A program made the translations under genes and the position numbers. The notes beneath the pieces were generated by a model. That model was not told the origin of the DNA, searched no databases, and worked only from the letters and a program-made list of their open reading frames with translations. This document shows positions 1 through 64,000 of a DNA stretch of 64,000 nt, piece after piece. Source of the stretch: Solirubrobacterales bacterium (lineage in GTDB: Bacteria; Actinomycetota; Thermoleophilia; Solirubrobacterales; 70-9). Every line of letters begins with the position of its first letter. The stretch's first letter is position 1. The stretch is from positions 18,814-82,813 of the forward strand of contig DASSHE010000015.1 in the NCBI GenBank assembly GCA_035693065.1. Direction: 5' to 3'.

Positions 1-1
1 G

Positions 2-337
2 CGCGCCTACGGCGTCCACGACCGCCGCATCCGCGGCTCCCACAGCGCCAAGCGGCGGCTGACCAGCTACCGCCTGGCCGGCGCCTCCTACTACGGGCCC
101 GGGCTCTACGGCAACGGCGTCGCCTGCGGCGGCACCCTGATGCCGGGGACGATGGGCGTCGCTCACAAGACGCTGCCCTGCGGCACCATGGTCAAGCTCC
201 GCTACCACGGCCGCACGGTGACGGTGCCGGTGATCGACCGCGGCCCCTACGTCGCCGGCCGCGACTACGACCTCACCGAGGCCGTGAAGGAAAAGCTTGG
301 CTTCCCCGGGGTTGGGACGGTGATGGCGACCCGGTAG
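2..337 (+). CDS. RlpA-like double-psi beta-barrel (DPBB) domain protein, 5' end outside window
   Basis: The frame of listed ORF 140..337 stays open back to nt 2. ...SYYGPGLYGNGVACGG...AHKTLPCGTMVKL...VPVIDRGPYVAGRDYDLT matches the RlpA/DPBB signature. Confidence 0.75.
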   Translation, partial: RAYGVHDRRIRGSHSAKRRLTSYRLAGASYYGPGLYGNGVACGGTLMPGTMGVAHKTLPCGTMVKLRYHGRTVTVPVIDRGPYVAGRDYDLTEAVKEKLGFPGVGTVMATR

Positions 338-389
338 AAAGTTCTGTGGTTCCTTTCGGACGAATGCCGTCCGTAAGGAACCACGGAAC

Positions 390-1484
390 TCAGCCGGCCA
401 GGCCGAGTCGGAGCTGGCCCGCCGTGGCCGGTTCCGCCTCGGCCGCCGCGCCGGCCTCGAAGCCGGCGACGCGGACGCCGAGGAGGCGGACCGGCCGCGG
501 CGGGTCGTAGGCGCGCAGGAGGTCGAGGGCGACCGGGCCGACGACGGCGGGGTCGTTGGTCGCGTGGTCGATGGTGTGGGAGCGGGTGACGTTGGTCCAG
601 TCGTCGAGGCGGACCTTGATCCCAATCGTGCGCCCCTCGAGCTCACGTTTGCGCAGCCGGCGGCAGAGCTCCTGGGAGAGCTCGCCGAGGTGGCGCTCCA
701 GCTCGCCGCGCTGGGCGACGTCGACGTCGAAGGTCGTCTCCGCCGACTGGCTCTTGGTCTCGTGTTCGGGCGTCACCGGCGTCTCGTCCCAGAGCCGGCC
801 GCGGGCGTGGAGCCAGGCCCCGGAGCGGGGACCGAAGGCCTCTTCCAGCCCTGCCTGGTCGCAGCGGCGCAGGTCGGCAAGAGTCTTGATCCCCCTCGCT
901 TCCAGGCGCGAGAGCGTCTTCGGGCCGATCCCGGGGATGAGGCCGGGGGAGTGGTCGGCGAACCGCTCCAGCGCCTGGTCGCGAGAGAGCACGACCATCC
1001 CCGCCGGCTTGCCGAGCTCGCTGGTGATCTTCGCCAGCATCCGACTCTCGGAGATCCCGACCGAGCAGGTGAGGCCGGTCTCGACCTTGATCTCGTTGGC
1101 GACCCGCCGCATCGTCGCCTTCGGCGAGAAGATCCCGGTCAGGTCGAGATATGCCTCGTCGAGACCGACCACCTCGACCACCTCGACGTTGCCGCGCAGG
1201 ACGTCCATCACCTGACCCGACGCCTCCCGGTAGGCGGGGAAGTCCGGGGTCAGATAGATCGCGTCGGGCAGCCGCCGCCGCGCCACCGCCGCCGGCATCG
1301 CCGAGTGGATCCCGGCCAGCTTCCGCGCCTCATAGCTGGCCGTAGTCACCACCGCCCGCGGCCCCGACCCGCAAACGACCACCGGCTTCCCCCGCAGCTC
1401 CGGCCGCCGCCGCAGCTCGACCGACGCGTAGAAGGCGTCCATGTCAAGGTGCGCGACCGTTCGAGGCCAGTCTCCGAGCGACAC
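390..1484 (-). CDS. dinB: DNA polymerase IV (Y-family)
   Basis: N-terminal HLDMDAFYASVE...KPVVV, VEVVGLDEAYLD and the GIGPKT helix-hairpin-helix region are typical DinB motifs. Size is 364 aa. Confidence 0.9.
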   Translation of the reverse strand: MSLGDWPRTVAHLDMDAFYASVELRRRPELRGKPVVVCGSGPRAVVTTASYEARKLAGIHSAMPAAVARRRLPDAIYLTPDFPAYREASGQVMDVLRGNVEVVEVVGLDEAYLDLTGIFSPKATMRRVANEIKVETGLTCSVGISESRMLAKITSELGKPAGMVVLSRDQALERFADHSPGLIPGIGPKTLSRLEARGIKTLADLRRCDQAGLEEAFGPRSGAWLHARGRLWDETPVTPEHETKSQSAETTFDVDVAQRGELERHLGELSQELCRRLRKRELEGRTIGIKVRLDDWTNVTRSHTIDHATNDPAVVGPVALDLLRAYDPPRPVRLLGVRVAGFEAGAAAEAEPATAGQLRLGLAG

Positions 1485-1583
1485 AAGGACAAATTAGCCG
1501 TCCGGGCGGCGGAGCGAACAGACGTTCGACTCTTCGCATCGGAGCCGCATCTGTGGTCGAGTACGGGTGTTAGCGAGACTGAT

Positions 1584-2813
1584 TTGACCGGCGTACCGAA
1601 CATCTGCCGCCAGACCTTCGCGGTCCTGCTCTTTCTGATCGCGGTTGCCGCCACCAGCTCGCTGGCACTCGCGGCGGGGGCGCCGCTAGCGCTTGATCCC
1701 TCTTTTGGGGAAGCGGGAGTGGTCAGCGGCGGGACGGCGCGGTCGGACTACCGGGAAGCGGCCGGGTTGGCGATCGACGGGAGCGGGAAGATCCTCGTGG
1801 TCGGCGTCAGCGATTCGGGAGCGGCCATCGCGCGTTACCTGCCCGACGGGCAGCTCGACCCGACTTACGGTGAAGGCGGGATCGCGGCGCTTAAGTCCGT
1901 GCCGGTTACCTCGGGCCTCTCGATCGAAGCGGTGCGGGGGATCAACGGGCTGGCGGTCGACGGAGTGGGGGAGGCCCTGGTGCTTTGGCAGGGGACGAAG
2001 CTGACGCGGTTCACCTCCACCGGCGCGCTTGACACCAGCTACGGTGCCGGCGGCACGGCGACCGTCGCCGGCTTCCGCTTCAACGCCCTCACGACCCTCG
2101 CCAACGGCAGCGTCCTCCTCGCCGGCTACGGCTACGGCTCGCCGTACATGGTCGCGGCCAAGCTGCGGCCCGACGGTTCCCTCGACGACTCGTTCGGCAA
2201 GGGGGGCTTCGCCGCGGTGGCGATCGGTCCGCGGGAAACCAACGCCGCCGCTCGCCGTGTCGCCGTCCGGGGCAACGGCAAGATCGTCCTCGCCGGCTTC
2301 TCCCACGGACACCCGGCGCTGGTCCAATTGCTCGCCGACGGCAGGCCGGATCCCGGTTTCGGCCACCGCGGCCGCGTCGTCGCCCCCGGCTGGCTGCGGG
2401 GCGAAGCGACCGCGCTCGGGCTTGCCGGGGGAGGGCGGACCCTGGTTAGCTGCCGCTGCTCACGCTCCGGGAGTAAATCGACCCTGCTGCCGCTGCTTCG
2501 GTACACGGCCGCGGGGCGCCTTGACTCCAGCTTCTCGAAGCCGACCCTCGATCACCCGGTGCGCCAGCAGCTTCGCCCCAACTTCCTGCTCCAGAGCGCC
2601 GGCAAGATCGTCCTCGTCGGCACCGGCAGCGGCCCCTCGATCCGCCTCTTCGACGGCCAGGGGAGGCCAGCCACCTCGACCCCGGGCGCCCCGCGCGACC
2701 GCGCCTTCGGCGTCTTCGCCGCCCTCCAAGGCACCAAGCCGCTGGTCGCCTGGACGCCGGAGCACCGGGTCGGGCAAGCGGAGCTGAAAATCGAGCGCTT
2801 TCGCCTTCGCTGA
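1584..2813 (+). CDS. secreted delta-60-type repeat (beta-propeller-like) protein
   Basis: This is the C-terminal part of listed ORF 564..2813. TTG at 1584 precedes signal peptide FAVLLFLIAVAATSSLALAAG. Modules LDPSFG / LDPTYG / LDTSYG / LDDSFG / PDPGFG / LDSSFS recur, each followed by G(K)I(L)VxG strands. The upstream part of the ORF is antisense to dinB. Confidence 0.7.
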   Translation: MTGVPNICRQTFAVLLFLIAVAATSSLALAAGAPLALDPSFGEAGVVSGGTARSDYREAAGLAIDGSGKILVVGVSDSGAAIARYLPDGQLDPTYGEGGIAALKSVPVTSGLSIEAVRGINGLAVDGVGEALVLWQGTKLTRFTSTGALDTSYGAGGTATVAGFRFNALTTLANGSVLLAGYGYGSPYMVAAKLRPDGSLDDSFGKGGFAAVAIGPRETNAAARRVAVRGNGKIVLAGFSHGHPALVQLLADGRPDPGFGHRGRVVAPGWLRGEATALGLAGGGRTLVSCRCSRSGSKSTLLPLLRYTAAGRLDSSFSKPTLDHPVRQQLRPNFLLQSAGKIVLVGTGSGPSIRLFDGQGRPATSTPGAPRDRAFGVFAALQGTKPLVAWTPEHRVGQAELKIERFRLR

Positions 2814-2854
2814 ACGTAGGATGCCGGCAACGTCCAGCGCAAAGGGGAGGCCCA

Positions 2855-3493
2855 GTGAAAAAGCTCGAGGGGAAGCTCACTTTTTCGAACGTAATCGCCT
2901 GCATCGCGCTCTTCGTCGCGCTCGGAGGCGCGGCGGTGGCCGCGACGAGTCTGCCGAAGAACAGCGTCGGCACCAGGCAACTGAAGAAGGCCGCGGTGAC
3001 GAGCGCCAAAGTCAAGGACGGCTCCCTGAAGGGCGTCGACTTTGCTCCTGGCCAGCTTCCAGCCGGAAAGGCGGGCGAGCGCGGCCTGCCCGGATCACCG
3101 GGTGAACGCGGGCCCAGCGACGCCTATTACGTGCTCGACAACAACGCCGGCAGCAACTCCAAGACCATCTCGGTCTCGGTGCCGGCCGGGGATTACGCCG
3201 TCTCGGCGTCGGTGATGGTCGCCAACTCCGACATGGCCAACTGGGCCCGGGTCAACTGCGTCCTCGAAAGCCCACAGGACGAAACTCTCGGCCACTACGG
3301 CGTCGCGAATCTCTTCGCCGGCCTGGCGCAGGGTCCAGCCGATGCCTTCTACGGGATGAACGCGACCGAAGCCGGGCTTTCGCTCCCGGTTGACGGCACG
3401 ATCAAGTACGAATGCACTCGGCCCTCGGGCACCGCTTCGGTCTCCATCTACCAGGCCCGGATCGTCGCGATCCGCGTCGGGACTCTGCACTGA
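2855..3493 (+). CDS. hypothetical exported/membrane-anchored protein with a short collagen-like stretch
   Basis: GTG start is preceded by GGGGAGG. N-terminal hydrophobic segment is IACIALFVALGGAAVAA. GERGLPGSPGERGP triplets are followed by a beta-rich C-terminus. Confidence 0.6.
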   Translation: MKKLEGKLTFSNVIACIALFVALGGAAVAATSLPKNSVGTRQLKKAAVTSAKVKDGSLKGVDFAPGQLPAGKAGERGLPGSPGERGPSDAYYVLDNNAGSNSKTISVSVPAGDYAVSASVMVANSDMANWARVNCVLESPQDETLGHYGVANLFAGLAQGPADAFYGMNATEAGLSLPVDGTIKYECTRPSGTASVSIYQARIVAIRVGTLH

Positions 3494-3546
3494 CATTTGG
3501 ACGAATATTTGGTAATATCTGTCCAAATATTGGGTAGGTCCTAAAG
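3494..3546. promoter_or_regulatory. AT-rich intergenic segment with 9-bp inverted repeat AATATTTGG-N10-CCAAATATT (candidate promoter/operator)
   Basis: Arms lie at 3504-3512 and 3523-3531, nested with ATTTGGAC/GTCCAAAT at 3495-3502 and 3521-3528. The segment is strikingly AT-rich compared with its surroundings and sits just upstream of CDS 3547. Confidence 0.4.
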
Positions 3547-4314
3547 GTGTTTGCATCAGTCGAATTCCAACAGCAGCGATGGGTTCAGATTGTTTTTCTT
3601 GCTGGTGCGTTCCTGATCAGCTCGGCCTTTAGCGCGCCCTCCGCGCCAGCCACGCTCGTGGGGGAAGTGACGGGTGGTGTCGGCGCGACCGTGGAAGCGG
3701 TCGAGGCCGCCCCGACCACCGCACCCTCGCTCCCGAGCGCGATTCCTGCCGCCGCGCCGCCGGCACCGACCGCGACTCCGACTACCCCTCAGGCCCCGGT
3801 CAAGTTGCAGACCGAAGCCGCGCCGACGACTTCACCATCACCTCCCAGCTCCAGCTCCAATCCGCCTTCCGTCAACGAGATGGCCGGCACTACGGAGGAT
3901 TCGGTCGACCCGGCGACGAGCATTGACAAGGAAGTGACGCAGGAGGTGAGTGCTCCTGATCGCGATGAAGGCAGGCGATTCTCAACCCGCCTCGATCGCC
4001 CTGATGTGGGCGCAAACGACGGGGCCACCCGCGCAACGACTACTGCCGCCAGCGCTCCGCGCTCGCTCACGACGGCAGCCATCGCTCGGTTGCTGGTATT
4101 GGCTCCGTCGGTCCTCCGAGGGGCCAGCGGTTCCCCGGTCGTCGGGCATGCTGAGGCCAAGACCGCTCCGCGGCTCACCGTCCCCGGAGCCCCGACGGTT
4201 GCCGAGGTCGAGAGAATTTCCTACCTCGTCGTTCTCGCCGCGCTGCTGGCGCTCCTGGCGTTGACGGTCTGGAGGGAGTTCCGTCCCGCGCATCGAGCCC
4301 GCGTGCGCTGGTGA
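3547..4314 (+). CDS. hypothetical Pro/Ala/Thr/Ser-rich protein with N- and C-terminal hydrophobic segments
   Basis: N-terminal segment is IVFLAGAFLISSAF, followed by a long low-complexity PAPT-rich region. C-terminal TM is YLVVLAALLALLALTVW. Confidence 0.5.
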   Translation: MFASVEFQQQRWVQIVFLAGAFLISSAFSAPSAPATLVGEVTGGVGATVEAVEAAPTTAPSLPSAIPAAAPPAPTATPTTPQAPVKLQTEAAPTTSPSPPSSSSNPPSVNEMAGTTEDSVDPATSIDKEVTQEVSAPDRDEGRRFSTRLDRPDVGANDGATRATTTAASAPRSLTTAAIARLLVLAPSVLRGASGSPVVGHAEAKTAPRLTVPGAPTVAEVERISYLVVLAALLALLALTVWREFRPAHRARVRW

Positions 4315-4362
4315 TCTTCGCCCCCCACGCGGGTATCGCCAATCCCTCCTAGACTGCGGGCG

Positions 4363-4641
4363 ATGGCTTCCCCGGAGGCGAAGAACCTCGAGGCGATCTC
4401 CAAGGCGATCGACCAGCACAACATGAACTGCCCCTTCCCGGCCGCGGAGGTGCGGATGAACCCGTTCGAGGTCGAGCGGCTCGGCTGGGACACGATTCGC
4501 GGCCTGCCGGTGGTCCCCGACGGCGAGATCGGCACCGGCCGCTTCCGCATCGTCTGTTCCCGCGACCTCGAGGACGACGGCCTCGAGATCGTCGAGGCGG
4601 TGGGCCAGGAGCTGGAAACCGTCGCCCCGAGTCAGAACTGA
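4363..4641 (+). CDS. hypothetical protein (92 aa)
   Basis: ATG ORF with non-shadow-like composition. I recognise no motif. Confidence 0.5.
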   Translation: MASPEAKNLEAISKAIDQHNMNCPFPAAEVRMNPFEVERLGWDTIRGLPVVPDGEIGTGRFRIVCSRDLEDDGLEIVEAVGQELETVAPSQN

Positions 4642-4667
4642 GAGGCCCTAGCCGGCCATCCGGCCTC

Positions 4668-5429
4668 TCAGACGCTGTTGAAGAAGTCGACGCCGGACTG
4701 TTCCAGCCAGTTCTGGGCTTCGACGTTGAGCTGCTTCATTTCGCCGCTGAGGATGAGGAAACCCATCGCGATCAGGATCACGCCCCCGGCGGCGACGATC
4801 AGCCGGTAGTGACGCTTGACCACGGCGAAGGCAGTGGTCATGCGGGAGAAGGCGAGGGCGGTGAGGAGGAAGGGGATCGCGAGGCCGGCCGAGTAGACGG
4901 CGAGCAGGAAGGCGCCGTGGCCGGCGGAGCCGGTGGCGCCGGCGGCCGAGAGGATCGCCCCCAGGGTGGGTCCGATGCAGGGGCTCCAGGCAATCGCGAA
5001 AGCGGCGCCGGCGACGATCGGCCCGCCCTTGCCGGCCCGCTCCATCAAGGCGTCGACCCGCCACTCGCGGTTCAGCCTGGTGATGAAGAGGGAGGCGACG
5101 AAGAGGACGCCCATGGCGATGATGAGGACGCCGGAGATCTTCGTCAGCAACGGTTTGTTGTCATCGAGGAAGGAGCCGAGCCCGGTCGCGGTCAGGCCGA
5201 GGAGGATGAAGATCGCCGAGAAGCTGGCGACGAAGATCAGGCTCGGGCCGAGGACCCGGCGCCAGTTCGCGTCCTCGAGCTCGCTCGCCGAGACGCCCGT
5301 CACCGCCGAGAGGTAGCCCGGCACCAGCGGCAGCACGCAGGGGGAGAGGAAGGAAACGACGCCGGCCGCGAGCGCGGCGAAGATCCCCACTCCCGAAGCG
5401 GGATCGGAGCTGATGGCGGCGTGGACCAC
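4668..5429 (-). CDS. ccdA: cytochrome c biogenesis / thiol-disulfide transporter CcdA (DsbD family)
   Basis: Polytopic membrane protein with FLSPCVLPLVPGY and AWSPCIGPTLG, the two conserved Cys motifs of the CcdA/DsbD core. Confidence 0.85.
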   Translation of the reverse strand: MVHAAISSDPASGVGIFAALAAGVVSFLSPCVLPLVPGYLSAVTGVSASELEDANWRRVLGPSLIFVASFSAIFILLGLTATGLGSFLDDNKPLLTKISGVLIIAMGVLFVASLFITRLNREWRVDALMERAGKGGPIVAGAAFAIAWSPCIGPTLGAILSAAGATGSAGHGAFLLAVYSAGLAIPFLLTALAFSRMTTAFAVVKRHYRLIVAAGGVILIAMGFLILSGEMKQLNVEAQNWLEQSGVDFFNSV

Positions 5430-5455
5430 GACCCCTCAGGATAGCCTCCTCGTCC

Positions 5456-6583
5456 GTGGGGTCCGGGGACGCGAAAGGCCGCCTCTTCAACGCCTCCGGC
5501 GCGGCGCGGCAACTGCGCGCCTCGCCGCTCTTCGCGATCGGCCCCAGCGCCCCCGGCCCGGCGCTGCGGCGCGGCTTCCTGCTCGCGGTCCCGATCGGCC
5601 TGGCGCTGATTCTCGAGCTCGGCTTCGACGCCCCGACCAAGGGGGCGATCGCCACCGGCGCCCTCGTCAACGGCTTCCCCGGGATGGATGCGCCGGCACG
5701 CCCGCGCGCCGCCTGGCAGACCGCGGCCGCCCCGCTGATCGGCCTCTTCGCCGCCTTTGGAGTCCTCACCAGCCAGGTCGGCGTCCTCGCCGTGCTCGGC
5801 CTCGGCCTGGTTGGACTTGCGGCCGGCTACTGCTTCGCGGTCTCCCTGCGGTTGGCGATCGTCGGCCTCACCGTCGCCCTCGCCACGCTGATCGCCCAGG
5901 GGCTCTTCCTGCCGGCCGGCGATGCCGCCCCGGCGCTCCTCTACGGGACTCTCGGCGGCCTCACCCAGGTCGCCTGGTCGCTGCTGGTCTGGGTCGCCAC
6001 CGACCGCGCCGCCGACGAGCCGGAAAAGGCCTGGAACGGGAGCGCCGCGATGGCGGCCCTGCGCGCCAACCTCAACCTCCGCTCCCACAGCGCCCGCCAC
6101 GCGATCCGCTTCGGCGCCTGCCTCGCCGCCGGCGTCGCCGTCTACCGGCTCCTCGGCATGCGTGAGCACGGCTTCTGGATCCCGCTGACGATCCTCTTCG
6201 TGATGCGGCCCGAGAGGGGGGAGACCGACCACCGGCTCGTCCTGCGCGCGATCGGGACGGCGATCGGGCTGGTCCTCGCCACCGCCGTCGCCGAGGCATT
6301 CGGTGGCGAGGACCTCGTCGTCGGCGCCGTCCTCACCGCCGCCGCGGCGCTCAGCTTCGGCCTCCTCACCGTCCAGTACGCGCTGTTCACCGCGGCGATC
6401 ACCACCTACGTGGTGCTGATGAGCTCGACCCTCGGTGAGGCCGCGTTCAAGGCGGCGGGACAGCGCGCCTCGGGCACGGCGATCGGCATCGTGATCGCCT
6501 TCCTCGCTTGGCGGCTATGGCCAAATCCGCGCGGCGCGCTAGATTTGGCCAGTCAGCCAAACATGGGAGGAGCAGGCAGTTGA
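5456..6583 (+). CDS. FUSC/aromatic-acid-exporter-like integral membrane protein
   Basis: Multi-TM protein. [17 protein letters not shown]...[17 protein letters not shown] resembles the FUSC family core. Its stop overlaps the next start (TTGA at 6580-6583). Confidence 0.55.
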
Positions 6584-7773
6584 GCAACCGTACGTTCGTG
6601 ATCGGGGTCGGGATGACCAAGTTCGAGAAGCCCGGCACCAAGGAGGGCGACTACCCGGACTGGGCCAAGGAGGCGGGGGAGAAGGCGCTCGCGGACGCCG
6701 GCATCCCGTACGAGGACGTCGAGCAGGCCTTCGCCGGCTACTGCTACGGCGACTCCACCTACGGCCAGCGGGCGCTTTACCAGCTCGGCCTCACCGGGAT
6801 TCCCGTCGTCAACGTCAACAACAACTGCTCGACCGGCTCCTCGGCGCTGTTCCTGGCCCGCCAGGCGGTCAAGGGCGGAATCGCCGAGTGCGCCCTGGCG
6901 CTGGGCTTCGAGAAGATGGAGCCGGGCAGCCTCGGGGTCAAGTACACCGACCGCACCAACGCCCTCGACAAGCACGCGATGCGGATGTTCGAGATCCGCG
7001 AGCCAGAGGCCTCGCCGCCGGCGCCGCAGATGTTCGGCAACGCGGGTCGCGACCACATGCAGAAGTACGGCTCCGAACCCGACCACTTCGCCTGGATCGG
7101 CTGGAAGAACCACAAGCACTCGGTCAACAACCCCTACGCCCAGTTCCAGGACGAGTACACGCTGGAGGACATCAAGGCGGCGAAGATGATCCACGACCCG
7201 CTGACCAAGCTGCAGTGCTCGCCGACCTCCGACGGCTCGGCCTGCGCGATCGTCGCCTCCGAGCGCTACGTCGACGCGCACGGCCTCTGGGAGCAGGCGA
7301 TCGAGATCGCCGGCCAGGCGATGGTCACCGACCTCAGCTCGACCTTCGACGAGGCCGCCGACTGCATGACGATCGTCGGCTCCGACATGTCCCGCACGGC
7401 GGCCAAGATCGCCTACGAGGAAGCCGGCGTCGGCGCCGAGGAAGTCGACGTCTGCGAGCTCCACGACTGCTTCAGCGCCAACGAGCTGATCACTTATGAA
7501 GCGCTGGGCTTCGCAGCCGAGGGCGAGGCGCACAAGCTGGTCGCCGAAGAAGCGACCACCTACGGCGGCAAGGTCGTCGTCAACCCCTCCGGCGGACTGA
7601 TCTCGAAGGGTCACCCGCTGGGGGCAACCGGGCTGGCGCAGTGCTCGGAGCTGACCTGGCAGCTCCGGGGCGAAGCGGACAAGCGCCAGGTGGAGGGCGC
7701 GAAGACCGCCCTGCAGCACAACATCGGCCTCGGCGGCGCCGCCGTGGTCACCGTCTACAAACCGGCGGCCTAG
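6580..7773 (+). CDS. SCP-x/lipid-transfer-protein-type thiolase (acetyl-CoA acyltransferase family)
   Basis: TTG start at 6580 follows GGGAGG. Motifs: [26 protein letters not shown] (nucleophilic Cys), [25 protein letters not shown]. Confidence 0.85.
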
Positions 7774-7804
7774 GGAGGTCGCCAGCACCGAGGAGGAGCA
7801 GCAG

Positions 7805-8692
7805 ATGGCGAAACAGCGGCGGTCACTCAGCGGCAAGGTGGTGGCGATCACGGGCGGCGCCCGTGGGATCGGCAAGGCCACGGCGAAAGCACTGGTCGCG
7901 AAGGGGTGCCGCGTCGCCATCGGCGACCTCGACCTCGAGCTGGCCGAGAAGTCGGCGGCCGAGCTCGGTGGGGGCACCGTGGCGCTCTCGCTCGACGTCA
8001 CCGATCGCTCATCCTTCGCCCACTTCCTCGACGAGGCCGAACGGCAGCTCGGCCCGATCGACGCGGTGATCAACAACGCCGGGATCATGCCGGTGACCCC
8101 GTTCGAGGACGAGAGCGAGGAGTCGATCCGTCGCCAGATCGACATCAACCTCCACGGCGTCATCACCGGCACCCAACTGGCGATCAAGCGCCTGCGGCCG
8201 CGCCGCAGCGGCTACATCGTCAACATCGCCTCCCAGGCGGGCAAATCGGGCGTGCCGGGGATCGCCACCTACTCGGGGACCAAGCACGCCGTCGTCGGGA
8301 TCAGCGAGGCGGTGCGGACCGAGCTGCGGGGGAGCGGGGTCGAGGTCCTCTGCGTGATGCCGACGGTTGTCAACACCGAGCTGACCAGCGGCGTCGGCCA
8401 GAAGTGGGTGAAAGCGGTCGAGGCTGCCGACGTCGCCAACGAGATCGTCGAGGCGATGGAAGTGCCGCGCTTCGACGTCTTCGTCCCGCGCGCCAACGGC
8501 GTCCTCTACAAGATCCTCTCGCCGCTGCCGCGGAGCTGGCGCGAGGGACTGGGCCGGGCGATGAAGGTCGACAAGCTGATGATCGAGGTCGACCACGGCG
8601 CCCGCCGCGCCTACGAGGAGCGGGCAGCGGCGAGCAAAGCCGACGCGGAGGCGCTCGACGACGAGGTCGCCCGCGAGCACGACGCGGCCTAA
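7805..8692 (+). CDS. short-chain dehydrogenase/reductase (SDR)
   Basis: ITGGARGIGKA (TGxxxGxG), NNAG and YSGTKHAV (YxxxK) are present. Confidence 0.85.
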   Translation: MAKQRRSLSGKVVAITGGARGIGKATAKALVAKGCRVAIGDLDLELAEKSAAELGGGTVALSLDVTDRSSFAHFLDEAERQLGPIDAVINNAGIMPVTPFEDESEESIRRQIDINLHGVITGTQLAIKRLRPRRSGYIVNIASQAGKSGVPGIATYSGTKHAVVGISEAVRTELRGSGVEVLCVMPTVVNTELTSGVGQKWVKAVEAADVANEIVEAMEVPRFDVFVPRANGVLYKILSPLPRSWREGLGRAMKVDKLMIEVDHGARRAYEERAAASKADAEALDDEVAREHDAA

Positions 8693-8750
8693 ATTCAGCG
8701 GACGCTGAACCTTGGCCGCTATAGGGACGTAGATTCAGCGAGCGCTGAAT

Positions 8751-9410
8751 ATGGGACGGATCTACGACGCCACCTGGGGCCGAGCTTTCTCGGCCCTCTA
8801 TGACCGGGCCTTCGAGGCGACCGAAGAGGCCGGGCTGCGCCAGATGCGTGCCGAGCTCCTGAAGCAGGCGCGGGGGAGGGTGCTGGAGCTGGGCTCGGGC
8901 ACCGGACTCAACCTCGAGCTCTATCCGCGGGAGGGCATCGACAGCCTGGTCCTGACCGAGCCCGACCCGCACATGGCCAAGCAGCTTCGCAAGCGGGTCG
9001 ACGAGATCTGCCCCGGGGCGGAAATGCTGGAAGTGGGTGCCGAACACCTTCCCTTCGAAGCAGACAGCTTCGACACCGTCGTCGTCACGCTGGTCCTCTG
9101 CACGGTCCCCGACCAGCCGGCGGCGCTGCGGGAGATCTCCCGCGTCCTCGCCCCCGGCGGCCGGTTGCTCTTCCTGGAGCACGTCCGCGCCGGGCACGCC
9201 GACCTCGCCAAGTGGCAGGACCGCCTGGAGAGGCCATGGCGCTTCCTCGGCGACGGCTGCCACTGCAACCGCGACACCCTTGCTGGGCTGGGGGCCGCCG
9301 GCTTCGAGGTGGACGAACTCGAGCACGATCAGCTGCCGAAGGCGCCGCCGATCGTGCGGCCGCTGATTCGCGGCGTCGCCCACCAGAAGGATCAGATATC
9401 CGCTCTATAA
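8751..9410 (+). CDS. class I SAM-dependent methyltransferase
   Basis: VLELGSGTGLN (motif I), FDTVVVTLVLC, LAPGGRLLFLEH. Confidence 0.8.
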   Translation: MGRIYDATWGRAFSALYDRAFEATEEAGLRQMRAELLKQARGRVLELGSGTGLNLELYPREGIDSLVLTEPDPHMAKQLRKRVDEICPGAEMLEVGAEHLPFEADSFDTVVVTLVLCTVPDQPAALREISRVLAPGGRLLFLEHVRAGHADLAKWQDRLERPWRFLGDGCHCNRDTLAGLGAAGFEVDELEHDQLPKAPPIVRPLIRGVAHQKDQISAL

Positions 9411-9475
9411 GCGGAGGCGAAGTCCCTGCATAATGGGCTGTTCTACCAGTCGAAGTTCCCCGGAAGGAGAAGCGC

Positions 9476-10153
9476 ATGAAGGCACGCAGCTTGATCCCGG
9501 CGGTGGTCGCCGTTGGACTCTGCCTACTGTTGACGCCGGCCTTGGCTGCGGCCGGAGCCATCAAGGGGAAGGTGACGGCGGAGGGCAGCTCGAAGCCGAT
9601 CAGCCGGGTCGTCGTCTGCGCGACGCCGTTCGGCGGCTCCAGCTCCTGCGCGAGCACCGGGAGCCGCGGCCGCTACGCGATCTCCGGCCTCGCGGCCGGG
9701 ACCTACAAGGTCGGGTTCGACGCGATCGCGGGCGGTCTCAATTACGTCACCGAGTACTACGACAACAAACCGACCTTCGAACTCGCCCAGAAAGTCACCG
9801 TCAAGCGCAACCAGACCACCAGCGGCATCGACGCCGCGCTCGCCGTCGGCGGCCAGATCACCGGCACCGTCACCGACGAAGCGACCGCCGCGCCGCTGCA
9901 GGGCATCAGGGTCTGCGGGTTCGTGATCGGCACCGACCTCGAATCCTGCGCCCGGACCGACGGCAGTGGCGCTTACGACGTGATCGGCCTGCCGAGCGGC
10001 GATTCCTACAAAGTCGAATTCTCCGCCGCGGGTTCCGGACTCGAATACGCGACCGAGTACTACGAAAACGCGGAATCGGCCCTAGAAGGCACTTCCGTCG
10101 CGGTCACGGCGGGGGCGGTGACCGCGGGAATCAACGCCGCGCTGGCGCCCTAA
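9476..10153 (+). CDS. secreted carboxypeptidase-regulatory-like (CarboxypepD_reg) repeat protein
   Basis: Signal peptide is present. Two repeats follow the pattern G.V....(R)V(V)CA...G.Y.I.GL..G.YKV.F......Y.TEYY.N. Confidence 0.65.
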   Translation: MKARSLIPAVVAVGLCLLLTPALAAAGAIKGKVTAEGSSKPISRVVVCATPFGGSSSCASTGSRGRYAISGLAAGTYKVGFDAIAGGLNYVTEYYDNKPTFELAQKVTVKRNQTTSGIDAALAVGGQITGTVTDEATAAPLQGIRVCGFVIGTDLESCARTDGSGAYDVIGLPSGDSYKVEFSAAGSGLEYATEYYENAESALEGTSVAVTAGAVTAGINAALAP

Positions 10154-10628
10154 GGGGCGGTTTGGCCAGGTCGCCCTCCAGACCCAACGCACGATAATGG
10201 TGGTTATGTGAACTCGTGGGGGATTCTGGGAGCGTCTCGGGCATGCACACCTCGATACAGCGCCATTGACCGTTCGGCCAAGTTATTCCGCCCCATTGAA
10301 GCAGGCCCGCCTCTTGCAGGTCGTCGAGGCAGCGCCGGACGCTCTTGGCGAAGCTGCTGAAGTCGCGCGCTTTGTCGCCAGTCACCGGGTACCCCAAGCC
10401 GGCGGCGGCCTGGGTCAGCGTGGCCCGAAAACGAGTGCCTTCGGCGAACGCCTTCCGGACACACCATCGGTACGCGCGGTCCCTGCTCTCCAAGCAGTCT
10501 CGCCGGAGCGTCCGGGGCTTGATCGCCTGTAGGGCCTCCGCGACTTCCTCCAGGCTCTGCGGTCGCCAATCGGCGCCGGTAGGGCTCTTACTATTAGTTA
10601 GCCGCTCGGGGGCTGATGCACCAGCCAT
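10131..10628 (-). CDS. hypothetical element-end protein (possible winged-helix-like DNA-binding protein); ORF reads through the attL repeat into host flank
   Basis: ATG at 10628. The last ~28 codons (..SSHNHHYRALG..) are encoded by the boundary repeat and host flank. No enzymatic motif recognised. Confidence 0.45.
   Translation of the reverse strand: MAGASAPERLTNSKSPTGADWRPQSLEEVAEALQAIKPRTLRRDCLESRDRAYRWCVRKAFAEGTRFRATLTQAAAGLGYPVTGDKARDFSSFAKSVRRCLDDLQEAGLLQWGGITWPNGQWRCIEVCMPETLPESPTSSHNHHYRALGLEGDLAKPPLRAPARR
10187..10214. repeat. left boundary repeat, dif-like (attL candidate): ACGCACGATAA-TGGTGG-TTATGTGAACT
   Basis: Shares the 12-nt core TGGTGGTTATGT plus GATAA and AACT with the copy at 26557-26585. 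The ATAA-N6-TTAT inner palindrome and TTATGTnAAcT arm resemble dif XerD-side arms. Confidence 0.6.
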
Positions 10629-10693
10629 CGGGCGGCATCTTTGTGTGACCGGCGGACGGAATCGCGCCAGGGGCGTTTAGGATCGCCCGCAGT

Positions 10694-11068
10694 ATGTGGA
10701 GGCTCTTCCAATTCGGGGTAGTCGCGGTGCTCGCGGGGGCATTAGGCGTAGCCGCGGGTTTTCACCTCCAAGACTCGCAAGGGTCCTCCGGGGCCACCAC
10801 CCGTGTCCTGAGCGGGAATAACGTTGCCCAGTACATCGACGATCGCCTGGGCCTCTCCTCTTTCTCGTCCCAGGACGGCGCGATCTGCCCCGAGCACATT
10901 CCCGCGATCAAGGGCAGGGTCGTCCACTGTCAGGTCGCTTACGAAGGCCACCAGGTGGGCGCCGAAGTGAAGGTCGTCAGCAAACTTGGCCTTGTGCGCC
11001 TTGTTGGCCTCTACGGGTGGACCGGGCCCGGGTGTTGGGAATACCTCCCGTGTTATGGCCGTCCCTGA
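10694..11068 (+). CDS. membrane-anchored DUF4333-like protein
   Basis: N-terminal TM is FGVVAVLAGALGVAAGF, followed by a Cys-containing beta domain (ICPEHIPAIKGRVVHCQV...EVKVV) resembling DUF4333. Confidence 0.5.
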   Translation: MWRLFQFGVVAVLAGALGVAAGFHLQDSQGSSGATTRVLSGNNVAQYIDDRLGLSSFSSQDGAICPEHIPAIKGRVVHCQVAYEGHQVGAEVKVVSKLGLVRLVGLYGWTGPGCWEYLPCYGRP

Positions 11069-11445
11069 AACCGCGCCGCCAGCTGCACCAACACCGGCTC
11101 CCGGCCGGCGCGTAGCTCGTCGATCGCCGCCATAGCGATCGCCTTCGCGAGCTCCTGGTCCGCGGTGTTCCACTGCTCGACCCGCTGCACCCCGCCGGGC
11201 ACCGGCTCGAACGCCTCCAGGCCGCGGCCGCGGAATTCGGCCCGGACCTCGAACGTCGCCCGCGGCGCTTCGCCGCCGCCGGTCAGCGGCCGCCCCACCG
11301 TCGTCGCCCCCTCCAGCGGCACGATCTCAACCTTCCACTGCGGGTCGCCCCCCGTGATCGAGAAGATCGCCTTGCCGCGGGTGACGCTGCCGCTGTAGCC
11401 GATCCGCGGGGTTGCCGCTGGATCAGCCCTTGGAATTGAGCCCAC
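11053..11445 (-). CDS. hypothetical protein (130 aa), last gene of the leftward operon
   Basis: GTG start overlaps the preceding small ORF. Composition looks coding. No motif recognised. Confidence 0.5.
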   Translation of the reverse strand: MGSIPRADPAATPRIGYSGSVTRGKAIFSITGGDPQWKVEIVPLEGATTVGRPLTGGGEAPRATFEVRAEFRGRGLEAFEPVPGGVQRVEQWNTADQELAKAIAMAAIDELRAGREPVLVQLAARFQGRP

Positions 11446-11602
11446 GTCGTCTCCCTCCCCAGGCGTCGAGGACGCCCCGGTTGTAGTCGTTCACCCGGCG
11501 ATAGGCCGCTTCGCGTCCCCGCCAGTAAGCGAGCAGCGGGATCACCATCAGCCACAGGAGCACCCGCAGGACCATCGATTTTTCGGCCGCCCCCGGGTTC
11601 AT
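11423..11602 (-). CDS. small membrane protein (59 aa, below the ORF-track cutoff)
   Basis: My own translation: MNPGAAEKSMVLRVLLWLMVIPLLAYWRGREAAYRRVNDYNRGVLDAWGG.... The ATG overlaps the upstream stop (ATGA at 11599-11602). One TM helix. Confidence 0.45.
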   Translation of the reverse strand: MNPGAAEKSMVLRVLLWLMVIPLLAYWRGREAAYRRVNDYNRGVLDAWGGRRRGLNSKG

Positions 11603-11844
11603 CGCTTCGCCGCTTCCTTCTCCTGTTCGCCGAGCTGCTGCAGCAGGTTCACCTCGGCGGCCGCCGCCGAGTAACCGATGTAGTGCAGCTCCTGGTAGCT
11701 ATTCCCCATGTACCAGCCGGGGCCTTGCCGGACGTGCCGCGGCGGTACGTGGTAGTAGGTGACGATCTCCGGCGGCTCCGCCAGCTGCTGGGCGAGGATG
11801 CGCAGCCGGGTGCCCCGTTCGCCTAGCCCCGGCACCGACCCCAC
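11599..11844 (-). CDS. hypothetical protein (81 aa) downstream of the ATPase
   Basis: Coding-like composition. Stop is coupled to the next ORF. Confidence 0.55.
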   Translation of the reverse strand: MGSVPGLGERGTRLRILAQQLAEPPEIVTYYHVPPRHVRQGPGWYMGNSYQELHYIGYSAAAAEVNLLQQLGEQEKEAAKR

Positions 11845-11879
11845 GTCCCTTTCCTGACTGGTGCTCCCACTGCCGACCT

Positions 11880-12560
11880 CTAGGCTGGCGTCTTTCGCTC
11901 AACGATGTTCTTCCGGCGCAGGTGCTCGGGAAGCGGCTTGCAGATGATCGGCTCCGAGTAGCCCTTGCGAAACCAGATGAAGGAGTGGGGTCCGTGCTCG
12001 GCCTGGGCCTGCTGCAGCATCTCCTGCAGCTGGCCCTTGGAGACCCCGATCCCGATCCTGGCGATCGCCAGGAGCTCGTCGTCGCCCTGCGGGGGCACGA
12101 CGACAAAGACGTGCTGGACCTCGGTCTTGCCGCGCACCGGCATTTCCACCGGCCGCTGGGATCCGCCCATGAACCCACACCCCCAGGCCCCGCCCTTGGA
12201 GATGTAGGCGGAGATGTTCGGCGGGGTCCGCTGCGCGCTGAAGTTGCACAGGTCCCCCATCTCGTGGGCGCAGATTGAGATCGGCCGTTTGCGTTCCCGC
12301 GCGATCGCGAAGACCGGCTCCATCTCCATCGGGTCGTCGGTCTGCGTGACGAGGTGGATGATCGGCGCGGTCCAGTCGATCGCCTCCACCGAATGCACGG
12401 GCTCGACCCCGGGGATCCCCCACTCCCCACCCTTGGTGTCGAGCAGGATGCGCTGACACCGAAGGGTGGAGAACAGGTGGTTCAACAGCTCGGACTTACC
12501 CGAGCGCGTTTCGCCCAGCACCAGCACCCGCTGGTGGTAGAGGATGCCGCCGCCGCTCAC
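11880..12560 (-). CDS. FtsK/HerA-superfamily P-loop ATPase (candidate genome-packaging ATPase, PRD1 P9 / A32-like)
   Basis: Size is 226 aa. Walker A is VLVLGETRSGKS and a Walker B-like motif is PISICAHEMGD. The GFMGGSQRPVEMP motif parallels LVLATQRPS in the host FtsK in this same window. Confidence 0.75.
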   Translation of the reverse strand: MSGGGILYHQRVLVLGETRSGKSELLNHLFSTLRCQRILLDTKGGEWGIPGVEPVHSVEAIDWTAPIIHLVTQTDDPMEMEPVFAIARERKRPISICAHEMGDLCNFSAQRTPPNISAYISKGGAWGCGFMGGSQRPVEMPVRGKTEVQHVFVVVPPQGDDELLAIARIGIGVSKGQLQEMLQQAQAEHGPHSFIWFRKGYSEPIICKPLPEHLRRKNIVERKTPA

Positions 12561-12688
12561 TCGGCACCCTCCACCTGGGACTCCCTAATCCGGGGTGCGG
12601 TCCCGGGCTGCCGACTGGCCGGCAATTTGCGGAGGGTGTTGATCCGGCTGAGCGGCCATCCCATTCTGGCAGGGTGCGTCGGCGACAT

Positions 12689-13033
12689 TCAGCCCTCCTG
12701 CTTCGGCGCCCGGCTCTCCGGGTCGATGGTCTCGGGTTCCAGGGCGATGAAGCTCTTCCCCGGGTCTTCCTCGAGCGCGGTCTTACCCGCGTCGAGGACG
12801 TCGCCGTCGAGCTCGAAGTGGAGCTCGTCGCGCTCGCGCTCGACCTCGGCCAGGTGCTCCAGTACCGCCTCCACCCTCTGGCCTTGGCGATCGCGGATCC
12901 GCTCGGCCCGCTCCTCGGCCCGGCGGATCCTCTTCGCCGCGCGGCGTTCGCCGGCGAGGATCAGGATCCCCGCGACCGCGACCGCCAGGTAGGCCAGGGT
13001 GAACTCGCCGGGTGCCTCTCCCCCGGGCTTCAC
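12689..13033 (-). CDS. membrane-anchored coiled-coil protein (114 aa)
   Basis: GTG at 13033 overlaps the upstream stop (GTGA). TM is FTLAYLAVAVAGILILAG, followed by a charged helical region RRAEERAERIRDRQGQRVEAVLEHLAEVERERDEL. Confidence 0.5.
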   Translation of the reverse strand: MKPGGEAPGEFTLAYLAVAVAGILILAGERRAAKRIRRAEERAERIRDRQGQRVEAVLEHLAEVERERDELHFELDGDVLDAGKTALEEDPGKSFIALEPETIDPESRAPKQEG

Positions 13034-13317
13034 GCGACGCCCTCGACCTTGTACTCGTGGAGGATTTCGAGCTCGGCAAGGGCGCCCGAAAGGCAGTCGG
13101 TGATGGCTGGGTCGTCGGTGTCGCTGTAGAGGCTCAGCAGCCACCTGACGATCCCGAGCAGCTGCGCGTCGAGCTCCTCCGGCGTGTCGGGGATCAGCGC
13201 CGAGAGCATCGGCTTGGCCATCCCGAGCATCTGCAGCATCCGCGCCGTCTGCTCGTCCTCCGGCTGCACTCCCTCGGCGCCCGCGAGCGCCTGGTCCAGC
13301 TTCTCCAGTGAGTTCAT
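13030..13317 (-). CDS. acidic hypothetical protein (95 aa)
   Basis: Internal ATG (MNSLEKLDQ...) at 13317 follows an AAGGAC ribosome-binding site. The listed longer N-terminus is Arg/Pro-rich and overlaps the upstream gene. Confidence 0.55.
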   Translation of the reverse strand: MNSLEKLDQALAGAEGVQPEDEQTARMLQMLGMAKPMLSALIPDTPEELDAQLLGIVRWLLSLYSDTDDPAITDCLSGALAELEILHEYKVEGVA

Positions 13318-13330
13318 CGTGTCCTTTCGC

Positions 13331-13945
13331 TTAGCTGATCTGCCACTCGACGCCGCCCGGTTCCCCGTGGGGTCCGGGCTCCGGCGGTCCTGCGCCGGGC
13401 GGGGCCTTGACCCCGGTGATCGGCACCTCTTCCTCGGCTTGCGCTCGAAGCACTTCGGCCCGTTCCCGGGTGCTGCGCACCCCGTAGGCCCCAAGCCCCA
13501 GGGCGAGGGCTACCGGGTCGCCCATCGCCGCGGCCGCGGCCGTCGCCGGGTAGCGGTTCAAGATCCGCGTCAGCGGACCGCCGATCGCTTTGAGGTCAGC
13601 CTGCGTGTGCAGCCAGTCCTGGTCGGCGACGCCGATCGCGCCGTGGAGCAGCTGCCCCTGCACGTCCAGCAGGTCCTGCACGGTGCCCTCCTCCCAGGCG
13701 ATCTCGGGCGTAGGCAAAGCATGAATGTCAGCTTGAGGCTGAGGCTCGGGGCCTGGCGGCGCCTGCTCGGCGTCGAAGGCAGGCCCGGGCTCGGCGATGA
13801 ACGGGCTACCCAGCGGCGAGGGCGTCGCGGACGCCGTCCCAGAAGCCGCCACCGGCTCCTCCCCGGCGTTGATCGCCGCCGCCTCGCGCGGGCTCGGGGT
13901 TCCCGCCTCCGTCGTCGGCTGGTCCGGTTGGCTCGGGTCGTTCAT
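13331..13945 (-). CDS. hypothetical protein with Pro/Ala/Glu-rich N-terminus (204 aa)
   Basis: ATG (MNDPSQ...) at 13945 is preceded by GAGGAAG. The C-terminal half looks globular (VQDLLDVQGQLLHGAIGVADQDWLH...). Confidence 0.55.
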   Translation of the reverse strand: MNDPSQPDQPTTEAGTPSPREAAAINAGEEPVAASGTASATPSPLGSPFIAEPGPAFDAEQAPPGPEPQPQADIHALPTPEIAWEEGTVQDLLDVQGQLLHGAIGVADQDWLHTQADLKAIGGPLTRILNRYPATAAAAAMGDPVALALGLGAYGVRSTRERAEVLRAQAEEEVPITGVKAPPGAGPPEPGPHGEPGGVEWQIS

Positions 13946-14183
13946 CGGCTTCCTCTCGCGTCGGGGTCGGGGCGGGCGGCTCAGGCGCATCGCCGTAATC
14001 GAGAACGGTGGGTCCCTGCCCGGGCACATGCCCTGGCTCGGCCCCGCTGTGCCCGGGCACGTGCCCGGGCTCGGGGGCGGCTTTGCCAGGGCTCAGCAGT
14101 TGCTCGGCCTGCTTGCGGCGCCCGGCTGCCAGGGCTTCAAGCTGGCGCTGGCGCTTCTCGGGGTCGTTGCTGAGCCCTGGCAT
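13806..14183 (-). CDS. hypothetical first ORF of the leftward operon (125 aa), overlapping the next gene in another frame
   Basis: MPGLSNDPEKRQRQLEALAAGRRKQAEQLL... contains an EPGHVPG duplication. Its last ~140 nt overlap CDS 13331..13945, so the true extent is uncertain. Confidence 0.35.
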   Translation of the reverse strand: MPGLSNDPEKRQRQLEALAAGRRKQAEQLLSPGKAAPEPGHVPGHSGAEPGHVPGQGPTVLDYGDAPEPPAPTPTREEADERPEPTGPADDGGGNPEPARGGGDQRRGGAGGGFWDGVRDALAAG

Positions 14184-14438
14184 TGCCGGGGCATCCTGCT
14201 GTGCCCGGGTGGTCCTGGGAACCCGGGGAGACCCCTACCCACCCCTCCCCTGGTCCGGGGCCTCCCCCCGCCTCCCCATCTTCCGATACGGCCGCGCCGC
14301 CCCCAGGCTTGCCCTCTCCTCCCGGGGCGCCGCGAACCGCGACACAGCGAAAGCAGGCGCCCCGGGCACCCAACTTCCCCCCGTCGGCTCGGAAAGGACC
14401 ACGTTTTGAAGCTCGCAGGCGTCACCGCCACCCAGTTC

Positions 14439-14540
14439 ATGAAGACGGGGCTGATCGCCCTCCTCTTCATCCTCCTGTTCAAGTTCGTGGCGGCGAAGTC
14501 GAACATCGCCGGCCTGCAGAGCGTGGCGGGGGCGGTCTGA
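14439..14540 (+). CDS. small membrane protein (33 aa) immediately upstream of the capsid-protein candidate
   Basis: MKTGLIALLFILLFKFVAAKSNIAGLQSVAGAV. The stop overlaps the next ATG (TGATG at 14538-14542). Confidence 0.45.
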   Translation: MKTGLIALLFILLFKFVAAKSNIAGLQSVAGAV

Positions 14541-15823
14541 TGCGCGCCGAGCTCCTCGACAACCCCGTCAAGCGGATGCCCCAGAGCTTCCGCTTCACCG
14601 GCGAGCTCCGTGAGGCGTTCCGCGCCCGCGGCATCGACCTGGCCGACAGCGAGGCCGTCGCCGGCCTGATCGATCGCGGCCTCGGCCCGATCTCCGGCGG
14701 CGCGACCGGCATGGACGGCGCCGCCTTCATGCACAACCTCCCGCCCGAGGGCACCTTCGAAATGAACTCCGATCTGTTCTTCGCGCAGACGGAGCGAAAC
14801 GACGTGCCCCAGGGTCAGGTGGCCTTCCCCGGCCTCGGCGGTGCGCCATTCGACGTGCGGCTCTCCAACGTCGGCGTCCTGGCGAGCATCAAGATCATCT
14901 TCGAAGGCTCGCTCGTCGTCGCCGGCGGCGGCACCTGCACGGCCACCTACCAGTGGCCGTGGAACACGATGAAGCGCTTCTCGCTGTCGGCCAACGGGCA
15001 GACCTCCCTGCTCTCGGCCGAGGGCATGGACCTGCGGGCGCGCAACCAGCGGATCTACCGCAACCCGCGCGACCCCATGACCACGGCCACCCAGACCGAC
15101 GGCGTCTTCGGCGACCCCCAGGCCGGGGTGATCGCCAACGGCACCTACCCGATCCAGCTGATCTACGAGGTGCCGATCATCCACGACTGGTACACCCTGA
15201 CCGGCGCCCTGTTCGCACAGTCCGACCAGATCTACCTGGGCTGGCGCTTCACGCCGGCGGCGACCGCCGAACTGTTCACCCTCACCGGCGGCTCGACGGC
15301 GACGCTGACCGGGACGGTCAAGAGCACGACCACGTTCTTCGACGTCCCCTACGCCGACGTCCAGGGCGGGCGCAAAGTGCTGATCCCCGACCTGCAGTGG
15401 CTGCACGGGTTCGTCGGCTCGGATCTGCCTTTCGCCAACACCGGCGACGTCAAAGCGCCGTTCATCCGCACCAGCGGCGAGCTCCTGGCCTACTACTCCT
15501 ACCTCGACAACGGCGGCGCCGCGGTGATCGACCCCACGGCGCTCTCCGAGATCCGCTTCGAGTACGGAGGCAACCGCAAGCCGAGGGTCCACAACCCGCC
15601 GACCACGCTCCTCGACAAGAACGTCAAGGACTACAACGGCCGCATCCTGCCCAAAGCCGGCTACTCGGTCTTCGACTTCGAGTCCGACAACCCGAGCCGC
15701 GACCTGGTCTTCCCGAAGGGGGTGACGGAGCTGCAGACGGTGTTCGGGATCCCCGCGGGGACGACGATCAACGCCAACGCTCACGTCCACTTCGTGGAGG
15801 AGGCCCTGTTCGCAGGGCGCTGA
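14540..15823 (+). CDS. candidate double jelly-roll major capsid protein (PRD1 P3-like), 427 aa
   Basis: Internal ATG of listed ORF 14183..15823. No TM segments and beta-rich. Motifs FDVRLSNVGV, YEVPIIHDWYTLTGALFAQ, YSYLDNGGAAV and LPKAGYSVFDFESDNP run collinear (offset of roughly 40-50 residues) with PRD1 P3 FDVTPANVGI, YWVPLAYSETDLTGAVLAN, FDNGGS and FPKGVYYCDNRDKP, as recalled from memory. Confidence 0.65.
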   Translation: MRAELLDNPVKRMPQSFRFTGELREAFRARGIDLADSEAVAGLIDRGLGPISGGATGMDGAAFMHNLPPEGTFEMNSDLFFAQTERNDVPQGQVAFPGLGGAPFDVRLSNVGVLASIKIIFEGSLVVAGGGTCTATYQWPWNTMKRFSLSANGQTSLLSAEGMDLRARNQRIYRNPRDPMTTATQTDGVFGDPQAGVIANGTYPIQLIYEVPIIHDWYTLTGALFAQSDQIYLGWRFTPAATAELFTLTGGSTATLTGTVKSTTTFFDVPYADVQGGRKVLIPDLQWLHGFVGSDLPFANTGDVKAPFIRTSGELLAYYSYLDNGGAAVIDPTALSEIRFEYGGNRKPRVHNPPTTLLDKNVKDYNGRILPKAGYSVFDFESDNPSRDLVFPKGVTELQTVFGIPAGTTINANAHVHFVEEALFAGR

Positions 15824-15824
15824 G

Positions 15825-16232
15825 ATGGCGACCGGCAGAGCAACGGGTCGCGGCGGCGGCGTCCTCTCAGAGGCCGACGTCCGCGGCGGCGGCGAAATGG
15901 AGTGGGGCAACCTGATCGGCATCCACCCCGACCACCCGCTGGTAGCGGGCTCGGGGCCGGGCTCCTACTCGGGGGCGATCGTCAACGAGAACAGCCGGAT
16001 CGTCACCACCCCGGCCGGGCTGGCCGGGCCGGCGGGCGGCGTGATCGCGACGCCCGAAGGGGTCAGCCTGCGTCACCTCGACGACTGGCGCGACGTCTTC
16101 AACTTCAAAGGAAGCCCGGCGCCCTGGCTGCTGCTGGTGATCCTCGGCGTCGTCTTCTTCGCCCACGCCTCGGTGCGGGCTCGAGCCGGCGCCTTCGGCA
16201 AGAGCGCGAGCGCCCGCGCGGCCTTCGGCTAG
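15825..16232 (+). CDS. virion-module protein with C-terminal TM anchor (135 aa)
   Basis: Starts 2 nt after the capsid-candidate stop. C-terminal TM is PWLLLVILGVVFFAHA. Confidence 0.6.
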   Translation: MATGRATGRGGGVLSEADVRGGGEMEWGNLIGIHPDHPLVAGSGPGSYSGAIVNENSRIVTTPAGLAGPAGGVIATPEGVSLRHLDDWRDVFNFKGSPAPWLLLVILGVVFFAHASVRARAGAFGKSASARAAFG

Positions 16233-16240
16233 GGGGTCGC

Positions 16241-16366
16241 GTGGAAGCGCTCGCCCAGCTGCTGATCGGGATCGGGTTCATCGCGATCTTCATCAACTAC
16301 ATGAAGAACGGCCCCGAGGGCGTCAAGACCTGGTGGCGCGCGAAGTTCAAGGGGCAGACGGCCTGA
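16241..16366 (+). CDS. small membrane protein (41 aa)
   Basis: GTG follows AGGGGG. VEALAQLLIGIGFIAIFINYMKNGPEGVKTWWRAKFKGQTA. The stop overlaps the next ATG. Confidence 0.5.
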   Translation: MEALAQLLIGIGFIAIFINYMKNGPEGVKTWWRAKFKGQTA

Positions 16367-16473
16367 TGGCGGTCGGGATACTCCTCGCGCTGGTCGGCTT
16401 CTGGGTCGTCATGCGCACGGTCAACCGCGACTCCAGCGGCAGGACGCTGGTGAATCGGATTCTGCCCGCATGA
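16366..16473 (+). CDS. small membrane protein (35 aa)
   Basis: MAVGILLALVGFWVVMRTVNRDSSGRTLVNRILPA. Overlapping stop/start codons on both sides (TGATG upstream at 16364-16368, ATGA downstream at 16470-16473). Confidence 0.5.
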   Translation: MAVGILLALVGFWVVMRTVNRDSSGRTLVNRILPA

Positions 16474-17258
16474 CCGTCGTCGACCAGGCGGAGAACGTGG
16501 GCGGCGTCGTCTCGGCCGCGCGCCTGCGCGAGAGCTTCATGCGCCGCCGGGCGAACGCCTCCAACGAGGAGGAGCGCGAGGCCCTGGGCGACGCGATCGG
16601 CACGATCGAGGTCCGCTTCCCCGAGCTCGAGGACCTGCCCGCCGGCGGCGCCGAGCGCTTCGCCCGCGAGCGCGGCCACGGCAAAGGCGCCCGCAGCCCC
16701 AGCCACGAGGGCCGACAGCGCCACCGCCCGCCGGTCAAGCAGAAGCCGAAAGCGAAAGCCAAACCGCGGCCCAAGGCCGGGGGCGGTAAGACCGCGAGCT
16801 CGACGAAGCGCAGCCAGAGCTCCCGCACCAGTGCCCGCCGCTCCACGCGGGTCGAAGACCGGATCCGCAGCCGCGGCCGCCGCGCCTACACCGAAACCGG
16901 GATCCCCGCCGCCGGCGCCTCGGTCTCGCGGATCGCGATGAGCGCCCTCGGCGCCACCGTCGGCCTCGCGGCGGTCTACCTGCTGCTGACCTCGGCCGAG
17001 CGCCACGCCGGCAAGGAACCACCGCTGCTCGGTCTCCTGGTCGCCGTGACCGGCTTCCTGCGGCGGATCGTCGCGCCCGTTGACTTCTTCGGCCCCCAGA
17101 TGACGCAGCTGAACTACGCCAAGGCGATCGCCAACCCGACCGAAGCGGCCGCGATCGCCGTCAAGCACCCCACCAAGCTCCAGCCGCTTGGGGTGAAGCC
17201 GGCCGAGATCGGCATCTCCCCCACCCCCCGCCCCCGCGTCACTCACAAGAGGAGGTGA
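16470..17258 (+). CDS. membrane protein with Lys/Arg-rich central region (262 aa)
   Basis: Basic tract is KQKPKAKAKPRPKAGGGK. Two TM helices: IAMSALGATVGLAAVYLLL and LLGLLVAVTGFL. Confidence 0.65.
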   Translation: MTVVDQAENVGGVVSAARLRESFMRRRANASNEEEREALGDAIGTIEVRFPELEDLPAGGAERFARERGHGKGARSPSHEGRQRHRPPVKQKPKAKAKPRPKAGGGKTASSTKRSQSSRTSARRSTRVEDRIRSRGRRAYTETGIPAAGASVSRIAMSALGATVGLAAVYLLLTSAERHAGKEPPLLGLLVAVTGFLRRIVAPVDFFGPQMTQLNYAKAIANPTEAAAIAVKHPTKLQPLGVKPAEIGISPTPRPRVTHKRR

Positions 17259-17262
17259 CACC

Positions 17263-17414
17263 TTGAAGACCATCACCAAAGAGCTCGTCGGCATGACCGT
17301 GCTGCTCGTCCTGGCCTACCTGGTGCTCGTTCACTTCACGGGCTTTTCCCGTGATGTCGGAGCGCTCGGCTCGGCCTGGGTCAACGTCACGAAGACTTTC
17401 CAGGGCCGCGGGTA
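17263..17414 (+). CDS. small membrane protein (50 aa)
   Basis: TTG start follows AGGAGG. LKTITKELVGMTVLLVLAYLVLVHFTGFSRDVG.... Confidence 0.5.
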
Positions 17415-17421
17415 GGAATCG

Positions 17422-17823
17422 ATGCCCCCGCTCCAGCACCGCCATCCCTCGCGCGGCAGCCTCGCCCGCCGGCCGGCCTCTGCCCGGCAGGCCCAGGCGA
17501 TGCTGCCGCCGCCCCCTCCGGGGCCGAACCTCGGCGCCTTCGCCCAGCTCGGCGAGCTCCCGCAGGACGTCGTCGGGGCGGTCGTCGGGCAGCTGCGCAC
17601 CTCGCTGCTAGACGGGGCGACGGCGCTGCGCCTCGCCGGCCGCGGCCGCCAGCGCTACTTCGGCACCGAGATGCCGAGCCCGCAGCGGTTCACCGCACCC
17701 GCCAACGCCAACGACGAGGACTCGATCCGCGCCGGCGTCCGCTTCGCCGGCAACGCGCGGCGCACGGAGGGCAAGAACGCGAGCCGCGGCCTGCGCAGGG
17801 TCTCCCCGGGAGTGATGATCTAG
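17422..17823 (+). CDS. hypothetical virion-module protein (133 aa)
   Basis: ATG ORF abutting the next gene (stop 17821-17823, next ATG at 17824). No TM and no recognised motif. Confidence 0.5.
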   Translation: MPPLQHRHPSRGSLARRPASARQAQAMLPPPPPGPNLGAFAQLGELPQDVVGAVVGQLRTSLLDGATALRLAGRGRQRYFGTEMPSPQRFTAPANANDEDSIRAGVRFAGNARRTEGKNASRGLRRVSPGVMI

Positions 17824-18462
17824 ATGGCTGAGGCACCCGCCACCGGCAAGGGCCCGCTGAAGAAGCTGACGCCCAAACAGAAGCGCTACGCGATGGTCCT
17901 CGGCGCCGCCGCGGTCCTCGCGCTGATCTACCTGCTGCAGCGCCGCTCGGCGGCCCCCGCAGAAGGACAGAGCCCCAGCACCGCCGAAAGCGCCGGCGCC
18001 GGCTCCCCTTCCTACCCGGTCAGCGGTGGCGGCGGGACCGACCCCAGCGCCTTCATCGGCGCCCAGAGCGAACAGATCGGCAGCGCCCTGGGCGAAGTCA
18101 GCAGCGGGCTCGGTGAAGTCAGCGGCGGCCTCGGCGAAGTGATCGGCAGCAACGACCGGCTCGGCGTCCAGGTGGAAACCAACCTCGACGAAATCGGCGA
18201 AGCCCAGGCCCGGACGCTCGCGGCGCTCGGCAAGCAGGGCAAGAACATCACCGCTATCCGCAAAAAGCTCGCGAAGCCGCCGCGGCCGGTCAAAGGCAAG
18301 CCGGGGTCCGGCAAGCCCCATTCCAAGGCGCAGCCTCCCAAGCCGACGAAGGGCAAGCCGGGCTCCGGCAAGCCCCATTCAAAGCCTCAGCCTCCCAAGC
18401 CACAGCCGAGACCCAACCCCAGACCGCCGGCGCCAAAGGCGCCCAAGAAGAAAGGCAAGTAG
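17824..18462 (+). CDS. membrane-anchored repeat protein (212 aa)
   Basis: N-terminal TM is AMVLGAAAVLALIYLL. GEVS mini-repeats are followed by two 19-aa repeats KGKPGSGKPHSK(A/P)QPPKP and a Pro/Lys-rich tail. Confidence 0.65.
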   Translation: MAEAPATGKGPLKKLTPKQKRYAMVLGAAAVLALIYLLQRRSAAPAEGQSPSTAESAGAGSPSYPVSGGGGTDPSAFIGAQSEQIGSALGEVSSGLGEVSGGLGEVIGSNDRLGVQVETNLDEIGEAQARTLAALGKQGKNITAIRKKLAKPPRPVKGKPGSGKPHSKAQPPKPTKGKPGSGKPHSKPQPPKPQPRPNPRPPAPKAPKKKGK

Positions 18463-18963
18463 ATGAGTGAGGAAGCACAGATTTTCAACCAGGCGACCCA
18501 GCCGGCCGCCCCCGCACAGCAGACGGTGACGGCGACGCCGCCGGTGCAGCCGCCGGTCCAGATGCCGGCCGAGATCACTCCGCAGGCACCATCCGCGGCC
18601 GCCGAGGAAATGCCCGAGGAGTGGCCGGTCAAGGGCTACGCGGGTCCCCAGCCCTGGGAGGTCTCGCGGCCGCCGGCGCTCGCGCATGACCGCCGTCTCC
18701 TGATCTCCGGCTCCGCCGGCGACGAGGTCTTGGAGCTCTGCGCCTGCCTCGGCCGGCTCGGCTACGAAACCTCGGTCTCCCGCGGCGAGAACGCCCTCGC
18801 GGTATTCGGCGCCGCCGAGCGCACCGCGGTCGAGCGCTTCCGCGCCGACTACGGCGTGCAGGAGGACCCGGCGATCATCAGCGCCACGACCCCCGACGCC
18901 GTCGGGCCGTGGACCTGGGAGGCGCTTTTCCGCCTCGTCAACCGGGTCGAAGGAGGCGAGTAG
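18463..18963 (+). CDS. protein with C-terminal peptidoglycan-binding-like domain
   Basis: GDEVLELCACLGRLGY...FGAAERTAVERFRADYGVQEDPAI...VGPWTWEAL follows the PG_binding_1 pattern (G..V..LQ..L..LGY...FG..T..AV..FQ...G...DG.VG..T...L). Confidence 0.55.
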   Translation: MSEEAQIFNQATQPAAPAQQTVTATPPVQPPVQMPAEITPQAPSAAAEEMPEEWPVKGYAGPQPWEVSRPPALAHDRRLLISGSAGDEVLELCACLGRLGYETSVSRGENALAVFGAAERTAVERFRADYGVQEDPAIISATTPDAVGPWTWEALFRLVNRVEGGE

Positions 18964-18967
18964 GCGG

Positions 18968-19240
18968 ATGGACCGGCTGCCCGGGCCTCAGTTCAGCCCC
19001 CACGACCTCGCGCCGTGGTGGGCTGAGCCGAGCATGGACACCGACCGGCCGGTAGCGGTCGGTCGGGCCATGCCCGCATCGCACTTCCCCCTGCCCGGGT
19101 GGCCGGCCGCCTCGACCGTCGACTACCTGACCAAACTGATCCTGCTGGGGCTGCTGCTGCTGGCGCTGCCCTACCTGATCGGCAAGGCCCTGACCAGCCC
19201 CGGCACGGTGCTGGCGGTCGCTGGACGGGCGGCCAAGTGA
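18968..19240 (+). CDS. small membrane protein (90 aa)
   Basis: TM is LILLGLLLLALPYLI. The stop overlaps the next GTG (GTGA). Confidence 0.55.
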   Translation: MDRLPGPQFSPHDLAPWWAEPSMDTDRPVAVGRAMPASHFPLPGWPAASTVDYLTKLILLGLLLLALPYLIGKALTSPGTVLAVAGRAAK

Positions 19241-19809
19241 GCGTCCTCAGCGACGTCCAAATCGCCTGGTACATGCTCCGCGCGGGCTTCCCCGCGGACC
19301 CGCGGGTCCTGGCCGAAGGGATCGGCGTTGTGCGCGCCGAGAGCGGCGGCAACCCCAAGTCAGAGGTCCCCGGCAACGAACACATCGGGATGTGGGCTGA
19401 GTCCTCGGCCTTCGGGACCCGCGGCGAGCGCCTGGACCCGCTCGCCGCGACCAAAGCCGCCTACAAGCAGTGGCTCGCCGACGGCAAGAGCTTCTGGTCG
19501 GCCTGGGGCCGCTGGGAGTCCGAACAGGCCGGCCGCGACGGCGCGACCACCTGGCACGCCCACCTGGGAGCGGCGCGGCAGGCGCTCGCCGGATTCGGCT
19601 CCGCGCCGGGCTCGGGCGCCAGCACTCCCAAGAGCGCCTTCCGGCGGCCGGCGGCCGGCGAAGAAGGCAGCGGCGGACCCTCGGGATTCCTCGTCTTCCT
19701 GGTGAACGGCGTCCTGATCCTCGGTGGCGTCGCCCTGATGGCGTTCGGCGGTATGCGCGCGGTCGGCGCCGGCGGCGGTAAGACCGGGCTCGAGGGAGCG
19801 GCCGCGTGA
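19237..19809 (+). CDS. lytic-transglycosylase-like protein with C-terminal TM anchor
   Basis: GTG at 19237. GIGVVRAESGGNPKSEV...GMWAES resembles the lysozyme-like/SLT catalytic Glu-Ser region. C-terminal TM is FLVFLVNGVLILGGVALMAF. The architecture parallels PRD1 P7. Confidence 0.6.
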   Translation: MSVLSDVQIAWYMLRAGFPADPRVLAEGIGVVRAESGGNPKSEVPGNEHIGMWAESSAFGTRGERLDPLAATKAAYKQWLADGKSFWSAWGRWESEQAGRDGATTWHAHLGAARQALAGFGSAPGSGASTPKSAFRRPAAGEEGSGGPSGFLVFLVNGVLILGGVALMAFGGMRAVGAGGGKTGLEGAAA

Positions 19810-20558
19810 CTAGCTACGTCTACCCATTCGCATCCGGTGCTACTACGGGGCGCATTGATCAGGGTCAGGACTTCGGCGGCACTGGTCCGATCTACGCGAT
19901 CGGTAACGCGAGGATCACCAGCCTCGGTGCCCCGGGTTGGCCAGGCGGTCGCGGCATCCTCTACCAGCTGCTCGATGGCTCGCGTCGGGGTCAGTACGTC
20001 TTCGTCTACGAGGGGGTGCGCCCAAGCGTGCGGGTTGGACAGGTGGTGGGGGCCGGCCAGAGGATCGGATCGCTGATCCCGGGTAGCTCCACCGGAATCG
20101 AGATTGGCTTTGCCGACGCCAACGGCGTTCCCCTCTCCCACAGCGAATACACCGAGGGCAAGGAAACCGTCCGCGGTAAGGAAATGGCGCGATTTCTGGC
20201 TCACCTGAAGGCTGGTGGCGGAAAGACCGACTATGGCGGTGGTCCGATCGGATTCGCCAAGCAGTTCGTATTCGGTGATCCCCTCGAAGCCCTAGGGATC
20301 GGGTCGGGTCAGGGCCTCAAGCAGGACATCCTTGGGGTGGGGGGCCAAGCTGCGTCCACGGTCGGCGCCCAGGTGGTCGAATACATCGGAGGTCTCCTCG
20401 GCGAGAAGGCCGCGCCGATCCTCCTGACCATCGCCCTGGTCGTCGGCGGGGCCTTCCTCATCTACTTCGGCCTGGCCCGGGCAGTGGGGGTAGCGCAGCC
20501 CGTCGCCACCCCGCTCCGCGCCGTCCGCGCGGGCGCAATCGCGGGAGCCGCGGCATGA
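19806..20558 (+). CDS. M23/LytM-like beta-domain protein with C-terminal TM segments
   Basis: GRIDQGQDFGG..PIYAIGNARI...VRVGQVVGAGQRIGSL...GIEIGFA follows the M23 fold pattern. I could not see the canonical HxxxD/HxH zinc ligands. TM is ILLTIALVVGGAFLIYF. Confidence 0.55.
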   Translation: MTSYVYPFASGATTGRIDQGQDFGGTGPIYAIGNARITSLGAPGWPGGRGILYQLLDGSRRGQYVFVYEGVRPSVRVGQVVGAGQRIGSLIPGSSTGIEIGFADANGVPLSHSEYTEGKETVRGKEMARFLAHLKAGGGKTDYGGGPIGFAKQFVFGDPLEALGIGSGQGLKQDILGVGGQAASTVGAQVVEYIGGLLGEKAAPILLTIALVVGGAFLIYFGLARAVGVAQPVATPLRAVRAGAIAGAAA

Positions 20559-20977
20559 ACGATCGCCTGCCCCAACACCCCGACGACCCGACCGCAGCCA
20601 AGCTCGCCCGCATCGAGCAGCTGCTCGCCGACATGCGAGCCGAGCAGTGCCGCGGCAACGCGCCAGCGCAGCTGCACGCGATCACCTTCGAAGGCGCCGC
20701 CAAGAAGTACATCCGCCGCAGCGAGCACCCGCCCGCGGCGCTGTCGATCGGGATCGTCAACCCCGTCGAACTGAGCATCTACGTCGGCCTCTCCGGCGAG
20801 CGGGCCGCGCCGAACAGCCGCGCCTTCGTCGTGCCGCCGAAGTCGGCGATGGTCGTCCCGGTCGCCGTGGACAAGTTCGAGCTCGGCGTGGATCCCACCG
20901 TCCTGGGCGAAGAATCGGCGACGATCTTCCTGCTGCGCTTCGACACGGTGCAGCCGTTCTTCCTGGGGTCGATGTGA
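20555..20977 (+). CDS. small beta-rich protein (140 aa), penton/vertex candidate
   Basis: N-terminal helix followed by ~100 aa of alternating hydrophobic strands (ALSIGIVNPVELSIYVGL...MVVPVAVDKFELGV...IFLLRF). Size fits single jelly-roll penton proteins. Weak inference. Confidence 0.4.
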   Translation: MNDRLPQHPDDPTAAKLARIEQLLADMRAEQCRGNAPAQLHAITFEGAAKKYIRRSEHPPAALSIGIVNPVELSIYVGLSGERAAPNSRAFVVPPKSAMVVPVAVDKFELGVDPTVLGEESATIFLLRFDTVQPFFLGSM

Positions 20978-21672
20978 GCGATCTCGCGAGCTGGAGCTCG
21001 GCGCCGGCGGCTCCCACCCTCGCCACGATCTTCGTCGGCGACGGCAGCACCAACAACGTCAAACAGTTCGTCGAAGAACAGGCGCCGGCCGAACGGATCA
21101 AAGTCGTTGAGGAAGTCGTCGGCAAAGGCGCCCTGGTGCTGCAGTTCGAAGTGCGCGAAGGCGACCCCGAAATCGCCGCCGGCCACCGCTCCGAGCTCGT
21201 CTCCGGAAAGACCTTCCGCCACGGCGACCACCTCTTCTTCGGCTTCGGCGTCAAGCGCGAAGAAGGCGACAACACCCCGGGGCACTGGCAGATGTTCTTC
21301 CAGTTGCACGACCAGAGCGGGGGCTCGCCGCCGCTGTGCCTGCAGTACTTCAAATCCGGCGGCAAGGTCTGGGCGTGGCTCGGCTCGGGCGACGGCACCA
21401 AGGAATACTGGGAAGGCGAAGTCGGCGAAGAAGGCAAAGCCTGGGTCGACCTGCTGATCCGCCTCAAGGTTGGCACCACCGACGGTGAAATCGAAGTGTG
21501 GCGGGACAAGGTCCTGCAGAAGCTGATCGGCGGGGGCACGGTCAAGCGCGGCCAGAACACCGAGGGCGTCGCGCCGCTCTACGACAAGATCGGCATCTAC
21601 CGCACCGGCGCCTCGGTCGGCACCACCAAAACCCGGATGCGTAACTACTTCATCGCCAGGGTGCTGCCGTGA
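20974..21672 (+). CDS. polysaccharide-lyase-like / ConA-like jelly-roll protein (spike or receptor-binding/depolymerase candidate)
   Basis: GTG at 20974 (GTGA overlap). HRSELVSGKTF..GDHLFFGF...WQMFFQLHD...PPLCLQY...WVDLLIRLKVGTTDGEIEVWRD...LYDKIGIYR matches the Polysacc_lyase (PF14099-type) pattern. Confidence 0.55.
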   Translation: MSDLASWSSAPAAPTLATIFVGDGSTNNVKQFVEEQAPAERIKVVEEVVGKGALVLQFEVREGDPEIAAGHRSELVSGKTFRHGDHLFFGFGVKREEGDNTPGHWQMFFQLHDQSGGSPPLCLQYFKSGGKVWAWLGSGDGTKEYWEGEVGEEGKAWVDLLIRLKVGTTDGEIEVWRDKVLQKLIGGGTVKRGQNTEGVAPLYDKIGIYRTGASVGTTKTRMRNYFIARVLP

Positions 21673-21992
21673 GCGCCGCCATGAACAACGTCCAGGCGCC
21701 GGACACCTACACCACCGCGGCGACCCTCACCTGCCCCGGCACCGCCCGGGTGCGGCTGCAGATCAACAACCAGGCGATCTACTGGCAGCGCGGCTACAGC
21801 TCCCCCGGCGGCGGCGGGATCGAATGGCAGCCCGAAGAGATGCTGCTGCCGATCACCGCGAGCCTCGACGAGCGCTGCGACGCGATCCGCATCCGCGCCG
21901 CGGTGCCGTTGGCCAAACTCCCGGCCGGCTCCGAACAGGCCCGGGTGACTATCGGCACCCGTACCGCCGCCGAGATCGGCGAAGCGGCATGA
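21669..21992 (+). CDS. small beta-rich hypothetical protein (107 aa)
   Basis: GTGA-coupled start and ATGA-coupled stop. No recognised motif. Confidence 0.5.
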   Translation: MSAAMNNVQAPDTYTTAATLTCPGTARVRLQINNQAIYWQRGYSSPGGGGIEWQPEEMLLPITASLDERCDAIRIRAAVPLAKLPAGSEQARVTIGTRTAAEIGEAA

Positions 21993-22690
21993 GCGACGCG
22001 CTGACCCCCAGCTTCATCACGGTCGACGCCGCCGGCAACGTCGGCGCGATCTTCCCGGGGACGATCGTCGCGGGCAACATCAAAGTCGGCGACCTCTCCG
22101 AGATATCCCCGGCGCTGGGCGAAATCACCAGCGGCCTGATCGAAGGAACCACGATCCGCGGTTCGGTGTTTGAAACCAACGCCGAATCCGGCAACAACCT
22201 GGTGATCAACAACAACGGGATCACGCTGCAGGCATCCGGCGAAGCCGTCCCCAAAATCCTCAGCACGATCAAGTGGGAAAAGTCGGGGTCGATCACCGGG
22301 CAAGTCTGGACCTCTGCGCAGGCTTCCAACGACCTGCGGGTGAAGGTGAAGGGCGCCAAAGAAGGCCCCGACGTCGAACGGACGATCATCAACAACCTCG
22401 GCTGGTCGAGCTTCCTGCAGCTGGCCAAACTCCAGGCGGCAAAGGTCGAATTCGGCGCGGGTAACTGCGGCTGGAACGCCGGCGCCCACCTCAGCAACAC
22501 CACGGTCGTCGAACACGGCCTTGGCGCGGTTCCGCGCCTGGTCCTCGTGTCCCCCTATCAGTCCGAAGGCGAAACCCACATCGCGATCTTCAACGCCTTC
22601 GCCTACACCGAAACCACCTTTAGCGTCAACGGCTACTGGCCCGGCATCGGGCCTGGAAATAACGGGTTCAAATGGATGGCGATCGTCTAG
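21989..22690 (+). CDS. spike/fibre-like protein (233 aa)
   Basis: ATG at 21989 (internal to listed ORF 21824..22690). Gly/Asn/Thr/Ser-rich beta-type sequence (GNNLVINNNGITLQASG..). Its position follows the lyase-like protein. Confidence 0.5.
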   Translation: MSDALTPSFITVDAAGNVGAIFPGTIVAGNIKVGDLSEISPALGEITSGLIEGTTIRGSVFETNAESGNNLVINNNGITLQASGEAVPKILSTIKWEKSGSITGQVWTSAQASNDLRVKVKGAKEGPDVERTIINNLGWSSFLQLAKLQAAKVEFGAGNCGWNAGAHLSNTTVVEHGLGAVPRLVLVSPYQSEGETHIAIFNAFAYTETTFSVNGYWPGIGPGNNGFKWMAIV

Positions 22691-22872
22691 CCGGGCAGCC
22701 ACCGGCCGAGCCCGCCGCGGCCGACGGGATCCTGATCAGCCTCCAGCGCGACGGCGACCAGGTGCAGCTTGACGTCACCAGCCTGGGCGACGTCCGCGTC
22801 ACCGAGCTCCCAGCGCTCCTCGGCCTCGCCCGCAAGCTCTCCGAAGACCGCCTCGGCATCGGGAGGGGGTGA
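22672..22872 (+). CDS. hypothetical protein (66 aa)
   Basis: ORF overlaps the previous stop by 19 nt. Acidic. Confidence 0.4.
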   Translation: MDGDRLAGQPPAEPAAADGILISLQRDGDQVQLDVTSLGDVRVTELPALLGLARKLSEDRLGIGRG

Positions 22873-22877
22873 GTCAA

Positions 22878-22970
22878 GTGAAGCCCAAGGGCCACAAGAA
22901 GTCCTGCCCCTGCCCCGTCTGCCGCAAGAGCCGGCGCCGCCGCAAGAGCCGTCGTCGCCGCAAGCGCTGA
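22878..22970 (+). CDS. 30-aa Arg/Lys-rich peptide with CPCPVC motif
   Basis: GTG follows GGGAGGGGG. VKPKGHKKSCPCPVCRKSRRRRKSRRRRKR. Below the ORF-track cutoff, my own translation. Confidence 0.35.
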   Translation: MKPKGHKKSCPCPVCRKSRRRRKSRRRRKR

Positions 22971-23025
22971 CCCCGTACTCGAGTCGAGTCTTACCGCCGT
23001 CGACCACGGCGCCGAAAGGAAGCAA

Positions 23026-23370
23026 ATGAACCCCTATCCGCCCAAGCGCCTCGCCGTCGTCCTGGTCGGCCTGCTCGCGCCTTTGATCATGGCCTTCTCG
23101 ACCGTCGTCGCCAACGAGGCCCAGACGCTCCTGCACCTGCACCTCGCCGGCGATGCCCTGGCCGCCTATCTCTCCACCTTCCTGATCGCGGTCGGCGCCG
23201 TCCTCTTCCGCCTTCTGGAGCACGAGGCGTCGCGGTTCCTGCACGGCCTGGTGCAGCTGCTCCTCAAGTCCTCGGCGTCCATGCCGATCCCCCAAGCCTC
23301 GCCCGGTCCTCCCCCACCGCCACCGCCCGGGCCGACCGCCGTGGTCCCGCCGACCCCGCCGAGCGCATGA
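23026..23370 (+). CDS. holin-like membrane protein (114 aa)
   Basis: AAAGGAAG ribosome-binding site. Two TM helices (LAVVLVGLLAPLIMAFSTVV, AAYLSTFLIAVGAVLFRLL) and a Pro-rich tail. Immediately precedes the hydrolase-like gene with an ATGA overlap. Confidence 0.55.
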   Translation: MNPYPPKRLAVVLVGLLAPLIMAFSTVVANEAQTLLHLHLAGDALAAYLSTFLIAVGAVLFRLLEHEASRFLHGLVQLLLKSSASMPIPQASPGPPPPPPPGPTAVVPPTPPSA

Positions 23371-23984
23371 GCGTCCGCGAGCGGATCAAGAAGCTGCGCT
23401 ACCACCTGGCGCTGGGCAGGAAGCGGATCGCGCGGATCGTCGGCTTCAACACCCGCCGCCGCCGTGCGATCAAGCGGCTGCGCGACGAGCTCGGCTCCCG
23501 GGTGATGTTCGACTCGGTGACGATCGAGGAGATCCCCAAGAACGCCGACGCCGTCGCCGGCTACACCGGCGGCAACTGGCCGACCTACTGGGAGCTGGTC
23601 AAGAGGTTCCCCCACGCCTCGGTGCTCGACATCGCGATCGCGGCCTCCTACGACGCCACCTGTCTCGATATCGAGTCCGGCGACGCCTCCCCGGAGGAGG
23701 CTCCGTCCTGGGTGCGGCGCCAGCAGGCCCGCGGGGTCAAGCGCCCGGTCGTCTACACCAGCGCCTCGCAGATGGACGAGCTCCTGGCCCTGCTCCGGCG
23801 AGCCGGGATCGGCCGCCACGAGGTGCGGGTCTGGACGGCCCACTACACCTTCGCGCCGCACCTCTGCGGTCCACACACCTGTGGGGAAGTCCAGAGCACC
23901 ACGGCCGACGCCACCCAGTGGACCGACCAGGCGCTGGGGCGTAACCTCGACCAGAGCCTCTTGCATGAGGGCTTCTTCGGCTGA
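23367..23984 (+). CDS. endolysin candidate, Rv2525c-like/DUF1906 (GH25-related TIM-barrel-like) domain
   Basis: AVAGYTGGNWPTY...ASVLDIAI...CLDIESGDA...PVVYTSASQ...VWTAHY...ATQWTD resembles the glycoside-hydrolase-like DUF1906 family. Confidence 0.5.
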   Translation: MSVRERIKKLRYHLALGRKRIARIVGFNTRRRRAIKRLRDELGSRVMFDSVTIEEIPKNADAVAGYTGGNWPTYWELVKRFPHASVLDIAIAASYDATCLDIESGDASPEEAPSWVRRQQARGVKRPVVYTSASQMDELLALLRRAGIGRHEVRVWTAHYTFAPHLCGPHTCGEVQSTTADATQWTDQALGRNLDQSLLHEGFFG

Positions 23985-23988
23985 GCCG

Positions 23989-24228
23989 GTGGGAGGCGAA
24001 GGAATCATTGCCGCCGCCGTCGGCGCGCTCGCCGGCGGCGGCGGCGTGCGCGCCCTGGGGCGCTTCATCGGCCCCCAGCACCGCGCCGACGTCGCCGAGT
24101 ACTACCGGGAGGTGATCGAAGGTCTCGTCGAGGAAAACCGCGAACTGCGGGCCGAGCTCGCGGGCATCCGCCGGCGGATCACCGACCTGGAGCTGGCCCA
24201 GGACGACCCCCCGCCCCACCTCGGCTGA
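23989..24228 (+). CDS. small TM plus coiled-coil protein (79 aa), lysis accessory candidate
   Basis: GTG at 23989. Hydrophobic N-terminus is GIIAAAVGALAGGGGV, followed by the heptad-like EVIEGLVEENRELRAELAGIRRRITDLELA. Confidence 0.45.
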   Translation: MGGEGIIAAAVGALAGGGGVRALGRFIGPQHRADVAEYYREVIEGLVEENRELRAELAGIRRRITDLELAQDDPPPHLG

Positions 24229-24254
24229 GAAACGGCCCTCTGAGAGCCGTTCTC
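24227..24254 (+). terminator. stem-loop at the end of the rightward late operon
   Basis: GAGAAACGGC-cctctgaga-GCCGTTCTC forms a 9-bp stem with one bulge and overlaps the stop codon. No T-tract follows. Confidence 0.4.
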
Positions 24255-24293
24255 GCGGCCTTCGAGCGGTGCCCGCTGGTGATCCGTCGCGGG

Positions 24294-24415
24294 CTTCTGG
24301 CCAGAAGTAAGACGCCGACGTCGGCGGGGCGCCCTCGGCCGAAAGCACCCCGCCGACGTCGGCGGTCTTACCTGGATCCGGGTCTTACCGCGCCGACGTC
24401 GACGCGGTAAGACCC
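24294..24415. promoter_or_regulatory. cluster of nested palindromes carrying four GTAAGAC half-sites (operator/iteron/bidirectional-terminator candidate)
   Basis: CTTCTGGCCAGAAG lies at 24294-24307. GTAAGACgCCGACGTCGGCGGGG (24307-24329) pairs with CCCCGCCGACGTCGGCgGTCTTAC (24348-24371). A 36-nt near-perfect palindrome GGGTCTTACCGCG...CGCGGTAAGACCC lies at 24380-24415. Confidence 0.6.
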
Positions 24416-24428
24416 GGAGATCCCCCAC

Positions 24429-24635
24429 CTACTTCTTCTTCGGCACCTTGGCGTCGCGGATTGCCTGGCGCAACACTTCGCTGCGCTTTCGCGGCGTGCC
24501 GCGGTAGTGGTAGTGGTAACCCATTGGCACCCCGTATTCGGCTTCGGCGAGTTCGTCGAGCTTCGCCAGGTCCTCGTCGCTGAGCTTGACCGAGATCGTC
24601 GTGCGCCGGCCGTTCCAGGTCTCCTGCGGCATCAC
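24429..24635 (-). CDS. ribbon-helix-helix (CopG/Arc/MetJ-type) DNA-binding protein
   Basis: 68 aa. RRTTISVKLSDEDLAKLDELAEAE...RSEVLRQAIRDA fits a beta-strand plus two helices. Flanked on both sides by GTAAGAC palindromes. Confidence 0.6.
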   Translation of the reverse strand: MMPQETWNGRRTTISVKLSDEDLAKLDELAEAEYGVPMGYHYHYRGTPRKRSEVLRQAIRDAKVPKKK

Positions 24636-25000
24636 CGACCTCCAGCTGCAGACTGGTAAGACCCGTCGCGATCGCGACGGGTCTTACTCGCCGCCGGCGG
24701 GCGGTAAGACCCGCCTCGACGAGCAGGGCACGGCACCACCCGCGGCGGCGAGCCCAGGACGTGGAGGACGACGTAGCAGCGGTGCCGCGACCACAGGGTC
24801 CCGGCCTGCGTGCTCGGCGCCCGGACGCCGACGATGAGCACCACGGCGAGGACGATCGCCGCGGCGCGGCGCTCCAGCTGCTTGCGCGCCTTCGTGGCTT
24901 GCACAATTTCGGCGCGACGGCCCTGCCCTCGCTCCCGTTGCTTCTTGTGGAAGTACTGCACGAGGAAGGGCCTCGGGTATCCCTGCGGTGCATCAGCCAT
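24632..25000 (-). CDS. hypothetical small membrane protein (122 aa as ORF; C-terminal third doubtful)
   Basis: ATG at 25000 (MADAPQGYP...) with TM AAAIVLAVVLIVGV. The distal part is Arg-rich and is encoded by the palindrome region, so the real product may be shorter or the region non-coding. Confidence 0.4.
   Translation of the reverse strand: MADAPQGYPRPFLVQYFHKKQRERGQGRRAEIVQATKARKQLERRAAAIVLAVVLIVGVRAPSTQAGTLWSRHRCYVVLHVLGSPPRVVPCPARRGGSYRPPAASKTRRDRDGSYQSAAGGR
24656..24712. promoter_or_regulatory. perfect 32-nt palindrome GTAAGACCCGTCGCGATCGCGACGGGTCTTAC plus one more GGTAAGACC copy, just upstream of the RHH gene
   Basis: Palindrome at 24656-24687 and extra half-site at 24704-24710. Located 21 nt upstream of the RHH start codon. 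Confidence 0.6.
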
Positions 25001-25322
25001 TGACAACTACCTCCCGTCTGTCTCGCTTCTTCAACCAAGGGTTGGCCGCGAGCGCAGCGGCGTGTCGCCGTTCGCGCTCGCGGCGGCTCCGCCGCAGCTG
25101 CTCGGTGTGTCGCGCCCAGGCGATTTCGGAGATCCCGTCCACCGCAAGGACGAAGTTGGCGACCTGGTCGAGGCCGATACCGACGCCCTCGACCAAACCG
25201 CCGCGCTTGCCGACGATCGCCAGATGCACACCTTCACCGTGCAGGGCCGGCCGCACCAGCACGGCCCTGCCCTCGGTTGTGGGGATGCGCTCGGCGACCG
25301 GCCCCTGCCGGCCGGCGATCAC
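24993..25322 (-). CDS. hypothetical protein (109 aa) with basic C-terminus
   Basis: Coupled to neighbours by short overlaps on both sides (25319-25322 upstream, 8 nt downstream). Basic tail is RRSRRERERRHAAALAANPWLKKRDRR. Confidence 0.5.
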   Translation of the reverse strand: MIAGRQGPVAERIPTTEGRAVLVRPALHGEGVHLAIVGKRGGLVEGVGIGLDQVANFVLAVDGISEIAWARHTEQLRRSRRERERRHAAALAANPWLKKRDRREVVVNG

Positions 25323-25780
25323 GCGACACGCCTGGGGTCAAACGCCGGGGCCATCAGCGCCTCAAGGCGCTGGCGCTCGCCGCCTGACAAGCAGGCGTCG
25401 TGAAGGCCGACTGGCGCCGGCGCCATTGGGTTCAGCGCCTGGCCGATCGCGTCGATCGCGACGTCGATCGCGCTCTCATGCAGGCGCATCACCTTCTCCG
25501 GCGTGGTCTCGCCGTAGGCGTAGAACCAGATGCAGGCGAGCTCGCCGGTGAAGGCAATCCGCGCGGTGCCGTTGAACGTGCGGATCAGCGCCGGCAGGCG
25601 CCGCTCCAGGGCATCCTGCAGCTGCTCGGCCTGCTTGTGGCCGAGCATGATTCCGTAGGCACCCTTTGAACCGCGCTGCCCTTCGGCGTAATACCAGGCG
25701 TGTAGCACGCCGTCGATCGGCGGGCCGCCCCCGATTACGAGGTCTCCGCCGCCGTGGGTGGCGATCGTCCTTCCGTCCAT
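25319..25780 (-). CDS. hypothetical protein (153 aa)
   Basis: Internal ATG (MDGRTIATHGG...) at 25780 follows AAGGAG. The listed longer ORF upstream is Arg/Ser-rich and overlaps the next gene. Confidence 0.55.
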   Translation of the reverse strand: MDGRTIATHGGGDLVIGGGPPIDGVLHAWYYAEGQRGSKGAYGIMLGHKQAEQLQDALERRLPALIRTFNGTARIAFTGELACIWFYAYGETTPEKVMRLHESAIDVAIDAIGQALNPMAPAPVGLHDACLSGGERQRLEALMAPAFDPRRVA

Positions 25781-25784
25781 GCGA

Positions 25785-26345
25785 TCATGCTCCTTCGGTT
25801 GATCGTTCGCCGGCGCCGTGGTTACCGCCGCGGCGCCGGCCTTTCTTTCGCTTGGGGGGAGCCCAGCTAGACCGCCAACCCGGCGGCGCCGTCTCCTCCC
25901 GCTCGGCGCTCTTGCGGCGCCAAGATTTCGACACTTCCTCCAGCAGGGGGATGAAGTACGCAGCCGATCGCGGTCGCTGGACCCGGCCCCAGCGACACTC
26001 CTCGATGTGGGCATCGACCATCGCGGTCGCGAACTCCAGCCCCGCTCCCTCCCGGCCGCGGCCGAAGTCGGCGTAGTGGTCCATTCGAGCGAAGACCCGC
26101 TCCAACCGCTTGTGGGCGAAAAAGGGCTCCTCGGGCTGCAACCGCTCCTCGACGTGGCGCAGGAAGGCCGCCACGGCCGGTGAGACGCGCCGTGGTCGCG
26201 ATCCCGGACCGGCCCGACCCCCGCCCCTACCCAGCTGCGGTTGGCCCGGCTCGCTGCCGGGGCTGGCACCCTCGGGTGATCCTGGGCGCGGCAACGCCGC
26301 GCTGGCCCCTGGGCAGTTAGTCGGCGGGGCGCAGCCCCGCTGCAT
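25785..26345 (-). CDS. hypothetical early protein (186 aa), first gene of the leftward early module next to attR
   Basis: ATG at 26345 (MQRGCAPP...). Globular core is FLRHVEERL...FAHKRLERVFARMDHYADFGRG...MVDAHIEECRWGRVQRPRSAAYFIPLLEEV with a basic tail. Function unknown. Confidence 0.5.
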   Translation of the reverse strand: MQRGCAPPTNCPGASAALPRPGSPEGASPGSEPGQPQLGRGGGRAGPGSRPRRVSPAVAAFLRHVEERLQPEEPFFAHKRLERVFARMDHYADFGRGREGAGLEFATAMVDAHIEECRWGRVQRPRSAAYFIPLLEEVSKSWRRKSAEREETAPPGWRSSWAPPKRKKGRRRGGNHGAGERSTEGA

Positions 26346-26351
26346 GGTCGC

Positions 26352-26411
26352 CTCGTCGCGCGCGCGCGACGAGCCCTTTAAGGGTTTAGGCCCCCCTAGG
26401 GGGCTAAACCC
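26352..26411. promoter_or_regulatory. perfect 22-nt palindrome CTCGTCGCGCGCGCGCGACGAG plus adjacent hairpin GGTTTAGgCCCCC-CTAG-GGGGGCTAAACC
   Basis: Located at 26352-26373 and ~26383-26410, directly upstream of the 26345 start. An A8 tract follows at 26442-26449. Confidence 0.45.
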
Positions 26412-26556
26412 CCCTTCAGGACTGGGCACTTCGCCCGAACCAAAAAAAATGCGCCGGGCCGTAGAGGCGGCCCTGTGGGGGCGCCGACGATCGTCCTCCT
26501 GAGCCCCCAGGGGGCGCCTGGACGGCAGGCGTCGGTGCGTTCCACGCGTTCCACGG

Positions 26557-26585
26557 CGCGCAGATAACTGGTGGTTATGTCAACT
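26557..26585. repeat. right boundary repeat, degenerate dif-like (attR candidate): GCGCAGATAAC-TGGTGG-TTATGTCAACT
   Basis: Direct repeat of 10187-10214 with one extra C after ATAA and a G-to-C change in the right arm. It lies 4 nt from the stop of host gene 26590..27300. Confidence 0.6.
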
Positions 26586-26589
26586 CAGC

Positions 26590-27300
26590 TCAGGAGGCGC
26601 TGGAAATCGCCGCTTCCAGCGTCTCCCTCGATGGCACCGGGCCGAGGCTTTCCAGCCCCTCCGTCCCCGGGCCTTCGACCGCGAACGACGGCGTGCCGGT
26701 GAAGCCGATCGCTTCGGCCTCGCCGGTCGACTTCGCGACCTCTTCGCGCAGCCGGTTCGAGTTGCGGGCTTTGTTCCAGGCCGCGAGGTCCTTGACTCCC
26801 GCGGCCTTGGCGACGGCTTCGAGGAATTCGTCGGTGACGTAGCCGGAACGCTCCTTGCCCTGGTTTCGGTAGAAGATCTCGAGGAAGTTCCAGCCGCGCC
26901 CCTGTTCGCCCGCCGCCAGCATCGCCGTCCCGGCGTCAACCGATTCGGGGCCGATGATCACGAAGTTGCGGAAGGTCAGCGACGCTTCGCCATTCTTGAC
27001 CTGCTTTTCGATAATCGGCGGCACGACTTCTTCTGAGAACGCCTTGCAGACCGGGCACTGCAGGTCGCCGAACTCGAACAGCTTCACCGGAGCACTGGGA
27101 TCGCCGAGAACCGTCTCCCGCTGCGGAATCCCGGCGAATACCGCATTTGCCGCGGCCACTTCCTCGAGTTCGGTGTCGCCGCTATTGCCGTTGCTCGCGG
27201 CGTTGACGACGATCAGGACGACCACCACCGCGAGCGCCAGGAAAGCCGCTCCCGCTGCCGCCCGCAGCAGCTTCGCGCGGCGCTCAGCGTCCGCCGGCAA
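26590..27300 (-). CDS. DsbA-family thiol:disulfide oxidoreductase (membrane-anchored)
   Basis: N-terminal TM. Thioredoxin-fold active site is FGDLQCPVCKAF. Confidence 0.85.
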   Translation of the reverse strand: MPADAERRAKLLRAAAGAAFLALAVVVVLIVVNAASNGNSGDTELEEVAAANAVFAGIPQRETVLGDPSAPVKLFEFGDLQCPVCKAFSEEVVPPIIEKQVKNGEASLTFRNFVIIGPESVDAGTAMLAAGEQGRGWNFLEIFYRNQGKERSGYVTDEFLEAVAKAAGVKDLAAWNKARNSNRLREEVAKSTGEAEAIGFTGTPSFAVEGPGTEGLESLGPVPSRETLEAAISSAS

Positions 27301-27736
27301 GGGCAGCCTCGTTGGTGCCGGCGTAGCCGATCAAGCGCGTCGCGTTGAGCAGGAGCAGGATCGTCATCAGCACCGCGCTGGCGACGCACCACTGGCAGAT
27401 CGCTTCGATCTTGAAAATCTCCAGGTAGGTGAGGAAGACGCTGTAGCCGAAGCCACCGAGAGCGAGCGCGAAGCCGGCGAAGCGGGCGGCGTCGCTGGCG
27501 AAGAACGCAGTCGCCAGCAGCAGCACGTAGCCGACGATCCCGAAGACGGCGATGTTGACGCCGGCGACGTGCGAGTAGGTGCTGTCGGCGACGGTCTGAC
27601 AGCCGGTGCTGCCGGCGATGCAGGCCGGCGCCCCGCCGCCGGAGTCAGCGATCGTGATGTAGGTGGCGACGCCGACGCCGAGGGCGGCGACGAAGGCGAT
27701 CGCCCGCCTCAGGTTGTCCTCGCTGGGAAAGCTCAT
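27284..27736 (-). CDS. vitamin K epoxide reductase (VKOR) family protein
   Basis: Internal ATG (MSFPSEDNL..) of listed ORF 27284..28870. Four TM helices, loop cysteines APACIAGSTGC and the CQWC active-site motif. Overlaps the dsbA-like gene by 17 nt. Confidence 0.8.
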   Translation of the reverse strand: MSFPSEDNLRRAIAFVAALGVGVATYITIADSGGGAPACIAGSTGCQTVADSTYSHVAGVNIAVFGIVGYVLLLATAFFASDAARFAGFALALGGFGYSVFLTYLEIFKIEAICQWCVASAVLMTILLLLNATRLIGYAGTNEAALAGGR

Positions 27737-28584
27737 CGCGCCGAGGGCTCGACCTCGAGCTCGGCGGCAAAGGCGGCGATCTCCCGCGAGAGCTTGCCCC
27801 CCTGCCACGCCAGCGGCGATTCGTCCTCCGCCTCGACCACCATCCGCGCCCGCGGCAGCGCCTCGGCGTAGGCGGCGGCGGCCTCGAACGGGTGGCCGGG
27901 GTCGGCGTCGTCGTTGCTGGCGACGACCAGGGTCGGGACCTCGAGTGCCTCCAGCTCCGCCATCGACTCGAACGGCCGCGAGCGCGGAACCTCGCGCAGC
28001 GCCTGCGCCAGCGCCTGCGGGTGGCGCTGCAGCAGCATCCGCTCGCGGGTGAACCGCAGCACCGAGTCGCGCCATCGGTGATCGATCCCCTGGTTGGCGC
28101 CGATGTAGGCGACGAAGCCGTCGACGCCGCCTTCCTCCAGCGCCGTCGCCAGCCCGTCCCAGTAGGCCAGGGTCGAGTCCTTGATCTCCCCGGTGTAGAC
28201 CGGCCCGACGACGACCAGCCCGGCCAGCCGCTCGGGGTTGCGCAGCGCGTAGCCGACCGCGGTGTGCGAGCCCATCGAGTGGCCGCCGAGGATGAAGCGC
28301 CCCTCGCCGACCTGATCCTCGACCACCCGTTCCAGGTCGTCGACCAGCCGCAGGTATCCATAACCCTCCTCCGCCGGGGCGGGGTCGGACTCGCCGTGAC
28401 CGCGGGCGTCGTAGGTGACGAGGGCGTGGCCGGCGCGCAGCAGCGACTTCGAGCCGTGGACGACATAGCGGCGGGTCGCCGTGATCCCGTGGCAAAGGAC
28501 GATCGGGGCTCCCTCCCCCCCGCGCTCGCCATGCAGCCGCGGCTCGGGGCCGACCACGAAGGCGCCCTGCGCGTCCGCTTGCAT
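27733..28584 (-). CDS. alpha/beta-fold hydrolase
   Basis: HG oxyanion motif is VLCHGI. Nucleophile elbow is GGHSMGS. Confidence 0.8.
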   Translation of the reverse strand: MQADAQGAFVVGPEPRLHGERGGEGAPIVLCHGITATRRYVVHGSKSLLRAGHALVTYDARGHGESDPAPAEEGYGYLRLVDDLERVVEDQVGEGRFILGGHSMGSHTAVGYALRNPERLAGLVVVGPVYTGEIKDSTLAYWDGLATALEEGGVDGFVAYIGANQGIDHRWRDSVLRFTRERMLLQRHPQALAQALREVPRSRPFESMAELEALEVPTLVVASNDDADPGHPFEAAAAYAEALPRARMVVEAEDESPLAWQGGKLSREIAAFAAELEVEPSAR

Positions 28585-29036
28585 CAGGCAACCGCCTCCA
28601 GCGCGGCCTCGAGGTCGGCGACGCTGTCGTAGCCGAGGCTGGTGAGGCTGACCTTGGCGTGGCGGACGATGCCCTCCTCGTCGACGATGAAGGTCGAGCG
28701 GCGCACCACCGGCCCGACGAGGACGCCGTAGGCGCGGGCGACCGCCTTGTCCTCGTCGGCCAGCAGCGGCACGTTGAGGCTCTTCTCCTTGACGAAGCGC
28801 TCGTGCGAGTCGACCGACTGCGCGGAGATCCCCAGCACCTCGGCGTCGAGCCCGTCGAGGCGCTCGCCATCGTCGCGGTAGGAGCAGAACTGCCGGGTGC
28901 AGACGGTGGTGAAGTCGCCGGGGTAGAAGACGAGGATCAGCTTGCGGCCGCGGTAGTCGCTGAGCCGATAGTCCTTCCCGCCGGTTCCCGGGAGCTCGAA
29001 ATCGGGCGCCGGGTCACCCACCTTCAGCTTGGCCAC
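28584..29036 (-). CDS. bcp: thioredoxin-dependent thiol peroxidase (Bcp-type peroxiredoxin)
   Basis: [17 protein letters not shown] carries the peroxidatic Cys and a resolving Cys five residues later. 150 aa. Confidence 0.85.
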
Positions 29037-29070
29037 CGTTTGAGCTTAGCCGGGCCGAGGATCCGGACCG

Positions 29071-29820
29071 TTACCCCTTTTCGATCGTGACCGATTCGAT
29101 CAGGACCGTCTGCTTCGGTTTTTCTTCCGGGTTGCCGAGCTTTTCGATCCGCGCCACGGTCGCGTAGCCGTTGCTGACCTTGCCGACCAGGGCGTATTCG
29201 GGCGGCAGGCCGGCGTCGGCGGCGGTGACGACGAAGAACTGGCTGCCGGAGCGCCCCGGGGGCTCGGCGGAGCTCTTGGCCATCGCCACCGTGCCTTTCG
29301 TGTAGGCGAGGTTGGCGGGTGGCTTCTCGTCGACGCTGTAGCCGGGGCCGCCGGTTCCCGTCCCTTCGGGGTCGCCGCCCTGGATCACGAACCCCGGGGC
29401 GATGCGGTGGAAGGTGAGGTCGTCGTAGAACCCTTCTTCGGCGAGGAAGGCGAATGAGTTGGCGGTCTTCGGCGCCTGCTTGGTGTCGAGCTCGATCTCG
29501 AAGCTTCCGCAGCTAGTCGCGACCACGGCGGTCGCCTGCTCGCCCGGCTTCAGGACCTGCTTCGGCGCCTTGAAGCTGACGCTCTTCGGCGCCGGCGTTT
29601 CGACCTTCTTGCAGCCGTCCGCACTGGCCGTCGTCGTGCTCGAGCTGGAATCGCCGGAGCCTCCGCGTGAGATCAGGATCGCGGCGACGACGCCGACCGC
29701 GACCACGGCGAAGACGCCGAGGATGATCCACCTGCGGTCCGGCTGGCCTTCCACGGGCCGGAACCCTAACCCAGCCTGCTGACGTTGTGCGCCTGGGTAC
29801 CTACGATTCCCCGATGGCAT
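29071..29820 (-). CDS. cyclophilin-type peptidyl-prolyl cis-trans isomerase with N-terminal membrane anchor
   Basis: FHRIAPGFVIQGGDP and SQFFVV motifs. TM is WIILGVFAVVAVGVVAAILI. The start may be a downstream GTG because the 5' end overlaps the divergent gene. Confidence 0.85.
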   Translation of the reverse strand: MPSGNRRYPGAQRQQAGLGFRPVEGQPDRRWIILGVFAVVAVGVVAAILISRGGSGDSSSSTTTASADGCKKVETPAPKSVSFKAPKQVLKPGEQATAVVATSCGSFEIELDTKQAPKTANSFAFLAEEGFYDDLTFHRIAPGFVIQGGDPEGTGTGGPGYSVDEKPPANLAYTKGTVAMAKSSAEPPGRSGSQFFVVTAADAGLPPEYALVGKVSNGYATVARIEKLGNPEEKPKQTVLIESVTIEKG

Positions 29821-30320
29821 CCCCCCGGCTCACCCCGCTTGCGGCGGCGGTCCTCCACGTCGGCTCGCCGGAGCGGATTCTCCAGATCGAGTGCGGCGAC
29901 GGCGAGGGGGCGCTCTTCCTCGCCCGCGAGTTCCCCAGCGCCCGGGTGCGCGGGGTCGACCGCTCCGAAGAGCGGATCCGGGCGGCGGCGGCCCGGGTCG
30001 GCCTCGACCCCGAGGGCAGGCTCGCCTTCAAGGTCGGCGCCCCGGGCCGGCTGCCCTTCCCGGACGACCACTTCGACCTCCTGGCCGCGCTCGACGCCGC
30101 CCCGGCGGCGGCCGAGTGCGCTCGGGTGCTGCGCCCGGGAGGGTTCCTCGCCGTCGCCCGCTCCGCGGCGAGCGAGCCGTTCTCCGGCGCTTCCGGCTGG
30201 CTGCTCCGCCGCCGCCTGCGCCACCGCCGCTTCGAGCCGATCTGGACCGAAGCGGCCGGCGAGGGCAGCTTCGCGATCGAGCGCCTGCGCGGGGCGGAAG
30301 CGATCCCCCCATCGCACTAG
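29787..30320 (+). CDS. class I SAM-dependent methyltransferase
   Basis: ILQIECGDGEGALFLA (motif I) and LRPGGFLAV. The start is uncertain (alternative ATG at 29814). Confidence 0.65.
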   Translation: MRLGTYDSPMASPRLTPLAAAVLHVGSPERILQIECGDGEGALFLAREFPSARVRGVDRSEERIRAAAARVGLDPEGRLAFKVGAPGRLPFPDDHFDLLAALDAAPAAAECARVLRPGGFLAVARSAASEPFSGASGWLLRRRLRHRRFEPIWTEAAGEGSFAIERLRGAEAIPPSH

Positions 30321-30331
30321 GCTGGGCCTCG

Positions 30332-31231
30332 ATGGACATCGCCGGAATGCCCTTGACGCTGCTCGTCAACCCCGTCGCCGCCTCGGGCAAGGGACTGAAG
30401 CTGCTGCCGCGGATCGAGGCCGCGCTCGACGCCAACCGCGCCGAGTTCCGGGTGCAGAAGACGAAGAGCCTCGAGCACGGCGCCGAACAGGCGCTGCTGG
30501 CAGCCGAGGCCGGCGAGGTACCGGTGGTCGTCAGCGGCGACGGGCTCCTCGGCGCCGTCGGCGGGGCGATGGCCGGATCGGACGTGCCCCTGGGCTTGGT
30601 CCCCGCCGGGCGCGGCAACGACCTCGCCCGCGCCCTCGGCATCCCCGAGGACCCGGAGGCGGCGGTCGCGGTCCTCCTCGCCGGCAAGAGCCGGCGCATC
30701 GACGTCGGCGAGGCCAACGGCAAGCGCTTCCTCGGCATCGTCAGCGTCGGCTTCGACTCCGAATGCAACCGCCTCGCCAACGAGATCCACTGGCTCCACG
30801 GCAACGCGGTCTACGCCTACTCGATGCCGCGCACGCTGCTCGGCTGGCGACCGGCCCGGTTCACGATCACGGCCGGCGGGGAGCGCAAACGGATCAGCGG
30901 CTACTTCGTCGCGGTCGCCAACAACAGCGTCTACGGAGGCGGCATGTACATCGCCCCCGAGGCCAGCCTCGAAGATGGCGAATTCGACGTCGTCTCAATC
31001 GGCGAGGTTGGCAAGCTGCGCTTCCTCTGGGGGTTGCGCGAAGTCCTCAAGGGGACCCACCTGGAGCGCGAGGAGGTCAGCGTCTTCCGGGCGCCGCGGC
31101 TCAAGCTCGACGCGAGCCGCTCCTTCCCCGTCTACGCCGACGGCGACCACCTCACCGACCTGCCGGTCTCGCTGCGGGTGCTGCCGAGCAGCCTCTCGAT
31201 CATCGCCCCCGCCGGGGACGCGGCGGCGTGA
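30332..31231 (+). CDS. diacylglycerol/lipid kinase family protein (YegS/BmrU-like)
   Basis: Internal ATG of listed ORF 29891..31231. Motifs: LLVNPVAASGKG, VVVSGDGLLGAV, VPAGRGNDLARALG. Confidence 0.8.
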   Translation: MDIAGMPLTLLVNPVAASGKGLKLLPRIEAALDANRAEFRVQKTKSLEHGAEQALLAAEAGEVPVVVSGDGLLGAVGGAMAGSDVPLGLVPAGRGNDLARALGIPEDPEAAVAVLLAGKSRRIDVGEANGKRFLGIVSVGFDSECNRLANEIHWLHGNAVYAYSMPRTLLGWRPARFTITAGGERKRISGYFVAVANNSVYGGGMYIAPEASLEDGEFDVVSIGEVGKLRFLWGLREVLKGTHLEREEVSVFRAPRLKLDASRSFPVYADGDHLTDLPVSLRVLPSSLSIIAPAGDAAA

Positions 31232-32628
31232 GCGGCGACGGCCGCCCCGGGGCCCTCTTCGGCGCCAAGGTCGCGGTCTCGCGGGCGCTCGGGGCCGCCA
31301 GCCGGGCGAGCGGGCGCGGCGGCGGCACGACGCTGCCGGGGCGGGTGTTGCTGCGCCTCGAGCCGGAGGCGATCGCCCGCCTCGGCCGCGGGCTCGAGCG
31401 TGGCACGACCATCGTCAGCGCCACCAACGGGAAGACGACCACGGCCTCGATGATCGCGGCGATCCTCGCCGCCGACGGCCGCCATCCGGTCCACAACCGG
31501 GCCGGCTCCAACATGACCTGGGGAGTGGCCACCGCCCTGCTCGAGCAGCGCGGGCAGGAGGGCCTCTTCGAGGTCGACGAGGCCTGGCTGCCGCGGGTCA
31601 GCGAACAGCTCGACCCCTCGCTGATCGTCCTCGGCAACCTCTTCCGCGACCAGCTCGACCGCTACGGCGAGATGGAGGCGCTGGCCGACGAGTGGGCACG
31701 GACCGCGGCGGCGCGGGCCGGGCGCACCGAGCTCGTCCTCAACGCCGACGATCCGCTGATCGCCGACCTCGGCCGCGACGGCGCCGGCGAGCCCCGCCCC
31801 GGCGTCCTCTACTTCGGGATCGAGGACGCCGCGCAGGCGCTGCCGGAGCTGCAGCACGCCTTCGACGCCAAGCACTGCCGCCGCTGCGGCCATCCCTACG
31901 CCTACGAGCGCGCCTTCGTCGGCCACCTCGGCCACTACTCCTGCCCCAACTGCGGGGCGCGGCGGCCGCGGCCCGAGGTCGCCGCGACGGCGATCGAGTT
32001 GCGGGGGATGGACGGCTCCCGCTCAACGGTCCGCACGCCGCAGGGCGAGATCGCCCTGGAGCTGCCGCTACCCGGCCTCTACAACGTCTACAACGCCCTC
32101 GGCGCGATCGCCGCCGGCCTCCAGCTCGGGGTCGCGCCGGCGCGGATCGCCGCCGCGCTGGCGGAGACGCGGGCGGCCTTCGGCCGGGTCGAGGGCTTCG
32201 AGATCGACGGGGTGCCGGTCTGGCTGCTGCTGATCAAGAACCCGACCGGGGCCAACGAGGTCCTGCGCACGGTCCGCGACTCGGTCGAGGGCCCCGGCGG
32301 CGCCGACTTCTGGATCGGCCTCAACGACCGCATCGCCGACGGCCGCGACGTCTCCTGGATCTGGGACGCCGACTTCGAGCTCCTGGCGGGAGCGGTGCGG
32401 CGGGTGGTCTGCGGCGGCACCAGGGCGCCGGAGATGGCGCTGCGGCTGAAGTACGCCGGCTGGCCCGAGGAGGCGATCGAGGTCGTGCCCGGGATCGAGC
32501 CCTCCTTCGACGCGGCCCGTGCGGGTGCCGGCGGCCGCACGCTCTTCGCCCTGCCGACCTACACGGCGCTGATGGAGCTGCGCAAGCTGCTCGCCGACCG
32601 CGGCCTCGCGAAGGAGTTCTGGCGATGA
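31228..32628 (+). CDS. murT: lipid II isoglutaminyl synthase, Mur-ligase-like subunit MurT
   Basis: GTG at 31228 (GTGA overlap). SATNGKTTT P-loop, Cys4 ribbon CRRCG...YSCPNCG and a DUF1727-like C-terminus. gatD lies downstream. Confidence 0.8.
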   Translation: MSGDGRPGALFGAKVAVSRALGAASRASGRGGGTTLPGRVLLRLEPEAIARLGRGLERGTTIVSATNGKTTTASMIAAILAADGRHPVHNRAGSNMTWGVATALLEQRGQEGLFEVDEAWLPRVSEQLDPSLIVLGNLFRDQLDRYGEMEALADEWARTAAARAGRTELVLNADDPLIADLGRDGAGEPRPGVLYFGIEDAAQALPELQHAFDAKHCRRCGHPYAYERAFVGHLGHYSCPNCGARRPRPEVAATAIELRGMDGSRSTVRTPQGEIALELPLPGLYNVYNALGAIAAGLQLGVAPARIAAALAETRAAFGRVEGFEIDGVPVWLLLIKNPTGANEVLRTVRDSVEGPGGADFWIGLNDRIADGRDVSWIWDADFELLAGAVRRVVCGGTRAPEMALRLKYAGWPEEAIEVVPGIEPSFDAARAGAGGRTLFALPTYTALMELRKLLADRGLAKEFWR

Positions 32629-33353
32629 GCGCGGCGCCAGCGACGGTGGCGATCTGGCACGACGTCGAGTGCGGCTCCTACGCCGCCGACCTGCCGCTCT
32701 GGGAGGAGCTGGCCGACCGTCGCGGGGGCCCGGTGCTGGAGCTCGGCTGCGGGACCGGCCGGGTCGTCCTGCACCTCGCCCGGCGCGGGCACGAGCTGGT
32801 CGGGCTGGACGCCGAGGCGGAGCTGCTGGCCGCCCTGCGGGAGCGCGCCGAGGGCCTCCCCGTCACCACCCACCTGGCCGACGCGCGCGAGTTCGAGCTG
32901 CCCGGGCAAGTCGACCTGGTTCTTGCCCCCACCCACCTCCTCCAGCTCCTGGAAGGCCCCGAAGAGCGGATCGCCTGCCTGCGCAGCGTCGCCGCCGCCC
33001 TGCGCCCCGGCGGCCTGCTGGCGGCGGCGATCATCGAGGAGATGCCCGAGCCCGACGGCGCTCCCCCTCCCCTCCCCGACGTCCGCGAGCTCGAGGGCTG
33101 GGTCTACTCCAGCCTCGCGGTCGAGGCCGCGATCGGGCCGGGCGAGATCGTCGTCCGCCGGCTCCGCCACACGGTCTCCCCCGACGGCGAGCTGAGCGAG
33201 GAACCGAACGAGATCCGGATCGCGACCTTCAGCGCCGCCACGCTCGAGGCCGAGGCCGCCATGGTCGGGCTGGCGCCGGTCGAACGGCGCGAGATCCCCG
33301 CCACCGACCTCCACGTCGGCTCCCTCGTCGTCGTCCTCGGGAAAGGGGTCTAG
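32625..33353 (+). CDS. class I SAM-dependent methyltransferase inserted between murT and gatD
   Basis: ATG at 32625 overlaps the murT stop (ATGA). VLELGCGTGRVVLHLA, LRPGGLLAAA. Confidence 0.75.
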   Translation: MSAAPATVAIWHDVECGSYAADLPLWEELADRRGGPVLELGCGTGRVVLHLARRGHELVGLDAEAELLAALRERAEGLPVTTHLADAREFELPGQVDLVLAPTHLLQLLEGPEERIACLRSVAAALRPGGLLAAAIIEEMPEPDGAPPPLPDVRELEGWVYSSLAVEAAIGPGEIVVRRLRHTVSPDGELSEEPNEIRIATFSAATLEAEAAMVGLAPVERREIPATDLHVGSLVVVLGKGV

Positions 33354-34091
33354 ATGGAGCTGCGCGTCCTCAGCCTCTATCCCGAGCAGATGAACATCTA
33401 CGCCGACCGCGGCAACATCATCTTCCTGCGGCGGCGCTGCGAGTGGCGCGGGGTCGGCTTCTCACACGCCGGCGTCGGGCCCGGCGAGCGCTTCGACCCG
33501 GCAGACCACGACCTCCTCTACATCGGCGGCGGTCAGGACCGCGACCAGCGGATGGTCGCGGCCGACATGGTCGCCAGCAAGCGCGAGGCGATCGCCGCCG
33601 CGGTCGACGACGGCGCCGCCCTGCTGGCCGTCTGCGGCGGCTACCAGCTACTCGGCCACAGCTACCAGCTCGGCGAGGAGAAGCTGCCGGGCCTGGGGAT
33701 CGCCGACCTGGAGACGGTGCGAGAGCCCGGCGAGCGGCTGATCGGCAACGTCGCGATCGAGGTCGACCTCGGCGCTGGCCCCCGCGTCCTCGCCGGCTTC
33801 GAGAACCACGGCGGCCGCACCTACCTCGGCCCGGGGGCCGAGGCGCTGGGGCGAGTCGTCTCCGGCCACGGCAACAACGACCGCGACGGGCTCGAGGGCG
33901 TCAAACGCGACCGCCTGATCGGCACCTACCTGCACGGCCCGCTGCTGCCGAAGAACGCCTGGCTCGCCGACCACCTGATCGCCGGCGCCCTCGAGCGCCG
34001 CTACGGCACCAAGCCCGAGCTGGAGCCCCTGGACGACGAGCTGGAGGCCGCGGCGCACGAGTCCGCCCGCCAGGCCGCAGCCCGGGAGTAG
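33354..34091 (+). CDS. gatD: lipid II isoglutaminyl synthase, glutaminase subunit GatD (CobB/CobQ-like GATase)
   Basis: LLAVCGGYQLLG carries the catalytic Cys. GTYLHGPLLPKN is also present. Starts 1 nt after the preceding stop. Confidence 0.8.
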   Translation: MELRVLSLYPEQMNIYADRGNIIFLRRRCEWRGVGFSHAGVGPGERFDPADHDLLYIGGGQDRDQRMVAADMVASKREAIAAAVDDGAALLAVCGGYQLLGHSYQLGEEKLPGLGIADLETVREPGERLIGNVAIEVDLGAGPRVLAGFENHGGRTYLGPGAEALGRVVSGHGNNDRDGLEGVKRDRLIGTYLHGPLLPKNAWLADHLIAGALERRYGTKPELEPLDDELEAAAHESARQAAARE

Positions 34092-34098
34092 CGACGGA

Positions 34099-34530
34099 CT
34101 AGCGGCCGCTGGAGCCGAAGCCGCCCTCGCCGCGGGCCGAGTCGCTCAGCGCCCCGGACTCGACCGGGTCGGCGAGCGAGATCGGCGACAGGACCAGTTG
34201 GGCGATGCGGTCGCCCGGCTCGACCCGGAAGGTCTCAGCGGGGTCCGTGTTCAGCAACAGCACCCGGACTTCGCCGCGGTAGCCGGAGTCGATCAGGCCC
34301 GGGGCGTTGACGAGCGAGATCCCGTGCTCGCGGGCGATCCCGGAGCGCGGCAGGACCAGCCCGGCGTGTCCGGCCGGGATCTCTAGGGCAACTCCGGTGC
34401 CGACGCTCCAGCGCTCTCCCGGCCCGATGTGGGCGGACTCGCAGGCGTAGAGATCGAGCCCGGCATCGCCCTCGTGCGCCCGCGAAGGCAGCACCGCCTC
34501 GTCTTTCAGCTTGAGAACCGGAAGCTCCAC
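34099..34530 (-). CDS. dut: dUTP diphosphatase
   Basis: C-terminal part of listed ORF 34099..35946, GTG at 34530. Motifs: AGLDLYA, LPRSG, GLIDSGYRGEV, RIAQLV, GGFGSSG. Confidence 0.85.
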   Translation of the reverse strand: MELPVLKLKDEAVLPSRAHEGDAGLDLYACESAHIGPGERWSVGTGVALEIPAGHAGLVLPRSGIAREHGISLVNAPGLIDSGYRGEVRVLLLNTDPAETFRVEPGDRIAQLVLSPISLADPVESGALSDSARGEGGFGSSGR

Positions 34531-34550
34531 GCGCGGCAGCCTATCGGGGC

Positions 34551-35882
34551 TCAGGCAACGGCGAGATCGCTGAAGCGGTGGAGCTCGGCCGAGGGCACCC
34601 GGGCGTGGACGAGGACGCCGTCCTCGCGCTCGGTCCGCTCGAGGTCGCCCGCCACCTCGTGCAGCTCGTGCAGGCGGGCGCCCTGGCTGTAGGGGATCAG
34701 CAGCTCGACCTCGGTCAGGGTCTCCTCGAAGGCCGCCTCGATCCGCTCCCGCAGCCCGTCCAGGCCCTCCCCCTCGAGGGCGGAGACCAGCACCGCCTCC
34801 GGGTGGTCGAGCTCGACTTCGCGCCGTGCCTCCTCGCTCAGCAGGTCGGCCTTGTTGAAGACCAGCAGGCGCGGCTTCTCGCCGGCGCCGATCCCCTCGA
34901 GGACCTCGTCGACCGCCCGAATGTCCCCCTCCCGCCGCTGCTCGGAGGCGGAGGCGTCGACCACGTGCAGGATCAGGTCGGCGAGGACGGTCTCTTCGAG
35001 CGTGGCCTTGAAGGCCTCGACTAGCTGATGCGGCAGCTTCTCGATGAAGCCGACGGTGTCGGTCAGCAGGTAGTCGCGCCCGGAGAGCTCGAAGGTGCGG
35101 GTGGTTGGGTCGAGGGTGTGGAAGAGGCGGTCGCGGACCTCGACCTCGGCCCCGGTGAGGGCGTTCAGCAGGGTCGACTTGCCGGCGTTGGTGTAGCCGG
35201 CGAGGGCGACCCGCGGCAGCGAGGAGCTCTCGCGCCGGGCCCGCATGACGCCGCGGTTGCGCTCGAGGTCGGTGAGTCGGCGCCGCAGCGCCGCGATCCG
35301 GTTGCGGGCGAGGCGGCGGTCGGTCTCGATCTGGCTCTCGCCGGGGCCCCTGGTGCCGATGCCGCCGTCCATACGGCCGGCGCCGAGGCGCTCGAGGTGG
35401 GTCCAGAGCCCCCGCATGCGGGCCATGTTGTATTCGAGCTGGGCCAGCTCGACCTGGAGCTTGCCCTCGGCCGAGTGGGCGTGGTCGGCGAAGATGTCGA
35501 GGATGATCGCGGTGCGGTCGATCACCGGCACCCCCAGCGCGCTCTCCAGGTTGCGCTCCTGCCGCGGCGCGAGTTCGTCGTCGCAGGCGACCAGGTTTGC
35601 CCCGGCCGCGGCGATTTCCTCTTTCAGCTCGACCAGGCGGCCGCGGCCGAAGTAGCGATCGGGGTCGGCCTGCGGCCGCTGCTGGGTCGCTTCGCCGGCG
35701 GTCGCGACCCCCGCCGTGCGCAGCAGCTCCTTCAGCTCGGCCAGCGGGTCGCCCTCCTCGCGGCCGCTGATCACCGCGATCGCCATCGCCCGCTGCCGGG
35801 CGCGCGGGTTCGAGACGCCGGCACCGTTGGCGGACGCCGCGAGGCGGGTCTCTGCCTTCCTGCCGTTTCTCGAAGTTTGCAC
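34551..35882 (-). CDS. hflX: GTPase HflX
   Basis: G1 is LAGYTNAGKST, G3 is DTVGF and G4 is NKAD. An HflX N-terminal domain is present. Confidence 0.9.
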   Translation of the reverse strand: MQTSRNGRKAETRLAASANGAGVSNPRARQRAMAIAVISGREEGDPLAELKELLRTAGVATAGEATQQRPQADPDRYFGRGRLVELKEEIAAAGANLVACDDELAPRQERNLESALGVPVIDRTAIILDIFADHAHSAEGKLQVELAQLEYNMARMRGLWTHLERLGAGRMDGGIGTRGPGESQIETDRRLARNRIAALRRRLTDLERNRGVMRARRESSSLPRVALAGYTNAGKSTLLNALTGAEVEVRDRLFHTLDPTTRTFELSGRDYLLTDTVGFIEKLPHQLVEAFKATLEETVLADLILHVVDASASEQRREGDIRAVDEVLEGIGAGEKPRLLVFNKADLLSEEARREVELDHPEAVLVSALEGEGLDGLRERIEAAFEETLTEVELLIPYSQGARLHELHEVAGDLERTEREDGVLVHARVPSAELHRFSDLAVA

Positions 35883-35961
35883 TCAGGCAAATTGTATGGG
35901 TTGGCCCGGGCCGACCAGATGACTGGCTACGCGGCCAGGCAATCATCTAGGGTTTGGGATC

Positions 35962-36957
35962 GTGAAGGTTTTCGTCACGGGAGGCACGGGTTTCATCGGC
36001 GGCGAGGTCGTGCGCCAGTTGCGCGCCCGGGGCGACGAGGTCGTCTGCCTCGTCCGCAACCCCGAGAAGGGCGCCGCCCTGGCCGCGCTCGGCTGCCAGT
36101 CGGTCAGCGGCGAGCTCGGCAATGAAGTGGCCATCCGAACCGGAATGGAGGGCTGCGACGCGGTGATCCACGCCGCCGCCGTCTACGAGGTCGGAATTCC
36201 AGCTTCGCAGCGGCCGGCGATGCGTGATGCCAACGTTGGCGGCACCGAACGCGTCCTCGGCGCGGCGCTGGCGCTGGGGATCCCCAAGGTCGTCTACGTC
36301 TCCACCGTCGGCGTCTTCGGCAACACCAACGGCCAGGTCGTCGACGAGTCCTACGAGCACCCCGCCCAGAGCTTCACCTCCGCCTACGAGGAAACGAAGT
36401 GGGAGGCACACCAGGTGGCGAAGCGGCTGATCGGCGAAGGCCTGCCCTGCGTGATCGTCCAGCCCGGGGGCGTCTACGGCCCCGGCGATACCTCCTCGAT
36501 CGGCCAACTGCTGGATCAGTTCCTCGCCGGCAAGATGCCGCTGATGCCGTTCCCCGAGCTCGGCATCTGCCTCACCCACGTCGAGGACATCGGCGGCGGG
36601 ATCCTCCTCGCCCTCGACCGAGGGAGGACCGGCGAGGCCTACGTGATCAGCGGCCCGGCGACGACGATGCGGGAGGCGATCGGGGTCGTCGCCAGCCTCA
36701 CCGACCGCAAGCCGCCGCGCGGCGCGATCCCAACCCCGCTGATGAAGGCGATGATCCCGATCGGGCCGCTGGTCGGCAAGGTGATGGGTCAGCCGCCGAA
36801 CCTCCGCGAGCTGATCTCCTCCGCTGACGGCGTCACCTTCTGGGCCAGCTACGAGAAGGCGAAGAACGAGCTCGGCTACGAGCCCAGGGGACTCGAGGAC
36901 GGCTTCCGCGCCTACCTCGCCGCCGAAGGCCAGCTCCCAGGCGCCACGCCCGATTAG
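35962..36957 (+). CDS. NAD-dependent epimerase/dehydratase (extended SDR)
   Basis: VFVTGGTGFIGGEVV Rossmann motif and YEETK (YxxxK). Confidence 0.8.
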   Translation: MKVFVTGGTGFIGGEVVRQLRARGDEVVCLVRNPEKGAALAALGCQSVSGELGNEVAIRTGMEGCDAVIHAAAVYEVGIPASQRPAMRDANVGGTERVLGAALALGIPKVVYVSTVGVFGNTNGQVVDESYEHPAQSFTSAYEETKWEAHQVAKRLIGEGLPCVIVQPGGVYGPGDTSSIGQLLDQFLAGKMPLMPFPELGICLTHVEDIGGGILLALDRGRTGEAYVISGPATTMREAIGVVASLTDRKPPRGAIPTPLMKAMIPIGPLVGKVMGQPPNLRELISSADGVTFWASYEKAKNELGYEPRGLEDGFRAYLAAEGQLPGATPD

Positions 36958-36979
36958 CCCCACCACATAAGCTGCCCGC

Positions 36980-37810
36980 GTGCGCGTAATCGACGTCGAG
37001 CATCTCGGCCGCCCCCACGTGATCGGCTGCTGGGAGGTGGACGGGGTCCTTGTCGACCCCGGTCCCGAGTCCTCCCTCCCCACCCTGCTGGAGGCGATCA
37101 GCGACGAGCAGCCGCGGGCGCTGCTGCTCACCCACATCCACCTCGACCACGCCGCCGCGACCGGGGCGATGGTCGAGCGCTGGCCCGACCTCGAGGTCTA
37201 CGTCCACGAGCGCGGCGCTCCGCACCTGGTCGACCCCTCGAAGCTGCTGGCCAGCGCCGAGCGCCTCTACGGCGACCAGATGGAGTACCTCTGGGGCAAG
37301 ATCAAGCCGGTCCCCGAGGCCAACGTCCACGTCCTCACCGGCGAGGAGACCGTGCTGGGGATGCGCGTCGCCTACACCCCCGGCCACGCCTCCCACCACG
37401 TCTGTTACCTGCACGAGGCGAGCGGCACCGCCTTCGTCGGCGACGTCGCCGCGGTGCGGATCCCCCCGACCGACCTGGTCGTGCCCCCGACGCCGCCGCC
37501 CGACATCGACATCGAGCTCTGGGAAAGGTCGCTGGCGACCGTCGAGGCCTGGCAGCCGCAGCGGCTGGCCCTCACCCACTTCGGCGCCGTCGAGGACCCC
37601 GCCGAGCACCTCGACGCGGTCCGCACCCGCCTGCGCCAGGAGGCCGAAGCGGCGCGGGAGCTCGACGCCGAGGCCTACGAAGCCGACCTGAGGCAGCGGA
37701 TCGAAGCCGAGATCGAGGACCGCGAGGTGCTCGAGGAGCTGCTGCAGGCGGTCCCCCTCGCCTACCAGTACGGCGGCCTCGAGCGCTACTGGAGCAAGCG
37801 CCCGGGCTAG
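36980..37810 (+). CDS. MBL-fold metallo-hydrolase
   Basis: THIHLDH (HxHxDH) and TPGHASHH. Confidence 0.8.
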   Translation: MRVIDVEHLGRPHVIGCWEVDGVLVDPGPESSLPTLLEAISDEQPRALLLTHIHLDHAAATGAMVERWPDLEVYVHERGAPHLVDPSKLLASAERLYGDQMEYLWGKIKPVPEANVHVLTGEETVLGMRVAYTPGHASHHVCYLHEASGTAFVGDVAAVRIPPTDLVVPPTPPPDIDIELWERSLATVEAWQPQRLALTHFGAVEDPAEHLDAVRTRLRQEAEAARELDAEAYEADLRQRIEAEIEDREVLEELLQAVPLAYQYGGLERYWSKRPG

Positions 37811-37825
37811 GGCGGGCGCCCGACG

Positions 37826-38995
37826 CTAGCTGAGGTGCTCGCGCATCCGCTCGACGGCCTCTTCGATGCGCTCGTCGGGCGTGGTCAGGGAGATGCGGAA
37901 GAAGCCCTCGCCGCTGGGCCCGTACATCGAGCCCGGTGAGATCACCACGGCGGCCTCCTCGAGCACGAGCTCGCAGAACGAGGTCGAGGTGTGGCTCTCG
38001 GGGACGGGGGCCCAGACGTAGATCGTCCCCTTCGGGGCGTTGACCTCGACCCCGATCTCGCGTAGCGCCGAGACGACCAGGTCGCGGCGGCGGGCGTAGG
38101 TTTGGTTCATGCGCTCCAGCGGCCCGGAGGGGCCCTGCAGGGCGGCGACGCCGGCCATCTGCACGGCCTCGAAAAGACCCGAGTCGACGTTGGTCTTGAG
38201 CCGCCAGTAGGTCTGGATCGCCTCGGCGTTGCCGAGGATCGCGGCGCAGCGCCAGCCGGTCATGTTGTAGCCCTTGGAGAGCGAGAAGACCTCGACCCCG
38301 ACCTCCTTGGCCCCGGGTGTGGCGAGGAAGCTGGGCGCGACGTAGCCGTCGTAGGTGGTCTCCGAGTAGGCGTTGTCGTGGACGACGAGGATCTCGTACT
38401 CGCGGGCAAAGGAGACGACGGTGTCGAAGAACCCCTCGGGGACGACTGCCCCGGTCGGGTTGTTGGGGTAGTTGAGGAACATCAACCGCGCCTGCTCCGC
38501 CACCTCGCCCGGGATCGCGGCGAGGTCTGGGACGAAGCCCAGCTCGGGGACCAGCGGCAGCACCTCGGCCCGGGCGCCGGCGAGGATCGGGCCGCCGGTG
38601 TAGACCGGGTAGCCGGGGTCGGAGGCGAGGGCGACGTCGCCGGGATCGAGGAAGGCGAAGCAGAGGTTGTAGATGCACTCCTTGGCGCCGATCGCCGGGA
38701 TCACCTCGCCGGCAGGGTCGATCTCGACCCCGAAGCGGCGGTCGTAGAAATCGGCGCAGGCCTGGCGGAACTCCTCGCGCCCGCGGTTGCTCGGGTACTG
38801 GTGATTGGCCGGGTCGGCAACCGCCTCCTGCATCGCCTTGACAACGTGCGGGTAGGTCGGTTCGTCCGGATCGCCGATTCCGAGGCTGATCACGTCGATG
38901 CCGGCGGCCCGCTTGTCGGCGATCTGCTGCTCGAGTTCCTGGAACTTGTACGGCGGGATGGCCTCGAGGCGCTTGGAGGGGTCGGCGATGCCCAT
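37826..38995 (-). CDS. class I/II PLP-dependent aminotransferase (LL-diaminopimelate aminotransferase-like)
   Basis: NYPNNPTGAV and SLSKGYNMTGWR (PLP lysine) are present, adjacent to the dapF homolog. Substrate assignment is inference. Confidence 0.7.
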   Translation of the reverse strand: MGIADPSKRLEAIPPYKFQELEQQIADKRAAGIDVISLGIGDPDEPTYPHVVKAMQEAVADPANHQYPSNRGREEFRQACADFYDRRFGVEIDPAGEVIPAIGAKECIYNLCFAFLDPGDVALASDPGYPVYTGGPILAGARAEVLPLVPELGFVPDLAAIPGEVAEQARLMFLNYPNNPTGAVVPEGFFDTVVSFAREYEILVVHDNAYSETTYDGYVAPSFLATPGAKEVGVEVFSLSKGYNMTGWRCAAILGNAEAIQTYWRLKTNVDSGLFEAVQMAGVAALQGPSGPLERMNQTYARRRDLVVSALREIGVEVNAPKGTIYVWAPVPESHTSTSFCELVLEEAAVVISPGSMYGPSGEGFFRISLTTPDERIEEAVERMREHLS

Positions 38996-39024
38996 GGGCG
39001 CGGGAATCTATGCGATCCGGTGGG

Positions 39025-39876
39025 TTACTCGCCGTCCAGCTCGGCCAGCGCCTGCAGCAGCTCGGGCGAGAGCTCCCCGGCGAAGACCGGCTCGGCCCAA
39101 CCGTCGAGCCGAACCGCGAGGTCGTCGCCGATCTCGACCTGCAGCTCGCCGCCTTCGAGCTCGACGACCAGCGGGCTGGGAGCGCCGCGGAGGAAGGCGG
39201 TGACGGCGGCCCCGCTGGCGCCGGTTCCCGAAGAGAGCGTCTCCCCCACCCCGCGCTCGAAGATCCGCGCCCGCACCCGGTCGCCGTCGACCGCGAGGAA
39301 GGAGACGTTGGTCCGGTTGGGGAAAAGCTCGTGGCCTTCGATCCCGGGCCCGATCTCACCGAGGTCGAGCTCGTCGAGCTCGGTGGCGTCGACGAGGATC
39401 GCGCACTGCGGGTTGCCGATCGAGACGTGCTGGAACTCCCAGGTCCGACCGGCGGACTCGAGCGTGCCCCTCCCGTCCTCACCGCCGGAGGGGAAGTCCT
39501 TGGAGGTGGTCGCGGCCCGGCCCATGTCGACCGAGCAGGTCAGCTCGCCGGTGATCGTCGGCCGGATCGGCCCGGCGACCGTCTTGATCGCGAACTCGTC
39601 CTCCTCCGTCCAGCCGTGCCGGCGCAGGTAGAGGATCGCCTCCCGCGCCCCGTTCCCGGACAGCTCGGCCTCGGAGCCGTCGGGGTTGAAGATCCGCAGC
39701 TCGGCGACGAACTCCGGCTCGTCGCTACGCGAGAGCAGCAGGATCCCGTCGGCGCCGACGCCGAAGTGCTGGTCGCAGAGCCACTCGACCCGCGCCTCGG
39801 TCAGCTCCCAGGGCAACCGCTCCTGCTCGAGGATCAGGTAGTCGTTGCCGAGCGCTTGCCACTTCTCGAATTTCAC
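39025..39876 (-). CDS. dapF: diaminopimelate epimerase homolog with Ser at both catalytic Cys positions
   Basis: GTG at 39876. WQALGNDY, IFNPDGSEAELSGNGAR and ERGVGETLSSGTGA align to DapF FNADGSE..CGNGAR and ERGAGET.ACGSGA. Codons at 39658-39660 (TCC) and 39229-39231 (TCG) encode Ser where Cys is expected. Confidence 0.75.
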   Translation of the reverse strand: MKFEKWQALGNDYLILEQERLPWELTEARVEWLCDQHFGVGADGILLLSRSDEPEFVAELRIFNPDGSEAELSGNGAREAILYLRRHGWTEEDEFAIKTVAGPIRPTITGELTCSVDMGRAATTSKDFPSGGEDGRGTLESAGRTWEFQHVSIGNPQCAILVDATELDELDLGEIGPGIEGHELFPNRTNVSFLAVDGDRVRARIFERGVGETLSSGTGASGAAVTAFLRGAPSPLVVELEGGELQVEIGDDLAVRLDGWAEPVFAGELSPELLQALAELDGE

Positions 39877-39910
39877 GGCGCGCAGCCTAGACGACCGCGC
39901 CTCCCGGCTC

Positions 39911-41143
39911 CTATTGAACGACCCAGATCGGGCTCGGTTGGAGCAGATTGAAATTTCCCTGGAATTCGGCGGTCGTGTGTGAGTCGCAGGTAGTGGTTTC
40001 GCCTGGCGCACCGGCTTCCCGGGACAGAACGGCTGGCCCCATGCTCATCGAGCCTGACGCCCCGCTGGTGATGGGAGCTCGTACCGGCCCCGAGAAATCG
40101 CAGACCAAGGGCCAGGAATTACAGGTGACTCGCAGCCTGCTGGCGCCAAAACGGTACACCCCATTGGCGCCACCCCCGTAGATACGACCATTCCACCAAT
40201 TCACGGCGCCGACGGTACAGGCGTTGGTCCCGACGGTGCAGGTGCCGAAAATGAAATTCTGGATGACGGAGGAAAGACCTGGATTCCCCCAGCGATGCAG
40301 GGTGACGGACTTGAAAACTGCATTGGCACAGCCGACGGTCATGCTCCAGGCGCCATTATTTGACTCTCCGTTCACCTTGACCGTGGCGTTGGTCGACTTC
40401 CCTTCTATCAGGGTGCTCGCCGCGTACTGGTTAGCGAGCACGCACGGAGATTCGTTCAGCTTGCAGAGCATCGTCGATCGCCCGACGCCGACGCCGACTT
40501 TTTCCGCGCCCACCGTGCCTTTGGTCAGCATTTGGCCATTGAGATAGGCAGTAGTCGCACCTACGCCAAAGAAGGGACATGCGAATCCGTCGACATTTTT
40601 CGTAGCGGCAACGGGGGAGCTAACGAACCTGATGTTGAAAGGAGTCGGTTCCGCTTCGATGGAATTCTGGTAGGTGATCCCATTGATCCCAGTCTGACTC
40701 CCGATCGTGGCGACACAGAGGCCGCCCCCGGCATTGAGACTTATTTTGCTGCTCGATTCGCAGGCGACGTCTGCCGTTCCTCGGTATTCGCCTTCTTCGC
40801 TTTTCGCCACTTCTTCCCCCGCGTGGAAGACGAAGTTGCAGCCGGTGGTGGTCACATTTGCGCCGACAAAGCCAAAGGCGGTGCAGCCTGAGAAAGTCGG
40901 ATGGAGGGTGACCTGTTCAGAGGCTTCGGGGAGCGTGCCGTTGAAATTCACATTCGAGCATTCGAACCCACTGCCGTCGATCGTCCCAACCATCCTCGTT
41001 CCCGGCGCCTGTTCCGCGGTGAAAGTGGTGCTTCCTTCCGCGGTGGAGAGAAACTTCGAGGCGGCGGCAGATGGGGCGAATGCGAGCAGGAGCACCGAGC
41101 CAACCAGGACCGACGCGCTCCAACTACCCCAACTTCGCTTCAT
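39911..41143 (-). CDS. secreted Cys-rich beta-type hypothetical protein in a lower-GC island
   Basis: Signal peptide is SASVLVGSVLLLAFAPSAAAS. Many Cys residues occur in recurring contexts (GFECSNVNFNG, SGCTAFGF, TTGCNFVF, VGCANAVF, GTCTVGTNACTV). GC is visibly lower than in the flanks. Confidence 0.7.
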   Translation of the reverse strand: MKRSWGSWSASVLVGSVLLLAFAPSAAASKFLSTAEGSTTFTAEQAPGTRMVGTIDGSGFECSNVNFNGTLPEASEQVTLHPTFSGCTAFGFVGANVTTTGCNFVFHAGEEVAKSEEGEYRGTADVACESSSKISLNAGGGLCVATIGSQTGINGITYQNSIEAEPTPFNIRFVSSPVAATKNVDGFACPFFGVGATTAYLNGQMLTKGTVGAEKVGVGVGRSTMLCKLNESPCVLANQYAASTLIEGKSTNATVKVNGESNNGAWSMTVGCANAVFKSVTLHRWGNPGLSSVIQNFIFGTCTVGTNACTVGAVNWWNGRIYGGGANGVYRFGASRLRVTCNSWPLVCDFSGPVRAPITSGASGSMSMGPAVLSREAGAPGETTTCDSHTTAEFQGNFNLLQPSPIWVVQ

Positions 41144-41278
41144 TTCATCAGCGTAATCAGCGACCCCTAAGCGGAAGGAGATTTGCCTTCGCGACGCAGG
41201 GGAAGCGGTGTCGTCGTCCCGAATAGCAGGGCTTTTCGATTAGGCCAGCTTGGCGAGGCGCATATCTGCGCGAGCGAT

Positions 41279-42004
41279 TTAGCACTGCCCGAGCAGTTCA
41301 CCGGCGACCGCGGCGTCATTCAGCGAAGTTCGATCTACCCAGCGGAGGCCGGGGATTTTCCTCATCCAGGTGAGTTGTCGGCGCGCATAGTTTCGCGAGC
41401 GCTTCTTCATCGCATCGACGTCGCCGGCTAGGAGCTCGTCGAAGCCGAGGGCTTTGCGGGCGGTGCGGCCGGGGCCGAGGGCGTCGGCGCGGCGGGCCTC
41501 CTCGGCGGCGCCCGCGGCCACTATCGCCTCGGTGCGGGCGTCGATCCGCTCGTAGAGCTGGGCTCTGTCCATGTCGAGGCCGAAGATCGTCGTCGGGTGG
41601 CGGGTCTCGGGCGACCAGAGCTCTGAGTCCTCCGAGTCCGGCGGCACTTTCCGCAAGGAGAGGTCGGCGAGCGCGGCGCGCAGGTACAAGCCCGTCCCTC
41701 CCACGACGATCGGCCGCCGCCCCGCCGCCAGGGCAGCGTCGATCTCGGCGTGGGCAAGGGGCATGTAGTCGCCGATCGAGAAGTCGGAGGTGATCGGGAC
41801 GAAGCTGAGCAGGCGGTGCTCGAGCCGGGCCTGCTCCTCGGCCGTGGCGGCTCCCGTCAGCGTCTCCAGTCCCTCGTAGACCTGGAGGGCATCGCAGTTA
41901 ACCGCCACCGGGTCCTCGCCCCGCTCACGCAGCAGCTTGGCCAGCGCGATCGCCACCCCGGTCTTCCCGACCCCCGTCGGACCGAAGATCGCGACGACGT
42001 TCAA
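41279..42004 (-). CDS. miaA: tRNA dimethylallyltransferase
   Basis: C-terminal part of listed ORF 41279..43303, TTG at 42004. Motifs: IFGPTGVGKT, DALQVYEGL, VGGTGLYL, YARRQLTW. Confidence 0.85.
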   Translation of the reverse strand: MNVVAIFGPTGVGKTGVAIALAKLLRERGEDPVAVNCDALQVYEGLETLTGAATAEEQARLEHRLLSFVPITSDFSIGDYMPLAHAEIDAALAAGRRPIVVGGTGLYLRAALADLSLRKVPPDSEDSELWSPETRHPTTIFGLDMDRAQLYERIDARTEAIVAAGAAEEARRADALGPGRTARKALGFDELLAGDVDAMKKRSRNYARRQLTWMRKIPGLRWVDRTSLNDAAVAGELLGQC

Positions 42005-42009
42005 AGCCC

Positions 42010-43335
42010 TTAGAGGAGCGGCGTCAGCGGACGCGCCGCGACGCCGCTCAGCGTCTGCGAGGTCGCCGCTTCGATCTCGACCGGGACGAACTCGCCGGCC
42101 GCGGCGACGCCGTCGAAGTTGACCGCCTTGCCGTGGCGGGTGCGTCCCCGCAGCTTCGTCTCGTCGGTGCGGCTGGTGCCTTCGACGAGGACGTCCAGAG
42201 TCCGCCCGACAAAGCGCTGAGCCTGCTCGGCGGCGCGCCGCTGGACCACCTCGACCAGCCGTTCCATCCGCTCGACCTTGACCGGGTGCGGCAACTGCCC
42301 GTCCATCGCCGCCGCCGCCGTTTCGCGCCGCGGCGAGAAGACGAAGGTGAAGGCGCCGTCGTAGCCGACCTCCTCGACCACCTCGAGGGTCTCGCGGAAG
42401 TCGTCCTCGGTCTCGCCGGGGAAGCCGACGATGATGTCGGTCGTGATCGCGCAGTCGGGGACGTGCTCGCGGATCAGGGCGACCCGGTCCATGTAGCGGC
42501 CGCGGTCGTAGGTGCGGCGCATCCGTTTCAGCACCGCGCTCGAGCCCGACTGCAGCGGCAGGTGGATCTGCTCGCAGAGCGCCGGCAGCTCGGCGTGGGC
42601 GCGGATCACGTCCTCCTTCATGTCCTTCGGGTGGGGGCTGGTGTAGCGGATCCGCTTGATCCCCGCGACCGCGTCGACGCGGCGCAGCAGCTCGGAGAAG
42701 CCGATCCGGCGGTCGGCCGGCAGGTCGCGCCCGTAGCTGTTGACGTTCTGGCCCAGCAAGGTCACCTCGACGACGCCGTCGGCCGCCAGCGCCTCGGCCT
42801 CGGTGACGAGCTCGAAGGGGTCGCGGCTGACCTCGCGGCCGCGGGTCGAAGGCACGATGCAGTAGGAGCAGACGCAGTTGCAGCCCTGGGAGATCTGCAG
42901 CCAGCCCTGGAACTCGCGCTCGCGCCGCGTCGGCAGGTGGCCGGAGAAATCCTCGAACTCGAAGTAGCCCTGCGCGGTGAGGGAGTCGGAGTTGAGGAAC
43001 TCCGCCAGCTTGTGGATCTGCCCGGGACCGAAGGCGACGTCGACGAAGGGGAAGCGCTCGAAGACCTCCTCCTTGACCGACTGCGCCCAGCAGCCGCCGA
43101 CGCCGACCACCCGCTCGGGGTCTTCGCTCTTCAGCTTCTTCGCCTGCCCGAGATGGGCGATGAAGCGGCTGTCGGCGGACTCGCGAATCGAGCAGGTGTT
43201 GAAGAGGATCAGGTCCGCTTCCTCCCGCTCGCCGGCCTCCTCGTAGCCGAGCGAGGACAGCATCCCCCGCATCCGCTCGGAGTCGTGCACGTTCATCTGA
43301 CACCCGAAGGTGGTGACGTGGAACAGCTTGGCCAT
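42010..43335 (-). CDS. miaB: tRNA-2-methylthio-N6-dimethylallyladenosine synthase (radical SAM methylthiotransferase)
   Basis: FGCQMN N-terminal domain, radical-SAM CNCVCSYC motif and a TRAM-like C-terminus. Confidence 0.9.
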   Translation of the reverse strand: MAKLFHVTTFGCQMNVHDSERMRGMLSSLGYEEAGEREEADLILFNTCSIRESADSRFIAHLGQAKKLKSEDPERVVGVGGCWAQSVKEEVFERFPFVDVAFGPGQIHKLAEFLNSDSLTAQGYFEFEDFSGHLPTRREREFQGWLQISQGCNCVCSYCIVPSTRGREVSRDPFELVTEAEALAADGVVEVTLLGQNVNSYGRDLPADRRIGFSELLRRVDAVAGIKRIRYTSPHPKDMKEDVIRAHAELPALCEQIHLPLQSGSSAVLKRMRRTYDRGRYMDRVALIREHVPDCAITTDIIVGFPGETEDDFRETLEVVEEVGYDGAFTFVFSPRRETAAAAMDGQLPHPVKVERMERLVEVVQRRAAEQAQRFVGRTLDVLVEGTSRTDETKLRGRTRHGKAVNFDGVAAAGEFVPVEIEAATSQTLSGVAARPLTPLL

Positions 43336-43391
43336 GGCCCGTCAGGGTACCGACAGCAAAAACTGGCGACGGGCCGCCGGAGGGACCAAGC

Positions 43392-43612
43392 GCTCCGGCG
43401 GGCGGGTCCTGTCACGGCAGGGGCCCACCGTCCCCTTCCGGTAGCTAAAGCTTCCTCAGGGGACGGTCCCCCCTACCGTGCCACCCGCCCGAGCGGCGGG
43501 CGTGGACGCTGCTGCCGGGGGGTGGCGCCGTAGGGGGACCCATGTCTGAGGAAGCTTTAGCTACCGGAGGACATGGGGGTTCCTGCGGCGACAGGACCCG
43601 CCGGCCCGGAGC
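43392..43612. repeat. ~221-nt long imperfect palindrome with a perfect 22-nt AT-richer core (MITE-like element or structured RNA)
   Basis: CCGGTAGCTAAAGCTTCCTCAG (43438-43459) is the exact reverse complement of 43546-43567. Outer arms GCTCCGGCGGGCGGGTCCTGTCaCgGCAGG (43392-43421) and CCTGCgGcGACAGGACCCGCCGGcCCGGAGC (43582-43612) also pair. Confidence 0.6.
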
Positions 43613-43653
43613 ACCTCCGTCCCTTGGCCCGGAGCCCCGAGCCCGGGAGACGG

Positions 43654-44193
43654 CTACTTGACCGTCAGGGTTCCTTCCATCCCGGCCTCGCGATGGCCTG
43701 GGACGGAGCAGTAGAAGGTGTAGGTGCCGGGCTCGAGTTCGGCGGTCTCGGATTCTTCGCCTTCGGCGAGAGGTTCGAAGCTCGCCAGTTCTTTGCCGCC
43801 TTCTTCTTCGATCACCACGTTGTGCGGGATCGGGGCGGGGTTGGTGAAGTCGATCGTCACCTCACCGGCCTTGGCGCTCAGTTCCGTGGTGTCGTAGGCG
43901 AGCGCCGATTCGCTGGCTTCCAGTTCCAGCGTCGTAGCGGCGCCACCGCCGGCTTTCTCGCCGCCTTCGTTTGCGAAGAACTCCTTGTACTCGGCAGCCT
44001 TCACTTCGTGCTCTTCTCCTGAATAGCGCGTGGCGAAGGTGGTGGCGCCAACAACAAAGACGGCAAACCAGAGGATGACCGCCGGCAGCATTTTCCCGGG
44101 GAAGCCCTTGATTCTCAGACCGGCGAAAGTGATGCCCACCGCCGAGACCGCGAGGACGATCCCACAGATGTAGAAGAGAGTTTCGTTGCTCAT
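43654..44193 (-). CDS. membrane-anchored cupredoxin (plastocyanin/azurin-like blue copper protein)
   Basis: N-terminal TM. Type-1 Cu ligands are PHNVV...YCSVPGHREAGMEG (His...Cys-x2-His-x4-Met). Confidence 0.8.
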   Translation of the reverse strand: MSNETLFYICGIVLAVSAVGITFAGLRIKGFPGKMLPAVILWFAVFVVGATTFATRYSGEEHEVKAAEYKEFFANEGGEKAGGGAATTLELEASESALAYDTTELSAKAGEVTIDFTNPAPIPHNVVIEEEGGKELASFEPLAEGEESETAELEPGTYTFYCSVPGHREAGMEGTLTVK

Positions 44194-44237
44194 GTCGATG
44201 CGGGGCGGATCCTATAGAGGAACCAGGGAGAGCGGCT

Positions 44238-45341
44238 CTAGGCCGCCCTCACCTCCGCCACCGGCTCGGCGTCTCCGCCCTCGCCCTCCGCCGACGCTGC
44301 CGGGGGGCTGCTTTCGCCGTCGATCCCAAGTGCCGTCCGGACCTTGGTTTCGATCTCCAGCGCCAGCTCCGGGTTGTCAACCAGGAACTGCTTGGCGTTG
44401 TTGCGACCCTGGCCGAGGCGGGTCTCGCCGTAGGAGAAGAAGGAACCCGATTTCTGGACCAGGTCCTGCTCCATGCCGAAGTCGAGCAGGCCACCCTCGC
44501 GGGAGATGCCGACGCCGTACTCGATGTCGAATTCGGCCTGGCGGAACGGCGCCGCGACCTTGTTCTTGACGACTTTGACGCGGACGCGGTTGCCGACCGC
44601 CTCGGTCCCTTCCTTGAGGGTCTCGATGCGGCGGATGTCGAGCCGCTGCGAGGAGTAGAACTTCAGCGCCCGGCCGCCCGGCTGGGTCTCCGGGGAGCCG
44701 AACTGGACCCCGATCTTTTCGCGGATCTGGTTGGTGAAGAGGCAGACGGTCTTGGTCCGGTTGAGGCTGCCGGCGAGTTTCCGCAGCGCCTGCGACATCA
44801 GCCGCGCCTGCAGGCCGACGGTGGTGTCGCCGATCTGCCCGTCGAGCTCGGCTTTCGGGGTCAGCGCCGCGACCGAGTCGATCGCGACCACGTCGACAGC
44901 CGCCGAGGCGATCAGCCGGTCGGCGATCTGCAGCGCCTGCTCCCCGTAGTGGGGCTGGGAGACGAGCAGCTCGTCGGTGTCGACGCCGATTGCCCGCGCG
45001 TAGACCGGGTCGATCGCGTGCTCGGTGTCGATGAAGGCGCAGACGCCGCCCTGGGCCTGAGCCTGGGCGATGATGTGGTTGATCAGCGTCGTCTTACCCG
45101 AGGACTCCGGCCCGAAGATCTCGACGATGCGGCCGCGCGGCACGCCGCCGATCCCAAGGGCCAGGTCGAGCGCCAGGGACCCGGTCGGGATCGCGTCGAC
45201 CTTGACCGTCCCTTTGTCGCCGAGGCGCATCAGGGCACCCTCGCCGAACTCCTTTTTGATGCCGGTGACGGCGCTCTCGAGCGCCGCGTCCTTGGCCCGC
45301 GCCTCTTTCGCCGAGGCCTCTTTCAAGTTCACTTTTGCCAT
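44238..45341 (-). CDS. recA: recombinase RecA
   Basis: [12 protein letters not shown] Walker A and the full-length RecA pattern. 367 aa. Confidence 0.95.
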
Positions 45342-45353
45342 CTCACGATCACC

Positions 45354-45962
45354 TCACTGCTGCCCGCCGGGCAGCTCGACTAGGGCCAGCGGCACATAGC
45401 GCGCACCGGTCGGCTTGAGTTCAGAACGGTAGAGAGCGAGCCGGACGCCAAGGAAGGCCTCCGACAGCTCTTCCGGCAGCTTCGCCGGGGGATCGGCGAC
45501 GACCGCGGGCCGCCTCGATCCGCGTGCCTCGGGCCGCACCCGAGCCACGGTCACGTGCGGCCAAAAGGGCCGCTTCTCGGGCTCGTAGAAGCCCCCTGCG
45601 ACAAGCCTTTGCTCCAGCCCCTCCTGTAGCGCCTCGGTTCCCGGCGAGAGCGCCGGCAGCGCAAACATCCGCGGTCGCCCCCGCGGCGGGATCGGTACCG
45701 GGTCGCCCAGCTCGATCCAGGGCGCCGGGCCGACGCTCTCGGCCACGACCTCGGCGATCCGCGGCACCTCCTTCTCGGCCCGGTAACCGAGGAAGGCGAG
45801 GGTGATGTGAAGGGACTGCGGCGGCACCGGCCGCAGCGCCGGGTCGGCCAGCGCTCCCTCCTCCCAGGCGAGGAGCCCTTCCCGAACCCGGTCCGGGAGG
45901 TCGACGGCGACGAAGAGCCGCGCCCGCGGGCTTTTCAGTCGTTCCTTGGCCACGACCGCCAA
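45354..45962 (-). CDS. thpR: RNA 2',3'-cyclic phosphodiesterase (2'-5' RNA ligase family)
   Basis: Two HxT motifs: HITLAFLG and HVTVAR. Confidence 0.8.
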   Translation of the reverse strand: MAVVAKERLKSPRARLFVAVDLPDRVREGLLAWEEGALADPALRPVPPQSLHITLAFLGYRAEKEVPRIAEVVAESVGPAPWIELGDPVPIPPRGRPRMFALPALSPGTEALQEGLEQRLVAGGFYEPEKRPFWPHVTVARVRPEARGSRRPAVVADPPAKLPEELSEAFLGVRLALYRSELKPTGARYVPLALVELPGGQQ

Positions 45963-46010
45963 GCTACGCGGCCCCTACAGACAGAACAACACCTCAAAGC
46001 CAATTCTTGG

Positions 46011-47288
46011 TCACGGCTTCGTCCCTTCCTTCTCACCGAGGAGCTGGCGCAGCAGGTGCATGCCGACCAGGGCCGAGCGTTCGCGAATGTCGGCGCGCCC
46101 GCCGGGGATCACCGGATCGCGGGCGATGCTCGTGCCGTCGGCGAGCCGGGCGTTGAAGCAGACGTAGCCGACCGGCTTCTCCTCGCTGCCGCCACCGGGC
46201 CCGGCCACACCCGTGACGGAGACGGCGACGTCGGCGTCGAAACGCTCCAGGGCGCCGATCGCCATCGCCGCGGCGACCTCGGGCGAGACCGCCCCCTTCG
46301 CGTCGATCAGGCCCGGATCGACTCCCAGCAACTGCGCCTTGGCCTCGTTCGAGTAGGCGACGACGCCGCCGCCGAAGTACTCCGAAGCGCCCGCCAGGTC
46401 GGTGATCCGCGCCGCCAGCAGTCCGCCGCTGCACGACTCCGCCAGACCCAGGCGGTGTCCCAGCAACAGCGTCGCCACCTGGGCGTCGATCGTCTCACCG
46501 TCGAGGCTGAAGGTCTCCCGCGGGTGGCGCCGCACCAGCCCCTGCCGCACCGCCTCCGCGGCCTCGAGCGCCTCGTCGCGGTAGCGGACGTCGATCTCGA
46601 TCTCGCCGCGACGCAGGCAGGTCGTCACCTCGACGCTGCCCAGCTCGACGCCATCGTCCTCGATCTCCCGCAGGCTCTTGGCGATTTCCGACTCGGGCAC
46701 CCCGAACATCCGCATCGTGTAGGCCCGCAGCGGCGTCGCCCGCTCCAACACCGCGCGAACCTGAGGGGTCGACACCGCCGCCTCCCACATCGGCTGCAGC
46801 TCCCGCGGCGGCCCTGGAAGCACGACCACGACCCGCTCTCCCGCCGGCACGACCAGCCCCGGAGCGGTCCCGACCGGATCCAGCGCCACCGCCCCCTCCG
46901 GCACCATCGCCTGCTTGCGGTTTGCCTCCATCACCGCCGCCGAGTCGAGCCGGAAGCGCTGCGCGAAGCCCCGCAGGATCTCCGCGATCTTCGCCTCCAT
47001 CGCCTCGTCGAGGACCAGCTCGCGTCCGGCGAAGCGGCCGACGATCTCGGCGGTGAGGTCGTCGGCGGTGGGCCCGAGGCCGCCGCTGGTGACGATCAGG
47101 TCCATGCCCTCGTCGGCCATGAACCGCAGTGCCGCTTCGAGGTCGGCCGGGCGATCGCCGACGACGAGGATGTGGGCGACCTCGACCCCGCGCTCGGCCA
47201 GCCGCTCGGAGACCCAGGGGCCGTTGCTATCCGAGATCCGCCCGGTCAGCACCTCGGTGCCGGTGACGACGATGCCGGCGCGAATCAC
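46011..47288 (-). CDS. cinA: competence/damage-inducible protein CinA (MoCF-binding plus PncC deamidase domains)
   Basis: IVVTGTEVLTGRISDSNGPW, LIVTSGGLGPT and C-terminal ESCSGGLLA, VVAYSNEAK. The cinA-thpR-recA order is conserved. Confidence 0.9.
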   Translation of the reverse strand: MIRAGIVVTGTEVLTGRISDSNGPWVSERLAERGVEVAHILVVGDRPADLEAALRFMADEGMDLIVTSGGLGPTADDLTAEIVGRFAGRELVLDEAMEAKIAEILRGFAQRFRLDSAAVMEANRKQAMVPEGAVALDPVGTAPGLVVPAGERVVVVLPGPPRELQPMWEAAVSTPQVRAVLERATPLRAYTMRMFGVPESEIAKSLREIEDDGVELGSVEVTTCLRRGEIEIDVRYRDEALEAAEAVRQGLVRRHPRETFSLDGETIDAQVATLLLGHRLGLAESCSGGLLAARITDLAGASEYFGGGVVAYSNEAKAQLLGVDPGLIDAKGAVSPEVAAAMAIGALERFDADVAVSVTGVAGPGGGSEEKPVGYVCFNARLADGTSIARDPVIPGGRADIRERSALVGMHLLRQLLGEKEGTKP

Positions 47289-48097
47289 GTGCAGGTCGGC
47301 CGTTCGCCTTCGGGGATTTCGCTGACCTTGCCGTCGGCGCCGATCCGGAAGCCGATCGGGCTCGCCGGTTCGGGGAGGTTCTGCTGCTTTCCGTCAACGG
47401 TCATGGTCACGGCGCCGTTGCCGAGCGCCAGGGTGAAGCTACCGGACCGGAATGGCCCTTCTGCTTCGCCCGGGGCAAGAATCAGCCCGTTGACGAGCGG
47501 TCGGTCCTTGCCGTCGAGCAGGCAGACCCAGACTTCGGCCTTGGCGGCGAGCTCCAGCGAGTGACCGGCCGGCACCGGCTTGGTCTTGCGGGGAACAGAG
47601 GTCCCCGGCTTTCCCTGCGCCTTGCCCGCCGGGTTGGCGGCGGTGCCCGGTTCCCTCGAGTCGCCCCCGCTGGAGAGCCCAATCACCAGCAGCGCCGCGA
47701 CCACGAGGGCGACGACGAGCGCCGTGACCAGCCCCGGTGAGATCCGCGGCCCGCCCCGTCGAGGGCGGCCCGTCGCCGGCCGCGGAAGCGGATCCACCCG
47801 CGGCAGTCGCTCGCCCGGCCGGGCGGCGCCGCGCCCGCGGCGGTGTTCCTCGGCCAGGCGCTCGCCGTCGAGACCGAGGTAGTTCCCGTAGGTGCGGATG
47901 AAGGCGCGGGTGTAGGTGTCGCCGGGAAGCTGATCCCAGTCTTCGCTCTCGATCGCCCGCAGGAAGCGCCCGCGGATCTTGATCGCGGCTTCGACCTCGG
48001 GCAAACCTACCCGGCGGCGGGAGCGTGCCTCCCGGAGTCTTGCGCCTACTCCTTCGTCCATTCCCCCATTTTGGCCCGCAAATGGGCCTGTATGCAA
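47285..48097 (-). CDS. RodZ-like HTH/DUF4115 membrane protein
   Basis: GARLREARSRRRVGL...IKIRGRFLRAIE..DWDQLPGDTYTRAFIRTYGNYLGLD, a central TM and a C-terminal beta domain. Confidence 0.75.
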   Translation of the reverse strand: MHTGPFAGQNGGMDEGVGARLREARSRRRVGLPEVEAAIKIRGRFLRAIESEDWDQLPGDTYTRAFIRTYGNYLGLDGERLAEEHRRGRGAARPGERLPRVDPLPRPATGRPRRGGPRISPGLVTALVVALVVAALLVIGLSSGGDSREPGTAANPAGKAQGKPGTSVPRKTKPVPAGHSLELAAKAEVWVCLLDGKDRPLVNGLILAPGEAEGPFRSGSFTLALGNGAVTMTVDGKQQNLPEPASPIGFRIGADGKVSEIPEGERPTCT

Positions 48098-48106
48098 AGG
48101 AATTGC

Positions 48107-50350
48107 CTAGGCGTCTGACTCGGAGTCGACCGCGACCGGCGCCGGAGCGCCCTCGCCGCCGCCGCTCAGCACCCGCGACAGGTCCGCCTGGGTGATCAGT
48201 ACCTGGCGCGGTTTCGAGCCCTCGTAGCCGGAGATCACGCCGCGGCGCTCGAGCATGTCGATCAGGCGGCCGGCGCGGGTGTAGCCGACCCGGAGGCGGC
48301 GCTGGATCATCGAGACCGAGGCCGTCTCGGTCTGGACCACGAGCCGGATCGCCTCGTCGAGCAGATCGTCGCTGTCGGGGTCGAAATCGTCGTCGCGGCC
48401 CTCCTCGGCGACCTCCGCGGGAGCCTCCAGCAGCTCGTCCTCGAACTCGGGTTCGCCCTGCTTGGCCCAATGGCCGGTGATCCGGGCGATCTCGTCCTCG
48501 GTGATGAAGGCCCCCTGGACGCGGGCCAGCTTCGAAGTCCCGGCGCCGCGGAAGAGCATGTCCCCCTGACCCAGCAGGGCCTCCGCCCCACCCTGGTCGA
48601 GGATCACCCGGGAATCGGTCTGGGAGGAGACGGCGAAGGCGATGCGCGAGGGGATGTTGACCTTGATCGTGCCGGTGATGATGTCGGTCGAGGGTCGCTG
48701 GGTGGCGAGCACGAGGTGGATCCCGGTGGCGCGCGACTTCTGCGCCAGGCGGATGATCGAGTCCTCGACTTCGGCCGGGGCCACCATCATCAGGTCCGCG
48801 AGCTCGTCGATCACGCAGAGGATGTGCGGCAGCGGCGCTTCTCCCTGCTTGCGGCGAACCCGGTTGAGCTCCGCCAGGTTGCGGGCGCGGGCCTGGCTCA
48901 TGATCCCGTAGCGGCTCTCCATCTCGCCGATCAGGTTCTGCAGCACGTTGGCGGCGAGCCGCGGCGAGGTCACCACCGGCGTCAGCAGGTGCGGGACGTG
49001 CTCGTAGTGGTTGAGCTCGACCTGCTTGGGGTCGACGAGGACGAGGCGGACCTCGTTGGGCGAGGCCTGCATCAGGATCGAGGAGAGGATCGCGTTGACG
49101 CAGCCGCTCTTACCGGAGCCGGTGGTGCCGGCGACGAGGACGTGCGGCATCTTCGCGATGTCGGTCCAGACCGCGTTGCCGTCGATCCCCTTGCCGAGCC
49201 AGGCGACCAGGGGCGAGGTCTTCTCCGGGCGCCCGGCGTAGATGTCGCCGAGGCGGACCATCTTGCGGGTCCGGTTGGGGACCTCCACTCCCACCGCCTG
49301 CTTACCTGGGATTGGCGCCAGGATGCGGATGTCGGTCGAGGCCAGCGCATAGGCGATGTCGTTGGCGAGCTCGGTGACTTTCTTGACTTTGGTCCCCGGC
49401 GCCAGGCGCAGCTCGAAGCGGGAGACGTGCGGGCCGCTGACGACGCCGACGATCTTTGCCTCGACCCCGAAATGCCCCAGCGTCTCGACCAGCTTGCGAC
49501 CGACCGCTTCCTGGTCGCGCGGATCCGGGCCTTTGTCCCCTTTGCCGCGCTCGAGCAGCTTCAGCGAGGGCGGCCGGTAGTCGATCTCCTCCGACATCGT
49601 GACGCCGCGCTTGGAGCCCATCGGGGTGAGGCCGGCGTGGGCCCGGTCGCCGGGATCGACGACGGCGACCGCGTCGTCGGAGTCGTAGTTCTGCAGCTCC
49701 AGTTGGGGAGCCTCCTCCTCGTCCTCGTCCCGCACGGCCTCCTCGTCGGCGGCCAGGACGTGCGTCTCGGTCTCGGCGTCGGCCGCGGCGTCGAAGATCT
49801 CGGCGTCGAAGGGGTCCTCCTCGGCCAGGGCGACGGTTGGTTCGAAGTCGTCGTCGTTCTCCGGGTAGGAGCTCATCACGTCGGTCGGGCCGGCGAGGGT
49901 CGCCGCCTCCGCCCGGGCGTCGCGGTGCTGGCGCCAGTCGGCGTGGGTCTTCGCGACCGTGCGCGCCGCCGCGTCTCCGCCGCTGAAGATGGCGCGGAAG
50001 ACGGCTCGGATCGAGCGCCCAATTCCGCGCGCCAGGGTCGAGACCGAGGTCCCGGTCAGCAGCATCCCGCCGACGACGAGCAGCAGGACGGTGAAGATCC
50101 GGGCGCCGACCTCGCCGAACAGGTAGGTCAGCGCCGTTTCGGTCCCATAGCCGACCTTGCCCCCCTCCCAACCGAGGAAAAGAACGAAGACCAGGTAGAC
50201 GCCGAAGGCGACGAGGAAGAGGGCGATCAGGTCGATGTGGCGCTGCTCGAGGGCCGCCGGTAGCCGCAGCCCGCCGCCGCCTTTCGGCTTGCGCTTGAAG
50301 GCAGCTTTACCCCGGCGCGCGGACGAGGCGCGCTTCTTACGCACGAACAT
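48107..50350 (-). CDS. ftsK: DNA translocase FtsK
   Basis: ATG at 50350 (the part of listed ORF 48107..51100 upstream of 50350 is antisense to the response regulator). N-terminal TMs, GTTGSGKS, LVLATQRPS and a gamma winged helix (QRRLRVGYTRAGRLIDMLERRGVISG). Confidence 0.9.
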   Translation of the reverse strand: MFVRKKRASSARRGKAAFKRKPKGGGGLRLPAALEQRHIDLIALFLVAFGVYLVFVLFLGWEGGKVGYGTETALTYLFGEVGARIFTVLLLVVGGMLLTGTSVSTLARGIGRSIRAVFRAIFSGGDAAARTVAKTHADWRQHRDARAEAATLAGPTDVMSSYPENDDDFEPTVALAEEDPFDAEIFDAAADAETETHVLAADEEAVRDEDEEEAPQLELQNYDSDDAVAVVDPGDRAHAGLTPMGSKRGVTMSEEIDYRPPSLKLLERGKGDKGPDPRDQEAVGRKLVETLGHFGVEAKIVGVVSGPHVSRFELRLAPGTKVKKVTELANDIAYALASTDIRILAPIPGKQAVGVEVPNRTRKMVRLGDIYAGRPEKTSPLVAWLGKGIDGNAVWTDIAKMPHVLVAGTTGSGKSGCVNAILSSILMQASPNEVRLVLVDPKQVELNHYEHVPHLLTPVVTSPRLAANVLQNLIGEMESRYGIMSQARARNLAELNRVRRKQGEAPLPHILCVIDELADLMMVAPAEVEDSIIRLAQKSRATGIHLVLATQRPSTDIITGTIKVNIPSRIAFAVSSQTDSRVILDQGGAEALLGQGDMLFRGAGTSKLARVQGAFITEDEIARITGHWAKQGEPEFEDELLEAPAEVAEEGRDDDFDPDSDDLLDEAIRLVVQTETASVSMIQRRLRVGYTRAGRLIDMLERRGVISGYEGSKPRQVLITQADLSRVLSGGGEGAPAPVAVDSESDA

Positions 50351-50443
50351 GGTTCCCGGTTCGACGCCGAGCCCTTCTCCCCTGCGGGTAAATTCGCGAT
50401 AAATCTCGCAGGGAGCGGCGGTTTCGCGGGCTAACATCGGCTC

Positions 50444-51136
50444 GTGCTCACGGATTACGACCAGACAGGCGGCCGCGTCCTGATCGTCGAGGACGACGTC
50501 GACATCGCCGACGTCCTGCGGCGCTCGCTGCGCAACGAGGGCTACGAGGTGAAAACCTCGGCCGACGGCGCCGAGGCGCTCGACGTCGCCGCCGGCTTCG
50601 TCCCCGACCTGGTGATCCTCGACCTCGGCCTTCCCGGCCTCGACGGGGTCGAGGTCTGCCGACGCCTGCGCAGCGACGGCGACGTGCCGATCCTGATGCT
50701 GACCGCCCGGGCCGAGACCGAGGACCGCGTCGTCGGTCTCGACAGCGGCGCCGACGACTATCTGGTGAAGCCGTTCGAGCGCAAGGAGCTGCTGGCGCGG
50801 ATCCGCGCCCTGCTGCGGCGACGGCCGCCGCGCGGAGCCGCCTCGCTGCAGGTCGGCGACCTCACGCTCAACCCCGATACGCGCGAGGTGAAGCGCGGCG
50901 AGCGCGAGATCGAGCTGACCAACCGCGAGTTCGAGCTGCTCGAGTTCCTGATGCGCAACGAGCGGCTCGTCGTCTCCCGCGAGCGCCTGCTCGACGAAGT
51001 CTGGGGCTATGACCCGATGGCGGCCACCAACACGATCGACGTCTTCATCTCCAACCTCCGGCGCAAGCTCGAGGCCGGCGACGAGGGGCGCCTGCTGCAC
51101 ACCAAACGCGGCGCCGGCTACGTCCTCAAGGCGTGA
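50444..51136 (+). CDS. OmpR/PhoB-family response regulator
   Basis: Receiver domain is VLIVEDD...DLVILDLGLPGLDG. Winged-helix region is LTNREFELLEFLM...RGAGYVL. Confidence 0.9.
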   Translation: MLTDYDQTGGRVLIVEDDVDIADVLRRSLRNEGYEVKTSADGAEALDVAAGFVPDLVILDLGLPGLDGVEVCRRLRSDGDVPILMLTARAETEDRVVGLDSGADDYLVKPFERKELLARIRALLRRRPPRGAASLQVGDLTLNPDTREVKRGEREIELTNREFELLEFLMRNERLVVSRERLLDEVWGYDPMAATNTIDVFISNLRRKLEAGDEGRLLHTKRGAGYVLKA

Positions 51137-52605
51137 TGAGGGACCTGCCGACGCGCTCTCGGCACTTTGCCCGGCGCCTGCTGCACCCCCGATCCTGGCC
51201 GGTGCGCTGGCGACTGGCCGCGGTCTCCTCGGGGCTGACCCTCGCGATCCTGGTCCTGTTCGGCGGTGCGATCGGCAAGATCGCCACCCAGCGCATCCGC
51301 GATGACTTCAACAACGAGGTTCGCAGCGCGGTCCAGATCCTCGCCAGCGAAACGAAGATCGAATACGGCCTCGTCGGCCCTGGCAACATCACCCGTGGAC
51401 CGCAGCTGGATACCTTCGCCCTCCCCGACGACGCGGTGGTTCGGGTCTACGACGTCCGCGGCAACCTGATCGCCCAGACCGAAGGCGCGCCCTGGATGGG
51501 GCGCGTCCAGGCCGGGGTCAGGGACTTCCACGGCTTGAGGGTCGCAACCGAACGGATCCCCGGCGAAAACGGGGAAACCCGAGGTGTGGTCCAGTACGGG
51601 CGGAGCCTGCGCCGGGTGGAGGACACGGTCGACCGCGTCTGGCTGCTGATCGCCGCCGGCATCTTCGGCGGCACCCTGCTCGCCGTCTTTGCCGGGGTCG
51701 CGATCGCCGGGCGGGCGATGCGGCCGATCGGCTCGCTGACCGCGACCGCGCGGGAGATCGCCACCACCCGCGACCCTTCGCTGAAGATGCCTAAGCCGGT
51801 CGCCGACGACGAGGTCGGCGAACTGACCCAGACCCTGGAAGAGATGCTCCGTTCGCTCGACGCCGCCCGGACCGAACGCGAGGGCGTGATGCAGAAGCAG
51901 CGCGAGTTCGTCGCCGACGCCTCGCACGAGCTGCGGACGCCGCTGACCAGCGTCCTCGCCAACCTCGAGCTGCTGCAAGCGGCGCTGAAGGGCGCCGAGC
52001 AGGCCGAGGACCGCGAAGTCGTCGATTCGGCCCTGCGCTCCTCGCGCCGGATGGGCCGCCTGATCGGCGACCTGCTGTTGCTGGCCAAGGCCGACGCCGG
52101 GCGGCTGTCGGCGCACCACCGCTGCGACCTGGCCGAGATCGCCGGCGAGGCCGCCGCCGAGGCGGCGCCGCTGATGGGCGAGCGCGAGCTCGTGATCGAG
52201 AACGACCGGCCGCTGTGGGTCGAGGGCAGCCGCGACGAGCTGCACCGGATGGTCCTCAACCTGCTCGACAACGCGATCCGCCATACGCCGAGCGACGCCT
52301 GCATCGAACTCGTCACGCGCGAAGAGAGGGGCGACGCCGTGGTCGAAGTCGGCGACAACGGCCCCGGCATCCCGGCGCCGATGCGGAAGCAGGTCTTCGA
52401 CCGTTTCGTCCGCGGTCAGGGTCCCGCCGACACCGCCCGCGGCACCGGCACCGGCCTCGGCTTGGCGATCGTCAGCGCCGTCGCCGAATCCCACGGCGGC
52501 AGTGTCGTCGCCGACGAATCGAACTCCGGCGGCGCCCTCTTCGTCGCCCGCATCCCCCTCGCCAGCGGCTCGAAACCGACCGGAAAACCTTTAGAGGCGC
52601 TTTAG
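51133..52605 (+). CDS. sensor histidine kinase (HAMP-HisKA-HATPase_c)
   Basis: Two TMs. H-box is SHELRTPLT. N/G boxes are LLDNAIRHT, DNGPGI and GTGLGLAIV. The GTG overlaps the regulator stop. Confidence 0.9.
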   Translation: MMRDLPTRSRHFARRLLHPRSWPVRWRLAAVSSGLTLAILVLFGGAIGKIATQRIRDDFNNEVRSAVQILASETKIEYGLVGPGNITRGPQLDTFALPDDAVVRVYDVRGNLIAQTEGAPWMGRVQAGVRDFHGLRVATERIPGENGETRGVVQYGRSLRRVEDTVDRVWLLIAAGIFGGTLLAVFAGVAIAGRAMRPIGSLTATAREIATTRDPSLKMPKPVADDEVGELTQTLEEMLRSLDAARTEREGVMQKQREFVADASHELRTPLTSVLANLELLQAALKGAEQAEDREVVDSALRSSRRMGRLIGDLLLLAKADAGRLSAHHRCDLAEIAGEAAAEAAPLMGERELVIENDRPLWVEGSRDELHRMVLNLLDNAIRHTPSDACIELVTREERGDAVVEVGDNGPGIPAPMRKQVFDRFVRGQGPADTARGTGTGLGLAIVSAVAESHGGSVVADESNSGGALFVARIPLASGSKPTGKPLEAL

Positions 52606-52643
52606 GACCCAGTCCTAGATTTGCCCGTGGACGAGACACACTG

Positions 52644-52686
52644 GCCCGCCCGGGTTCTCCCCAGACACTACCCGGGCGGGCTTTTT
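52644..52686 (+). terminator. intrinsic terminator of the two-component operon
   Basis: GCCCGCCCGGG (52644-52654) pairs with CCCGGGCGGGC (52671-52681). TTTTT follows at 52682-52686. Confidence 0.7.
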
Positions 52687-52696
52687 CTATTGGCTC

Positions 52697-52879
52697 GTAT
52701 TTCGGGGCGTTGAGGGGAGGGTGTCTATACCCCTCCTCCGGAATTGACCTCCCCTTCGCTTCGCTTCGGGGAGAGTCTGGAGCGCGGGCTGCGCCCGCGC
52801 AAGAACCAGATTGCATATCGCCGAACATTCCTGCGGAGGGGTATAGACACCCTCCCACCAGGCGAGCTCCGAAATACGC
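52697..52879. repeat. ~183-bp element with ~45-nt imperfect terminal inverted repeats (MITE-like or small structured RNA)
   Basis: Left arm CGTATTTCGG...GGAGGGTGTCTATACCCCTCC (52697-52736) pairs with right arm GGAGGGGTATAGACACCCTCC...CCGAAATACG (52836-52879). The interior has hairpins CTCCCCttcgcttcgcttcGGGGAG and GCGCGGGctGCGCCCGCGC. GC is lower than the surroundings. Confidence 0.55.
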
Positions 52880-52998
52880 CCAAGGCACGAAAGCTCTCCC
52901 CCCACAAGGTGCGAAAGCTTCAACCGCCAAGGGCCGAGTGGCTCTTGGGCTAGTAGCTCCCGCACCGTGGTCGGAGCTGGAGGCGCAAGCCGTCTCTC

Positions 52999-53157
52999 GG
53001 CGTAGTTCGCTGACTGTCGTGGGGGAGCCGGGGGACGCTCTTCACGTTTTGCGCCGCTGGCCCAACCCCAATCTCGGGAGGCCGTGACCGATCCAGCCAG
53101 GTAGGCGAGTGAAGAGCGTCCACCGACTCCCGTACCGACAACCGCCCGAACTACGCC
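52999..53157. repeat. ~159-nt long imperfect hairpin abutting the rnj stop codon
   Basis: GGCGTAGTTCG (52999-53009) pairs with CGAACTACGCC (53147-53157). GGACGCTCTTCAC (53033-53045) pairs with GTGAAGAGCGTCC (53109-53121). The intervening arm segments pair imperfectly. Confidence 0.5.
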
Positions 53158-53159
53158 CC

Positions 53160-54815
53160 TCAGACCTCGATCACGACCGGCAGCACCATCGGCCGGCGCC
53201 GCAGACGCTGCCAGACGAATTTGCCGATCGCCTCATGCAAATCTTCCTCGATCAAATGCGTCTCCCGGTTCTTGACGCCGTCGAGCTCGTCTTCGACCAG
53301 GTCCTTGAGGTCCTCGACCACGCCGTCGGCCTCCTCGACGAAGGCGACGCCGCGGAAGATCACCTCCGGGTCGGCGACCAGAGTGCCATCGTCGCCGGAA
53401 ACCGTGACGACGACGATGAAGATGCCGTCGGCGGAGATTTCGCGGCGGTCGCGTAGGGCCGCCTCGTCGGGCTCGCCGATGTTGACCCCGTCGACGTAGA
53501 TGACGCCGGCGTGGATGTCCTCGCCGAAACGAGCGCCCTTCGCGTCGATCTCCAGCGGCAGCCCGTTGCGGCCCTGGAAGATGTGGTCGGAGTCGACGCC
53601 GACCGCTTCCGCCAGCTCGGCATGGAGCCGCAGCCGCTTGTGGTCGCCGTGGACCGGCAGCACGTAGCGGGGTTTGGTCAGGTTCAGCATCAGCTTCAGC
53701 TCCTCCTGCCAGCCGTGGCCGGAGGCGTGGATCGGCGCGTCTTTGGCGGTGATCACGCTTGCCCCGATCTCGTAGATGCGGTCGATCGTCTCGTTGACGG
53801 CGCGCTCGTTGCCAGGCACCGGGGTCGCCGAGAAGACGACGGTGTCGCCCGAGTGAAGCTGCACGTCGCGGTGGTCGTTGTTGGCCATCCGCCGCAGCGC
53901 CGAGAGCGGCTCGCCCTGGCTGCCGGTCGAGATCACCACGACCTTCTCGTCGGGAAAGTCCTCGATCTCGCGCGGCTGGATGAAGATTCCCTGCGGCGCT
54001 TTCGCGATCCCCAGGTTGGAGGCGATGTTGAAGTTCTTCCGCATCGAACGGCCGACCAGCGCCACTTTGCGGTCGAGCCGCTCGGCGGCGTCGATCACCT
54101 GCTGGACGCGGTGGATGTTGGAGGCAAAGGAGGTGACGATAATCCGCCCCTTGCAGCGGGAGAACTGCTCCAGCAGCGCCGGGCCGACCGCCGACTCCGA
54201 GGGAGCCACTCCCGGCCGGTCGGCGTTGGTCGAGTCGCCGCAGAGCAGGGTCAGGCCTTCCTGGCCAAGTGCGGCCAGGCGCGAGACGTCGGCTGGGCGG
54301 CCGTCGACCGGGGTCTGGTCGAACTTGTAGTCGCCGGTCATCAGCACCGAGCCGACCTCGGTGGTGAGGAGGACGCCGCGCATGTCGGGGATCGAGTGGG
54401 CGAGGTGGATCAGCTCGATCTCAAAGGGACCGTGCTTGACCTTCTCTCCCGGCGGCAGCTCCTGCAGCGGCGCCGACTCGCCGAGCTTGTGCTCGTCGAG
54501 CTTGGAGCGGACCATCCCGATCGTCAACAGGCCGCCGTAGATCTTCGGCGGCATGCCGATCTCTTTGAGGACGTAGGGCAGGGCGCCGACATGGTCCTCG
54601 TGCCCGTGGGTGAGGACGATCGCCTCGATGTCGTCGGCGCGGTCGCGCAGGTAGGTGAAGTCGGGCAGGACGAGGTCGACCCCGTGCATCTCGGCGGTCG
54701 GGAACATCAGGCCGGTGTCGACGACGATGATGCGACCGTCGCACTCGATCACGGTCATGTTCTTGCCGATCTCGCCGAGACCGCCCAGGGGCAGCACTCG
54801 CAGTTTGCTTGGCAC
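53160..54815 (-). CDS. rnj: ribonuclease J
   Basis: Beta-CASP metallo-beta-lactamase with THGHEDHVGALP. Full length is 551 aa. Confidence 0.9.
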   Translation of the reverse strand: MPSKLRVLPLGGLGEIGKNMTVIECDGRIIVVDTGLMFPTAEMHGVDLVLPDFTYLRDRADDIEAIVLTHGHEDHVGALPYVLKEIGMPPKIYGGLLTIGMVRSKLDEHKLGESAPLQELPPGEKVKHGPFEIELIHLAHSIPDMRGVLLTTEVGSVLMTGDYKFDQTPVDGRPADVSRLAALGQEGLTLLCGDSTNADRPGVAPSESAVGPALLEQFSRCKGRIIVTSFASNIHRVQQVIDAAERLDRKVALVGRSMRKNFNIASNLGIAKAPQGIFIQPREIEDFPDEKVVVISTGSQGEPLSALRRMANNDHRDVQLHSGDTVVFSATPVPGNERAVNETIDRIYEIGASVITAKDAPIHASGHGWQEELKLMLNLTKPRYVLPVHGDHKRLRLHAELAEAVGVDSDHIFQGRNGLPLEIDAKGARFGEDIHAGVIYVDGVNIGEPDEAALRDRREISADGIFIVVVTVSGDDGTLVADPEVIFRGVAFVEEADGVVEDLKDLVEDELDGVKNRETHLIEEDLHEAIGKFVWQRLRRRPMVLPVVIEV

Positions 54816-54846
54816 TTAGTTACTCACTCTCTTCGAAGTTGGGTGT

Positions 54847-55740
54847 TTAGCTGGGGACCGCGACGCCGGCGGCATCGAGTCCCGCCCTGATGGCGGCTCG
54901 TTGCTCGGCGTCGGCGGATACCAGGGGAAGTCTCAGTCGGTCCGCGCAAAGGCCGAGCATCTCCAGGGCGGCCTTCAAGGGAATCGGGTTGGTGGTGACG
55001 GCCAGGGCCTTGTAGACCGGCTGCAGCTTGGCGTCGATCTCGCGGGCGCGATCGAGGTCGGCCGCCTGGGCGGCCTCCCACATCTCGCGCATGCCGTCGC
55101 CGACCACGTGGGAGGCAACGAGAACGCCACCGGCACCGCCGAATTCAAGCGTGCGCAGGTACGTCTCGTTGTCGCCGGCGAGGACGTCCAAGCCATCGAT
55201 CGGCCCCAGTTCATCGGGGTTGGCCTGCTTGACGGCAACGATGTTGTCGATCTCGCCGAGCTCGCGCAGCAGCTCGGGGTCGGCGTTGACGATCACTCGC
55301 GAGGGGATGTTGTACATCACCATCGGCAGCTCCGGCTCGGCTGCGGCGACGGCTTCGAAGTGGGCCTTGATCCCCGCCCGGTTGGGCTTGTTGTAGTACG
55401 GGACGACGACCAGCGACGCGTCGGCTCCGGCCTCGGCGGCCATCTTGGTCAGCTCGCAGGAATGGCGGGTGTCGTTGGTCCCGGTGCCGCAGATCAGCAA
55501 GGCGCTCTCCCCCGCCTCCTTGCGCACCGCTTCCAGCAGCTCGATCTCCTCGCCGTCGGTCAGGGTCGGGCACTCACCGGTGGTCCCGGCGATCACCAGT
55601 CCATGCGAGCCGTGTTCGAGCAGATACGCGGCAAGCCGCCGCGCCCCGTCGAGGTCGACCGCCCCGCTCTCGCCGAACGGGGTCGCCATGGCCGTCAGCA
55701 CGCCCTTGATCTCCTTCATTGCTCCAGGGTATCCCGTCAT
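54847..55740 (-). CDS. dapA: 4-hydroxy-tetrahydrodipicolinate synthase
   Basis: TAMATPF, GTTGE, YNIPSR and VAVKQA motifs are present. The start may be the internal MKEIKG. Confidence 0.9.
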   Translation of the reverse strand: MTGYPGAMKEIKGVLTAMATPFGESGAVDLDGARRLAAYLLEHGSHGLVIAGTTGECPTLTDGEEIELLEAVRKEAGESALLICGTGTNDTRHSCELTKMAAEAGADASLVVVPYYNKPNRAGIKAHFEAVAAAEPELPMVMYNIPSRVIVNADPELLRELGEIDNIVAVKQANPDELGPIDGLDVLAGDNETYLRTLEFGGAGGVLVASHVVGDGMREMWEAAQAADLDRAREIDAKLQPVYKALAVTTNPIPLKAALEMLGLCADRLRLPLVSADAEQRAAIRAGLDAAGVAVPS

Positions 55741-55755
55741 GCGGCAGCTCGGTTG

Positions 55756-56421
55756 CTAAAGCAGCTTCTCGAGGCCGACGGTGAAGCGATCGGGCAGATC
55801 TGCCACGCGGCGGCAGGCCAGGACCACGCCGGGCATGAAGGAGTGGCGGTCGATCGAGTCGTGGCGGATCGAGAGGGTCTGGCCGACGCCGCCGAAGATC
55901 ACTTCCTGATGGGCGACGAGGCCGGGCAGGCGGACCGAGTGGATCGGCTGGTGGACGTTGCCCCCAGCGGCGTCGATCAGCTCCTGGGTCCGCTTCGCCG
56001 TCCCCGAGGGGGCGTCGAGCTTGCGGTCGTGGTGGAGCTCGACGATCTCGCACTCGGGCATGTGCCTGGCGATCGTCTGCGAGACCTCCATCAGCAGCAC
56101 CGCCCCGATCGCGAAGTTGGGCGCGACGAAGCAGTTCGCCCGCGAGGCCTCGGCCGCCGCGCGGGCGGCCTCGAGATCGAAGCCGGTGGTGCCGACCACG
56201 GCGTGGACGCCGGCGGCGAGGCAGGCTTCGACGTTCGCCAGGGCCGTGTCGGGAACGGTGAAGTCGACGACCACGTCGGCCCCGGGCAGCACCTCGGCGA
56301 GCTCCACCCCGAGGGCGGGGTCGGCCCGGCCGGTCAGCTCCAGGCCCTCGGCCCCCTCGACCGCCTCGCAGACGGCCTGCCCCATTTTCCCGGCGGCGCC
56401 GGCGACGGCGACGCGGGTCAT
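55756..56421 (-). CDS. dapB: 4-hydroxy-tetrahydrodipicolinate reductase
   Basis: ATG at 56421 (ATGA overlap with the upstream stop). VAVAGAAGKMG, VVGTTGF, ELHHDRKLDAPSGTA. Confidence 0.85.
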   Translation of the reverse strand: MTRVAVAGAAGKMGQAVCEAVEGAEGLELTGRADPALGVELAEVLPGADVVVDFTVPDTALANVEACLAAGVHAVVGTTGFDLEAARAAAEASRANCFVAPNFAIGAVLLMEVSQTIARHMPECEIVELHHDRKLDAPSGTAKRTQELIDAAGGNVHQPIHSVRLPGLVAHQEVIFGGVGQTLSIRHDSIDRHSFMPGVVLACRRVADLPDRFTVGLEKLL

Positions 56422-57689
56422 GCGGCGACCAGGGCCTCGGAGACCGGGCTCAGCGCCTCGCGGAAGCGGCTCTCCTCGGCGCCGACGCAGGCGGCCGAGA
56501 GCCGGTCCGCCGCGTAGAGCTCGGCGGCCAGGCGGGTCAGGTCGTCGACCTCGACGGCGTCGACCTTCGCCAGCATCTCGTCGAGGCTTTCGATCGGCAG
56601 CCCGAAGAGGGTCGCGCGGGAGATCCGCGTCATCCGCGCCGCGGTCGACTCCGAGGAGAGGACGAGGCGCCCCTTGACGCTCTCCTTGGCCCGGGTCAGC
56701 TCCTCCGCGGAGACCGGCTCGGAGCGCAGCCGCGCCATCTCGGCGCCGATGATCGAGCACGCCTCCTCGACGTTCTCGGCGCGGGTGCCGACGTAGGTGG
56801 CAACCAGCCCCTGGTCGGTGAACTGCTCGTTGTAGGAGCCGACCGAGTAGGCGAGGCCGCGCTTCTCACGAACCTCGCGGAAGAGCCGCGAGGAGGTCGA
56901 GCCGCCGAAGATCGCGTCGAGGACGGCCAGCGCGTAGCGGCGCTCGTCCTCGCGGCGCAGGCCCGGCGCCCCGAAGCAGATGTGGTACTGCTCGGTCTCC
57001 TTGGGAAGGAAGCAGAGGCGGGCGCCGCCATCGAGCTCGGTAGCCGGCGCCACTCCCCCGCCCTCCGTCGGCGGGCTGACCAGCCGCTGCGCCATCTCGA
57101 CGATGCGGTCGTGGTCGAGGTGGCCGGCGGCGCCGACGACGATCTCCGGGGCCGCGTAGCGGCCGCTGCGGTATGCCTCGATGTCGGGCACCGGAATCGA
57201 GGCGATGACCTCCGGTTCGCCGAGGACCCGGCGCCCCAGCGGGTGCTCGCCGAACACGGCCTCCGCGAGGACGTCGTGGACCCGGTCCTGGGGCTCGTCG
57301 TCGTACATCGCGATCTCCTCCAGCACCACCTGGCGCTCGGAGTCGATTTCGGGATAGGTCGGCGCCAGCAACATTTCCGCCAGCAGGGCGAAGACGTCCT
57401 CGGTGTGCTCGTCGAGGAAGCGGGCGTGCAGGTGGGTGGTCTCCTTGCCGGTGGCGGCGTTGACCGAGGCACCGAGCCCGTCGAAGCGCTCGGAGATCTC
57501 GATCGCCGAGTACTTCGCGGTGCCCTTGAAGAGCAGGTGCTCGAGGAAATGGGAGACCCCGGCCTGTGCCGGGGTCTCGTTCCTGGATCCGGTCCGGACC
57601 CAGAGGCCGAGCGCGACGGACCGGACCGAGGGAACCTCCTCGGTCACGACCCGCACGCCCGAGTCCAGGGTGGTGAGCCTGGCGCTCAA
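56418..57689 (-). CDS. M16-family zinc peptidase (pitrilysin-like)
   Basis: TTG at 57689, 1 nt after the pnp stop. The inverted zinc motif is HFLEHLLFKGT. The conserved pnp-M16-dapB order is present. Confidence 0.8.
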   Translation of the reverse strand: MSARLTTLDSGVRVVTEEVPSVRSVALGLWVRTGSRNETPAQAGVSHFLEHLLFKGTAKYSAIEISERFDGLGASVNAATGKETTHLHARFLDEHTEDVFALLAEMLLAPTYPEIDSERQVVLEEIAMYDDEPQDRVHDVLAEAVFGEHPLGRRVLGEPEVIASIPVPDIEAYRSGRYAAPEIVVGAAGHLDHDRIVEMAQRLVSPPTEGGGVAPATELDGGARLCFLPKETEQYHICFGAPGLRREDERRYALAVLDAIFGGSTSSRLFREVREKRGLAYSVGSYNEQFTDQGLVATYVGTRAENVEEACSIIGAEMARLRSEPVSAEELTRAKESVKGRLVLSSESTAARMTRISRATLFGLPIESLDEMLAKVDAVEVDDLTRLAAELYAADRLSAACVGAEESRFREALSPVSEALVAA

Positions 57690-57690
57690 C

Positions 57691-59928
57691 CTAGCCGCGC
57701 CGCTCGCGTTCACGGCCACGCCCGCGGTCGCGTCCACCGCGACCGCCGCGGTCGCCGCCGTTGCGGCGGCCACCGTCGCCCGAGCCGACCGAGGCCAGCT
57801 CCTCAGGCGATTTACCGGCGACCGAGGGGTCGTCGGAGAGGCGCAGGCCGATCCGGCCGCGCTCCTTGTCGACCTCGACCACGGTGACGTCGATCTGGTC
57901 ACCGGCGCTGAGGACGTCGTCGACCGAGTCGACCCGCTCGCCCGGCTTCACGTTGGAGATGTGAAGCAGGCCGTCGGTGCCCTTGACCAGCTCGACGAAG
58001 GCGCCGAAGGTCGTCGTCTTGACGACTTTGGCGGCGTCGTAGCGATCGCCGATTTCGGCCTCCTTGGTCATCGAGTTGATGCGGGCGACGCAGCCGTCGA
58101 CGAGATCGCCGGTCGGCGCGTAGATCCGCACCGTGCCGTCGTCCTCGACGTCGATTTCGGCTTCGAACTCCTCGCACAGGGCGCGGATCGTTTCGCCGCC
58201 TTTGCCGATGACCGCCCCGATCTTCTCCGGGTCGATCTTGATCGACTCGATCGCCGGCGCGTGCTGGGAGAGCTTCTCCCGCGGCCCGTCGATCGCCTCG
58301 GCCATCTTGCCGAGGATGAACTGGCGGCCCTTCAGCGCCTGCTCCAGCGCGTCCTCGAGGATCTCGAAGGTGACGCCGGTGATCTTGATGTCCATCTGCA
58401 GGGCGGTGATCCCGTCCTTGGTGCCGGCAACCTTGAAGTCCATGTCGCCGAGGTGGTCCTCGACGCCGGCGATGTCGGTGAGGACGATGTAGTCGTCGCC
58501 CTCCTTGATCAGCCCCATCGCGACGCCGGCGACCGGTGCGGTGACCGGGACGCCCGCGGCCTGCAGGGCCATCGAGGAGGCGCAGACCGAGCCCATCGAG
58601 GAGGACCCGTTCGACTCGAGCGTCTCGGAGACCGCGCGGATCACGTACGGGAAGGACTCTTCGTCGGGGATCGTCGCGACCAGGGCGCGCTCGGCGAGGG
58701 CGCCGTGACCGATGTCACGCCGCTTCGGGCCGCGCATGAAGCCCGCCTCCCCGACCGAGAAGGGCGGGAAGTTGTAGTGGTGGAAGAACCGTTTGGTCGT
58801 CTGCAGCCCGAGCGTGTCGAGGCGCATGTCCATCCGCGTCGTCCCGAGGGCGACGTTGGAGAGGATCTGCGTCTCGCCGCGGGTGAAGAGCGCCGAGCCG
58901 TGGACGCGCGGGGAGATGTCGACCTCGCACTCGATCGGCCGGATCTCGTCCTGGGCGCGGCCGTCGGGGCGCTTCTTGTCAACGGCGATCGCCTTGCGGA
59001 TCGTGTCCTTCTCGATCGAGGCGAAGGCGGCCTTGACTTCGGCCACGCGGGCGTCGTCGATCTCGCCCTCCTCGTGGGCCGCGGCGTAATGGCCGACGAC
59101 CTCGTCCTTGACCTTGTCGATCGCCTCGTAGCGCTCGAGCTTGCCCTCGGTGGCGATCGCGTCGACCAGCGCCTGGCCGTGGGAGCCGCGGATGTCGGCG
59201 ATCAGCTTCTCGTCGATCTTCGGCGCCTCGACCTCGATCTTCTCTTTGCCGGCCTTCTGCTGCAGTTCCTCCATCGCCGCGCAGAGCTTCTTGATCTCGC
59301 CGTGGGCGATGTCGAGCGCGTCGAGGATCTCGGCCTCGGTGACGCCGTCGGCGCCGGCCTCGACCATCAGGATCGCCTCGTCGGTGCCGGCGACGATCAG
59401 GTCGAGCTCCAGCTCCTCGTGGCGGTCCTCAGGCGGGTTGATGACGAAGTCGCCCTCGAGTTTGCCGATGCGGACAGCGCCGACGTGGGTGGCGACCGGG
59501 ACCTCGGAGATCGCCAGCGCCGCCGAGGCGCCGTTCATCGCGAGGATGTCGTAGGGGTGCTCGTGGTCGACCGACAGCGGCATCGCGACCAACTGGGTCT
59601 CGTAGTGCCAGCCCTTGGGGAAGAGCGGGCGGATCGGTCGGTCGATCATGCGCGCGGTCAGCGTCGCCTTCTCGCCCGATTTGCCCTCGCGACGGAAGAA
59701 CGAGCCCGGGATCTTGCCCGCGGCGTACATCCGCTCCTCGACGTCGACGGTGAGGGGAAGGAAATCCACGTCGCGCAGGCTGCCGACGGTGGCGGTGCAA
59801 AGGACCATGGTGTCGCCGGCCTGGACTACGACCGCGCCACCCGCCTGCTTCGCGAGTTTTCCGGTCTCGAAGGAAATCTGGCTGTCGCCGATATCCGCCG
59901 AGACGCGGGTTACGTCAAACATGCTCAT
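57691..59928 (-). CDS. pnp: polyribonucleotide nucleotidyltransferase (PNPase)
   Basis: Two RNase PH domains plus KH and S1 ([21 protein letters not shown]). An Arg/Gly-rich tail follows. 745 aa. Confidence 0.95.
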
Positions 59929-59970
59929 TTAGTTGTTACCTCCGGCCGTCCGGATGACGGCCCTCTCGTT

Positions 59971-60450
59971 TCAGAACTCTCGTTCTCTAACTGAGGAAAG
60001 GGTACAGGCATCGAAAACCGCTGGAGTGCCCGTGACCCCGGCGCGGATCCCGGATTGGAAATCCCGCCGCACCCGGGCCTCCACCTCAGGCGTGCGCCGG
60101 TCCGCCTCGAAACGGTCGAGATCGAGGCCGAGGCGCTCCACCCGCTCCCAGAGATGGGGGTCGTCGACGCGGCCGCGGTCGCCGTAGAGGGAGTCGACCA
60201 TCTCGAAGAAGCGGCCCTGGCGCCCGGCCGCCTCGGCGGCGGCGTGCAGGGCAGGTGCCCGGGGATGCTTGCTGGCGACCGGGAAGTGGCGGAAGGCAAC
60301 GCGCCGATGGCGCTCGTTGATCCGCCCCCACTCGCCGGCGCAGTGGGGGCAGCCGAGGTCGGCGTAGACGATCACGCCCCCCTCCCCCGCGCCGCGGACG
60401 TGGTCCTCGGGCCCCAGCGGCGGAATCGGGGCGCTGGTGAGGTCGCTCAC
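59971..60450 (-). CDS. DsbA-like thioredoxin-fold protein
   Basis: YADLGCPHCAGEW is the CxxC active site. The GTG start overlaps the peroxiredoxin stop (GTGA). Confidence 0.75.
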   Translation of the reverse strand: MSDLTSAPIPPLGPEDHVRGAGEGGVIVYADLGCPHCAGEWGRINERHRRVAFRHFPVASKHPRAPALHAAAEAAGRQGRFFEMVDSLYGDRGRVDDPHLWERVERLGLDLDRFEADRRTPEVEARVRRDFQSGIRAGVTGTPAVFDACTLSSVREREF

Positions 60451-60896
60451 GCCAGGGCGTCGAAGATCACGTTGGCGCCTGGGAACTCGCCCGGGTTGGG
60501 CGATTCGTAGGTCCAGGCGACGGTGCCGTCCTCGTCGACGAGGACGAGCGTGCGGTTGGCAAAGCCCATCTTCTCGACGTAGGAGCCGTAGGCCCGGGCC
60601 ACCGCGCCCTTCGGCTCGAAGTCCGAGAGCAGCGTGGTGTCGATGCCGAGCTTTTCCTGAAAGGCCTTGTGGGCGAAGAAGCCGTCGACGCTGACGCCGA
60701 CCAGCTCGACCCCGTTCGCGGTCAGCTCGGGCTTGACCTCCTGGTAGATCGAGAGCTGGTCCGAGCAGACCGGGCTGAAATCGCCGGGATAGAAGACGAG
60801 GAGGACCTTGCGGCCCCGGTAGTCGGAGAGGGCGGTCCGCTCACCGTCCTGGTTGAGGAGGGTGAAGTCGGGGGCTCGCTCCCCGACAGCGATCAT
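60447..60896 (-). CDS. peroxiredoxin (AhpC/TSA family, AhpE-like)
   Basis: [13 protein letters not shown] carries the peroxidatic Cys. The ATG overlaps the rpsO stop (ATGA at 60893-60896). Confidence 0.85.
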
Positions 60897-61162
60897 CGCC
60901 GCAGGCCGAGCTCTTTGACGAGAGCGCGGTAGCGCTCGAGGTCGGTCCGTTCGAGGTAGCGCAGCATCCGCCGCCGCTTGCCGACCAGCATCAGCAGCCC
61001 GCGGCGCGAATGGTGGTCTTTGGCGTGCTCGCGCAGGTGCCCCGTGAGCTCGTTGATCCGCTCGGTCAGCAGGGCGATCTGGACCTCGGCGGACCCGGTG
61101 TCCCCGTCGGCCCGGCCGTACTTGCCGATCAGCTCGTTCTTTTTCTCTTTGGTCAGGCTCAT
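60893..61162 (-). CDS. rpsO: 30S ribosomal protein S15
   Basis: Internal ATG at 61162: [17 protein letters not shown]...[43 protein letters not shown]. 89 aa. Confidence 0.9.
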
Positions 61163-61190
61163 CTCGTAAAAAAGCCGCGCACCCGGGGGG

Positions 61191-62078
61191 TCACGGCCGC
61201 TGGAAGCTAGCACAAACCCGCTTCGCCTCATCGACGTCGCGGTGCATCTGCTCGACCAGCTCCTCGACGTTGGGGTAGCGCTTCTCGCCGCGCAGGCGCT
61301 CGACGAAGGCGACGCGGAGGGTCTTCCCGTAGAGGTCCTCCTCGTGGTCGATCAGATAGGTCTCGATGAGGACGCCGCGGCCAGTCTCGAAGGTCGGCCG
61401 CACGCCGACGTTGACGGCGGCGGGAATCCCGTTGGCGAAGGCGGCGTAGACGCCGTGGCCGGGGATCACGAGCTGGTCGTCGGGGACCAGGTTCGCGGTC
61501 GGGAAGCCGAGCTGGCGGCCGCGCTGGTCTCCCCTGACCACGGTCCCCTCGACCATGAAGGGGGCGCCGAGGCAGCGCTGGGCGGAGGCGACGTCGCCGA
61601 CCGCGAGGAGGCCTCGGATCCGGGTCGAGGAGACCGTCTCGCCGTCGACCTCGACCAGCGGCACCACCCGGGTGCGGAACTCCGACCGCGCCTCCAGCAT
61701 CGCCGGGTCGCCCTTGGCCTTCGCCCCGAAGCGGAAGTTCTCGCCGACCGAGACCTGCTTGGCGTCGAGCTTCTCCAGCAGCACGCGCTCGACGAAGTCC
61801 TCGGCGTCGCGGTGGGCGAACTCCTCGTCGAACCGGATCACGACCACCTCCTCCACCCCGAGGCCGGCGATCACGTCGCGCTTCACCGCGAACGGCATGA
61901 TCAGCTTCGGCATCGCGGCCGGGTGCAGGACCTCGAGCGGGTGCGGGTCGAAGGTGAGGACGGTGTCGGCGCCCTCGATCACCGCGCGGTGGCCGAGGTG
62001 GACGCCGTCGAAGGTGCCGATGGCGACGTTGCGGGGGCGCCGCTCGACGTCGGGCAGCGAGGTCACGGCGATGCTCAA
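61191..62078 (-). CDS. ribF: bifunctional riboflavin kinase / FMN adenylyltransferase
   Basis: [22 protein letters not shown] and PTF...LIETYL motifs are present. Confidence 0.9.
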
Positions 62079-62728
62079 CGCAGCGCCTCCGCAACCGCTG
62101 GGACCAGCTCGGCAACCCGCTCCGCCGGCACCTCCTCGCCCGCGTCCTGCACCCGGAACGGTCCGATCGCGGTCCGGCGCAGCTCCGCGCAGTAGGCGTC
62201 ACCGAGGGTCTCGAGCAGGGTGCGGACGTAGGTCCCGGCCGAGCATTCGACCTCGTAGCGGGCCAGGTCACCCTCGTGGGAGAGGAGCTCGGCCCGGTAG
62301 ACCTCGACGTCGCGCTCGGGCGTCTCGACGACTTCGCCGCGGTGGGCCTTCTTGTAGAGGCGCTCGCCGCCGACGCGGACGGCCGAGGTCATCGGCACCC
62401 GCTGGCGCACGGTGCCGGTCGGCAGCTCCAGCGAGGCGGGGACCTCGCCGGTCTCGGTCAGCTCGCCGTCGGGGTCGCCGGTGCTGGAGCGCCAGCCCAA
62501 CCGGGCGGTCGCCAGGTAGGTCTTCGGCAGGCCGACGAGGAAGCGCTGCAGTCGCGTCGCCCGCCCCAGCAGCACCAGCAGCAGCCCCGTCGCGAAGGGG
62601 TCGAGGGTGCCGGCGTGGCCGGCTTTCTCGCCGCGCTCGCGGCGCACCCGCGCGACGACGTCATGCGAGGTGACGCCGGCGGGCTTGTCGCAGAGCAGAA
62701 CCGTGCCCGCGGTGGTCGCCGTCGCCAT
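62075..62728 (-). CDS. truB: tRNA pseudouridine(55) synthase (short form)
   Basis: KPAGVTSHD and GHAGTLDPFATGLL carry the catalytic Asp motif. 217 aa. Confidence 0.85.
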   Translation of the reverse strand: MATATTAGTVLLCDKPAGVTSHDVVARVRRERGEKAGHAGTLDPFATGLLLVLLGRATRLQRFLVGLPKTYLATARLGWRSSTGDPDGELTETGEVPASLELPTGTVRQRVPMTSAVRVGGERLYKKAHRGEVVETPERDVEVYRAELLSHEGDLARYEVECSAGTYVRTLLETLGDAYCAELRRTAIGPFRVQDAGEEVPAERVAELVPAVAEALR

Positions 62729-62731
62729 GCG

Positions 62732-63733
62732 TCAGCTGCCGAGCTGGGCGCGGACTTCGCGCTCGAGGAACTCGACCAGATCGGTGATCTCGAGGTCGGT
62801 CGAGAACCCGGCGGCGCGTTTGTGCCCGCCGCCGCCGCTCGCGCGGGCGACCGCGGAGACGTCGACGTCACCCTCGCTGGAGCGCAGGCTGACCTTGCGC
62901 GCGGCCCGGCCGCGGTTGCCGAGGTCGCGGATCACGGCGGCGACCTTGGTCCCTTCGATCGAGCGCAGATGGTCGATCAAGCCCTCGGTCATCTCCTCCC
63001 CCGCCCCGGTCGCCTCGTAGTCGGCGGCGGTGATGTAGCTGAGGACGAGGCGTCCCTCGCAGTGCATCTCGATCTTTTCCAGGGCGCGGGAGAGCAGCCG
63101 CAGCTTCTCCAGCGGCACGTGCTCGTAGAGGCGGCGATAGGTCTCGTCGACGTTGACGCCGGCGTCGATCAGGTCGGCGGCGACGCGGTGGGTGTGGGCG
63201 TTGGTGTTCTCGTACATGAACTTGCCCGTGTCGGTGATCAGGCCGACGTAGAGCGCCGAGGCGATGTCGGGCGTGATCCTCGCCCCCAGCAGCAGGGCGA
63301 TGTCGTAGACGATCTCGGCGGTGCAGGAGGCGTCGACCTCGACCAGGTTGAGATCGCCGAAGCGGGTGTTGTCGTGGTGGTGATCGATGTTGATCACTTC
63401 GTTGCCGCCGTCGGTCAGCCAGTCGACCGGCATCCGGTCGATGTTGCCGCAGTCGAGGAAGATCACGGTGCGGTCGGCCATGTCGGCCGGCGGCTCGTGG
63501 AAGACCTCTTCCAGCGGCAGGAAGCGGTACTCGACCGGCAGCGGGAACTCCTTCGCGGCGAGGAACATCAGCGAGTCCTTGCCGAGCTGGGTCAGCACTT
63601 TGTGCATGCCGAGCAGCGAGCCGAGGGCGTCGCCATCGGGCCCCTCGTGCGCGGTGAGGAGAAAGCGGTCGCGAGCGCGCAGCTCCTGGCTGACGCGCTC
63701 GAGGTCGGTGGCCATCTTCGGCAGAGAGCTCAT
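62732..63733 (-). CDS. nrnA: DHH/DHHA1 phosphoesterase (NrnA-like oligoribonuclease/pAp phosphatase)
   Basis: HEGPDGDALGS, INIDHHHDN, DTGKF and GGGHKRAAG motifs are present. Confidence 0.85.
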   Translation of the reverse strand: MSSLPKMATDLERVSQELRARDRFLLTAHEGPDGDALGSLLGMHKVLTQLGKDSLMFLAAKEFPLPVEYRFLPLEEVFHEPPADMADRTVIFLDCGNIDRMPVDWLTDGGNEVINIDHHHDNTRFGDLNLVEVDASCTAEIVYDIALLLGARITPDIASALYVGLITDTGKFMYENTNAHTHRVAADLIDAGVNVDETYRRLYEHVPLEKLRLLSRALEKIEMHCEGRLVLSYITAADYEATGAGEEMTEGLIDHLRSIEGTKVAAVIRDLGNRGRAARKVSLRSSEGDVDVSAVARASGGGGHKRAAGFSTDLEITDLVEFLEREVRAQLGS

Positions 63734-64000
63734 TCGTCGCCCTCCGCGGCGGCCTCGTCCTCGAGCAGGCGGGAGATCCGCACGCCCTGCTCGATCGTGT
63801 CGTCGTAGTGGAAGGTCAAGGTCGGGGTCCTCTTCATCCGCGTCTCGGCGGCGATCCGCTGCTGGATAACGCCGTGGGAAGAGCGTAGGCCGTTCAGCGT
63901 CGCCTCGCGCTCATCATCGTCGCCCAGCACGCTCACGTACACCTTCGCGGTCCGCAAATCGGGGCTAGTTTCTACCGAGGTCACGGTGACGAAACCGATC
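63730..64000 (-). CDS. rbfA: ribosome-binding factor A, 5' end outside window
   Basis: ...VTVTSVETSPDLRTAKVYVSVLG...L..........R.TP.L.F..D matches RbfA. The frame remains open to the window edge. Confidence 0.8.
   Translation of the reverse strand, partial: IGFVTVTSVETSPDLRTAKVYVSVLGDDDEREATLNGLRSSHGVIQQRIAAETRMKRTPTLTFHYDDTIEQGVRISRLLEDEAAAEGDE

Follow-up and report, generated by a model that had tools for sequence, protein, structure and literature searches.

The DNA at 10187-26585 of a 64-kb window (the whole stretch analysed, from a Solirubrobacterales bacterium of the Actinomycetota) is a 16.4-kb provirus, and it raises two questions: to which group of viruses it belongs, and how it integrated with no recognisable integrase. 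In our assessment, positions 10198-26574 quite probably represent, in its integrated state, a temperate virus that has a circular dsDNA genome of ~16.4 kb and integrates via host Xer. The best reading of its affiliation is a tailless, internal-membrane, double jelly-roll virus (class Tectiliviricetes) with a host in the Solirubrobacterales (Actinomycetota).

Gene content and the modelled capsid protein

Gene layout was derived from third-position GC frame analysis, which resolves a leftward arm (14183-11053), a rightward late operon (14439-24228) and a leftward early module (26429-24429). The three-block layout proposed in an earlier sequence-only reading, with an RHH gene closing the early module, was thereby reproduced. 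The element has the same GC content as the host and contains ~35 ORFs, ~20 of them without a Pfam or PHROG family match; apart from the capsid gene, no ORF exceeds 262 aa. There is no tRNA in the 64-kb window.

Left arm
10694-11068 (+): membrane-anchored protein, 124 aa (TM 7-25; DUF4333, PF14230, E 9e-5, below cut-off)
11053-11445 (-): conserved protein, 130 aa (GC3 0.88; 49-65% identity in L004, L006 and L007; no family match)
11423-11602 (-): protein with one TM segment, 59 aa
11599-11844 (-): conserved protein, 81 aa
11880-12560 (-): FtsK/HerA-type P-loop ATPase, 226 aa, putative genome packaging (Walker A GETRSGKS)
12689-13144 (-): protein with one TM segment, 151 aa, start codon uncertain
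13030-13317 (-): acidic conserved protein, 95 aa
13331-14183 (-): first gene or genes of the arm, a frameshift or true overlap; Pro/Ala-rich protein (13331-13945 or 13331-14029) and, in another frame, an overlapping conserved ORF (13806-14183)

Late operon
14439-14540 (+): membrane protein opening the operon, 33 aa (64-87% identity in relatives checked)
14540-15823 (+): capsid protein, 427 aa (PF09018, E 0.001; AF2 and Foldseek)
15825-16232 (+): protein with C-terminal TM anchor, 135 aa
16333-16473 (+): membrane protein, 46 aa
16470-17258 (+): two-TM protein whose N-terminal half is basic, 262 aa
17263-17415 (+): membrane protein, 50 aa
17422-17823 (+): conserved soluble protein, 133 aa
17824-18462 (+): N-terminally anchored protein with Lys/Pro-rich repeat tail, 212 aa (tandem repeats, 21-nt x3 and 57-nt x2)
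18463-18963 (+): protein with peptidoglycan-binding-like C-terminal domain, 166 aa (phrog_1493 endolysin, E 3e-4; faint PG_binding_1 in the L001 homologue)
18968-19240 (+): membrane protein, 90 aa
19237-19809 (+): transglycosylase-like protein with C-terminal TM anchor, 190 aa (no family match in the window copy; SLT, SLT_3 or 3D at the same position in relatives)
19806-20558 (+): M23-like peptidase with C-terminal TM anchor, 250 aa (PF01551, E 0.03; phrog_3084, E 2.5e-4; PF01551 on the L006 and L129 homologues, NlpC/P60 instead in other relatives)
20555-20977 (+): conserved protein, vertex or spike-complex candidate, 140 aa (no family match)
20974-21672 (+): polysaccharide-lyase-fold protein, ~232 aa (PF14099, a solid match at E 2e-18)
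21669-21992 (+): protein common to all relatives examined, 107 aa (no family match)
21989-22690 (+): variable protein, spike candidate, 233 aa
22672-23029 (+): a small ORF of 66 aa and perhaps a second of ~86 aa, whose coding status is uncertain
23026-23370 (+): holin candidate with two TM segments, 114 aa
23367-23984 (+): wall hydrolase candidate, distantly GH25-like, 205 aa (PF01183, E 0.086; 73% identity in L006; a GH25 gene at the same position in L127)
23965-24228 (+): coiled-coil protein, ~80 aa, last of the operon
24315-24362: terminator-like hairpin (stem 20 bp), lying where the late and early units converge

Early module
24429-24635 (-): ribbon-helix-helix regulator, 68 aa (PF01402, E 1e-7, above cut-off)
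24632-25322 (-): two early genes, 24632-25000 (one TM segment) and 24993-25322
25319-25780 (-): early protein, 153 aa

The largest and most conserved gene of the element encodes the 427-aa protein, which had been described from sequence as the one large, soluble, beta-rich protein of the late operon. Structural modelling shows it as a double jelly-roll capsid protein with the PRD1 P3 fold: the AF2 model (pLDDT 84.5, pTM 0.79) has PR772/PRD1 P3 as its top PDB match in Foldseek (E 5e-19 to ~1e-18, TM 0.64-0.75, ~380 columns), followed by STIV, and in the viral library BFVD the capsid proteins of Gluconobacter phage GC1 and Bacillus phage Wip1 come out on top. A BLAST chain leads from this protein to the capsid protein of a 16.9-kb Streptomyces plasmid (E 6e-25) and from there to the Tectiviridae phage phiG2 (E 3e-16). 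The protein has 274 homologues; in its exact form it is recorded from a single contig.

The 226-aa protein, previously proposed as an FtsK/HerA-type ATPase, carries a Walker A motif and an SQRP motif whose SQ-P residues are invariant in the alignment. Its residues 9-209 are colinear with residues 5-206 of the 212 in the STIV2 packaging NTPase B204. The profile matches against PDB are HerA (8xau, E 0.006) and B204 (4kfr, E 0.059), and three of six family members show a weak FtsK_SpoIIIE match; with weak E-values of 0.006-0.1, the FtsK/HerA assignment is putative. No terminase gene was found in the element, although the ATPase weakly matches phrog_2666 (E 0.003), a family annotated 'terminase large subunit'. 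Likewise, no ORF of the element matched a polymerase, integrase, portal, tail or HK97 capsid family in Pfam or PHROG, and the ORFs gave no match to relaxase, Rep or Tra families either.

The picture of a PRD1/tectivirus-like tailless provirus lacking polymerase, integrase, terminase and tail genes is thus supported by the capsid fold, the ATPase and the bounded ends; portal and tail homologues had been named as evidence that would speak against it, as had non-viral families for the capsid protein and the ATPase, and both comparisons favoured the viral reading. At least nine small or anchored membrane proteins had been claimed, and a crude hydropathy scan predicts TM segments in at least 10 late-operon products. 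Of the proposed wall proteins, the peptidoglycan-binding and M23-like ones have weak matches in the window and the transglycosylase-like one has none; wall-enzyme families (SLT, M23, NlpC/P60, PG_binding_1 and GH25) occupy the corresponding positions in relatives.

Other roles can be suggested for individual genes. The polysaccharide-lyase-fold protein has no tblastn match in relatives, varies between them, and is a candidate receptor-binding or depolymerase spike; the 107-aa protein we infer only as a candidate penton base. The 124-aa protein, product of the sole rightward gene of the left arm, may serve lysogeny or exclusion; in L001 the corresponding position holds an Imm_superinfect gene.

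Provirus ends and the empty chromosomal site

The ends previously placed at 10187 and 26585 fall on a pair of imperfect direct repeats (10186-10217 and 26556-26588). By sequence, they are two dif-like sites. The flanking host genes are convergent, as originally described; they prove to be methyltransferase and CarboxypepD_reg genes on the left and a DsbA-like gene on the right.

8751-9410 (+): host methyltransferase, left flank
9476-10153 (+): host CarboxypepD_reg protein, left flank
10186-10214 (+): attL, apparently a complete dif-like site; host XerC-type arm AACGCACGATAA (10186-10197), spacer TGGTGG (10198-10203), XerD-type arm TTATGTGAACT (10204-10214)
26556-26585 (+): attR, GCGCGCAGATAAC + TGGTGG + TTATGTCAACT; degenerate viral left arm GCGCGCAGATAA and one additional C (26568), spacer (26569-26574), host XerD-type arm TTATGTCAACT (26575-26585)
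26590-27300 (-): host DsbA-like thioredoxin, right flank

From spacer to spacer the provirus measures 16,371 bp. Across the whole 64-kb window the motif GATAA-N5-8-TTATGT has only two matches, one per end of the element (0.00 expected from shuffles).

The empty site that the sequence-only reading had proposed to seek in related genomes was recovered from at least 119 species-representative Solirubrobacterales genomes. It is an almost invariant 28-mer with an 11+6+11 dif layout, contained in the short spacer that alone lies between methyltransferase and DsbA homologues. Each matched contig has one copy, with the same orientation and neighbours in nearly all of these genomes. The 28-mer columns outside the search pattern are mostly at least 90% conserved, whereas the flanks drop to 30-50% and the flanking proteins are only 55-65% identical. 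The right-arm G-variant of attL is found naturally in 14 of 119 empty sites. Just one in 119 species representatives has a provirus there, which shows that the element is not fixed; the block is a bounded element with an unoccupied site in relatives, not boundary-less core genome.

The 28-mer looks like a chromosome-dimer resolution site (dif). Its layout agrees with the dif sites listed in PMC3025954, and in the right arm 10 of 11 positions are shared with the dif predicted for Frankia alni. The host encodes FtsK with a gamma domain; neither xerC nor xerD was among the 24 host ORFs scanned in the window.

In the L001 provirus the spacers differ, with CGGTAG in attL and TGGTGG in attR, which places strand exchange at the left-arm/spacer border, and contig L007 begins exactly within the spacer. 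It is at the left-arm/spacer border that XerC cuts. The viral arm opposite the conserved arm is very degenerate, and L001 and L005 have no recognisable Xer half-site there.

A winged-helix gene split by integration

A conserved winged-helix gene of ~400 aa contains attP, so that integration splits the gene; its halves are at opposite ends in every provirus examined.

10131-10628 (-): N-terminal half; the reading frame continues out of the virus, through attL, into host DNA
25785-26180 (-): C-terminal helical domain (tblastn to L004 residues 276-346; alignment to relatives)
26180-26563 (-): linker; ORF open, no third-position GC signal

The gene is unbroken in the non-integrated contigs L004, L127 and L128, and also in P0121 and P0124. 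When attP was rebuilt in three independent proviruses, each yielded one ORF of 413-420 codons, with the other frames closing within 85 codons. In tblastn the N-terminal product aligns with the intact L004 gene (383 aa) over residues 16-129, and it is matched in every relative. The model of the protein has a winged helix and a helical bundle joined by a disordered linker, and no tyrosine or serine recombinase fold; the winged helix (AF2 of homologue P0126, pLDDT ~90) has weak wHTH fold matches, and the C-terminal bundle has pLDDT ~85. Since the linker lacks a coding signature, it could be regulatory DNA in which the frame simply happens to be open. The region is structured, with a hairpin plus T8 and the palindrome GTCGCGCGCGCGCGAC, and is a candidate attP accessory region or origin.

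Proposed integration by host Xer and its alternatives

Because the ends are dif-like, host XerC/XerD is the likely integrase, which would explain integration without a recombinase of the element's own; borrowing of the host enzymes is the most likely mechanism. XerC/XerD, which normally resolve chromosome dimers at dif, would pair the viral dif mimic with chromosomal dif, and strand exchange at the edges of the 6-nt spacer would insert the viral circle. One junction would stay a complete dif-like site, so that dimer resolution would still work, and the other would be a crippled hybrid. The winged-helix gene is a candidate replication initiator or regulator, which the split would switch off in the prophage and excision would restore. 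Replication would depend on host machinery, and virions are predicted to be PRD1- or PM2-like, with an internal membrane and DNA packed by the ATPase.

The same virus might instead integrate by an unrecognised recombinase of its own, the winged-helix or an early protein, with the dif likeness being target mimicry only. The ~20 of ~35 ORFs without a family match leave room for such an enzyme, one attP arm is so degenerate that no Xer half-site is obvious in it, and SSV-type integrase genes, too, are split by integration. We consider this highly unlikely: the modelled split protein lacks a recombinase fold and, being interrupted in the provirus, could not catalyse excision, and the other early ORFs are no longer than 153 aa. 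Moreover, strand exchange is placed at the edges of the spacer in a dif-like site, and other relatives, which integrate by their own means, have a tyrosine integrase (PF00589) and no dif-like motif.

That the element is a fossil, a decayed and non-inducible chromosomal remnant, is unlikely. The interrupted winged-helix gene and crippled attR could make excision inefficient, as it is for CTX phage; the exact capsid protein is recorded from one contig only, and in the JGI metagenomes no contig was found with the exact attP predicted for the window virus or for the L001 virus. However, none of the conserved genes is truncated, or frameshifted against relatives at 50-80% identity, and their third-position GC is strong; the interruption is the one that integration predicts and is reversible, as attP rebuilding shows; and the site is rarely occupied. 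Mobility is also indicated by a close relative seen both integrated (L006) and as a contig broken at the spacer (L007), and by L128, whose 30-nt terminal overlap indicates a free closed circle of 14,575 bp.

FtsK-like ATPases, peptidoglycan hydrolases and small membrane proteins are also typical of actinomycete conjugative elements, and two related Streptomyces elements were deposited as plasmids. A non-viral integrative conjugative or plasmid-like element, using these proteins for DNA transfer, is nevertheless very improbable: the largest and most conserved gene encodes a double jelly-roll capsid protein, matched to PRD1 P3 over its whole length, the ATPase is colinear with a viral packaging NTPase and not of TraB translocase size, a holin-hydrolase pair closes the late operon, and the relaxase, Rep and Tra families are missing from the ORF matches.

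Xer-borne integration has proposed counterparts elsewhere. NO16 (PMC9966536) and Jorvik (PMC10589892) are integrase-less circular membrane phages with dif-like attachment sites, for which a Xer-borne lifestyle was proposed, but their hosts are Proteobacteria, whereas the host here belongs to the Actinomycetota. Actinobacterial 'Toil-group' capsid-ATPase elements of ~16-17 kb, some without a polymerase, were catalogued in 2018 (PMC5894146). We found no description in the literature of Xer-borne integration for this capsid lineage or this phylum. Of the earlier suggestion of an undescribed lineage or lifestyle, the first part stands and the second does not: the element represents a lineage not described before and combines known features in a new way, with a lifestyle for which NO16 and Jorvik provide precedent.

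Gene content and the predicted virion

Genes were called by third-position GC, because random open reading frames are abundant at the ~70% GC of the window. The calls reproduced the layout proposed in the sequence-only reading, in which a leftward arm, a rightward operon and a leftward early module are set between convergent host genes.

Features of the element (provirus 10198-26574) and its host surroundings
8751-9410: host methyltransferase, left side, convergent on the element
9476-10153: host secreted CarboxypepD_reg protein, left side, convergent on the element
14183-11053, minus strand: leftward arm, called by third-position GC
14439-24228, plus strand: late operon of ~21 genes, called by third-position GC
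26429-24429, minus strand: early module, called by third-position GC
26590-27300: host DsbA-like protein, right side, convergent on the element
48107-51100, minus strand: host FtsK with alpha and gamma domains

The 427-aa protein (14540-15823, plus strand) matched the N-terminal domain of PRD1 P3 in Pfam (PF09018) at E 0.001, under the gathering score. An AlphaFold (AF2) model, for which the input was an alignment of 40 homologs, was confident (pLDDT 84.5, pTM 0.79). Its top solved structures were the P3 proteins of PR772 and PRD1 (E 5e-19 to 1e-16, TM 0.64-0.75, ~380 columns), followed by the STIV capsid protein and then by the capsid proteins of large eukaryotic DNA viruses (PBCV-1, iridovirus); PM2 P2 was not in the top 50 structural matches. 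In a library of viral models, the capsid proteins of the tectiviruses Gluconobacter phage GC1 and Bacillus phage Wip1 ranked first. The earlier claim of a PRD1-like virus is upheld by the best match to P3, and the structural model identifies the element as a virus of the double jelly-roll kind. A reading as a conjugative element was rejected because of the capsid protein.

The 226-aa protein (11880-12560, minus strand) carries the Walker A motif GETRSGKS and an SQRP motif in which S, Q and P are invariant in the alignment. A single-sequence search of the PDB gave nothing useful, and only a profile of six homologs produced weak matches, to HerA (E 0.006) and to the STIV2/STIV B204 packaging NTPases (E 0.06-0.1), with the 212-residue chain of STIV2 B204 covered nearly whole. 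Against Pfam FtsK_SpoIIIE the homologs reached E 0.016-0.11 only. These matches, weak but coherent, fit a putative packaging ATPase of the FtsK/HerA superfamily (A32-like).

The absence of polymerase, integrase, terminase and tail genes, also noted earlier, was found again: no polymerase, integrase, portal or tail family was detected among the element ORFs scanned with Pfam and PHROGs, the one exception being a weak match of the ATPase to a PHROG annotated as terminase large subunit, which is the single terminase-like signal. The largest ORF besides the capsid gene has at most 262 aa. At least 10 late-operon proteins have predicted transmembrane or hydrophobic segments, from which, with the missing tail, portal and terminase families, an internal membrane and a tailless icosahedral particle are predicted. 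A polysaccharide-lyase domain in the late operon is solid (E 2e-18), as is the assignment of the RHH gene; the remaining wall enzymes are weakly supported within the window, and Pfam marks at matching positions in relatives add to this support.

Several smaller features accompany these genes. Where the leftward arm starts, two ORFs (13331-14029 and 13806-14183, minus strand) overlap in different frames, each with tblastn matches in relatives; a frameshift, programmed or not, or a genuine overlap could account for this. The sole rightward gene of this arm (10694-11068, plus strand) codes for a membrane protein that weakly matches DUF4333; the related provirus L001 has an Imm_superinfect gene (1538-1735) at the matching position, and both may be exclusion genes expressed in lysogeny. 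A membrane-anchored late protein (17824-18462, plus strand) has a Lys/Pro-rich tail encoded by tandem repeats (21 nt x3 and 57 nt x2), and the break of the related circular contig L128 falls within the homolog of its gene. A hairpin with a 20-bp stem (24315-24362), between the convergent late operon and RHH gene, is probably a two-way terminator.

Ends of the element and the empty host site

Imperfect direct repeats, attL and attR, bound the element on its two sides. [quoted passage not shown] This dif-like motif is absent elsewhere in the window (expected number 0.00).

Attachment sites and dif sequences (arm, spacer, arm)
attL, 10186-10214: AACGCACGATAA-TGGTGG-TTATGTGAACT
attR, 26556-26585: GCGCGCAGATAA-C-TGGTGG-TTATGTCAACT
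attP of the window virus, inferred: GCGCGCAGATAA-C-TGGTGG-TTATGTGAACT, one arm degenerate
attP of L128, seen directly: CCAACGCACGATAA-TGTATG-ggtcgacaacc, one arm degenerate
attL of the related provirus L005: AACGCACGATAA-TGGTGG-agaagtcgttcc
Predicted circular attP junction of the window virus: GCGCGCAGATAACTGGTGGTTATGTGAACTCGTGGGGG
Predicted restored attB of the window virus: CAACGCACGATAATGGTGGTTATGTCAACTCAG
E. coli dif: GGTGCGCATAA TGTATA TTATGTTAAAT (PMC3025954)
Frankia alni predicted dif: CACGCCGATAA TGCACA TTATGTCAAGT (PMC3025954)

The right arm is identical to the predicted F. alni dif arm at 10/11 positions. The pattern CGCACGATAANGGTNGTTATGT was used to scan for the empty site with one genome per species, and gave at least 119 matches, nearly all in Solirubrobacterales and one per matched contig. 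In almost all, the orientation of the site is the same and it follows a methyltransferase homolog after a few hundred bases, with a DsbA homolog ~400 bases away, so that the methyltransferase-DsbA junction without a provirus, the check proposed in the sequence-only reading, was found in at least 119 genomes. With the capsid structure and the gene set, this empty site sustains the core of that reading.

The empty site is a single-copy, nearly invariant 28-mer with an 11+6+11 layout. Columns outside the fixed pattern (the two preceding A's, both N positions, and AAC after TTATGTn) are mostly at least 90% conserved, whereas the sequence flanking the 28-mer is only 30-50% conserved and the neighboring proteins are 55-65% identical, which argues that this 28-nt non-coding site is under strong purifying selection. 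It is a strong candidate for the chromosomal dif. In some genomes (L022, L040, L043, L051, L070, L083, L090, L105 and L122) the DsbA or methyltransferase homolog lies 1-7 kb from the dif-like site, and these genomes may hold other small insertions there.

Host genes to the left of the site are mostly directed rightward and those to its right mostly leftward, the latter side also including a VKOR-like membrane protein, an alpha/beta hydrolase, AhpC and cyclophilin. Host FtsK is ~21.5 kb from the dif-like site with the provirus subtracted. Both gene directions and the nearby FtsK would fit replication forks converging at the site; GC skew was uninformative as a terminus marker over 64 kb. Adjoining FtsK are recA, cinA and a RodZ-like gene (region including 44238-45341 and 46011-48097). 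Elsewhere in the host DNA, a 410-aa Cys-rich secreted protein (39911-41143, minus strand) is encoded in a 59% GC patch amid 70% GC and may represent horizontal acquisition. No known RNA families were detected in the window.

Probable circular genome and split winged-helix gene

The two provirus ends hold the halves of a winged-helix gene (10131-10628 and 25785-26180, with a linker at 26180-26563, all on the minus strand). In the related contig L004 (16.3 kb), a 383-aa protein matches the left end through residues 16-129 (10565-10242, minus strand) and the right end through residues 276-346 (26105-25857, minus strand), a match that is contiguous only with the two ends joined. When the viral arm of attR is joined to that of attL, one ORF results, free of the lone stop codon and of the frameshift. 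A scripted rebuild in three independent proviruses (window, L001 and L005) gave exactly one junction-spanning ORF in each, of 413-420 codons, with the remaining frames closed within 85 codons. Intact homologs of 362-426 aa, covering 89-97% of the rebuilt protein, are found on non-integrated contigs. The ends of contig L128 overlap by 30 nt and it is therefore a 14,575-bp circle, which carries CCAACGCACGATAA-TGTATG within its winged-helix gene. A search of JGI metagenomes gave no match to the exact predicted attP of the window virus or of the L001 virus. A linear genome with inverted terminal repeats was rejected, since the ends of L004 share only a 6-nt terminal inverted match and no such repeats occur in the related contigs L129-L133.

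In the model of the protein, a winged helix (pLDDT ~90) is connected to a helical bundle by a linker of ~90 disordered residues. All of its fold matches have E >0.1. Where the alignment covers a compact domain, the matched structures are winged-helix domains that bind DNA, some of them from plasmid initiators, and no recombinase fold is among the matches. The linker shows no third-position GC signal and is structured (RNA fold z = -2.9), and its DNA (26330-26560, minus strand) contains a hairpin followed by T8 and a GC palindrome, GTCGCGCGCGCGCGAC, both kept across relatives. Because of the missing GC signal and the conserved hairpin, T-run and palindrome, the linker may double as regulatory or origin DNA; the hairpin and palindrome might act in termination or attenuation, as an origin, or as accessory DNA for Xer. 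Counterparts of the linker lie at 4900-5040 in L005, 6190-6300 in L128 and 230-350 in the related contig L136, and at the peptide level the conserved region reads as the motif ASTARRIFF.

Relatives, route of integration and known systems

A word-indexed search of public assemblies found 274 relatives of the capsid protein at E <=0.001, with named sources in Solirubrobacterales, Solirubrobacteraceae, Capillimicrobium and Actinomycetota. Many are on contigs of 14.6-18.8 kb and others on large chromosomal contigs. When all 1.84 billion cluster representatives (50% identity) were searched with a profile, 329 capsid clusters were found, 109 of them below 1e-30. The capsid alignment found none in IMG/VR, and tblastn with the capsid protein and ATPase against 50,697 GenBank phage records gave nothing at E up to 1. 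A capsid protein with 27-29% identity to that of the window (E 6e-25) is encoded by two Streptomyces "plasmids", CP108637.1 (L138) and CP146839.1 (16.9 and 16.0 kb). This plasmid protein matches, at E 3e-16, the capsid gene of Lysinibacillus phage phiG2, a polymerase-encoding tectivirus whose genome is linear. Both records probably represent tectivirus-like prophages of episomal type that were deposited as plasmids. CP108637.1 also has SSB, LysM and GH25 genes and an ORF of 227 aa, possibly its ATPase.

Proviruses L005 (in the 2.85-Mb chromosome OY970377.1), L006 and L001 occupy the same host locus as that of the window and have two attP designs. In design B (window, L001) the viral right arm is good, the left arm is degenerate, and the winged-helix gene reads against the site; in design A (L005, L006, L128) the virus brings the left arm and spacer, the right arm is degenerate, and the gene reads with the site. 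A design A provirus is inverted in the host locus relative to design B, and in both designs one junction stays a complete dif-like site. Whole modules are also inverted between relatives, with the provirus in either orientation at the same locus: in the comparison of L001/L136 and L005 with the window, the ATPase arm of L001 is directed rightward, downstream of the late operon, and the early module of L005 is rightward. Not all relatives use a dif-like site, since the motif is absent from L004, L127 and L129-L133. A tyrosine integrase (PF00589) is encoded in L129 (3811-4629, E 4e-24), L130 (4602-5420), L131 (586-1404) and L133 (4010-4708), adjoining the winged-helix gene and in L130 taking its place. 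The capsid protein of the integrase-bearing relatives is 55-57% identical to that of the window. The integrase and the missing dif-like motif in these relatives indicate that the integration module was swapped within the family.

How the element integrates is best explained by hijacking of the host Xer system at dif. No recombinase of its own was found in the element by Pfam and PHROG scans, and the PF00589 integrase was readily detected in L129-L133 as a control. The winged-helix protein as the integrase was rejected on its fold. In SSV1 (a fusellovirus of archaea), attP lies inside the integrase gene, which integration splits to the provirus ends and excision restores. Targeting of a tRNA gene was ruled out, as the window has no tRNA, and so was a compositional island, as the GC of the element equals that of the host. 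In L001 the attL spacer is CGGTAG and the attR spacer TGGTGG, a difference that places the exchange at the left-arm/spacer border, which is the XerC cutting position in established Xer biochemistry. This mapping of the crossover to the spacer edge supports a putative dependence of integration on XerC/XerD, and the L001 spacers suggest a single strand exchange at the XerC position that would then be resolved by replication. No match to xerC or xerD was found among the 24 host ORFs of the window scanned. The contig of L007, the L006 virus from another sample, starts exactly within the spacer, as expected if alternative junctions coexist in its sample.

Among known viruses, the Tectiviridae (PRD1, Bam35, GC1, Toil, WheeHeim/Forthebois, phiG2; order Kalamavirales) share with the element a P3-type capsid protein of similar size that gives the best structural matches, a transitive sequence link to phiG2 through the Streptomyces plasmid protein, a small putative ATPase of the FtsK/HerA type, several small membrane proteins encoded in series downstream of the capsid gene, genes for a transglycosylase and an endopeptidase, and a size of 14-18 kb. 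Unlike them, the element lacks a protein-primed family B polymerase, terminal protein and inverted terminal repeats, and its genome is integrating and probably circular, with direct dif-like repeats at the ends and gene halves that join; its relative L128 closes into a circle. Like the IMEX, or integrative mobile elements exploiting Xer (CTX, VGJ and TLC phages of Vibrio, and temperate gokushoviruses), it has no recombinase of its own and a dif-mimic attachment site, and after its insertion, at what is a candidate chromosomal dif, one site is complete and dif-like and the other is a hybrid. TLC keeps the XerC arm and spacer without the XerD arm, as do L005 and L128. The known IMEX are, however, ssDNA phages or satellites of Proteobacteria and Bacteroidota, whereas the element is a dsDNA capsid virus of Actinomycetota whose family has two attP designs in opposite orientation. 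Its attP lies inside a viral gene, as in SSV1, but the product is a winged-helix protein with no recombinase fold.

NO16 and Jorvik are integrase-less circular membrane phages of Proteobacteria for which Xer-mediated integration has been proposed (PMC9966536, PMC10589892). With these Vinavirales (NO16 "Asemoviridae", Jorvik, PM2-like prophages) the element shares a probably circular dsDNA genome, a predicted temperate, tailless membrane-virus type, the lack of an integrase, and dif-like attP and attB sites (PMC9966536, PMC10589892). They differ in having genomes of 9-11 kb, a small PM2 P2-type capsid protein (~270 aa) and proteobacterial hosts, compared with a P3-like capsid protein of 427 aa, genomes of 14.6-17 kb, an actinobacterial host and an attP within coding sequence. 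The "Toil group" of Yutin et al. 2018 comprises actinobacterial elements of ~16-17.5 kb with common capsid, ATPase and lytic enzymes, only some with a polymerase and some with an integrase; members lacking a recombinase were interpreted as linear prophages kept outside the chromosome, or as linear episomes (PMC5894146). The Streptomyces "plasmids" of 16-17 kb are elements of this sort. The element resembles this group in host phylum, size and these shared genes, but Solirubrobacterales, integration at dif sites, circularity and a split gene are not mentioned in that account, and its supplements do not contain the terms Solirubrobacter, Conexibacter or Thermoleophil. A literature search of incomplete coverage found no paper linking the Xer mechanism to a P3-type capsid, Actinomycetota or a split gene.

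The element combines a P3-type capsid with a polymerase-less, probably circular genome and a dif-like insertion site, in a new phylum, and its attachment site splits a conserved gene. The sequence-only reading had proposed an undescribed lineage or lifestyle: the combination of P3 capsid, Actinomycetota and split gene is new, but the Xer-mediated lifestyle had already been proposed for NO16 (PMC9966536) and Jorvik (PMC10589892). The fuller reading, which we regard as evenly balanced, is that of an undescribed, family-level lineage of Solirubrobacterales viruses with a tectivirus-type capsid and a corticovirus-like lifestyle (circular, no polymerase, Xer insertion at dif), the first reported Xer-exploiting element in Actinomycetota, with sister viruses that use a tyrosine integrase or an inverted attP. 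Since attP lies within the coding sequence of the putative winged-helix initiator or regulator, integration and excision would act as a physical on/off switch for this gene.

Tailless membrane viruses are badly under-sampled. This capsid family was unseen in IMG/VR and GenBank phages despite its 274 relatives and 329 clusters, and searches of dif-flanking DNA could reveal more such proviruses overlooked by standard virus-detection pipelines. Besides a strong candidate for the Solirubrobacterales dif site, the element provides a natural case of integration splitting a viral regulatory or replication gene, and would bring a dsDNA virus from a high-GC phylum of Gram-positive type into the range of Xer hijacking. 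Protein-primed linear replication is no necessary companion of the PRD1-type capsid module, and genome type and integration system, whether a dif mimic of either design or a tyrosine integrase, are interchangeable modules within one family.

Follow-up and report, generated by a model that had tools for sequence, protein, structure and literature searches.

An insert of about 16.4 kb in the stretch of Solirubrobacterales DNA analysed here (64 kb, hereafter the window) lies inside the dif site of its host and, as is well supported by sequence comparison, is probably an IMEX (integrative mobile element exploiting Xer). The initial annotation had proposed integration by XerC/D hijacking (IMEX-type), and this reading is supported by a conserved, syntenic dif, by the viral character of the insert, by the lack of a detectable recombinase and by the restoration of an open reading frame (ORF) when the two ends are joined. 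On none of the three grounds that the annotation had named for rejecting it did a result go against it: no recombinase was recognised in the element, the repeats recur at orthologous insertions, and no better dif was detected elsewhere in the window. We infer, with a probability of roughly 80%, that the host XerC and XerD integrate this phage. Coordinates of the features are summarized in Table 1.

Sites bounding the insert

The left site (attL) was exactly as the initial annotation had read it. The sequence given for the right site (attR) was also correct, and its start was displaced by one base (26558, not 26557). Both sites contain the 12-nt core TGGTGGTTATGT in identical form, as claimed, and attR has the reported 7-nt spacing on the XerC side, caused by an extra C between GATAA and TGGTGG. 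The dif sequences quoted there for E. coli and B. subtilis agree with the supplementary table of Kono et al. 2011.

When both strands of the 64 kb were searched with the 17-mer pattern TGGTGGTTATGTSAACT (up to 3 mismatches), just attL and attR were matched, and 100 dinucleotide-preserving shuffles gave 0 matches. The generic pattern GATAAN{6,7}TTATGTNAAC also matched attL and attR in the window, with 0 matches expected. No third dif-like site, no tRNA gene and no Rfam family was detected in the window.

The flank upstream of attL (..agaccc-AACGCACGATAA) together with the XerC arm of attL is of the host type, as in the dif loci of related hosts. Past attR, the sequence (TTATGTCAACT-CAGC.., then dsbA) is likewise of the host type, and the sequences to the right of attL and to the left of attR are those of the phage. 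Judged from these flanks, both sites are hybrids: attL combines a host XerC arm with a phage XerD arm, and attR a phage XerC-like arm with a host XerD arm. The earlier view of one functional dif and one hybrid site holds for the canonical appearance of attL but not for the number of hybrids. The canonical look of attL stems from its phage XerD arm, which matches a naturally occurring dif variant; the attL 28-mer is the dif of 14 species among the matches listed. From the assignment of the arms and the empty sites described below, the original dif is therefore reconstructed as AACGCACGATAA-TGGTGG-TTATGTCAACT, and exactly this sequence adjoins dsbA in the related locus L003. The phage site attP is reconstructed from the sequences as GCGCAGATAAC-TGGTGG-TTATGTGAACT. 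The crossover point may lie anywhere within the common 12-nt core. The insert splits dif by 16,371 bp, counted from the start of attL to the start of attR.

Table 1 Coordinates of the att sites, prophage genes and neighbouring host genes in the window.
Feature	Position	Strand	Remarks
Methyltransferase gene, host left flank	8751-9410	+	Kept beside the XerC arm of dif in relatives
CarboxypepD_reg gene, host left flank	9476-10153	+	Unique to this genome
5' half of the split gene, winged-helix-like B domain	10131-10628	-	Reads through attL and ends in host DNA
attL, canonical-looking dif	10187-10214	+	ACGCACGATAA-TGGTGG-TTATGTGAACT
attL, XerC arm	10187-10197		ACGCACGATAA, host-derived
attL, central region	10198-10203		TGGTGG
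attL, 12-nt core	10198-10209		Identical to the core in attR
attL, XerD arm	10204-10214		TTATGTGAACT, phage-derived
Prophage body	10215-26556		Colinear with stand-alone contigs L003/L004, L005 and L008
Putative genome-packaging ATPase	11880-12560	-	Walker A G-x-T-x-SGKSE, Walker B hhhhHE
Major capsid protein, 427 aa, double jelly-roll	14540-15823	+	AF2 and Foldseek
M23-peptidase-like ORF, late gene, weak	19806-20558	+	tblastn homology to an L003 region with a PF01551-weak ORF
Polysaccharide-lyase-domain protein, late gene	domain within 20647-21672	+	PF14099, E 6e-18
Ribbon-helix-helix protein, leftward block beside attR	24429-24635	-	PF01402, E 1e-7
Conserved ORF, leftward block beside attR	24632-25006	-	Homologues in L001 and L003
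Conserved ORF, leftward block beside attR	24993-25322	-	Homologues in L001 and L003
Conserved ORF (A1), leftward block beside attR	25319-25780	-	Homologues in L001 and L003
3' half of the split gene, basic linker and A2 domain	25785-26556	-	Called ORF 25785-26429; joining the ends puts it in frame with B
attR, aberrant site	26558-26585 (26557 including the full phage arm)	+	GCGCAGATAAC-TGGTGG-TTATGTCAACT
attR, phage XerC-like arm	26557-26567		CGCGCAGATAA
attR, extra base	26568		C
attR, central region	26569-26574		TGGTGG
attR, 12-nt core	26569-26580		Identical to the core in attL
attR, host XerD arm	26575-26585		TTATGTCAACT
dsbA-like thioredoxin and VKOR gene, host right flank	26590-28870	-	Kept beside the XerD arm of dif
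Host FtsK, alpha, motor and gamma domains	48107-51100	-	PF01580, PF17854, PF09397

A conserved, probable dif site in Solirubrobacterales

We scanned a single representative genome for each species with the 18-mer AACGCACGATAATGGTGG (XerC arm and core). Carriers of the site include the closed chromosomes OY970377.1, OY969702.1, OY970339.1 and OY970268.1. The 18-mer occurred in at least 119 genome stretches, nearly all labelled Solirubrobacterales or Thermoleophilia, and the full sequence AACGCACGATAA-TGGTGG-TTATGT[C/A/G]nAC[T/C] was present in at least 110 Solirubrobacterales species genomes; as the 18-mer was itself the search pattern, the conservation of those 18 letters is partly circular. 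A TTATGT XerD arm followed in 112 of the 121 tabulated occurrences among the matches listed, two IMG/VR contigs being included in the 121. Among these listed matches the arm was TTATGTCAACT (61 occurrences), TTATGTAAACC (18), TTATGTGAACT (14), TTATGTCTACT (8), TTATGTCAACC (6), TTATGTGAACC (3), TTATGTAGACC (1) or TTATGTCTACC (1). The sequence on either side varied among occurrences, and the site itself was strictly conserved.

The site has a single syntenic position, with a methyltransferase gene on one side and dsbA-VKOR on the other, the two being convergent. Among the matches listed, homologues of the window's methyltransferase gene lie on the XerC side and are co-oriented in 85 loci, and dsbA homologues lie on the XerD side in the opposite orientation in all of 106 loci, at a median distance of 50 bp (4 bp past attR in the window). 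Clean empty sites, with the same host flanks around a single dif, were found in 61 related loci among the matches listed. Each 8-kb block contained one site, except the IMEX-bearing block L024; this count also refers to the matches listed, from which the second known copy in OY970377.1 is absent.

Published predictions for actinobacterial dif follow nnnnCCGATAA-nnnnnn-TTATGTCAA(G/C)T, as in Frankia alni (CACGCCGATAATGCACATTATGTCAAGT) and M. smegmatis (AGTACCGATAAGCTACATTATGTCAACT) (Kono et al. 2011, PMC3025954). The present site has the 11-6-11 layout with both arms matching published actinobacterial dif. Its XerD arm TTATGTCAACT is identical at 11 of 11 positions to that of M. smegmatis, Micrococcus luteus and Salinispora tropica, and its inner XerC arm CGATAA corresponds to the consensus CCGATAA, with A replacing the C before CGATAA. 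The central TGGTGG departs from the Actinomycetia consensus. In a PWM made from 32 published Actinomycetia dif sites, attL scored 12.6 bits, compared with 36-54 bits for the training sites and at most 10.3 bits for shuffles; within the window it led the next match by 20 bits. Most of the shortfall comes from the unusual, lineage-specific central region, which the Actinomycetia matrix penalises too heavily, and the identification therefore leans on comparative genomics. Genes point towards the site from both sides, the + strand carrying 76% of the coding sequence left of the insert and the - strand 83% of that on its right, as expected at a replication terminus. No GC-skew switch was seen at the site within the window (-0.012 on the left, -0.001 on the right, cumulative skew without an extremum).

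The identification of the repeated sequence as the dif site of the host lineage is well supported by these comparisons. We consider it very unlikely that the 28-bp sequence is another conserved intergenic element beside dsbA, of a regulatory or termination type, which served as a convenient attB while the true dif lies elsewhere. The flat GC skew, the low PWM score and the departures from the Actinomycetia consensus (TGGTGG and the A before CGATAA) would fit such an element. They are countered by the 11-6-11 layout with both arms matching dif, including a XerD arm identical to those of several Actinomycetia, by strict conservation of the site amid variable flanks, by the convergence of genes on it, and by its use as a target by two unrelated kinds of element, double jelly-roll (DJR) and Zot-type (see below).

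The window also encodes the host FtsK with its gamma domain, and one report (PMC3130261) describes the gamma domain of E. coli FtsK as activating XerD at dif. Genes for XerC and XerD were found neither in the 64-kb window (Pfam, 20 host ORFs) nor within 8 kb of dif in 119 loci. A tblastn search with E. coli XerD gave no match in the window, in any related phage genome or in the 119 dif neighbourhoods, 137 loci having been searched beside the window.

The insert as a tailless virus

On the strength of its modelled capsid protein, we regard the insert as a temperate tailless virus with a PRD1-like DJR capsid. The major capsid protein (MCP) is 100% identical to P0001, an NCBI MAG protein, and its AlphaFold model has a pLDDT of 85.4. 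Foldseek matched the model to P3 of PRD1/PR772 (E 5e-20, TM 0.65-0.75), STIV (5e-15) and PM2 (2e-9), and, among viral models, to Gluconobacter phage GC1 (E 7e-21) and Bacillus phage Wip1 (E 1e-18). Compared with tectivirus capsids, it shows 14-17% identity at a TM of about 0.7. Pfam gave a weak match to the PRD1 capsid family (PF09018, Phage_Capsid_P3_N). More than 225 MCP homologues were found, many on contigs of 15.9-18.9 kb and a few flagged PF09018; tblastn against the INPHARED phage reference collection returned no match.

The candidate packaging ATPase is kept in all relatives, and its Walker A and B motifs are conserved. Its best PDB profile match, the STIV2 B204 packaging NTPase, is weak (E=0.11), as is a match to a PHROG terminase. 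Two late genes putatively act on the cell envelope, as suggested by the polysaccharide lyase domain of one and the M23-peptidase-like character of the other; PF01551 is weak in homologues and reaches E 0.03 in one element ORF. The remainder of the body consists mostly of small ORFs that match no family, and for more than 20 ORFs of the element no function could be detected. Relatives occur as stand-alone contigs of 16,227 bp (L004), 17,237 bp (L005) and 16,309 bp (L008). No DNA polymerase family was matched by any element ORF in the six-frame Pfam search, and no inverted terminal repeats were present in the related full contig L008. We infer that the genome is circular when free.

A phage gene split by the insertion

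When the element was circularised in silico at the att core (26568 joined to 10198), a single ORF of 404 aa was formed, consisting of the B domain, a basic linker encoded partly by attP, and the A2 domain. In the more distant relatives L008, L002 and L133-L136, single genes of 333-396 aa can be aligned with this ORF over its full length. These relatives keep B-A2 unsplit and have no dif-like site; in L005, only a partial dif mimic is present (around 1465-1494). The linker motif RRRPHRAASTARRIFF is common to the window and to the equivalent reconstruction of prophage L001. As joining the ends at the core restores a gene that is unsplit in relatives, attP lies inside a coding sequence. The ends of the element were once joined at the att core, and the restoration of the ORF is independent proof of this.

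The conserved end of B reads ...QWRCIEVCMP. Its AF2 model (pLDDT 76) is a small winged-helix-like fold with only weak structure matches, and the B-A2 fusion has no relative among Pfam or PDB profiles. Twelve B homologues were found in the database, of about 92-173 aa (11 of them 117-173 aa), and all 12 read directly into dif. An alignment of 10 of them shows translated dif after the B domain in every case, with three frames and both orientations represented.

That the element is an inert remnant, its two sites being a chance or duplicated motif unrelated to the arrival of the DNA, deserves almost no credence. Neither IMG/VR nor the JGI metagenomes contained an exact match to the free attP or attR predicted here (CAGATAACTGGTGGTTATGT), so the free-form junction of this exact phage was not found there, and a profile of the end gene also had no match in IMG/VR. 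Against a remnant stand the zero chance expectation of the repeats, the intact and colinear gene set, the restoration of the ORF exactly at the common core, and the 61 empty sites in relatives among the matches listed.

Other elements at the same site

The initial annotation had asked whether the repeats recur at orthologous insertions, and they do. In the closed 2.85-Mb chromosome OY970377.1 (L001), AACGCACGATAATGGTGG stands at either end of a related prophage: on the left it runs on into agaagtcg..., and on the right it is part of a full dif with dsbA beside it. The attP of L001 therefore consists of the XerC arm and core only. L003, L004 and L130-L132 end at the same site. In L003/L004, the same phage genes flank an att site of the opposite orientation, and the prophage is flipped with respect to dsbA; contig L004 (16.2 kb) begins exactly at CCACCATTATCGTGCGTT. 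In L130-L132, B is followed by the full dif.

Elements encoding a Zot-family ATPase (PF05707) follow the 18-mer in L024 (E 2.5e-16) and L129 (E 1e-14), and from this gene content we regard them as inovirus-like. In L024 the element spans about 7 kb, with the 18-mer at one end and a full dif at the other. No integrase turned up in the DJR element or in those of its relatives that are sequenced; the scan covered part of the Zot elements.

Recombinase searches and catalysis of integration

The initial annotation had found no recombinase in the element, and more sensitive searches gave the same result. No Pfam recombinase or transposase of the tyrosine, serine, DDE or HUH type was matched in 90 six-frame ORFs of at least 70 aa (E<=0.05), the matched families being Polysacc_lyase, DUF4333, Phage_Capsid_P3_N and three marginal ones. 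PHROGs returned no integrase for 10 selected ORFs, the tblastn search with XerD was likewise negative, and homologues of RstR/P16 and XafT/P15 (DUF3653) were not detected in the element. A 316-aa ORF beside attR (25319-26269) was considered as a hidden integrase and rejected, as its N-terminal two thirds is an out-of-frame artefact over the real genes A1 (25319-25780) and A2.

With no detectable integrase and an insertion inside dif, the virus thus very probably uses host recombinases. We regard as improbable the alternative that the phage encodes a recombinase of its own that has escaped recognition, either the B-A2 protein of about 400 aa or another ORF, and uses dif as attB with Xer not being the catalyst. 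The position of attP in or beside the B-A2 gene, the usual place of integrase genes, would suit this alternative, as would the many element ORFs without family assignment and the failure to find xerC/xerD in the window or at the dif loci. However, the six-frame ORFs matched none of the tyrosine recombinase, serine recombinase, DDE and HUH families, the B domain is modelled as a small winged-helix-like fold and not as a catalytic one, and distant relatives keep B-A2 without a dif-like site. Moreover, the attP variants mimic a full dif or the XerC arm and core, as in the dif-type phages of Vibrio (PMC12715192), and the unrelated Zot-type elements use the same site.

Proposed mechanism and significance

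In integration by the host enzymes, XerC and XerD (presumed to be present), which normally resolve dimers at dif, would pair attP with dif, and strands would be exchanged where the arms meet TGGTGG, the central region that the two sites have in common. Having the canonical 11-6-11 layout, attL would leave the host with a working dimer-resolution site, as we deduce from its identity to a natural dif. The divergent phage XerC arm and the one extra base should make attR hard for Xer to recombine, and the prophage would be more stable as a result. With attP inside the phage gene of about 400 aa, integration separates the N-terminal winged-helix-like half, at the left end, from the C-terminal half, at the right end.

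Tentatively, Xer-mediated insertion might also act as a genetic switch, an integration-dependent immunity circuit run wholly by host recombinases, although we hold this to be doubtful. In this reading, attP sits in the linker of the conserved phage protein, with the winged-helix-like DNA-binding domain on its N-terminal side and the A2 domain on its C-terminal side. Insertion would then yield a shortened DNA-binding protein that ends in a short stretch encoded by the host and is parted from its C-terminal domain. The split could silence replication or lytic functions or create a prophage repressor, and excision would restore the full-length gene. The att site could also be re-set within the B-A2 linker, whether in one orientation or the other and in each of the three reading frames. 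An attP placed within a gene gives a testable route by which lysogeny could be switched without a phage integrase.

Several consequences follow from the proposed reading. It defines dif for the Solirubrobacterales, an abundant and mostly uncultured soil order, and provides a landmark for the terminus and for the limits of mobile elements in MAGs. Hijacking of Xer by tailless phages of the capsid-membrane type would be extended from Proteobacteria to Actinomycetota. The occurrence of DJR phages and Zot-type elements together at one dif, as in Vibrio, suggests that the strategy is ancient or has been reinvented repeatedly. Finally, the MCP homologues, none of them in the phage reference collection, point to a numerous and so far unannotated phage group with genomes of 16-17 kb, tectivirus-like capsids and no polymerase.

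Comparison with known systems

Xer hijacking has so far been described mainly in Vibrio and other proteobacteria, and a literature search returned no description of IMEXs or DJR phages in Solirubrobacterales. CTXphi, VGJphi and TLCphi of Vibrio cholerae reportedly exploit XerC/XerD and dif. The attP of the L001 type, with a XerC arm, an identical central region and no XerD arm, resembles that of TLCphi; compared with these V. cholerae paradigms, two arms are present in the attP of the window type, and its central region is homologous throughout. Unlike these filamentous ssDNA phages or satellites, the present element is predicted to be a dsDNA icosahedral virus, its XerC-side arm is shifted by one base (7-nt spacing), and no XafT (DUF3653) homologue was detected in it.

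The mycobacteriophages BPs and Brujita are said to have integration-dependent immunity, with attP in a regulatory gene whose product is truncated on integration. The present element likewise has attP inside a phage gene that is truncated by integration. BPs and Brujita have their own tyrosine integrase and a tRNA attB, whereas no integrase was detected here.

The closest parallel is seen in the dif-type, PM2-like IMEX prophages of Vibrio, which are also tailless DJR temperate phages, of up to 16 kb and without an integrase, at the chromosomal dif (PMC12715192, PMC11630473, PMC9966536). Their attP may be full, left-armed or right-armed dif-like (PMC12715192). In both systems, attP mimics a full or one-armed dif, one junction regenerates a canonical dif, and the target site is also occupied by inoviruses or, here, inovirus-like elements. 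The present case differs in its host (Actinomycetota, Solirubrobacterales), in an MCP nearer to tectivirus P3 than to PM2 P2 (E 5e-20 vs 2e-9), in lacking detectable homologues of the end genes RstR/P16 and XafT/P15, and in an attP located inside a coding sequence that is split by integration.

Rhodobacter phage Jorvik is a membrane-containing DJR phage with no predicted integrase, and its attP and attB resemble dif (PMC10589892), all of which recalls the present element. However, the attB of Jorvik lies in the RuBisCO operon and varies among hosts (PMC10589892), whereas a conserved, syntenic dif is used here.

In capsid fold, the element is closest to Tectiviridae (PRD1, Bam35/Wip1, GC1 and the Toil group; PMC5894146), of which the Toil group is an actinobacterial precedent. 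Yutin et al. 2018 reported actinobacterial Toil-group proviruses with Xer unmentioned (PMC5894146). Unlike Tectiviridae, which have linear genomes, this element appears to integrate as an opened circle at dif; it has no protein-primed family-B polymerase, and the related contig L008 has no inverted terminal repeats. What sets the element apart from the known cases is the host phylum, a tectivirus-like capsid without polymerase or inverted terminal repeats, the absence of detectable RstR/XafT, and an attP inside a gene that is split by integration.

Orientation of the att site and dif mimics in related phages

We compared the att regions of the window prophage and of the closely related prophages at loci L003 and L001 (see the table). 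These phages share the genes that flank the att site, relative to which the site itself is inverted in place; the prophages therefore lie in opposite chromosomal orientations. At L001, the entire att-bearing module was additionally inverted with respect to the structural genes.

The stand-alone relative L005 (17.2 kb; major capsid protein identity, 83%) lacks the B-A2 gene and carries an intergenic partial dif mimic, ACAACGCAGGCCTC-TGGTCG-TTATGTAAACC, whose XerD arm (TTATGTAAACC) is identical to the dif variant of 18 species. As this mimic overlaps a hairpin, its status as attP is uncertain.

Two dif-like sites separated by 1.7 kb were found on L009. At one of them, non-dif sequence follows the XerC arm and core; the other was AAACGCTTCGATAATGGTGGTTATGTGAACC, and a solitary TTATGTAAACC was also present on this contig. 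The arrangement resembles an array made up of IMEX junctions or remnants. On L139, TGGTGG-TTATGTGAACT, a possible right-armed dif mimic belonging to another element, was detected with no recognizable XerC arm upstream.

Coordinates of the analyzed features
Feature	Location	Strand	Remark
att region compared	window 10187-10663
att region compared	L003:5971-6441
att region compared	L001:19688-20157
Partial dif mimic	L005:1465-1494
dif-like site pair	L009:1370-3135		IMG/VR contig, 25.9 kb
TGGTGG-TTATGTGAACT	L139:7912-7928		IMG/VR viral contig, 117.9 kb, 67% G+C
CarboxypepD_reg/SdrD-B-domain gene	window 9476-10153	+	directly left of attL, XerC side of dif
Cys-rich ORF	window 39911-41143	-	410 aa, signal-peptide-like start
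Inverted repeat	window 43437-43472 / 43533-43568		between miaB and next gene
recA	window 44238-45341	-
FtsK	window 48107-51100	-	alpha, motor and gamma domains
Zot-type element	L024:211-7287		PF05707, E 2.5e-16
Zot-type element	L129:1156-6237		PF05707, E 1e-14

Host features around dif

Homologues of the CarboxypepD_reg/SdrD-B-domain gene were found in none of the 119 syntenic loci (dif neighbourhoods of relatives), and this gene may be cargo from an earlier element at dif. The FtsK and recA genes are located 18-24 kb from dif, and their neighbours include cinA, miaB, dapA/dapB, ribF and a DinB-like polymerase gene (390-1484). The kilobase holding the Cys-rich ORF has a G+C content of just 59%, compared to ~70% window-wide; the ORF may be a recent acquisition. 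The two 36-nt arms of the inverted repeat are 86% complementary and enclose a 60-nt loop; the repeat matched none of the Rfam families.

Zot-encoding elements at dif

The dif of other Solirubrobacterales genomes is also occupied by elements carrying a gene for a Zot-family assembly ATPase (PF05707). The 18-bp XerC arm plus core flanks the element at L024, which is ~7 kb in size. Together with that at L129, this element looks like an inovirus-like IMEX, here in Actinomycetota.

Follow-up and report, generated by a model that had tools for sequence, protein, structure and literature searches.

A divergent PRD1 P3-like double jelly-roll protein as the probable major capsid protein of a provirus at a dif-like site in Solirubrobacterales

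The gene at 14540-15823 of the window, i.e., of the whole 64-kb stretch of DNA analysed here, is most probably the major capsid gene of a temperate phage that is tailless, has an internal membrane, and belongs to the double jelly-roll (DJR) type (Tectiliviricetes in the wide sense). The phage resides at a dif-like site as a 16.4-kb provirus and most likely uses the XerC/D recombinases of its host; a probability of about 0.85 is given to this reading. The provirus extends over about 10187-26585 within the host chromosome, and its source is a metagenome-assembled genome. In its predicted structure the product of the gene is a double jelly roll, and it is homologous to capsid protein P3 of phage PRD1. 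Judged from its sequence, it is a new and very divergent DJR capsid protein. Tailless membrane-containing phages are seldom recognised in genome data, and the Solirubrobacterales are a common, almost uncultured soil lineage, in which a PRD1-type capsid is now placed. The features of the provirus are collected in Table 1.

Table 1. Positions of the provirus features in the window, with the properties or evidence on which each assignment is based
Feature	Position	Strand	Properties and evidence
165-aa protein adjoining attL	10131-10628	-	Suspected winged-helix fold
attL	10187-10214	+	ACGCACGATAA-TGGTGG-TTATGTGAACT; complete dif-like site
Minus-strand module, divergent from late operon	11053-13945	-	204, 95, 114 aa, ATPase, 81, 59, 130 aa
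Putative genome-packaging ATPase, 226 aa	11880-12560	-	Walker A GETRSGKS; FtsK/HerA superfamily
44-aa membrane protein, translationally coupled to capsid gene	14406-14540	+	Hydropathy; conserved in related loci
Probable major capsid protein gene	14540-15823	+	427 aa; translation, model, Foldseek, family profile
Small late proteins	15825-19240	+	135, 41, 35, 262, 50, 133, 212, 166, 90 aa; hydropathy
Two putative wall-degrading enzymes with C-terminal membrane anchors	19237-20558	+	190 aa, transglycosylase-like; 250 aa, M23-peptidase-like
Candidate penton (vertex) protein, 140 aa	20555-20977	+	N-terminal helix then eight beta strands in the model
Candidate vertex/host-recognition proteins	20974-22690	+	232-aa polysaccharide lyase domain protein, then 103, 233 aa
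Late operon end	23026-24228	+	114 aa (two membrane helices, holin-like by position), then 205, 87 aa
67-aa ribbon-helix-helix regulator gene	24429-24632	-	Faint Pfam match, weak repressor PHROG match
Genes adjoining attR	24993-26429	-	109, about 114, up to 214 aa; function unassigned
attR	26558-26585	+	GCGCAGATAAC-TGGTGG-TTATGTCAACT; degenerate left arm, host-type right arm

Predicted fold and sequence relationships of the capsid protein

The open reading frame (ORF) of the capsid gene is real and translates over its full length. Its ATG overlaps the stop codon of the 44-aa membrane ORF by one base, and homologous loci are arranged likewise; a longer ORF started by TTG at 14183 is mechanically possible, but this start is not the conserved one. 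As had been stated in a sequence-only reading of this DNA, the gene is the largest of the plus-strand late operon; the runner-up encodes 262 aa. The same reading described the protein as beta-rich and devoid of transmembrane segments, and both descriptions hold: the AlphaFold2 model is beta-rich, and the sole hydrophobic window (residues 111-129) is modelled as a beta strand and not as a transmembrane helix.

The AlphaFold2 model (pLDDT 85, pTM 0.79) comprises two tandem beta sandwiches. Briefly, residues 1-72 are modelled as a low-confidence N-terminal extension, the first jelly roll is predicted at about residues 73-240 and the second at about residues 246-425, and helices 162-172 and 355-365 occupy equivalent places in the two jelly rolls, so that each has the alpha helix expected between its late strands. 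The best match in a Foldseek search of the PDB is PRD1 P3 (E = 1.8e-18, TM 0.72-0.75), to which both halves are aligned over ~380 columns. The top 29 PDB matches are P3 of PRD1 or PR772 (E = 1.8e-18 to 2e-16, target TM 0.68-0.75), followed by the coat protein of STIV (4e-15) and then by giant-virus capsid proteins, and every match with an E value of 1e-9 or better among the top 50 listed is a viral capsid protein. In a library of viral models, the top matches are the capsid proteins of the tectiviruses GC1 (1e-19) and Wip1 (7e-17, TM 0.79) and of STIV. The fold search and the family profile described below both match DJR capsid proteins, which supports the capsid interpretation. The sequence-only reading had named two observations that would tell against it, namely the lack of any match to DJR capsid proteins and a predicted fold other than a double jelly roll; both were looked at, and neither was seen.

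Five strings of PRD1 P3 that the earlier reading had cited occur exactly in the reference sequence (AY848689), and their order is identical in P3 and in the query: FDVTPANVGI (P3 position 55, query position 104, offset 49), YWVPLAYSETDLTGAVLAN (166 and 209, offset 43), FDNGGSF (291 and 321, offset 30), LSQR (306 and 335, offset 29), and FPKGVYYCDNRDKP (336 and 370, offset 34). The offset of 40-50 residues given for them is accurate for the first two motifs and too large for the other three. The pairwise similarity of the single proteins is marginal. BLASTP against P3 is not significant (best E = 0.025), and a local alignment to P3 scores 64 against 36.9 +/- 5.3 for shuffled sequences (n = 500, z = 5.2, 0 of 500 reaching 64). 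Pfam PF09018 (P3 major capsid protein, N-terminal) gives the protein a score of 18.9 bits (E = 0.001), which falls short of the curated 25.3-bit cutoff, and a single-sequence search of PDB sequences returned noise only.

Significance is reached at the family level with a broadened alignment. A profile of 127 family sequences, searched against PDB sequences, matches DJR capsid proteins only (PRD1 P3, 4.8e-14; STIV coat protein B345, 7e-11); the first, second, and fifth motifs are in register in its alignment to P3. The hhalign comparison of the same 127-sequence alignment with P3 yields a probability of 96% (E = 3.5e-9). The narrow 54-sequence alignment brings the FDNGGSF and LSQR motifs into register with P3, and its hhalign scores against single sequences are weak (PRD1, 3e-3; Toil, 1e-3; WheeHeim, 0.15), including those for the two latter phages, alignment to which had been suggested in the earlier reading. 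Of the 127 sequences, 26 match PF09018 with E values no higher than 0.001 (lowest 1.6e-11) and only 4 touch Pfam PF25513 (P2_C, "Viral coat protein P2 C-terminal domain"); three members of the family carry PF09018 as a precomputed annotation.

Gene content of the provirus

The minus-strand module is kept as a block in related loci, and its proteins other than the ATPase have no family matches in Pfam and PHROG scans. A 9-sequence profile of the ATPase aligns over its full length with the STIV packaging NTPase B204 (8.4e-4) and also matches HerA (4.5e-4) and FtsK, and the Pfam matches of the protein are weak; E values near 1e-3 provide moderate support for its assignment as the packaging ATPase. 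Hydropathy analysis predicts a membrane helix in 11 late-operon proteins, including most of those encoded at 15825-19240, which are candidate internal-membrane and DNA-delivery proteins, and this number is consistent with an internal lipid membrane. One of them, the 166-aa protein, has weak endolysin matches in PHROG. For the two putative wall-degrading enzymes, Pfam SLT_3 is found on the counterpart of the 190-aa protein in the related locus L005, SLT and Peptidase_M23 are found on the counterparts of the pair in the relative L024, and the window's own proteins have weak M23 and endolysin matches only.

The candidate penton protein was modelled on a 6-sequence alignment with low confidence (pLDDT 65). 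Among PDB structures the model comes closest to the penton-base domain of spike protein P5 from PR772 (E = 1.2e-3, TM 0.45-0.50), and its remaining PDB matches are cupins; the assignment is suggestive only. Among the candidate vertex or host-recognition proteins, the 232-aa protein matches Pfam Polysacc_lyase (2.1e-18) and the 103-aa protein has conserved counterparts at nine related loci. The proteins at the end of the late operon have no family match in Pfam and PHROG scans, and this position is taken in relatives by Amidase_2, GH25, or M15 endolysins. The ribbon-helix-helix gene is flanked by palindromes with the common half-site CGGGTCTTACC, of which 7 copies occur in the window against 1.0 expected and 5 are clustered at 24363-24713; gene and palindromes together are a candidate lysogeny or transcription switch.

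At the two ends of the provirus, the genes adjoining attR have homologues in L005 and L006 that lie on the plus strand at the other provirus end, and the 165-aa protein adjoining attL is homologous to the N-terminal part of a longer protein in the relatives L002 and L024, the last ~18 codons of its gene running across attL into host DNA. The possibility that the end segments (10237-10669 and 25115-26498) are host DNA was rejected because they encode homologues of genes in free circular relatives. Pfam and PHROG scans of the provirus proteins mostly gave no match. These scans covered 35 of the ~38 provirus ORFs and detected no integrase or recombinase, and a tblastn search of the window with the integrase of L024 gave no match. 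The polymerase families had no match among all provirus ORFs of 103 aa or more, no replication protein, including the rolling-circle type, was recognised in the ORF scans, and no provirus ORF besides the capsid gene exceeds 262 aa. One of the orphan proteins of the provirus may be a recombinase or replication protein that the scans did not recognise.

Attachment sites, relatives, and state of the provirus

The att pair was located by comparison of junctions across loci; a generic repeat search over 7-28 kb did not recover it because only 12 bases are exact. With the 28-nt consensus and up to 7 mismatches, two sites only are found in the 64-kb window, both on the plus strand (10187 and 26558). 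The right arm of attL (TTATGTGAACT) differs from the host right arm retained in attR (TTATGTCAACT), a difference that a hybrid junction should show. The 28-nt site shares with Escherichia coli dif, GGTGCGCATAATGTATATTATGTTAAAT (PMC2731167), the inner ATAA/TTAT repeats, the 6-nt spacer, and the TTATGTnAAnT arm. The dif-like motif also occurs widely in soil metagenomes, its arms there being of the TTATGTCAAGT type. The insertion point lies between convergent methyltransferase and DsbA-like host genes, attR being 5 bases from the end of the latter, and ~24 related metagenome contigs carry a thiolase, an SDR, the methyltransferase, a single empty site, DsbA, and a hydrolase at this locus. L005 and L006 are likewise bounded by dif-like sites, the full site being at the opposite end, and a chromosomal arrangement bounded by dif-like repeats is also found within a 2.85-Mb contig. 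A tRNA-linked att site was ruled out, as the window has no tRNA gene, and GC skew along the window showed no signal by which a terminus could be placed. From these sequence comparisons, the provirus appears to use the host chromosome-dimer resolution (dif/Xer) site for integration. Because no recognisable integrase is encoded, we infer that integration depends on host XerC/D. The provirus is also presumed to be active at present.

The ends of the relative L024 overlap by 185 nt in direct orientation and are not inverted; its genome is therefore circular, with 17,137 bp, and, unlike the window provirus, it carries a tyrosine integrase. Many members of the capsid family lie on contigs of 15.9-17.8 kb. 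The family comprises 328 clusters at 50% identity, all annotated merely as "hypothetical protein," and the 14 genome loci with the family all belong to Solirubrobacterales or to unclassified Actinomycetota metagenome-assembled genomes.

By analogy with PRD1 P3, a capsid protein with two tandem eight-stranded jelly rolls would form trimers, which would serve as pseudo-hexagonal capsomers and tile an icosahedral shell around a lipid vesicle. The many small membrane proteins whose genes directly follow the capsid gene would sit in this vesicle, the FtsK/HerA-type ATPase would pump the genome in via a special vertex, and the 140-aa protein would cap the fivefold vertices. The free genome would be circular, integrated and excised by host XerC/D in the manner of integrative elements exploiting Xer (IMEX), and the host chromosome would carry the integrated copy along passively in its own replication.

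A provirus that is decaying or has been domesticated, with a capsid gene that is a relic or has been co-opted and with no infectious virions, is unlikely. Such decay would fit the lack of a detected integrase, polymerase, or recognisable replication gene, the attL-side protein of 165 aa against 359-368 aa in free relatives, and the occupation of the same host locus in several genomes (the window, L005, L006, L012, and L020). However, the core genes conserved in L024 and present in the window are all intact, and attL and attR are both preserved. The site is empty in ~24 of the scanned relatives; the insertion is therefore not fixed. Capsid identity among the occupants of the locus is only 52-71% and their gene order varies, which argues for repeated independent integrations. 

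A true member of Tectiviridae that replicates by protein priming, has a linear genome ending in inverted terminal repeats, and happens to be assembled beside the host DNA would account for the tectivirus-like capsid fold and capsid-gene neighbourhood, but this reading is contradicted and has very little probability: the provirus has no family B polymerase and no ORF larger than the capsid gene (427 aa), its direct dif-like repeats lie within contiguous chromosome, likewise in the 2.85-Mb contig, L024 is circular, and tblastn of the capsid protein and ATPase matches no phage record. With no protein-primed polymerase and a circular relative, the element is not a tectivirus in the strict sense. 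Finally, a cellular DJR protein, such as a carbohydrate-active enzyme of the type suggested as an ancestor of capsid proteins, is scarcely credible, even though cellular DJR homologues exist (PMC8812541) and a polysaccharide lyase is encoded nearby, given that the strong fold matches among the top 50 listed are all viral capsids, that the PDB profile search matches only P3 and the STIV coat protein, and that the gene lies inside a mobile block of 16.4 kb, which also encodes a packaging ATPase, membrane proteins, and lysis functions.

With the gene thus read as the major capsid protein of a temperate DJR phage, we lean, with some reserve, towards an undescribed family-level lineage of PRD1-type-capsid phages of Solirubrobacterales (Thermoleophilia). 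Its members would have a circular genome of ~17 kb, lack a polymerase, and join one structural core to either of two interchangeable modes of lysogeny, through host XerC/D at dif or through a tyrosine integrase of their own. Neither tblastn of the capsid protein and ATPase against 50,697 phage records (INPHARED) nor a pattern scan of IMG/VR with the capsid alignment gave a match or a confirmed relative, and full-text literature searches found no paper on DJR viruses of Solirubrobacterales. If the lineage is true, it is a group with no member in the phage collections searched and, together with the Vibrio PM2-like case, would indicate that hijacking of Xer arises repeatedly in tailless membrane phages across distant bacterial phyla. 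The family profile could be used to annotate the 328 clusters.

Comparison with known systems

PRD1 P3 (PDB 1CJD, 1HX6, and 1W8X; Tectiviridae, Alphatectivirus) shares the DJR fold and the five short motifs with the query, although identity in the structural alignment is just 16-17% and the query has ~50 extra N-terminal residues. PRD1 also has a small membrane ORF directly upstream of the capsid gene and small membrane ORFs downstream of it, the 44-aa ORF being in the same position as PRD1 P20, Toil gp13, and WheeHeim gp17. By contrast, the ATPase gene is just upstream in PRD1 and on the opposite strand in the provirus, and the provirus has no terminal protein or polymerase, a genome that is not linear, and a host of a high-GC Gram-positive lineage. 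Toil (Epsilontectivirus) and WheeHeim/Forthebois (Deltatectivirus) resemble the provirus in host phylum (Actinomycetota) and in genome size (17-18 kb), and Toil and WheeHeim also in the neighbourhood of the capsid gene and the small membrane ORFs that follow it, but their capsid similarity by hhalign is no closer than that of PRD1, and tblastn recovers neither phage. Some Toil-like proviruses are also without a polymerase (Yutin et al., 2018, "Toil group," PMC5894146); most Toil-like prophages are described there as linear extrachromosomal elements, whereas the window provirus is integrated. Overall, a DJR capsid protein and a putative FtsK/HerA packaging ATPase are both present as in Tectiviridae, whereas the provirus has no family B or protein-primed polymerase and, instead of a linear genome with inverted terminal repeats, direct dif-like repeats and a circular relative.

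The capsid protein of STIV (Turriviridae) resembles that of the provirus in both profile and fold searches, and its ATPase does so in the profile search, as given above; STIV differs in that it infects archaea, has turrets at its vertices, and encodes a tyrosine integrase of its own. Corticoviridae (PM2-like) share with the provirus only the circular topology, as seen in L024, and differ in that the provirus capsid is P3-like and not of the P2 type and that no replication protein is detected. The dif-type DJR prophages (IMEX) have, like the provirus, no recognised integrase and dif-like sites, with a full-length or one-armed attP (in the provirus, attL and attR are both dif-like and one is a full site), a sister form with a tyrosine integrase on a common structural core, and a circular free genome; they differ in host phylum and in their terminal lysogeny genes, which have no detected similarity, and the provirus has a P3-like capsid of 427 aa and no rolling-circle replication protein that was found. 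Every feature of the provirus has a precedent, though in different systems. A tectivirus-like capsid module is combined in one element with a probable circular genome and dif/Xer lysogeny of the corticovirus or inovirus kind, and this combination helps to trace the exchange of morphogenetic and lysogeny modules in the DJR virus lineage.

The capsid gene and its family

The source of the window (G+C ~70%) is a Solirubrobacterales metagenome-assembled genome, in which the candidate double jelly-roll (DJR) major capsid protein is an uninterrupted 427-residue translation whose reading frame is backed by third-position G+C. A longer TTG-started frame from 14183 is present in the mechanical ORF listing. 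The capsid ATG shares one base with the stop codon ending a hydrophobic ORF of 44 aa, and because this coupled pair is called in all related loci examined, 14540 is considered the conserved start. As the sequence-only reading had stated, the capsid gene is the largest of the late genes, which form a long plus-strand operon. The motif strings of P3, the PRD1 major capsid protein, which that reading had cited, are all exact in P3 (PRD1 record AY848689). The five motifs (P3 residues 55, 166, 291, 306, and 336; query residues 104, 209, 321, 335, and 370) indeed occur in the same order, whereas the claimed offset of 40-50 residues fits the first two only, the offsets being 49, 43, 30, 29, and 34. 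Capsid proteins of the window clade carry an N-terminal extension of ~70 residues (residues 1-72 in the query); more distant family members comprise 360-400 aa and begin near profile position 70.

Evidence from the single capsid sequence alone is marginal. The best segment in pairwise BLASTP against P3 had an E value of 0.025, the score against Pfam PF09018 was 18.9 bits (below the 25.3 cutoff), and nothing relevant was returned from PDB sequences or from 50,697 phage records. The local alignment score with P3 was 64, versus 36.9 +/- 5.3 in composition-matched shuffles, none of 500 being as high. At the family level, the homology signal in the profiles is decisive. At least 274 close relatives, all labelled "hypothetical protein" or unnamed, are found in public assemblies, and when 1.84 billion representatives were searched exhaustively with a profile, 328 clusters matched at E <=1e-3 (109 at <=1e-30); the 14 matches in 185,579 species genomes are all from Solirubrobacterales or unclassified Actinomycetota. 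A profile of 127 sequences, aligned to span the family diversity, matched five PDB sequences at E <=1, every one a DJR capsid protein, including PRD1/PR772 P3 (4.8e-14; profile positions 69-357 to P3 residues 38-344) and the STIV coat protein (7e-11). PF09018 was matched by 26 of the 127 members (best E 1.6e-11). Motifs 1, 2, and 5 are in register in the PDB profile alignment with P3, and the FDNGGSF and LSQR motifs in the hhalign of a 54-sequence alignment; the HMM alignment to P3, proposed earlier as a check, gave 96% probability (E 3.5e-9). Judged by sequence, PRD1 is at least as close to the capsid protein as the actinobacterial tectiviruses are.

The AlphaFold2 model from the 54-sequence alignment (mean pLDDT 85, pTM 0.79) comprises two beta sandwiches (~73-240 and 246-425) with one helix each at equivalent places (162-172 and 355-365), residues 1-72 being ill-defined save two short helices. 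In a Foldseek search of the PDB, the top 29 matches were PRD1/PR772 P3 (E 1.8e-18 to 2e-16; TM 0.68-0.75 on target, ~380 columns, 16-17% identity), followed by the STIV coat protein (4e-15) and then giant-virus capsid proteins, among them those of PBCV-1 and iridovirus. Among predicted viral structures, the best matches were the tectivirus capsids of GC1 (1.1e-19) and Wip1 (7e-17, TM 0.79), and the STIV capsid. Since profile and predicted-fold searches both find DJR capsid proteins, the hypothesis of the sequence-only reading stands, and the identification of the capsid protein is regarded as secure.

Integration at a dif-like site

The window and the integrated relatives share host flanks, i.e., thiolase, short-chain dehydrogenase, and methyltransferase genes on the left and DsbA-like protein and hydrolase genes on the right, and a direct repeat marks the provirus-host junctions. 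Its 28-nt consensus has just two matches within the 64-kb window, attL and attR. The layout is Xer-type, a 6-nt spacer being flanked by the ATAA and TTAT ends of two arms, and 16 of 28 bases agree with Escherichia coli dif (PMC2731167), the agreement lying mostly within the inner repeats and within the TTATGTnAAnT arm. When metagenomes were scanned for CGCACGATAA-N6-TTATGT, at least 120 contigs were retrieved with one site apiece, of which ~24 were empty, comprising the methyltransferase gene, a single complete site, and the DsbA-like gene. The site, which lies between convergent genes, is thus conserved in the host, and the provirus was inserted into it. The provirus length of 16.4 kb matches the relatives' contigs of 15.9-17.8 kb.

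Positions of features in the window and in loci of related elements (L numbers, own coordinates)
Sequence	Feature	Position	Remarks
Window	Provirus	~10187-26585	
Window	attL	10187-10214	28-nt dif-like site, ACGCACGATAA-TGGTGG-TTATGTGAACT
Window	attR	26558-26585	28-nt dif-like site, GCGCAGATAAC-TGGTGG-TTATGTCAACT
L005	dif-like sites	4805; 20133	left, left-arm-only; right, complete
L006	dif-like sites	4878; 20419	left, left-arm-only; right, complete
L012	dif-like site	5987	
L020	dif-like site	979	
L019	dif-like sites	3988; 5964	one-armed (left)
L018	dif-like site	20144	one-armed
L013	dif-like site	1626	one-armed
Window	44-aa ORF	14406-14540	
Window	Capsid gene	14540-15823 (+)	N-terminal extension, 14540-14760
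Window	P-loop protein		226 aa, GETRSGKS; opposite strand to capsid operon, divergently transcribed; candidate packaging ATPase
Window	Candidate penton	20555-20977	140 aa; helix and eight strands in low-confidence model (pLDDT 65)
Window	19-nt repeat	16776-16794; 19768-19786; 20211-20229	
Window	21-nt tandem repeats and 57-nt duplication	18088-18154; 18271-18384	
Window	CGGGTCTTACC palindromes	24363-24713	five copies
Window	Putative ribbon-helix-helix gene	24429-24632 (-)	67 aa
Window	Att-side blocks	10131-10628; 24993-26429	
L005	Att-side blocks	4905-6230; 19723-20120	
Window	Att-adjacent stretch	25785-26429 (-)	~700 nt
L005	Att-adjacent stretch	4905-5580	
Window	CarboxypepD_reg segment	9424-10153	gene, 9476-10153
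Window	Host FtsK gene	48107-51100 (-)	

The proviruses of the window and of L005 and L006 are all bounded by dif-like sites. In the window, attR retains the host-type right arm and attL has a variant right arm, a pattern that would be expected for hybrid junctions. It appears that the right arm supplied by the window phage is good and its left arm degenerate, the reverse applying to the L005 and L006 phages; the two patterns would match right-armed and left-armed variants of attP. Scans of 35 of the ~38 provirus ORFs against Pfam or PHROG, and tblastn of the window with the integrase of the relative L024, detected no integrase. Integration by host XerC/D, i.e., as an integrative element exploiting Xer (IMEX), would be the parsimonious explanation. 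The element is most readily understood as a temperate DJR phage that uses dif/Xer and has a circular genome without a polymerase gene, a well-supported reading that we infer with a probability of roughly 0.75.

Several further observations concern the site and its surroundings. Other proviruses of the family have one-armed sites, and the two left-arm sites of L019, 2 kb apart, may indicate tandem insertions. Comparison of the att-side gene blocks (window, L005, L012, L019, and L020) revealed that window-type and L005-type proviruses have the block in opposite orientations with respect to the structural core, the orientation of the core to the host flanks being constant; L020 additionally has its ATPase module inverted and placed after the late operon. 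An att-adjacent stretch is conserved between proviruses (65% DNA, 51% protein identity) with coding-type third-position G+C, yet no gene is called there in L005. Between the methyltransferase gene and attL lies a gene for a secreted CarboxypepD_reg-repeat protein, for which many empty sites have no space; CCCTGCATAATGGGCTGTTCTACCAGT upstream of it bears a weak likeness to a decayed dif-like site, and the segment could be left over from an earlier insertion there. The E. coli FtsK translocase activates XerD at dif, and a host gene for FtsK, gamma domain included, is situated ~22 kb away from the dif-like site, among housekeeping neighbors (DinB-like polymerase, HflX, MiaB, RNase J, and PNPase).

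Gene content and relation to known elements

The P-loop protein is, on modest statistics, the predicted packaging ATPase expected here: a profile of nine orthologues aligns full-length to the STIV packaging NTPase B204 (E 8.4e-4), and also to HerA and FtsK. Among the products of the late operon are 11 proteins predicted to contain a membrane helix, as well as transglycosylase-like and M23-like enzymes and a protein with a polysaccharide lyase domain (2.1e-18). A small membrane ORF, the capsid gene, and small membrane ORFs likewise follow in this order in PRD1, Toil, and WheeHeim. In the PDB, the 140-aa protein model best matches the penton-base domain of P5, the PR772 spike (E 1.2e-3, TM ~0.5), a homologue of the penton P31, with cupins ranking just behind; as a penton, this modeled protein is only a lead. 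Three late membrane proteins (262, 190, and 250 aa) share the 19-nt repeat encoding A/GGGGKT, and in the gene of a 212-aa late protein, the 21-nt tandem repeats encode GLGEVSxG and a 57-nt duplication gives KGKPGSGKPHSK within a tail rich in lysine and proline. The half-site CGGGTCTTACC occurs seven times in the window versus 1.0 expected, and the palindromes flanking the ribbon-helix-helix gene look like an operator array.

Strictly speaking, the element is no tectivirus. Unlike in Tectiviridae, no polymerase family was matched in scans of the provirus ORFs, the largest product besides the capsid protein being 262 aa, and the relative L024 is circular (ends overlapping by 185 nt when bridged by the contig L025, giving 17,137 bp) with no inverted termini. 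L024 (17,322 nt, JGI 3300065508; capsid identity 54-57% by tblastn) encodes a tyrosine recombinase of 272 aa at the equivalent place, and the attL-proximal ORF of the window has its homologue in the N-terminal part of a 359-aa L024 protein; L024 is an int-type counterpart of the dif-type element in the window. Full-text literature searches turned up no paper tying Solirubrobacterales or Thermoleophilia to DJR viruses, and such hosts are absent from the survey supplements of Yutin et al. (2018; PMC5894146); the survey itself documents actinobacterial DJR proviruses and finds most DJR genomes to be without a polymerase. Xer-based integration has a precedent, though both the phylum and the capsid type differ there. 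The element is accordingly judged new and very divergent, and of a type already known.
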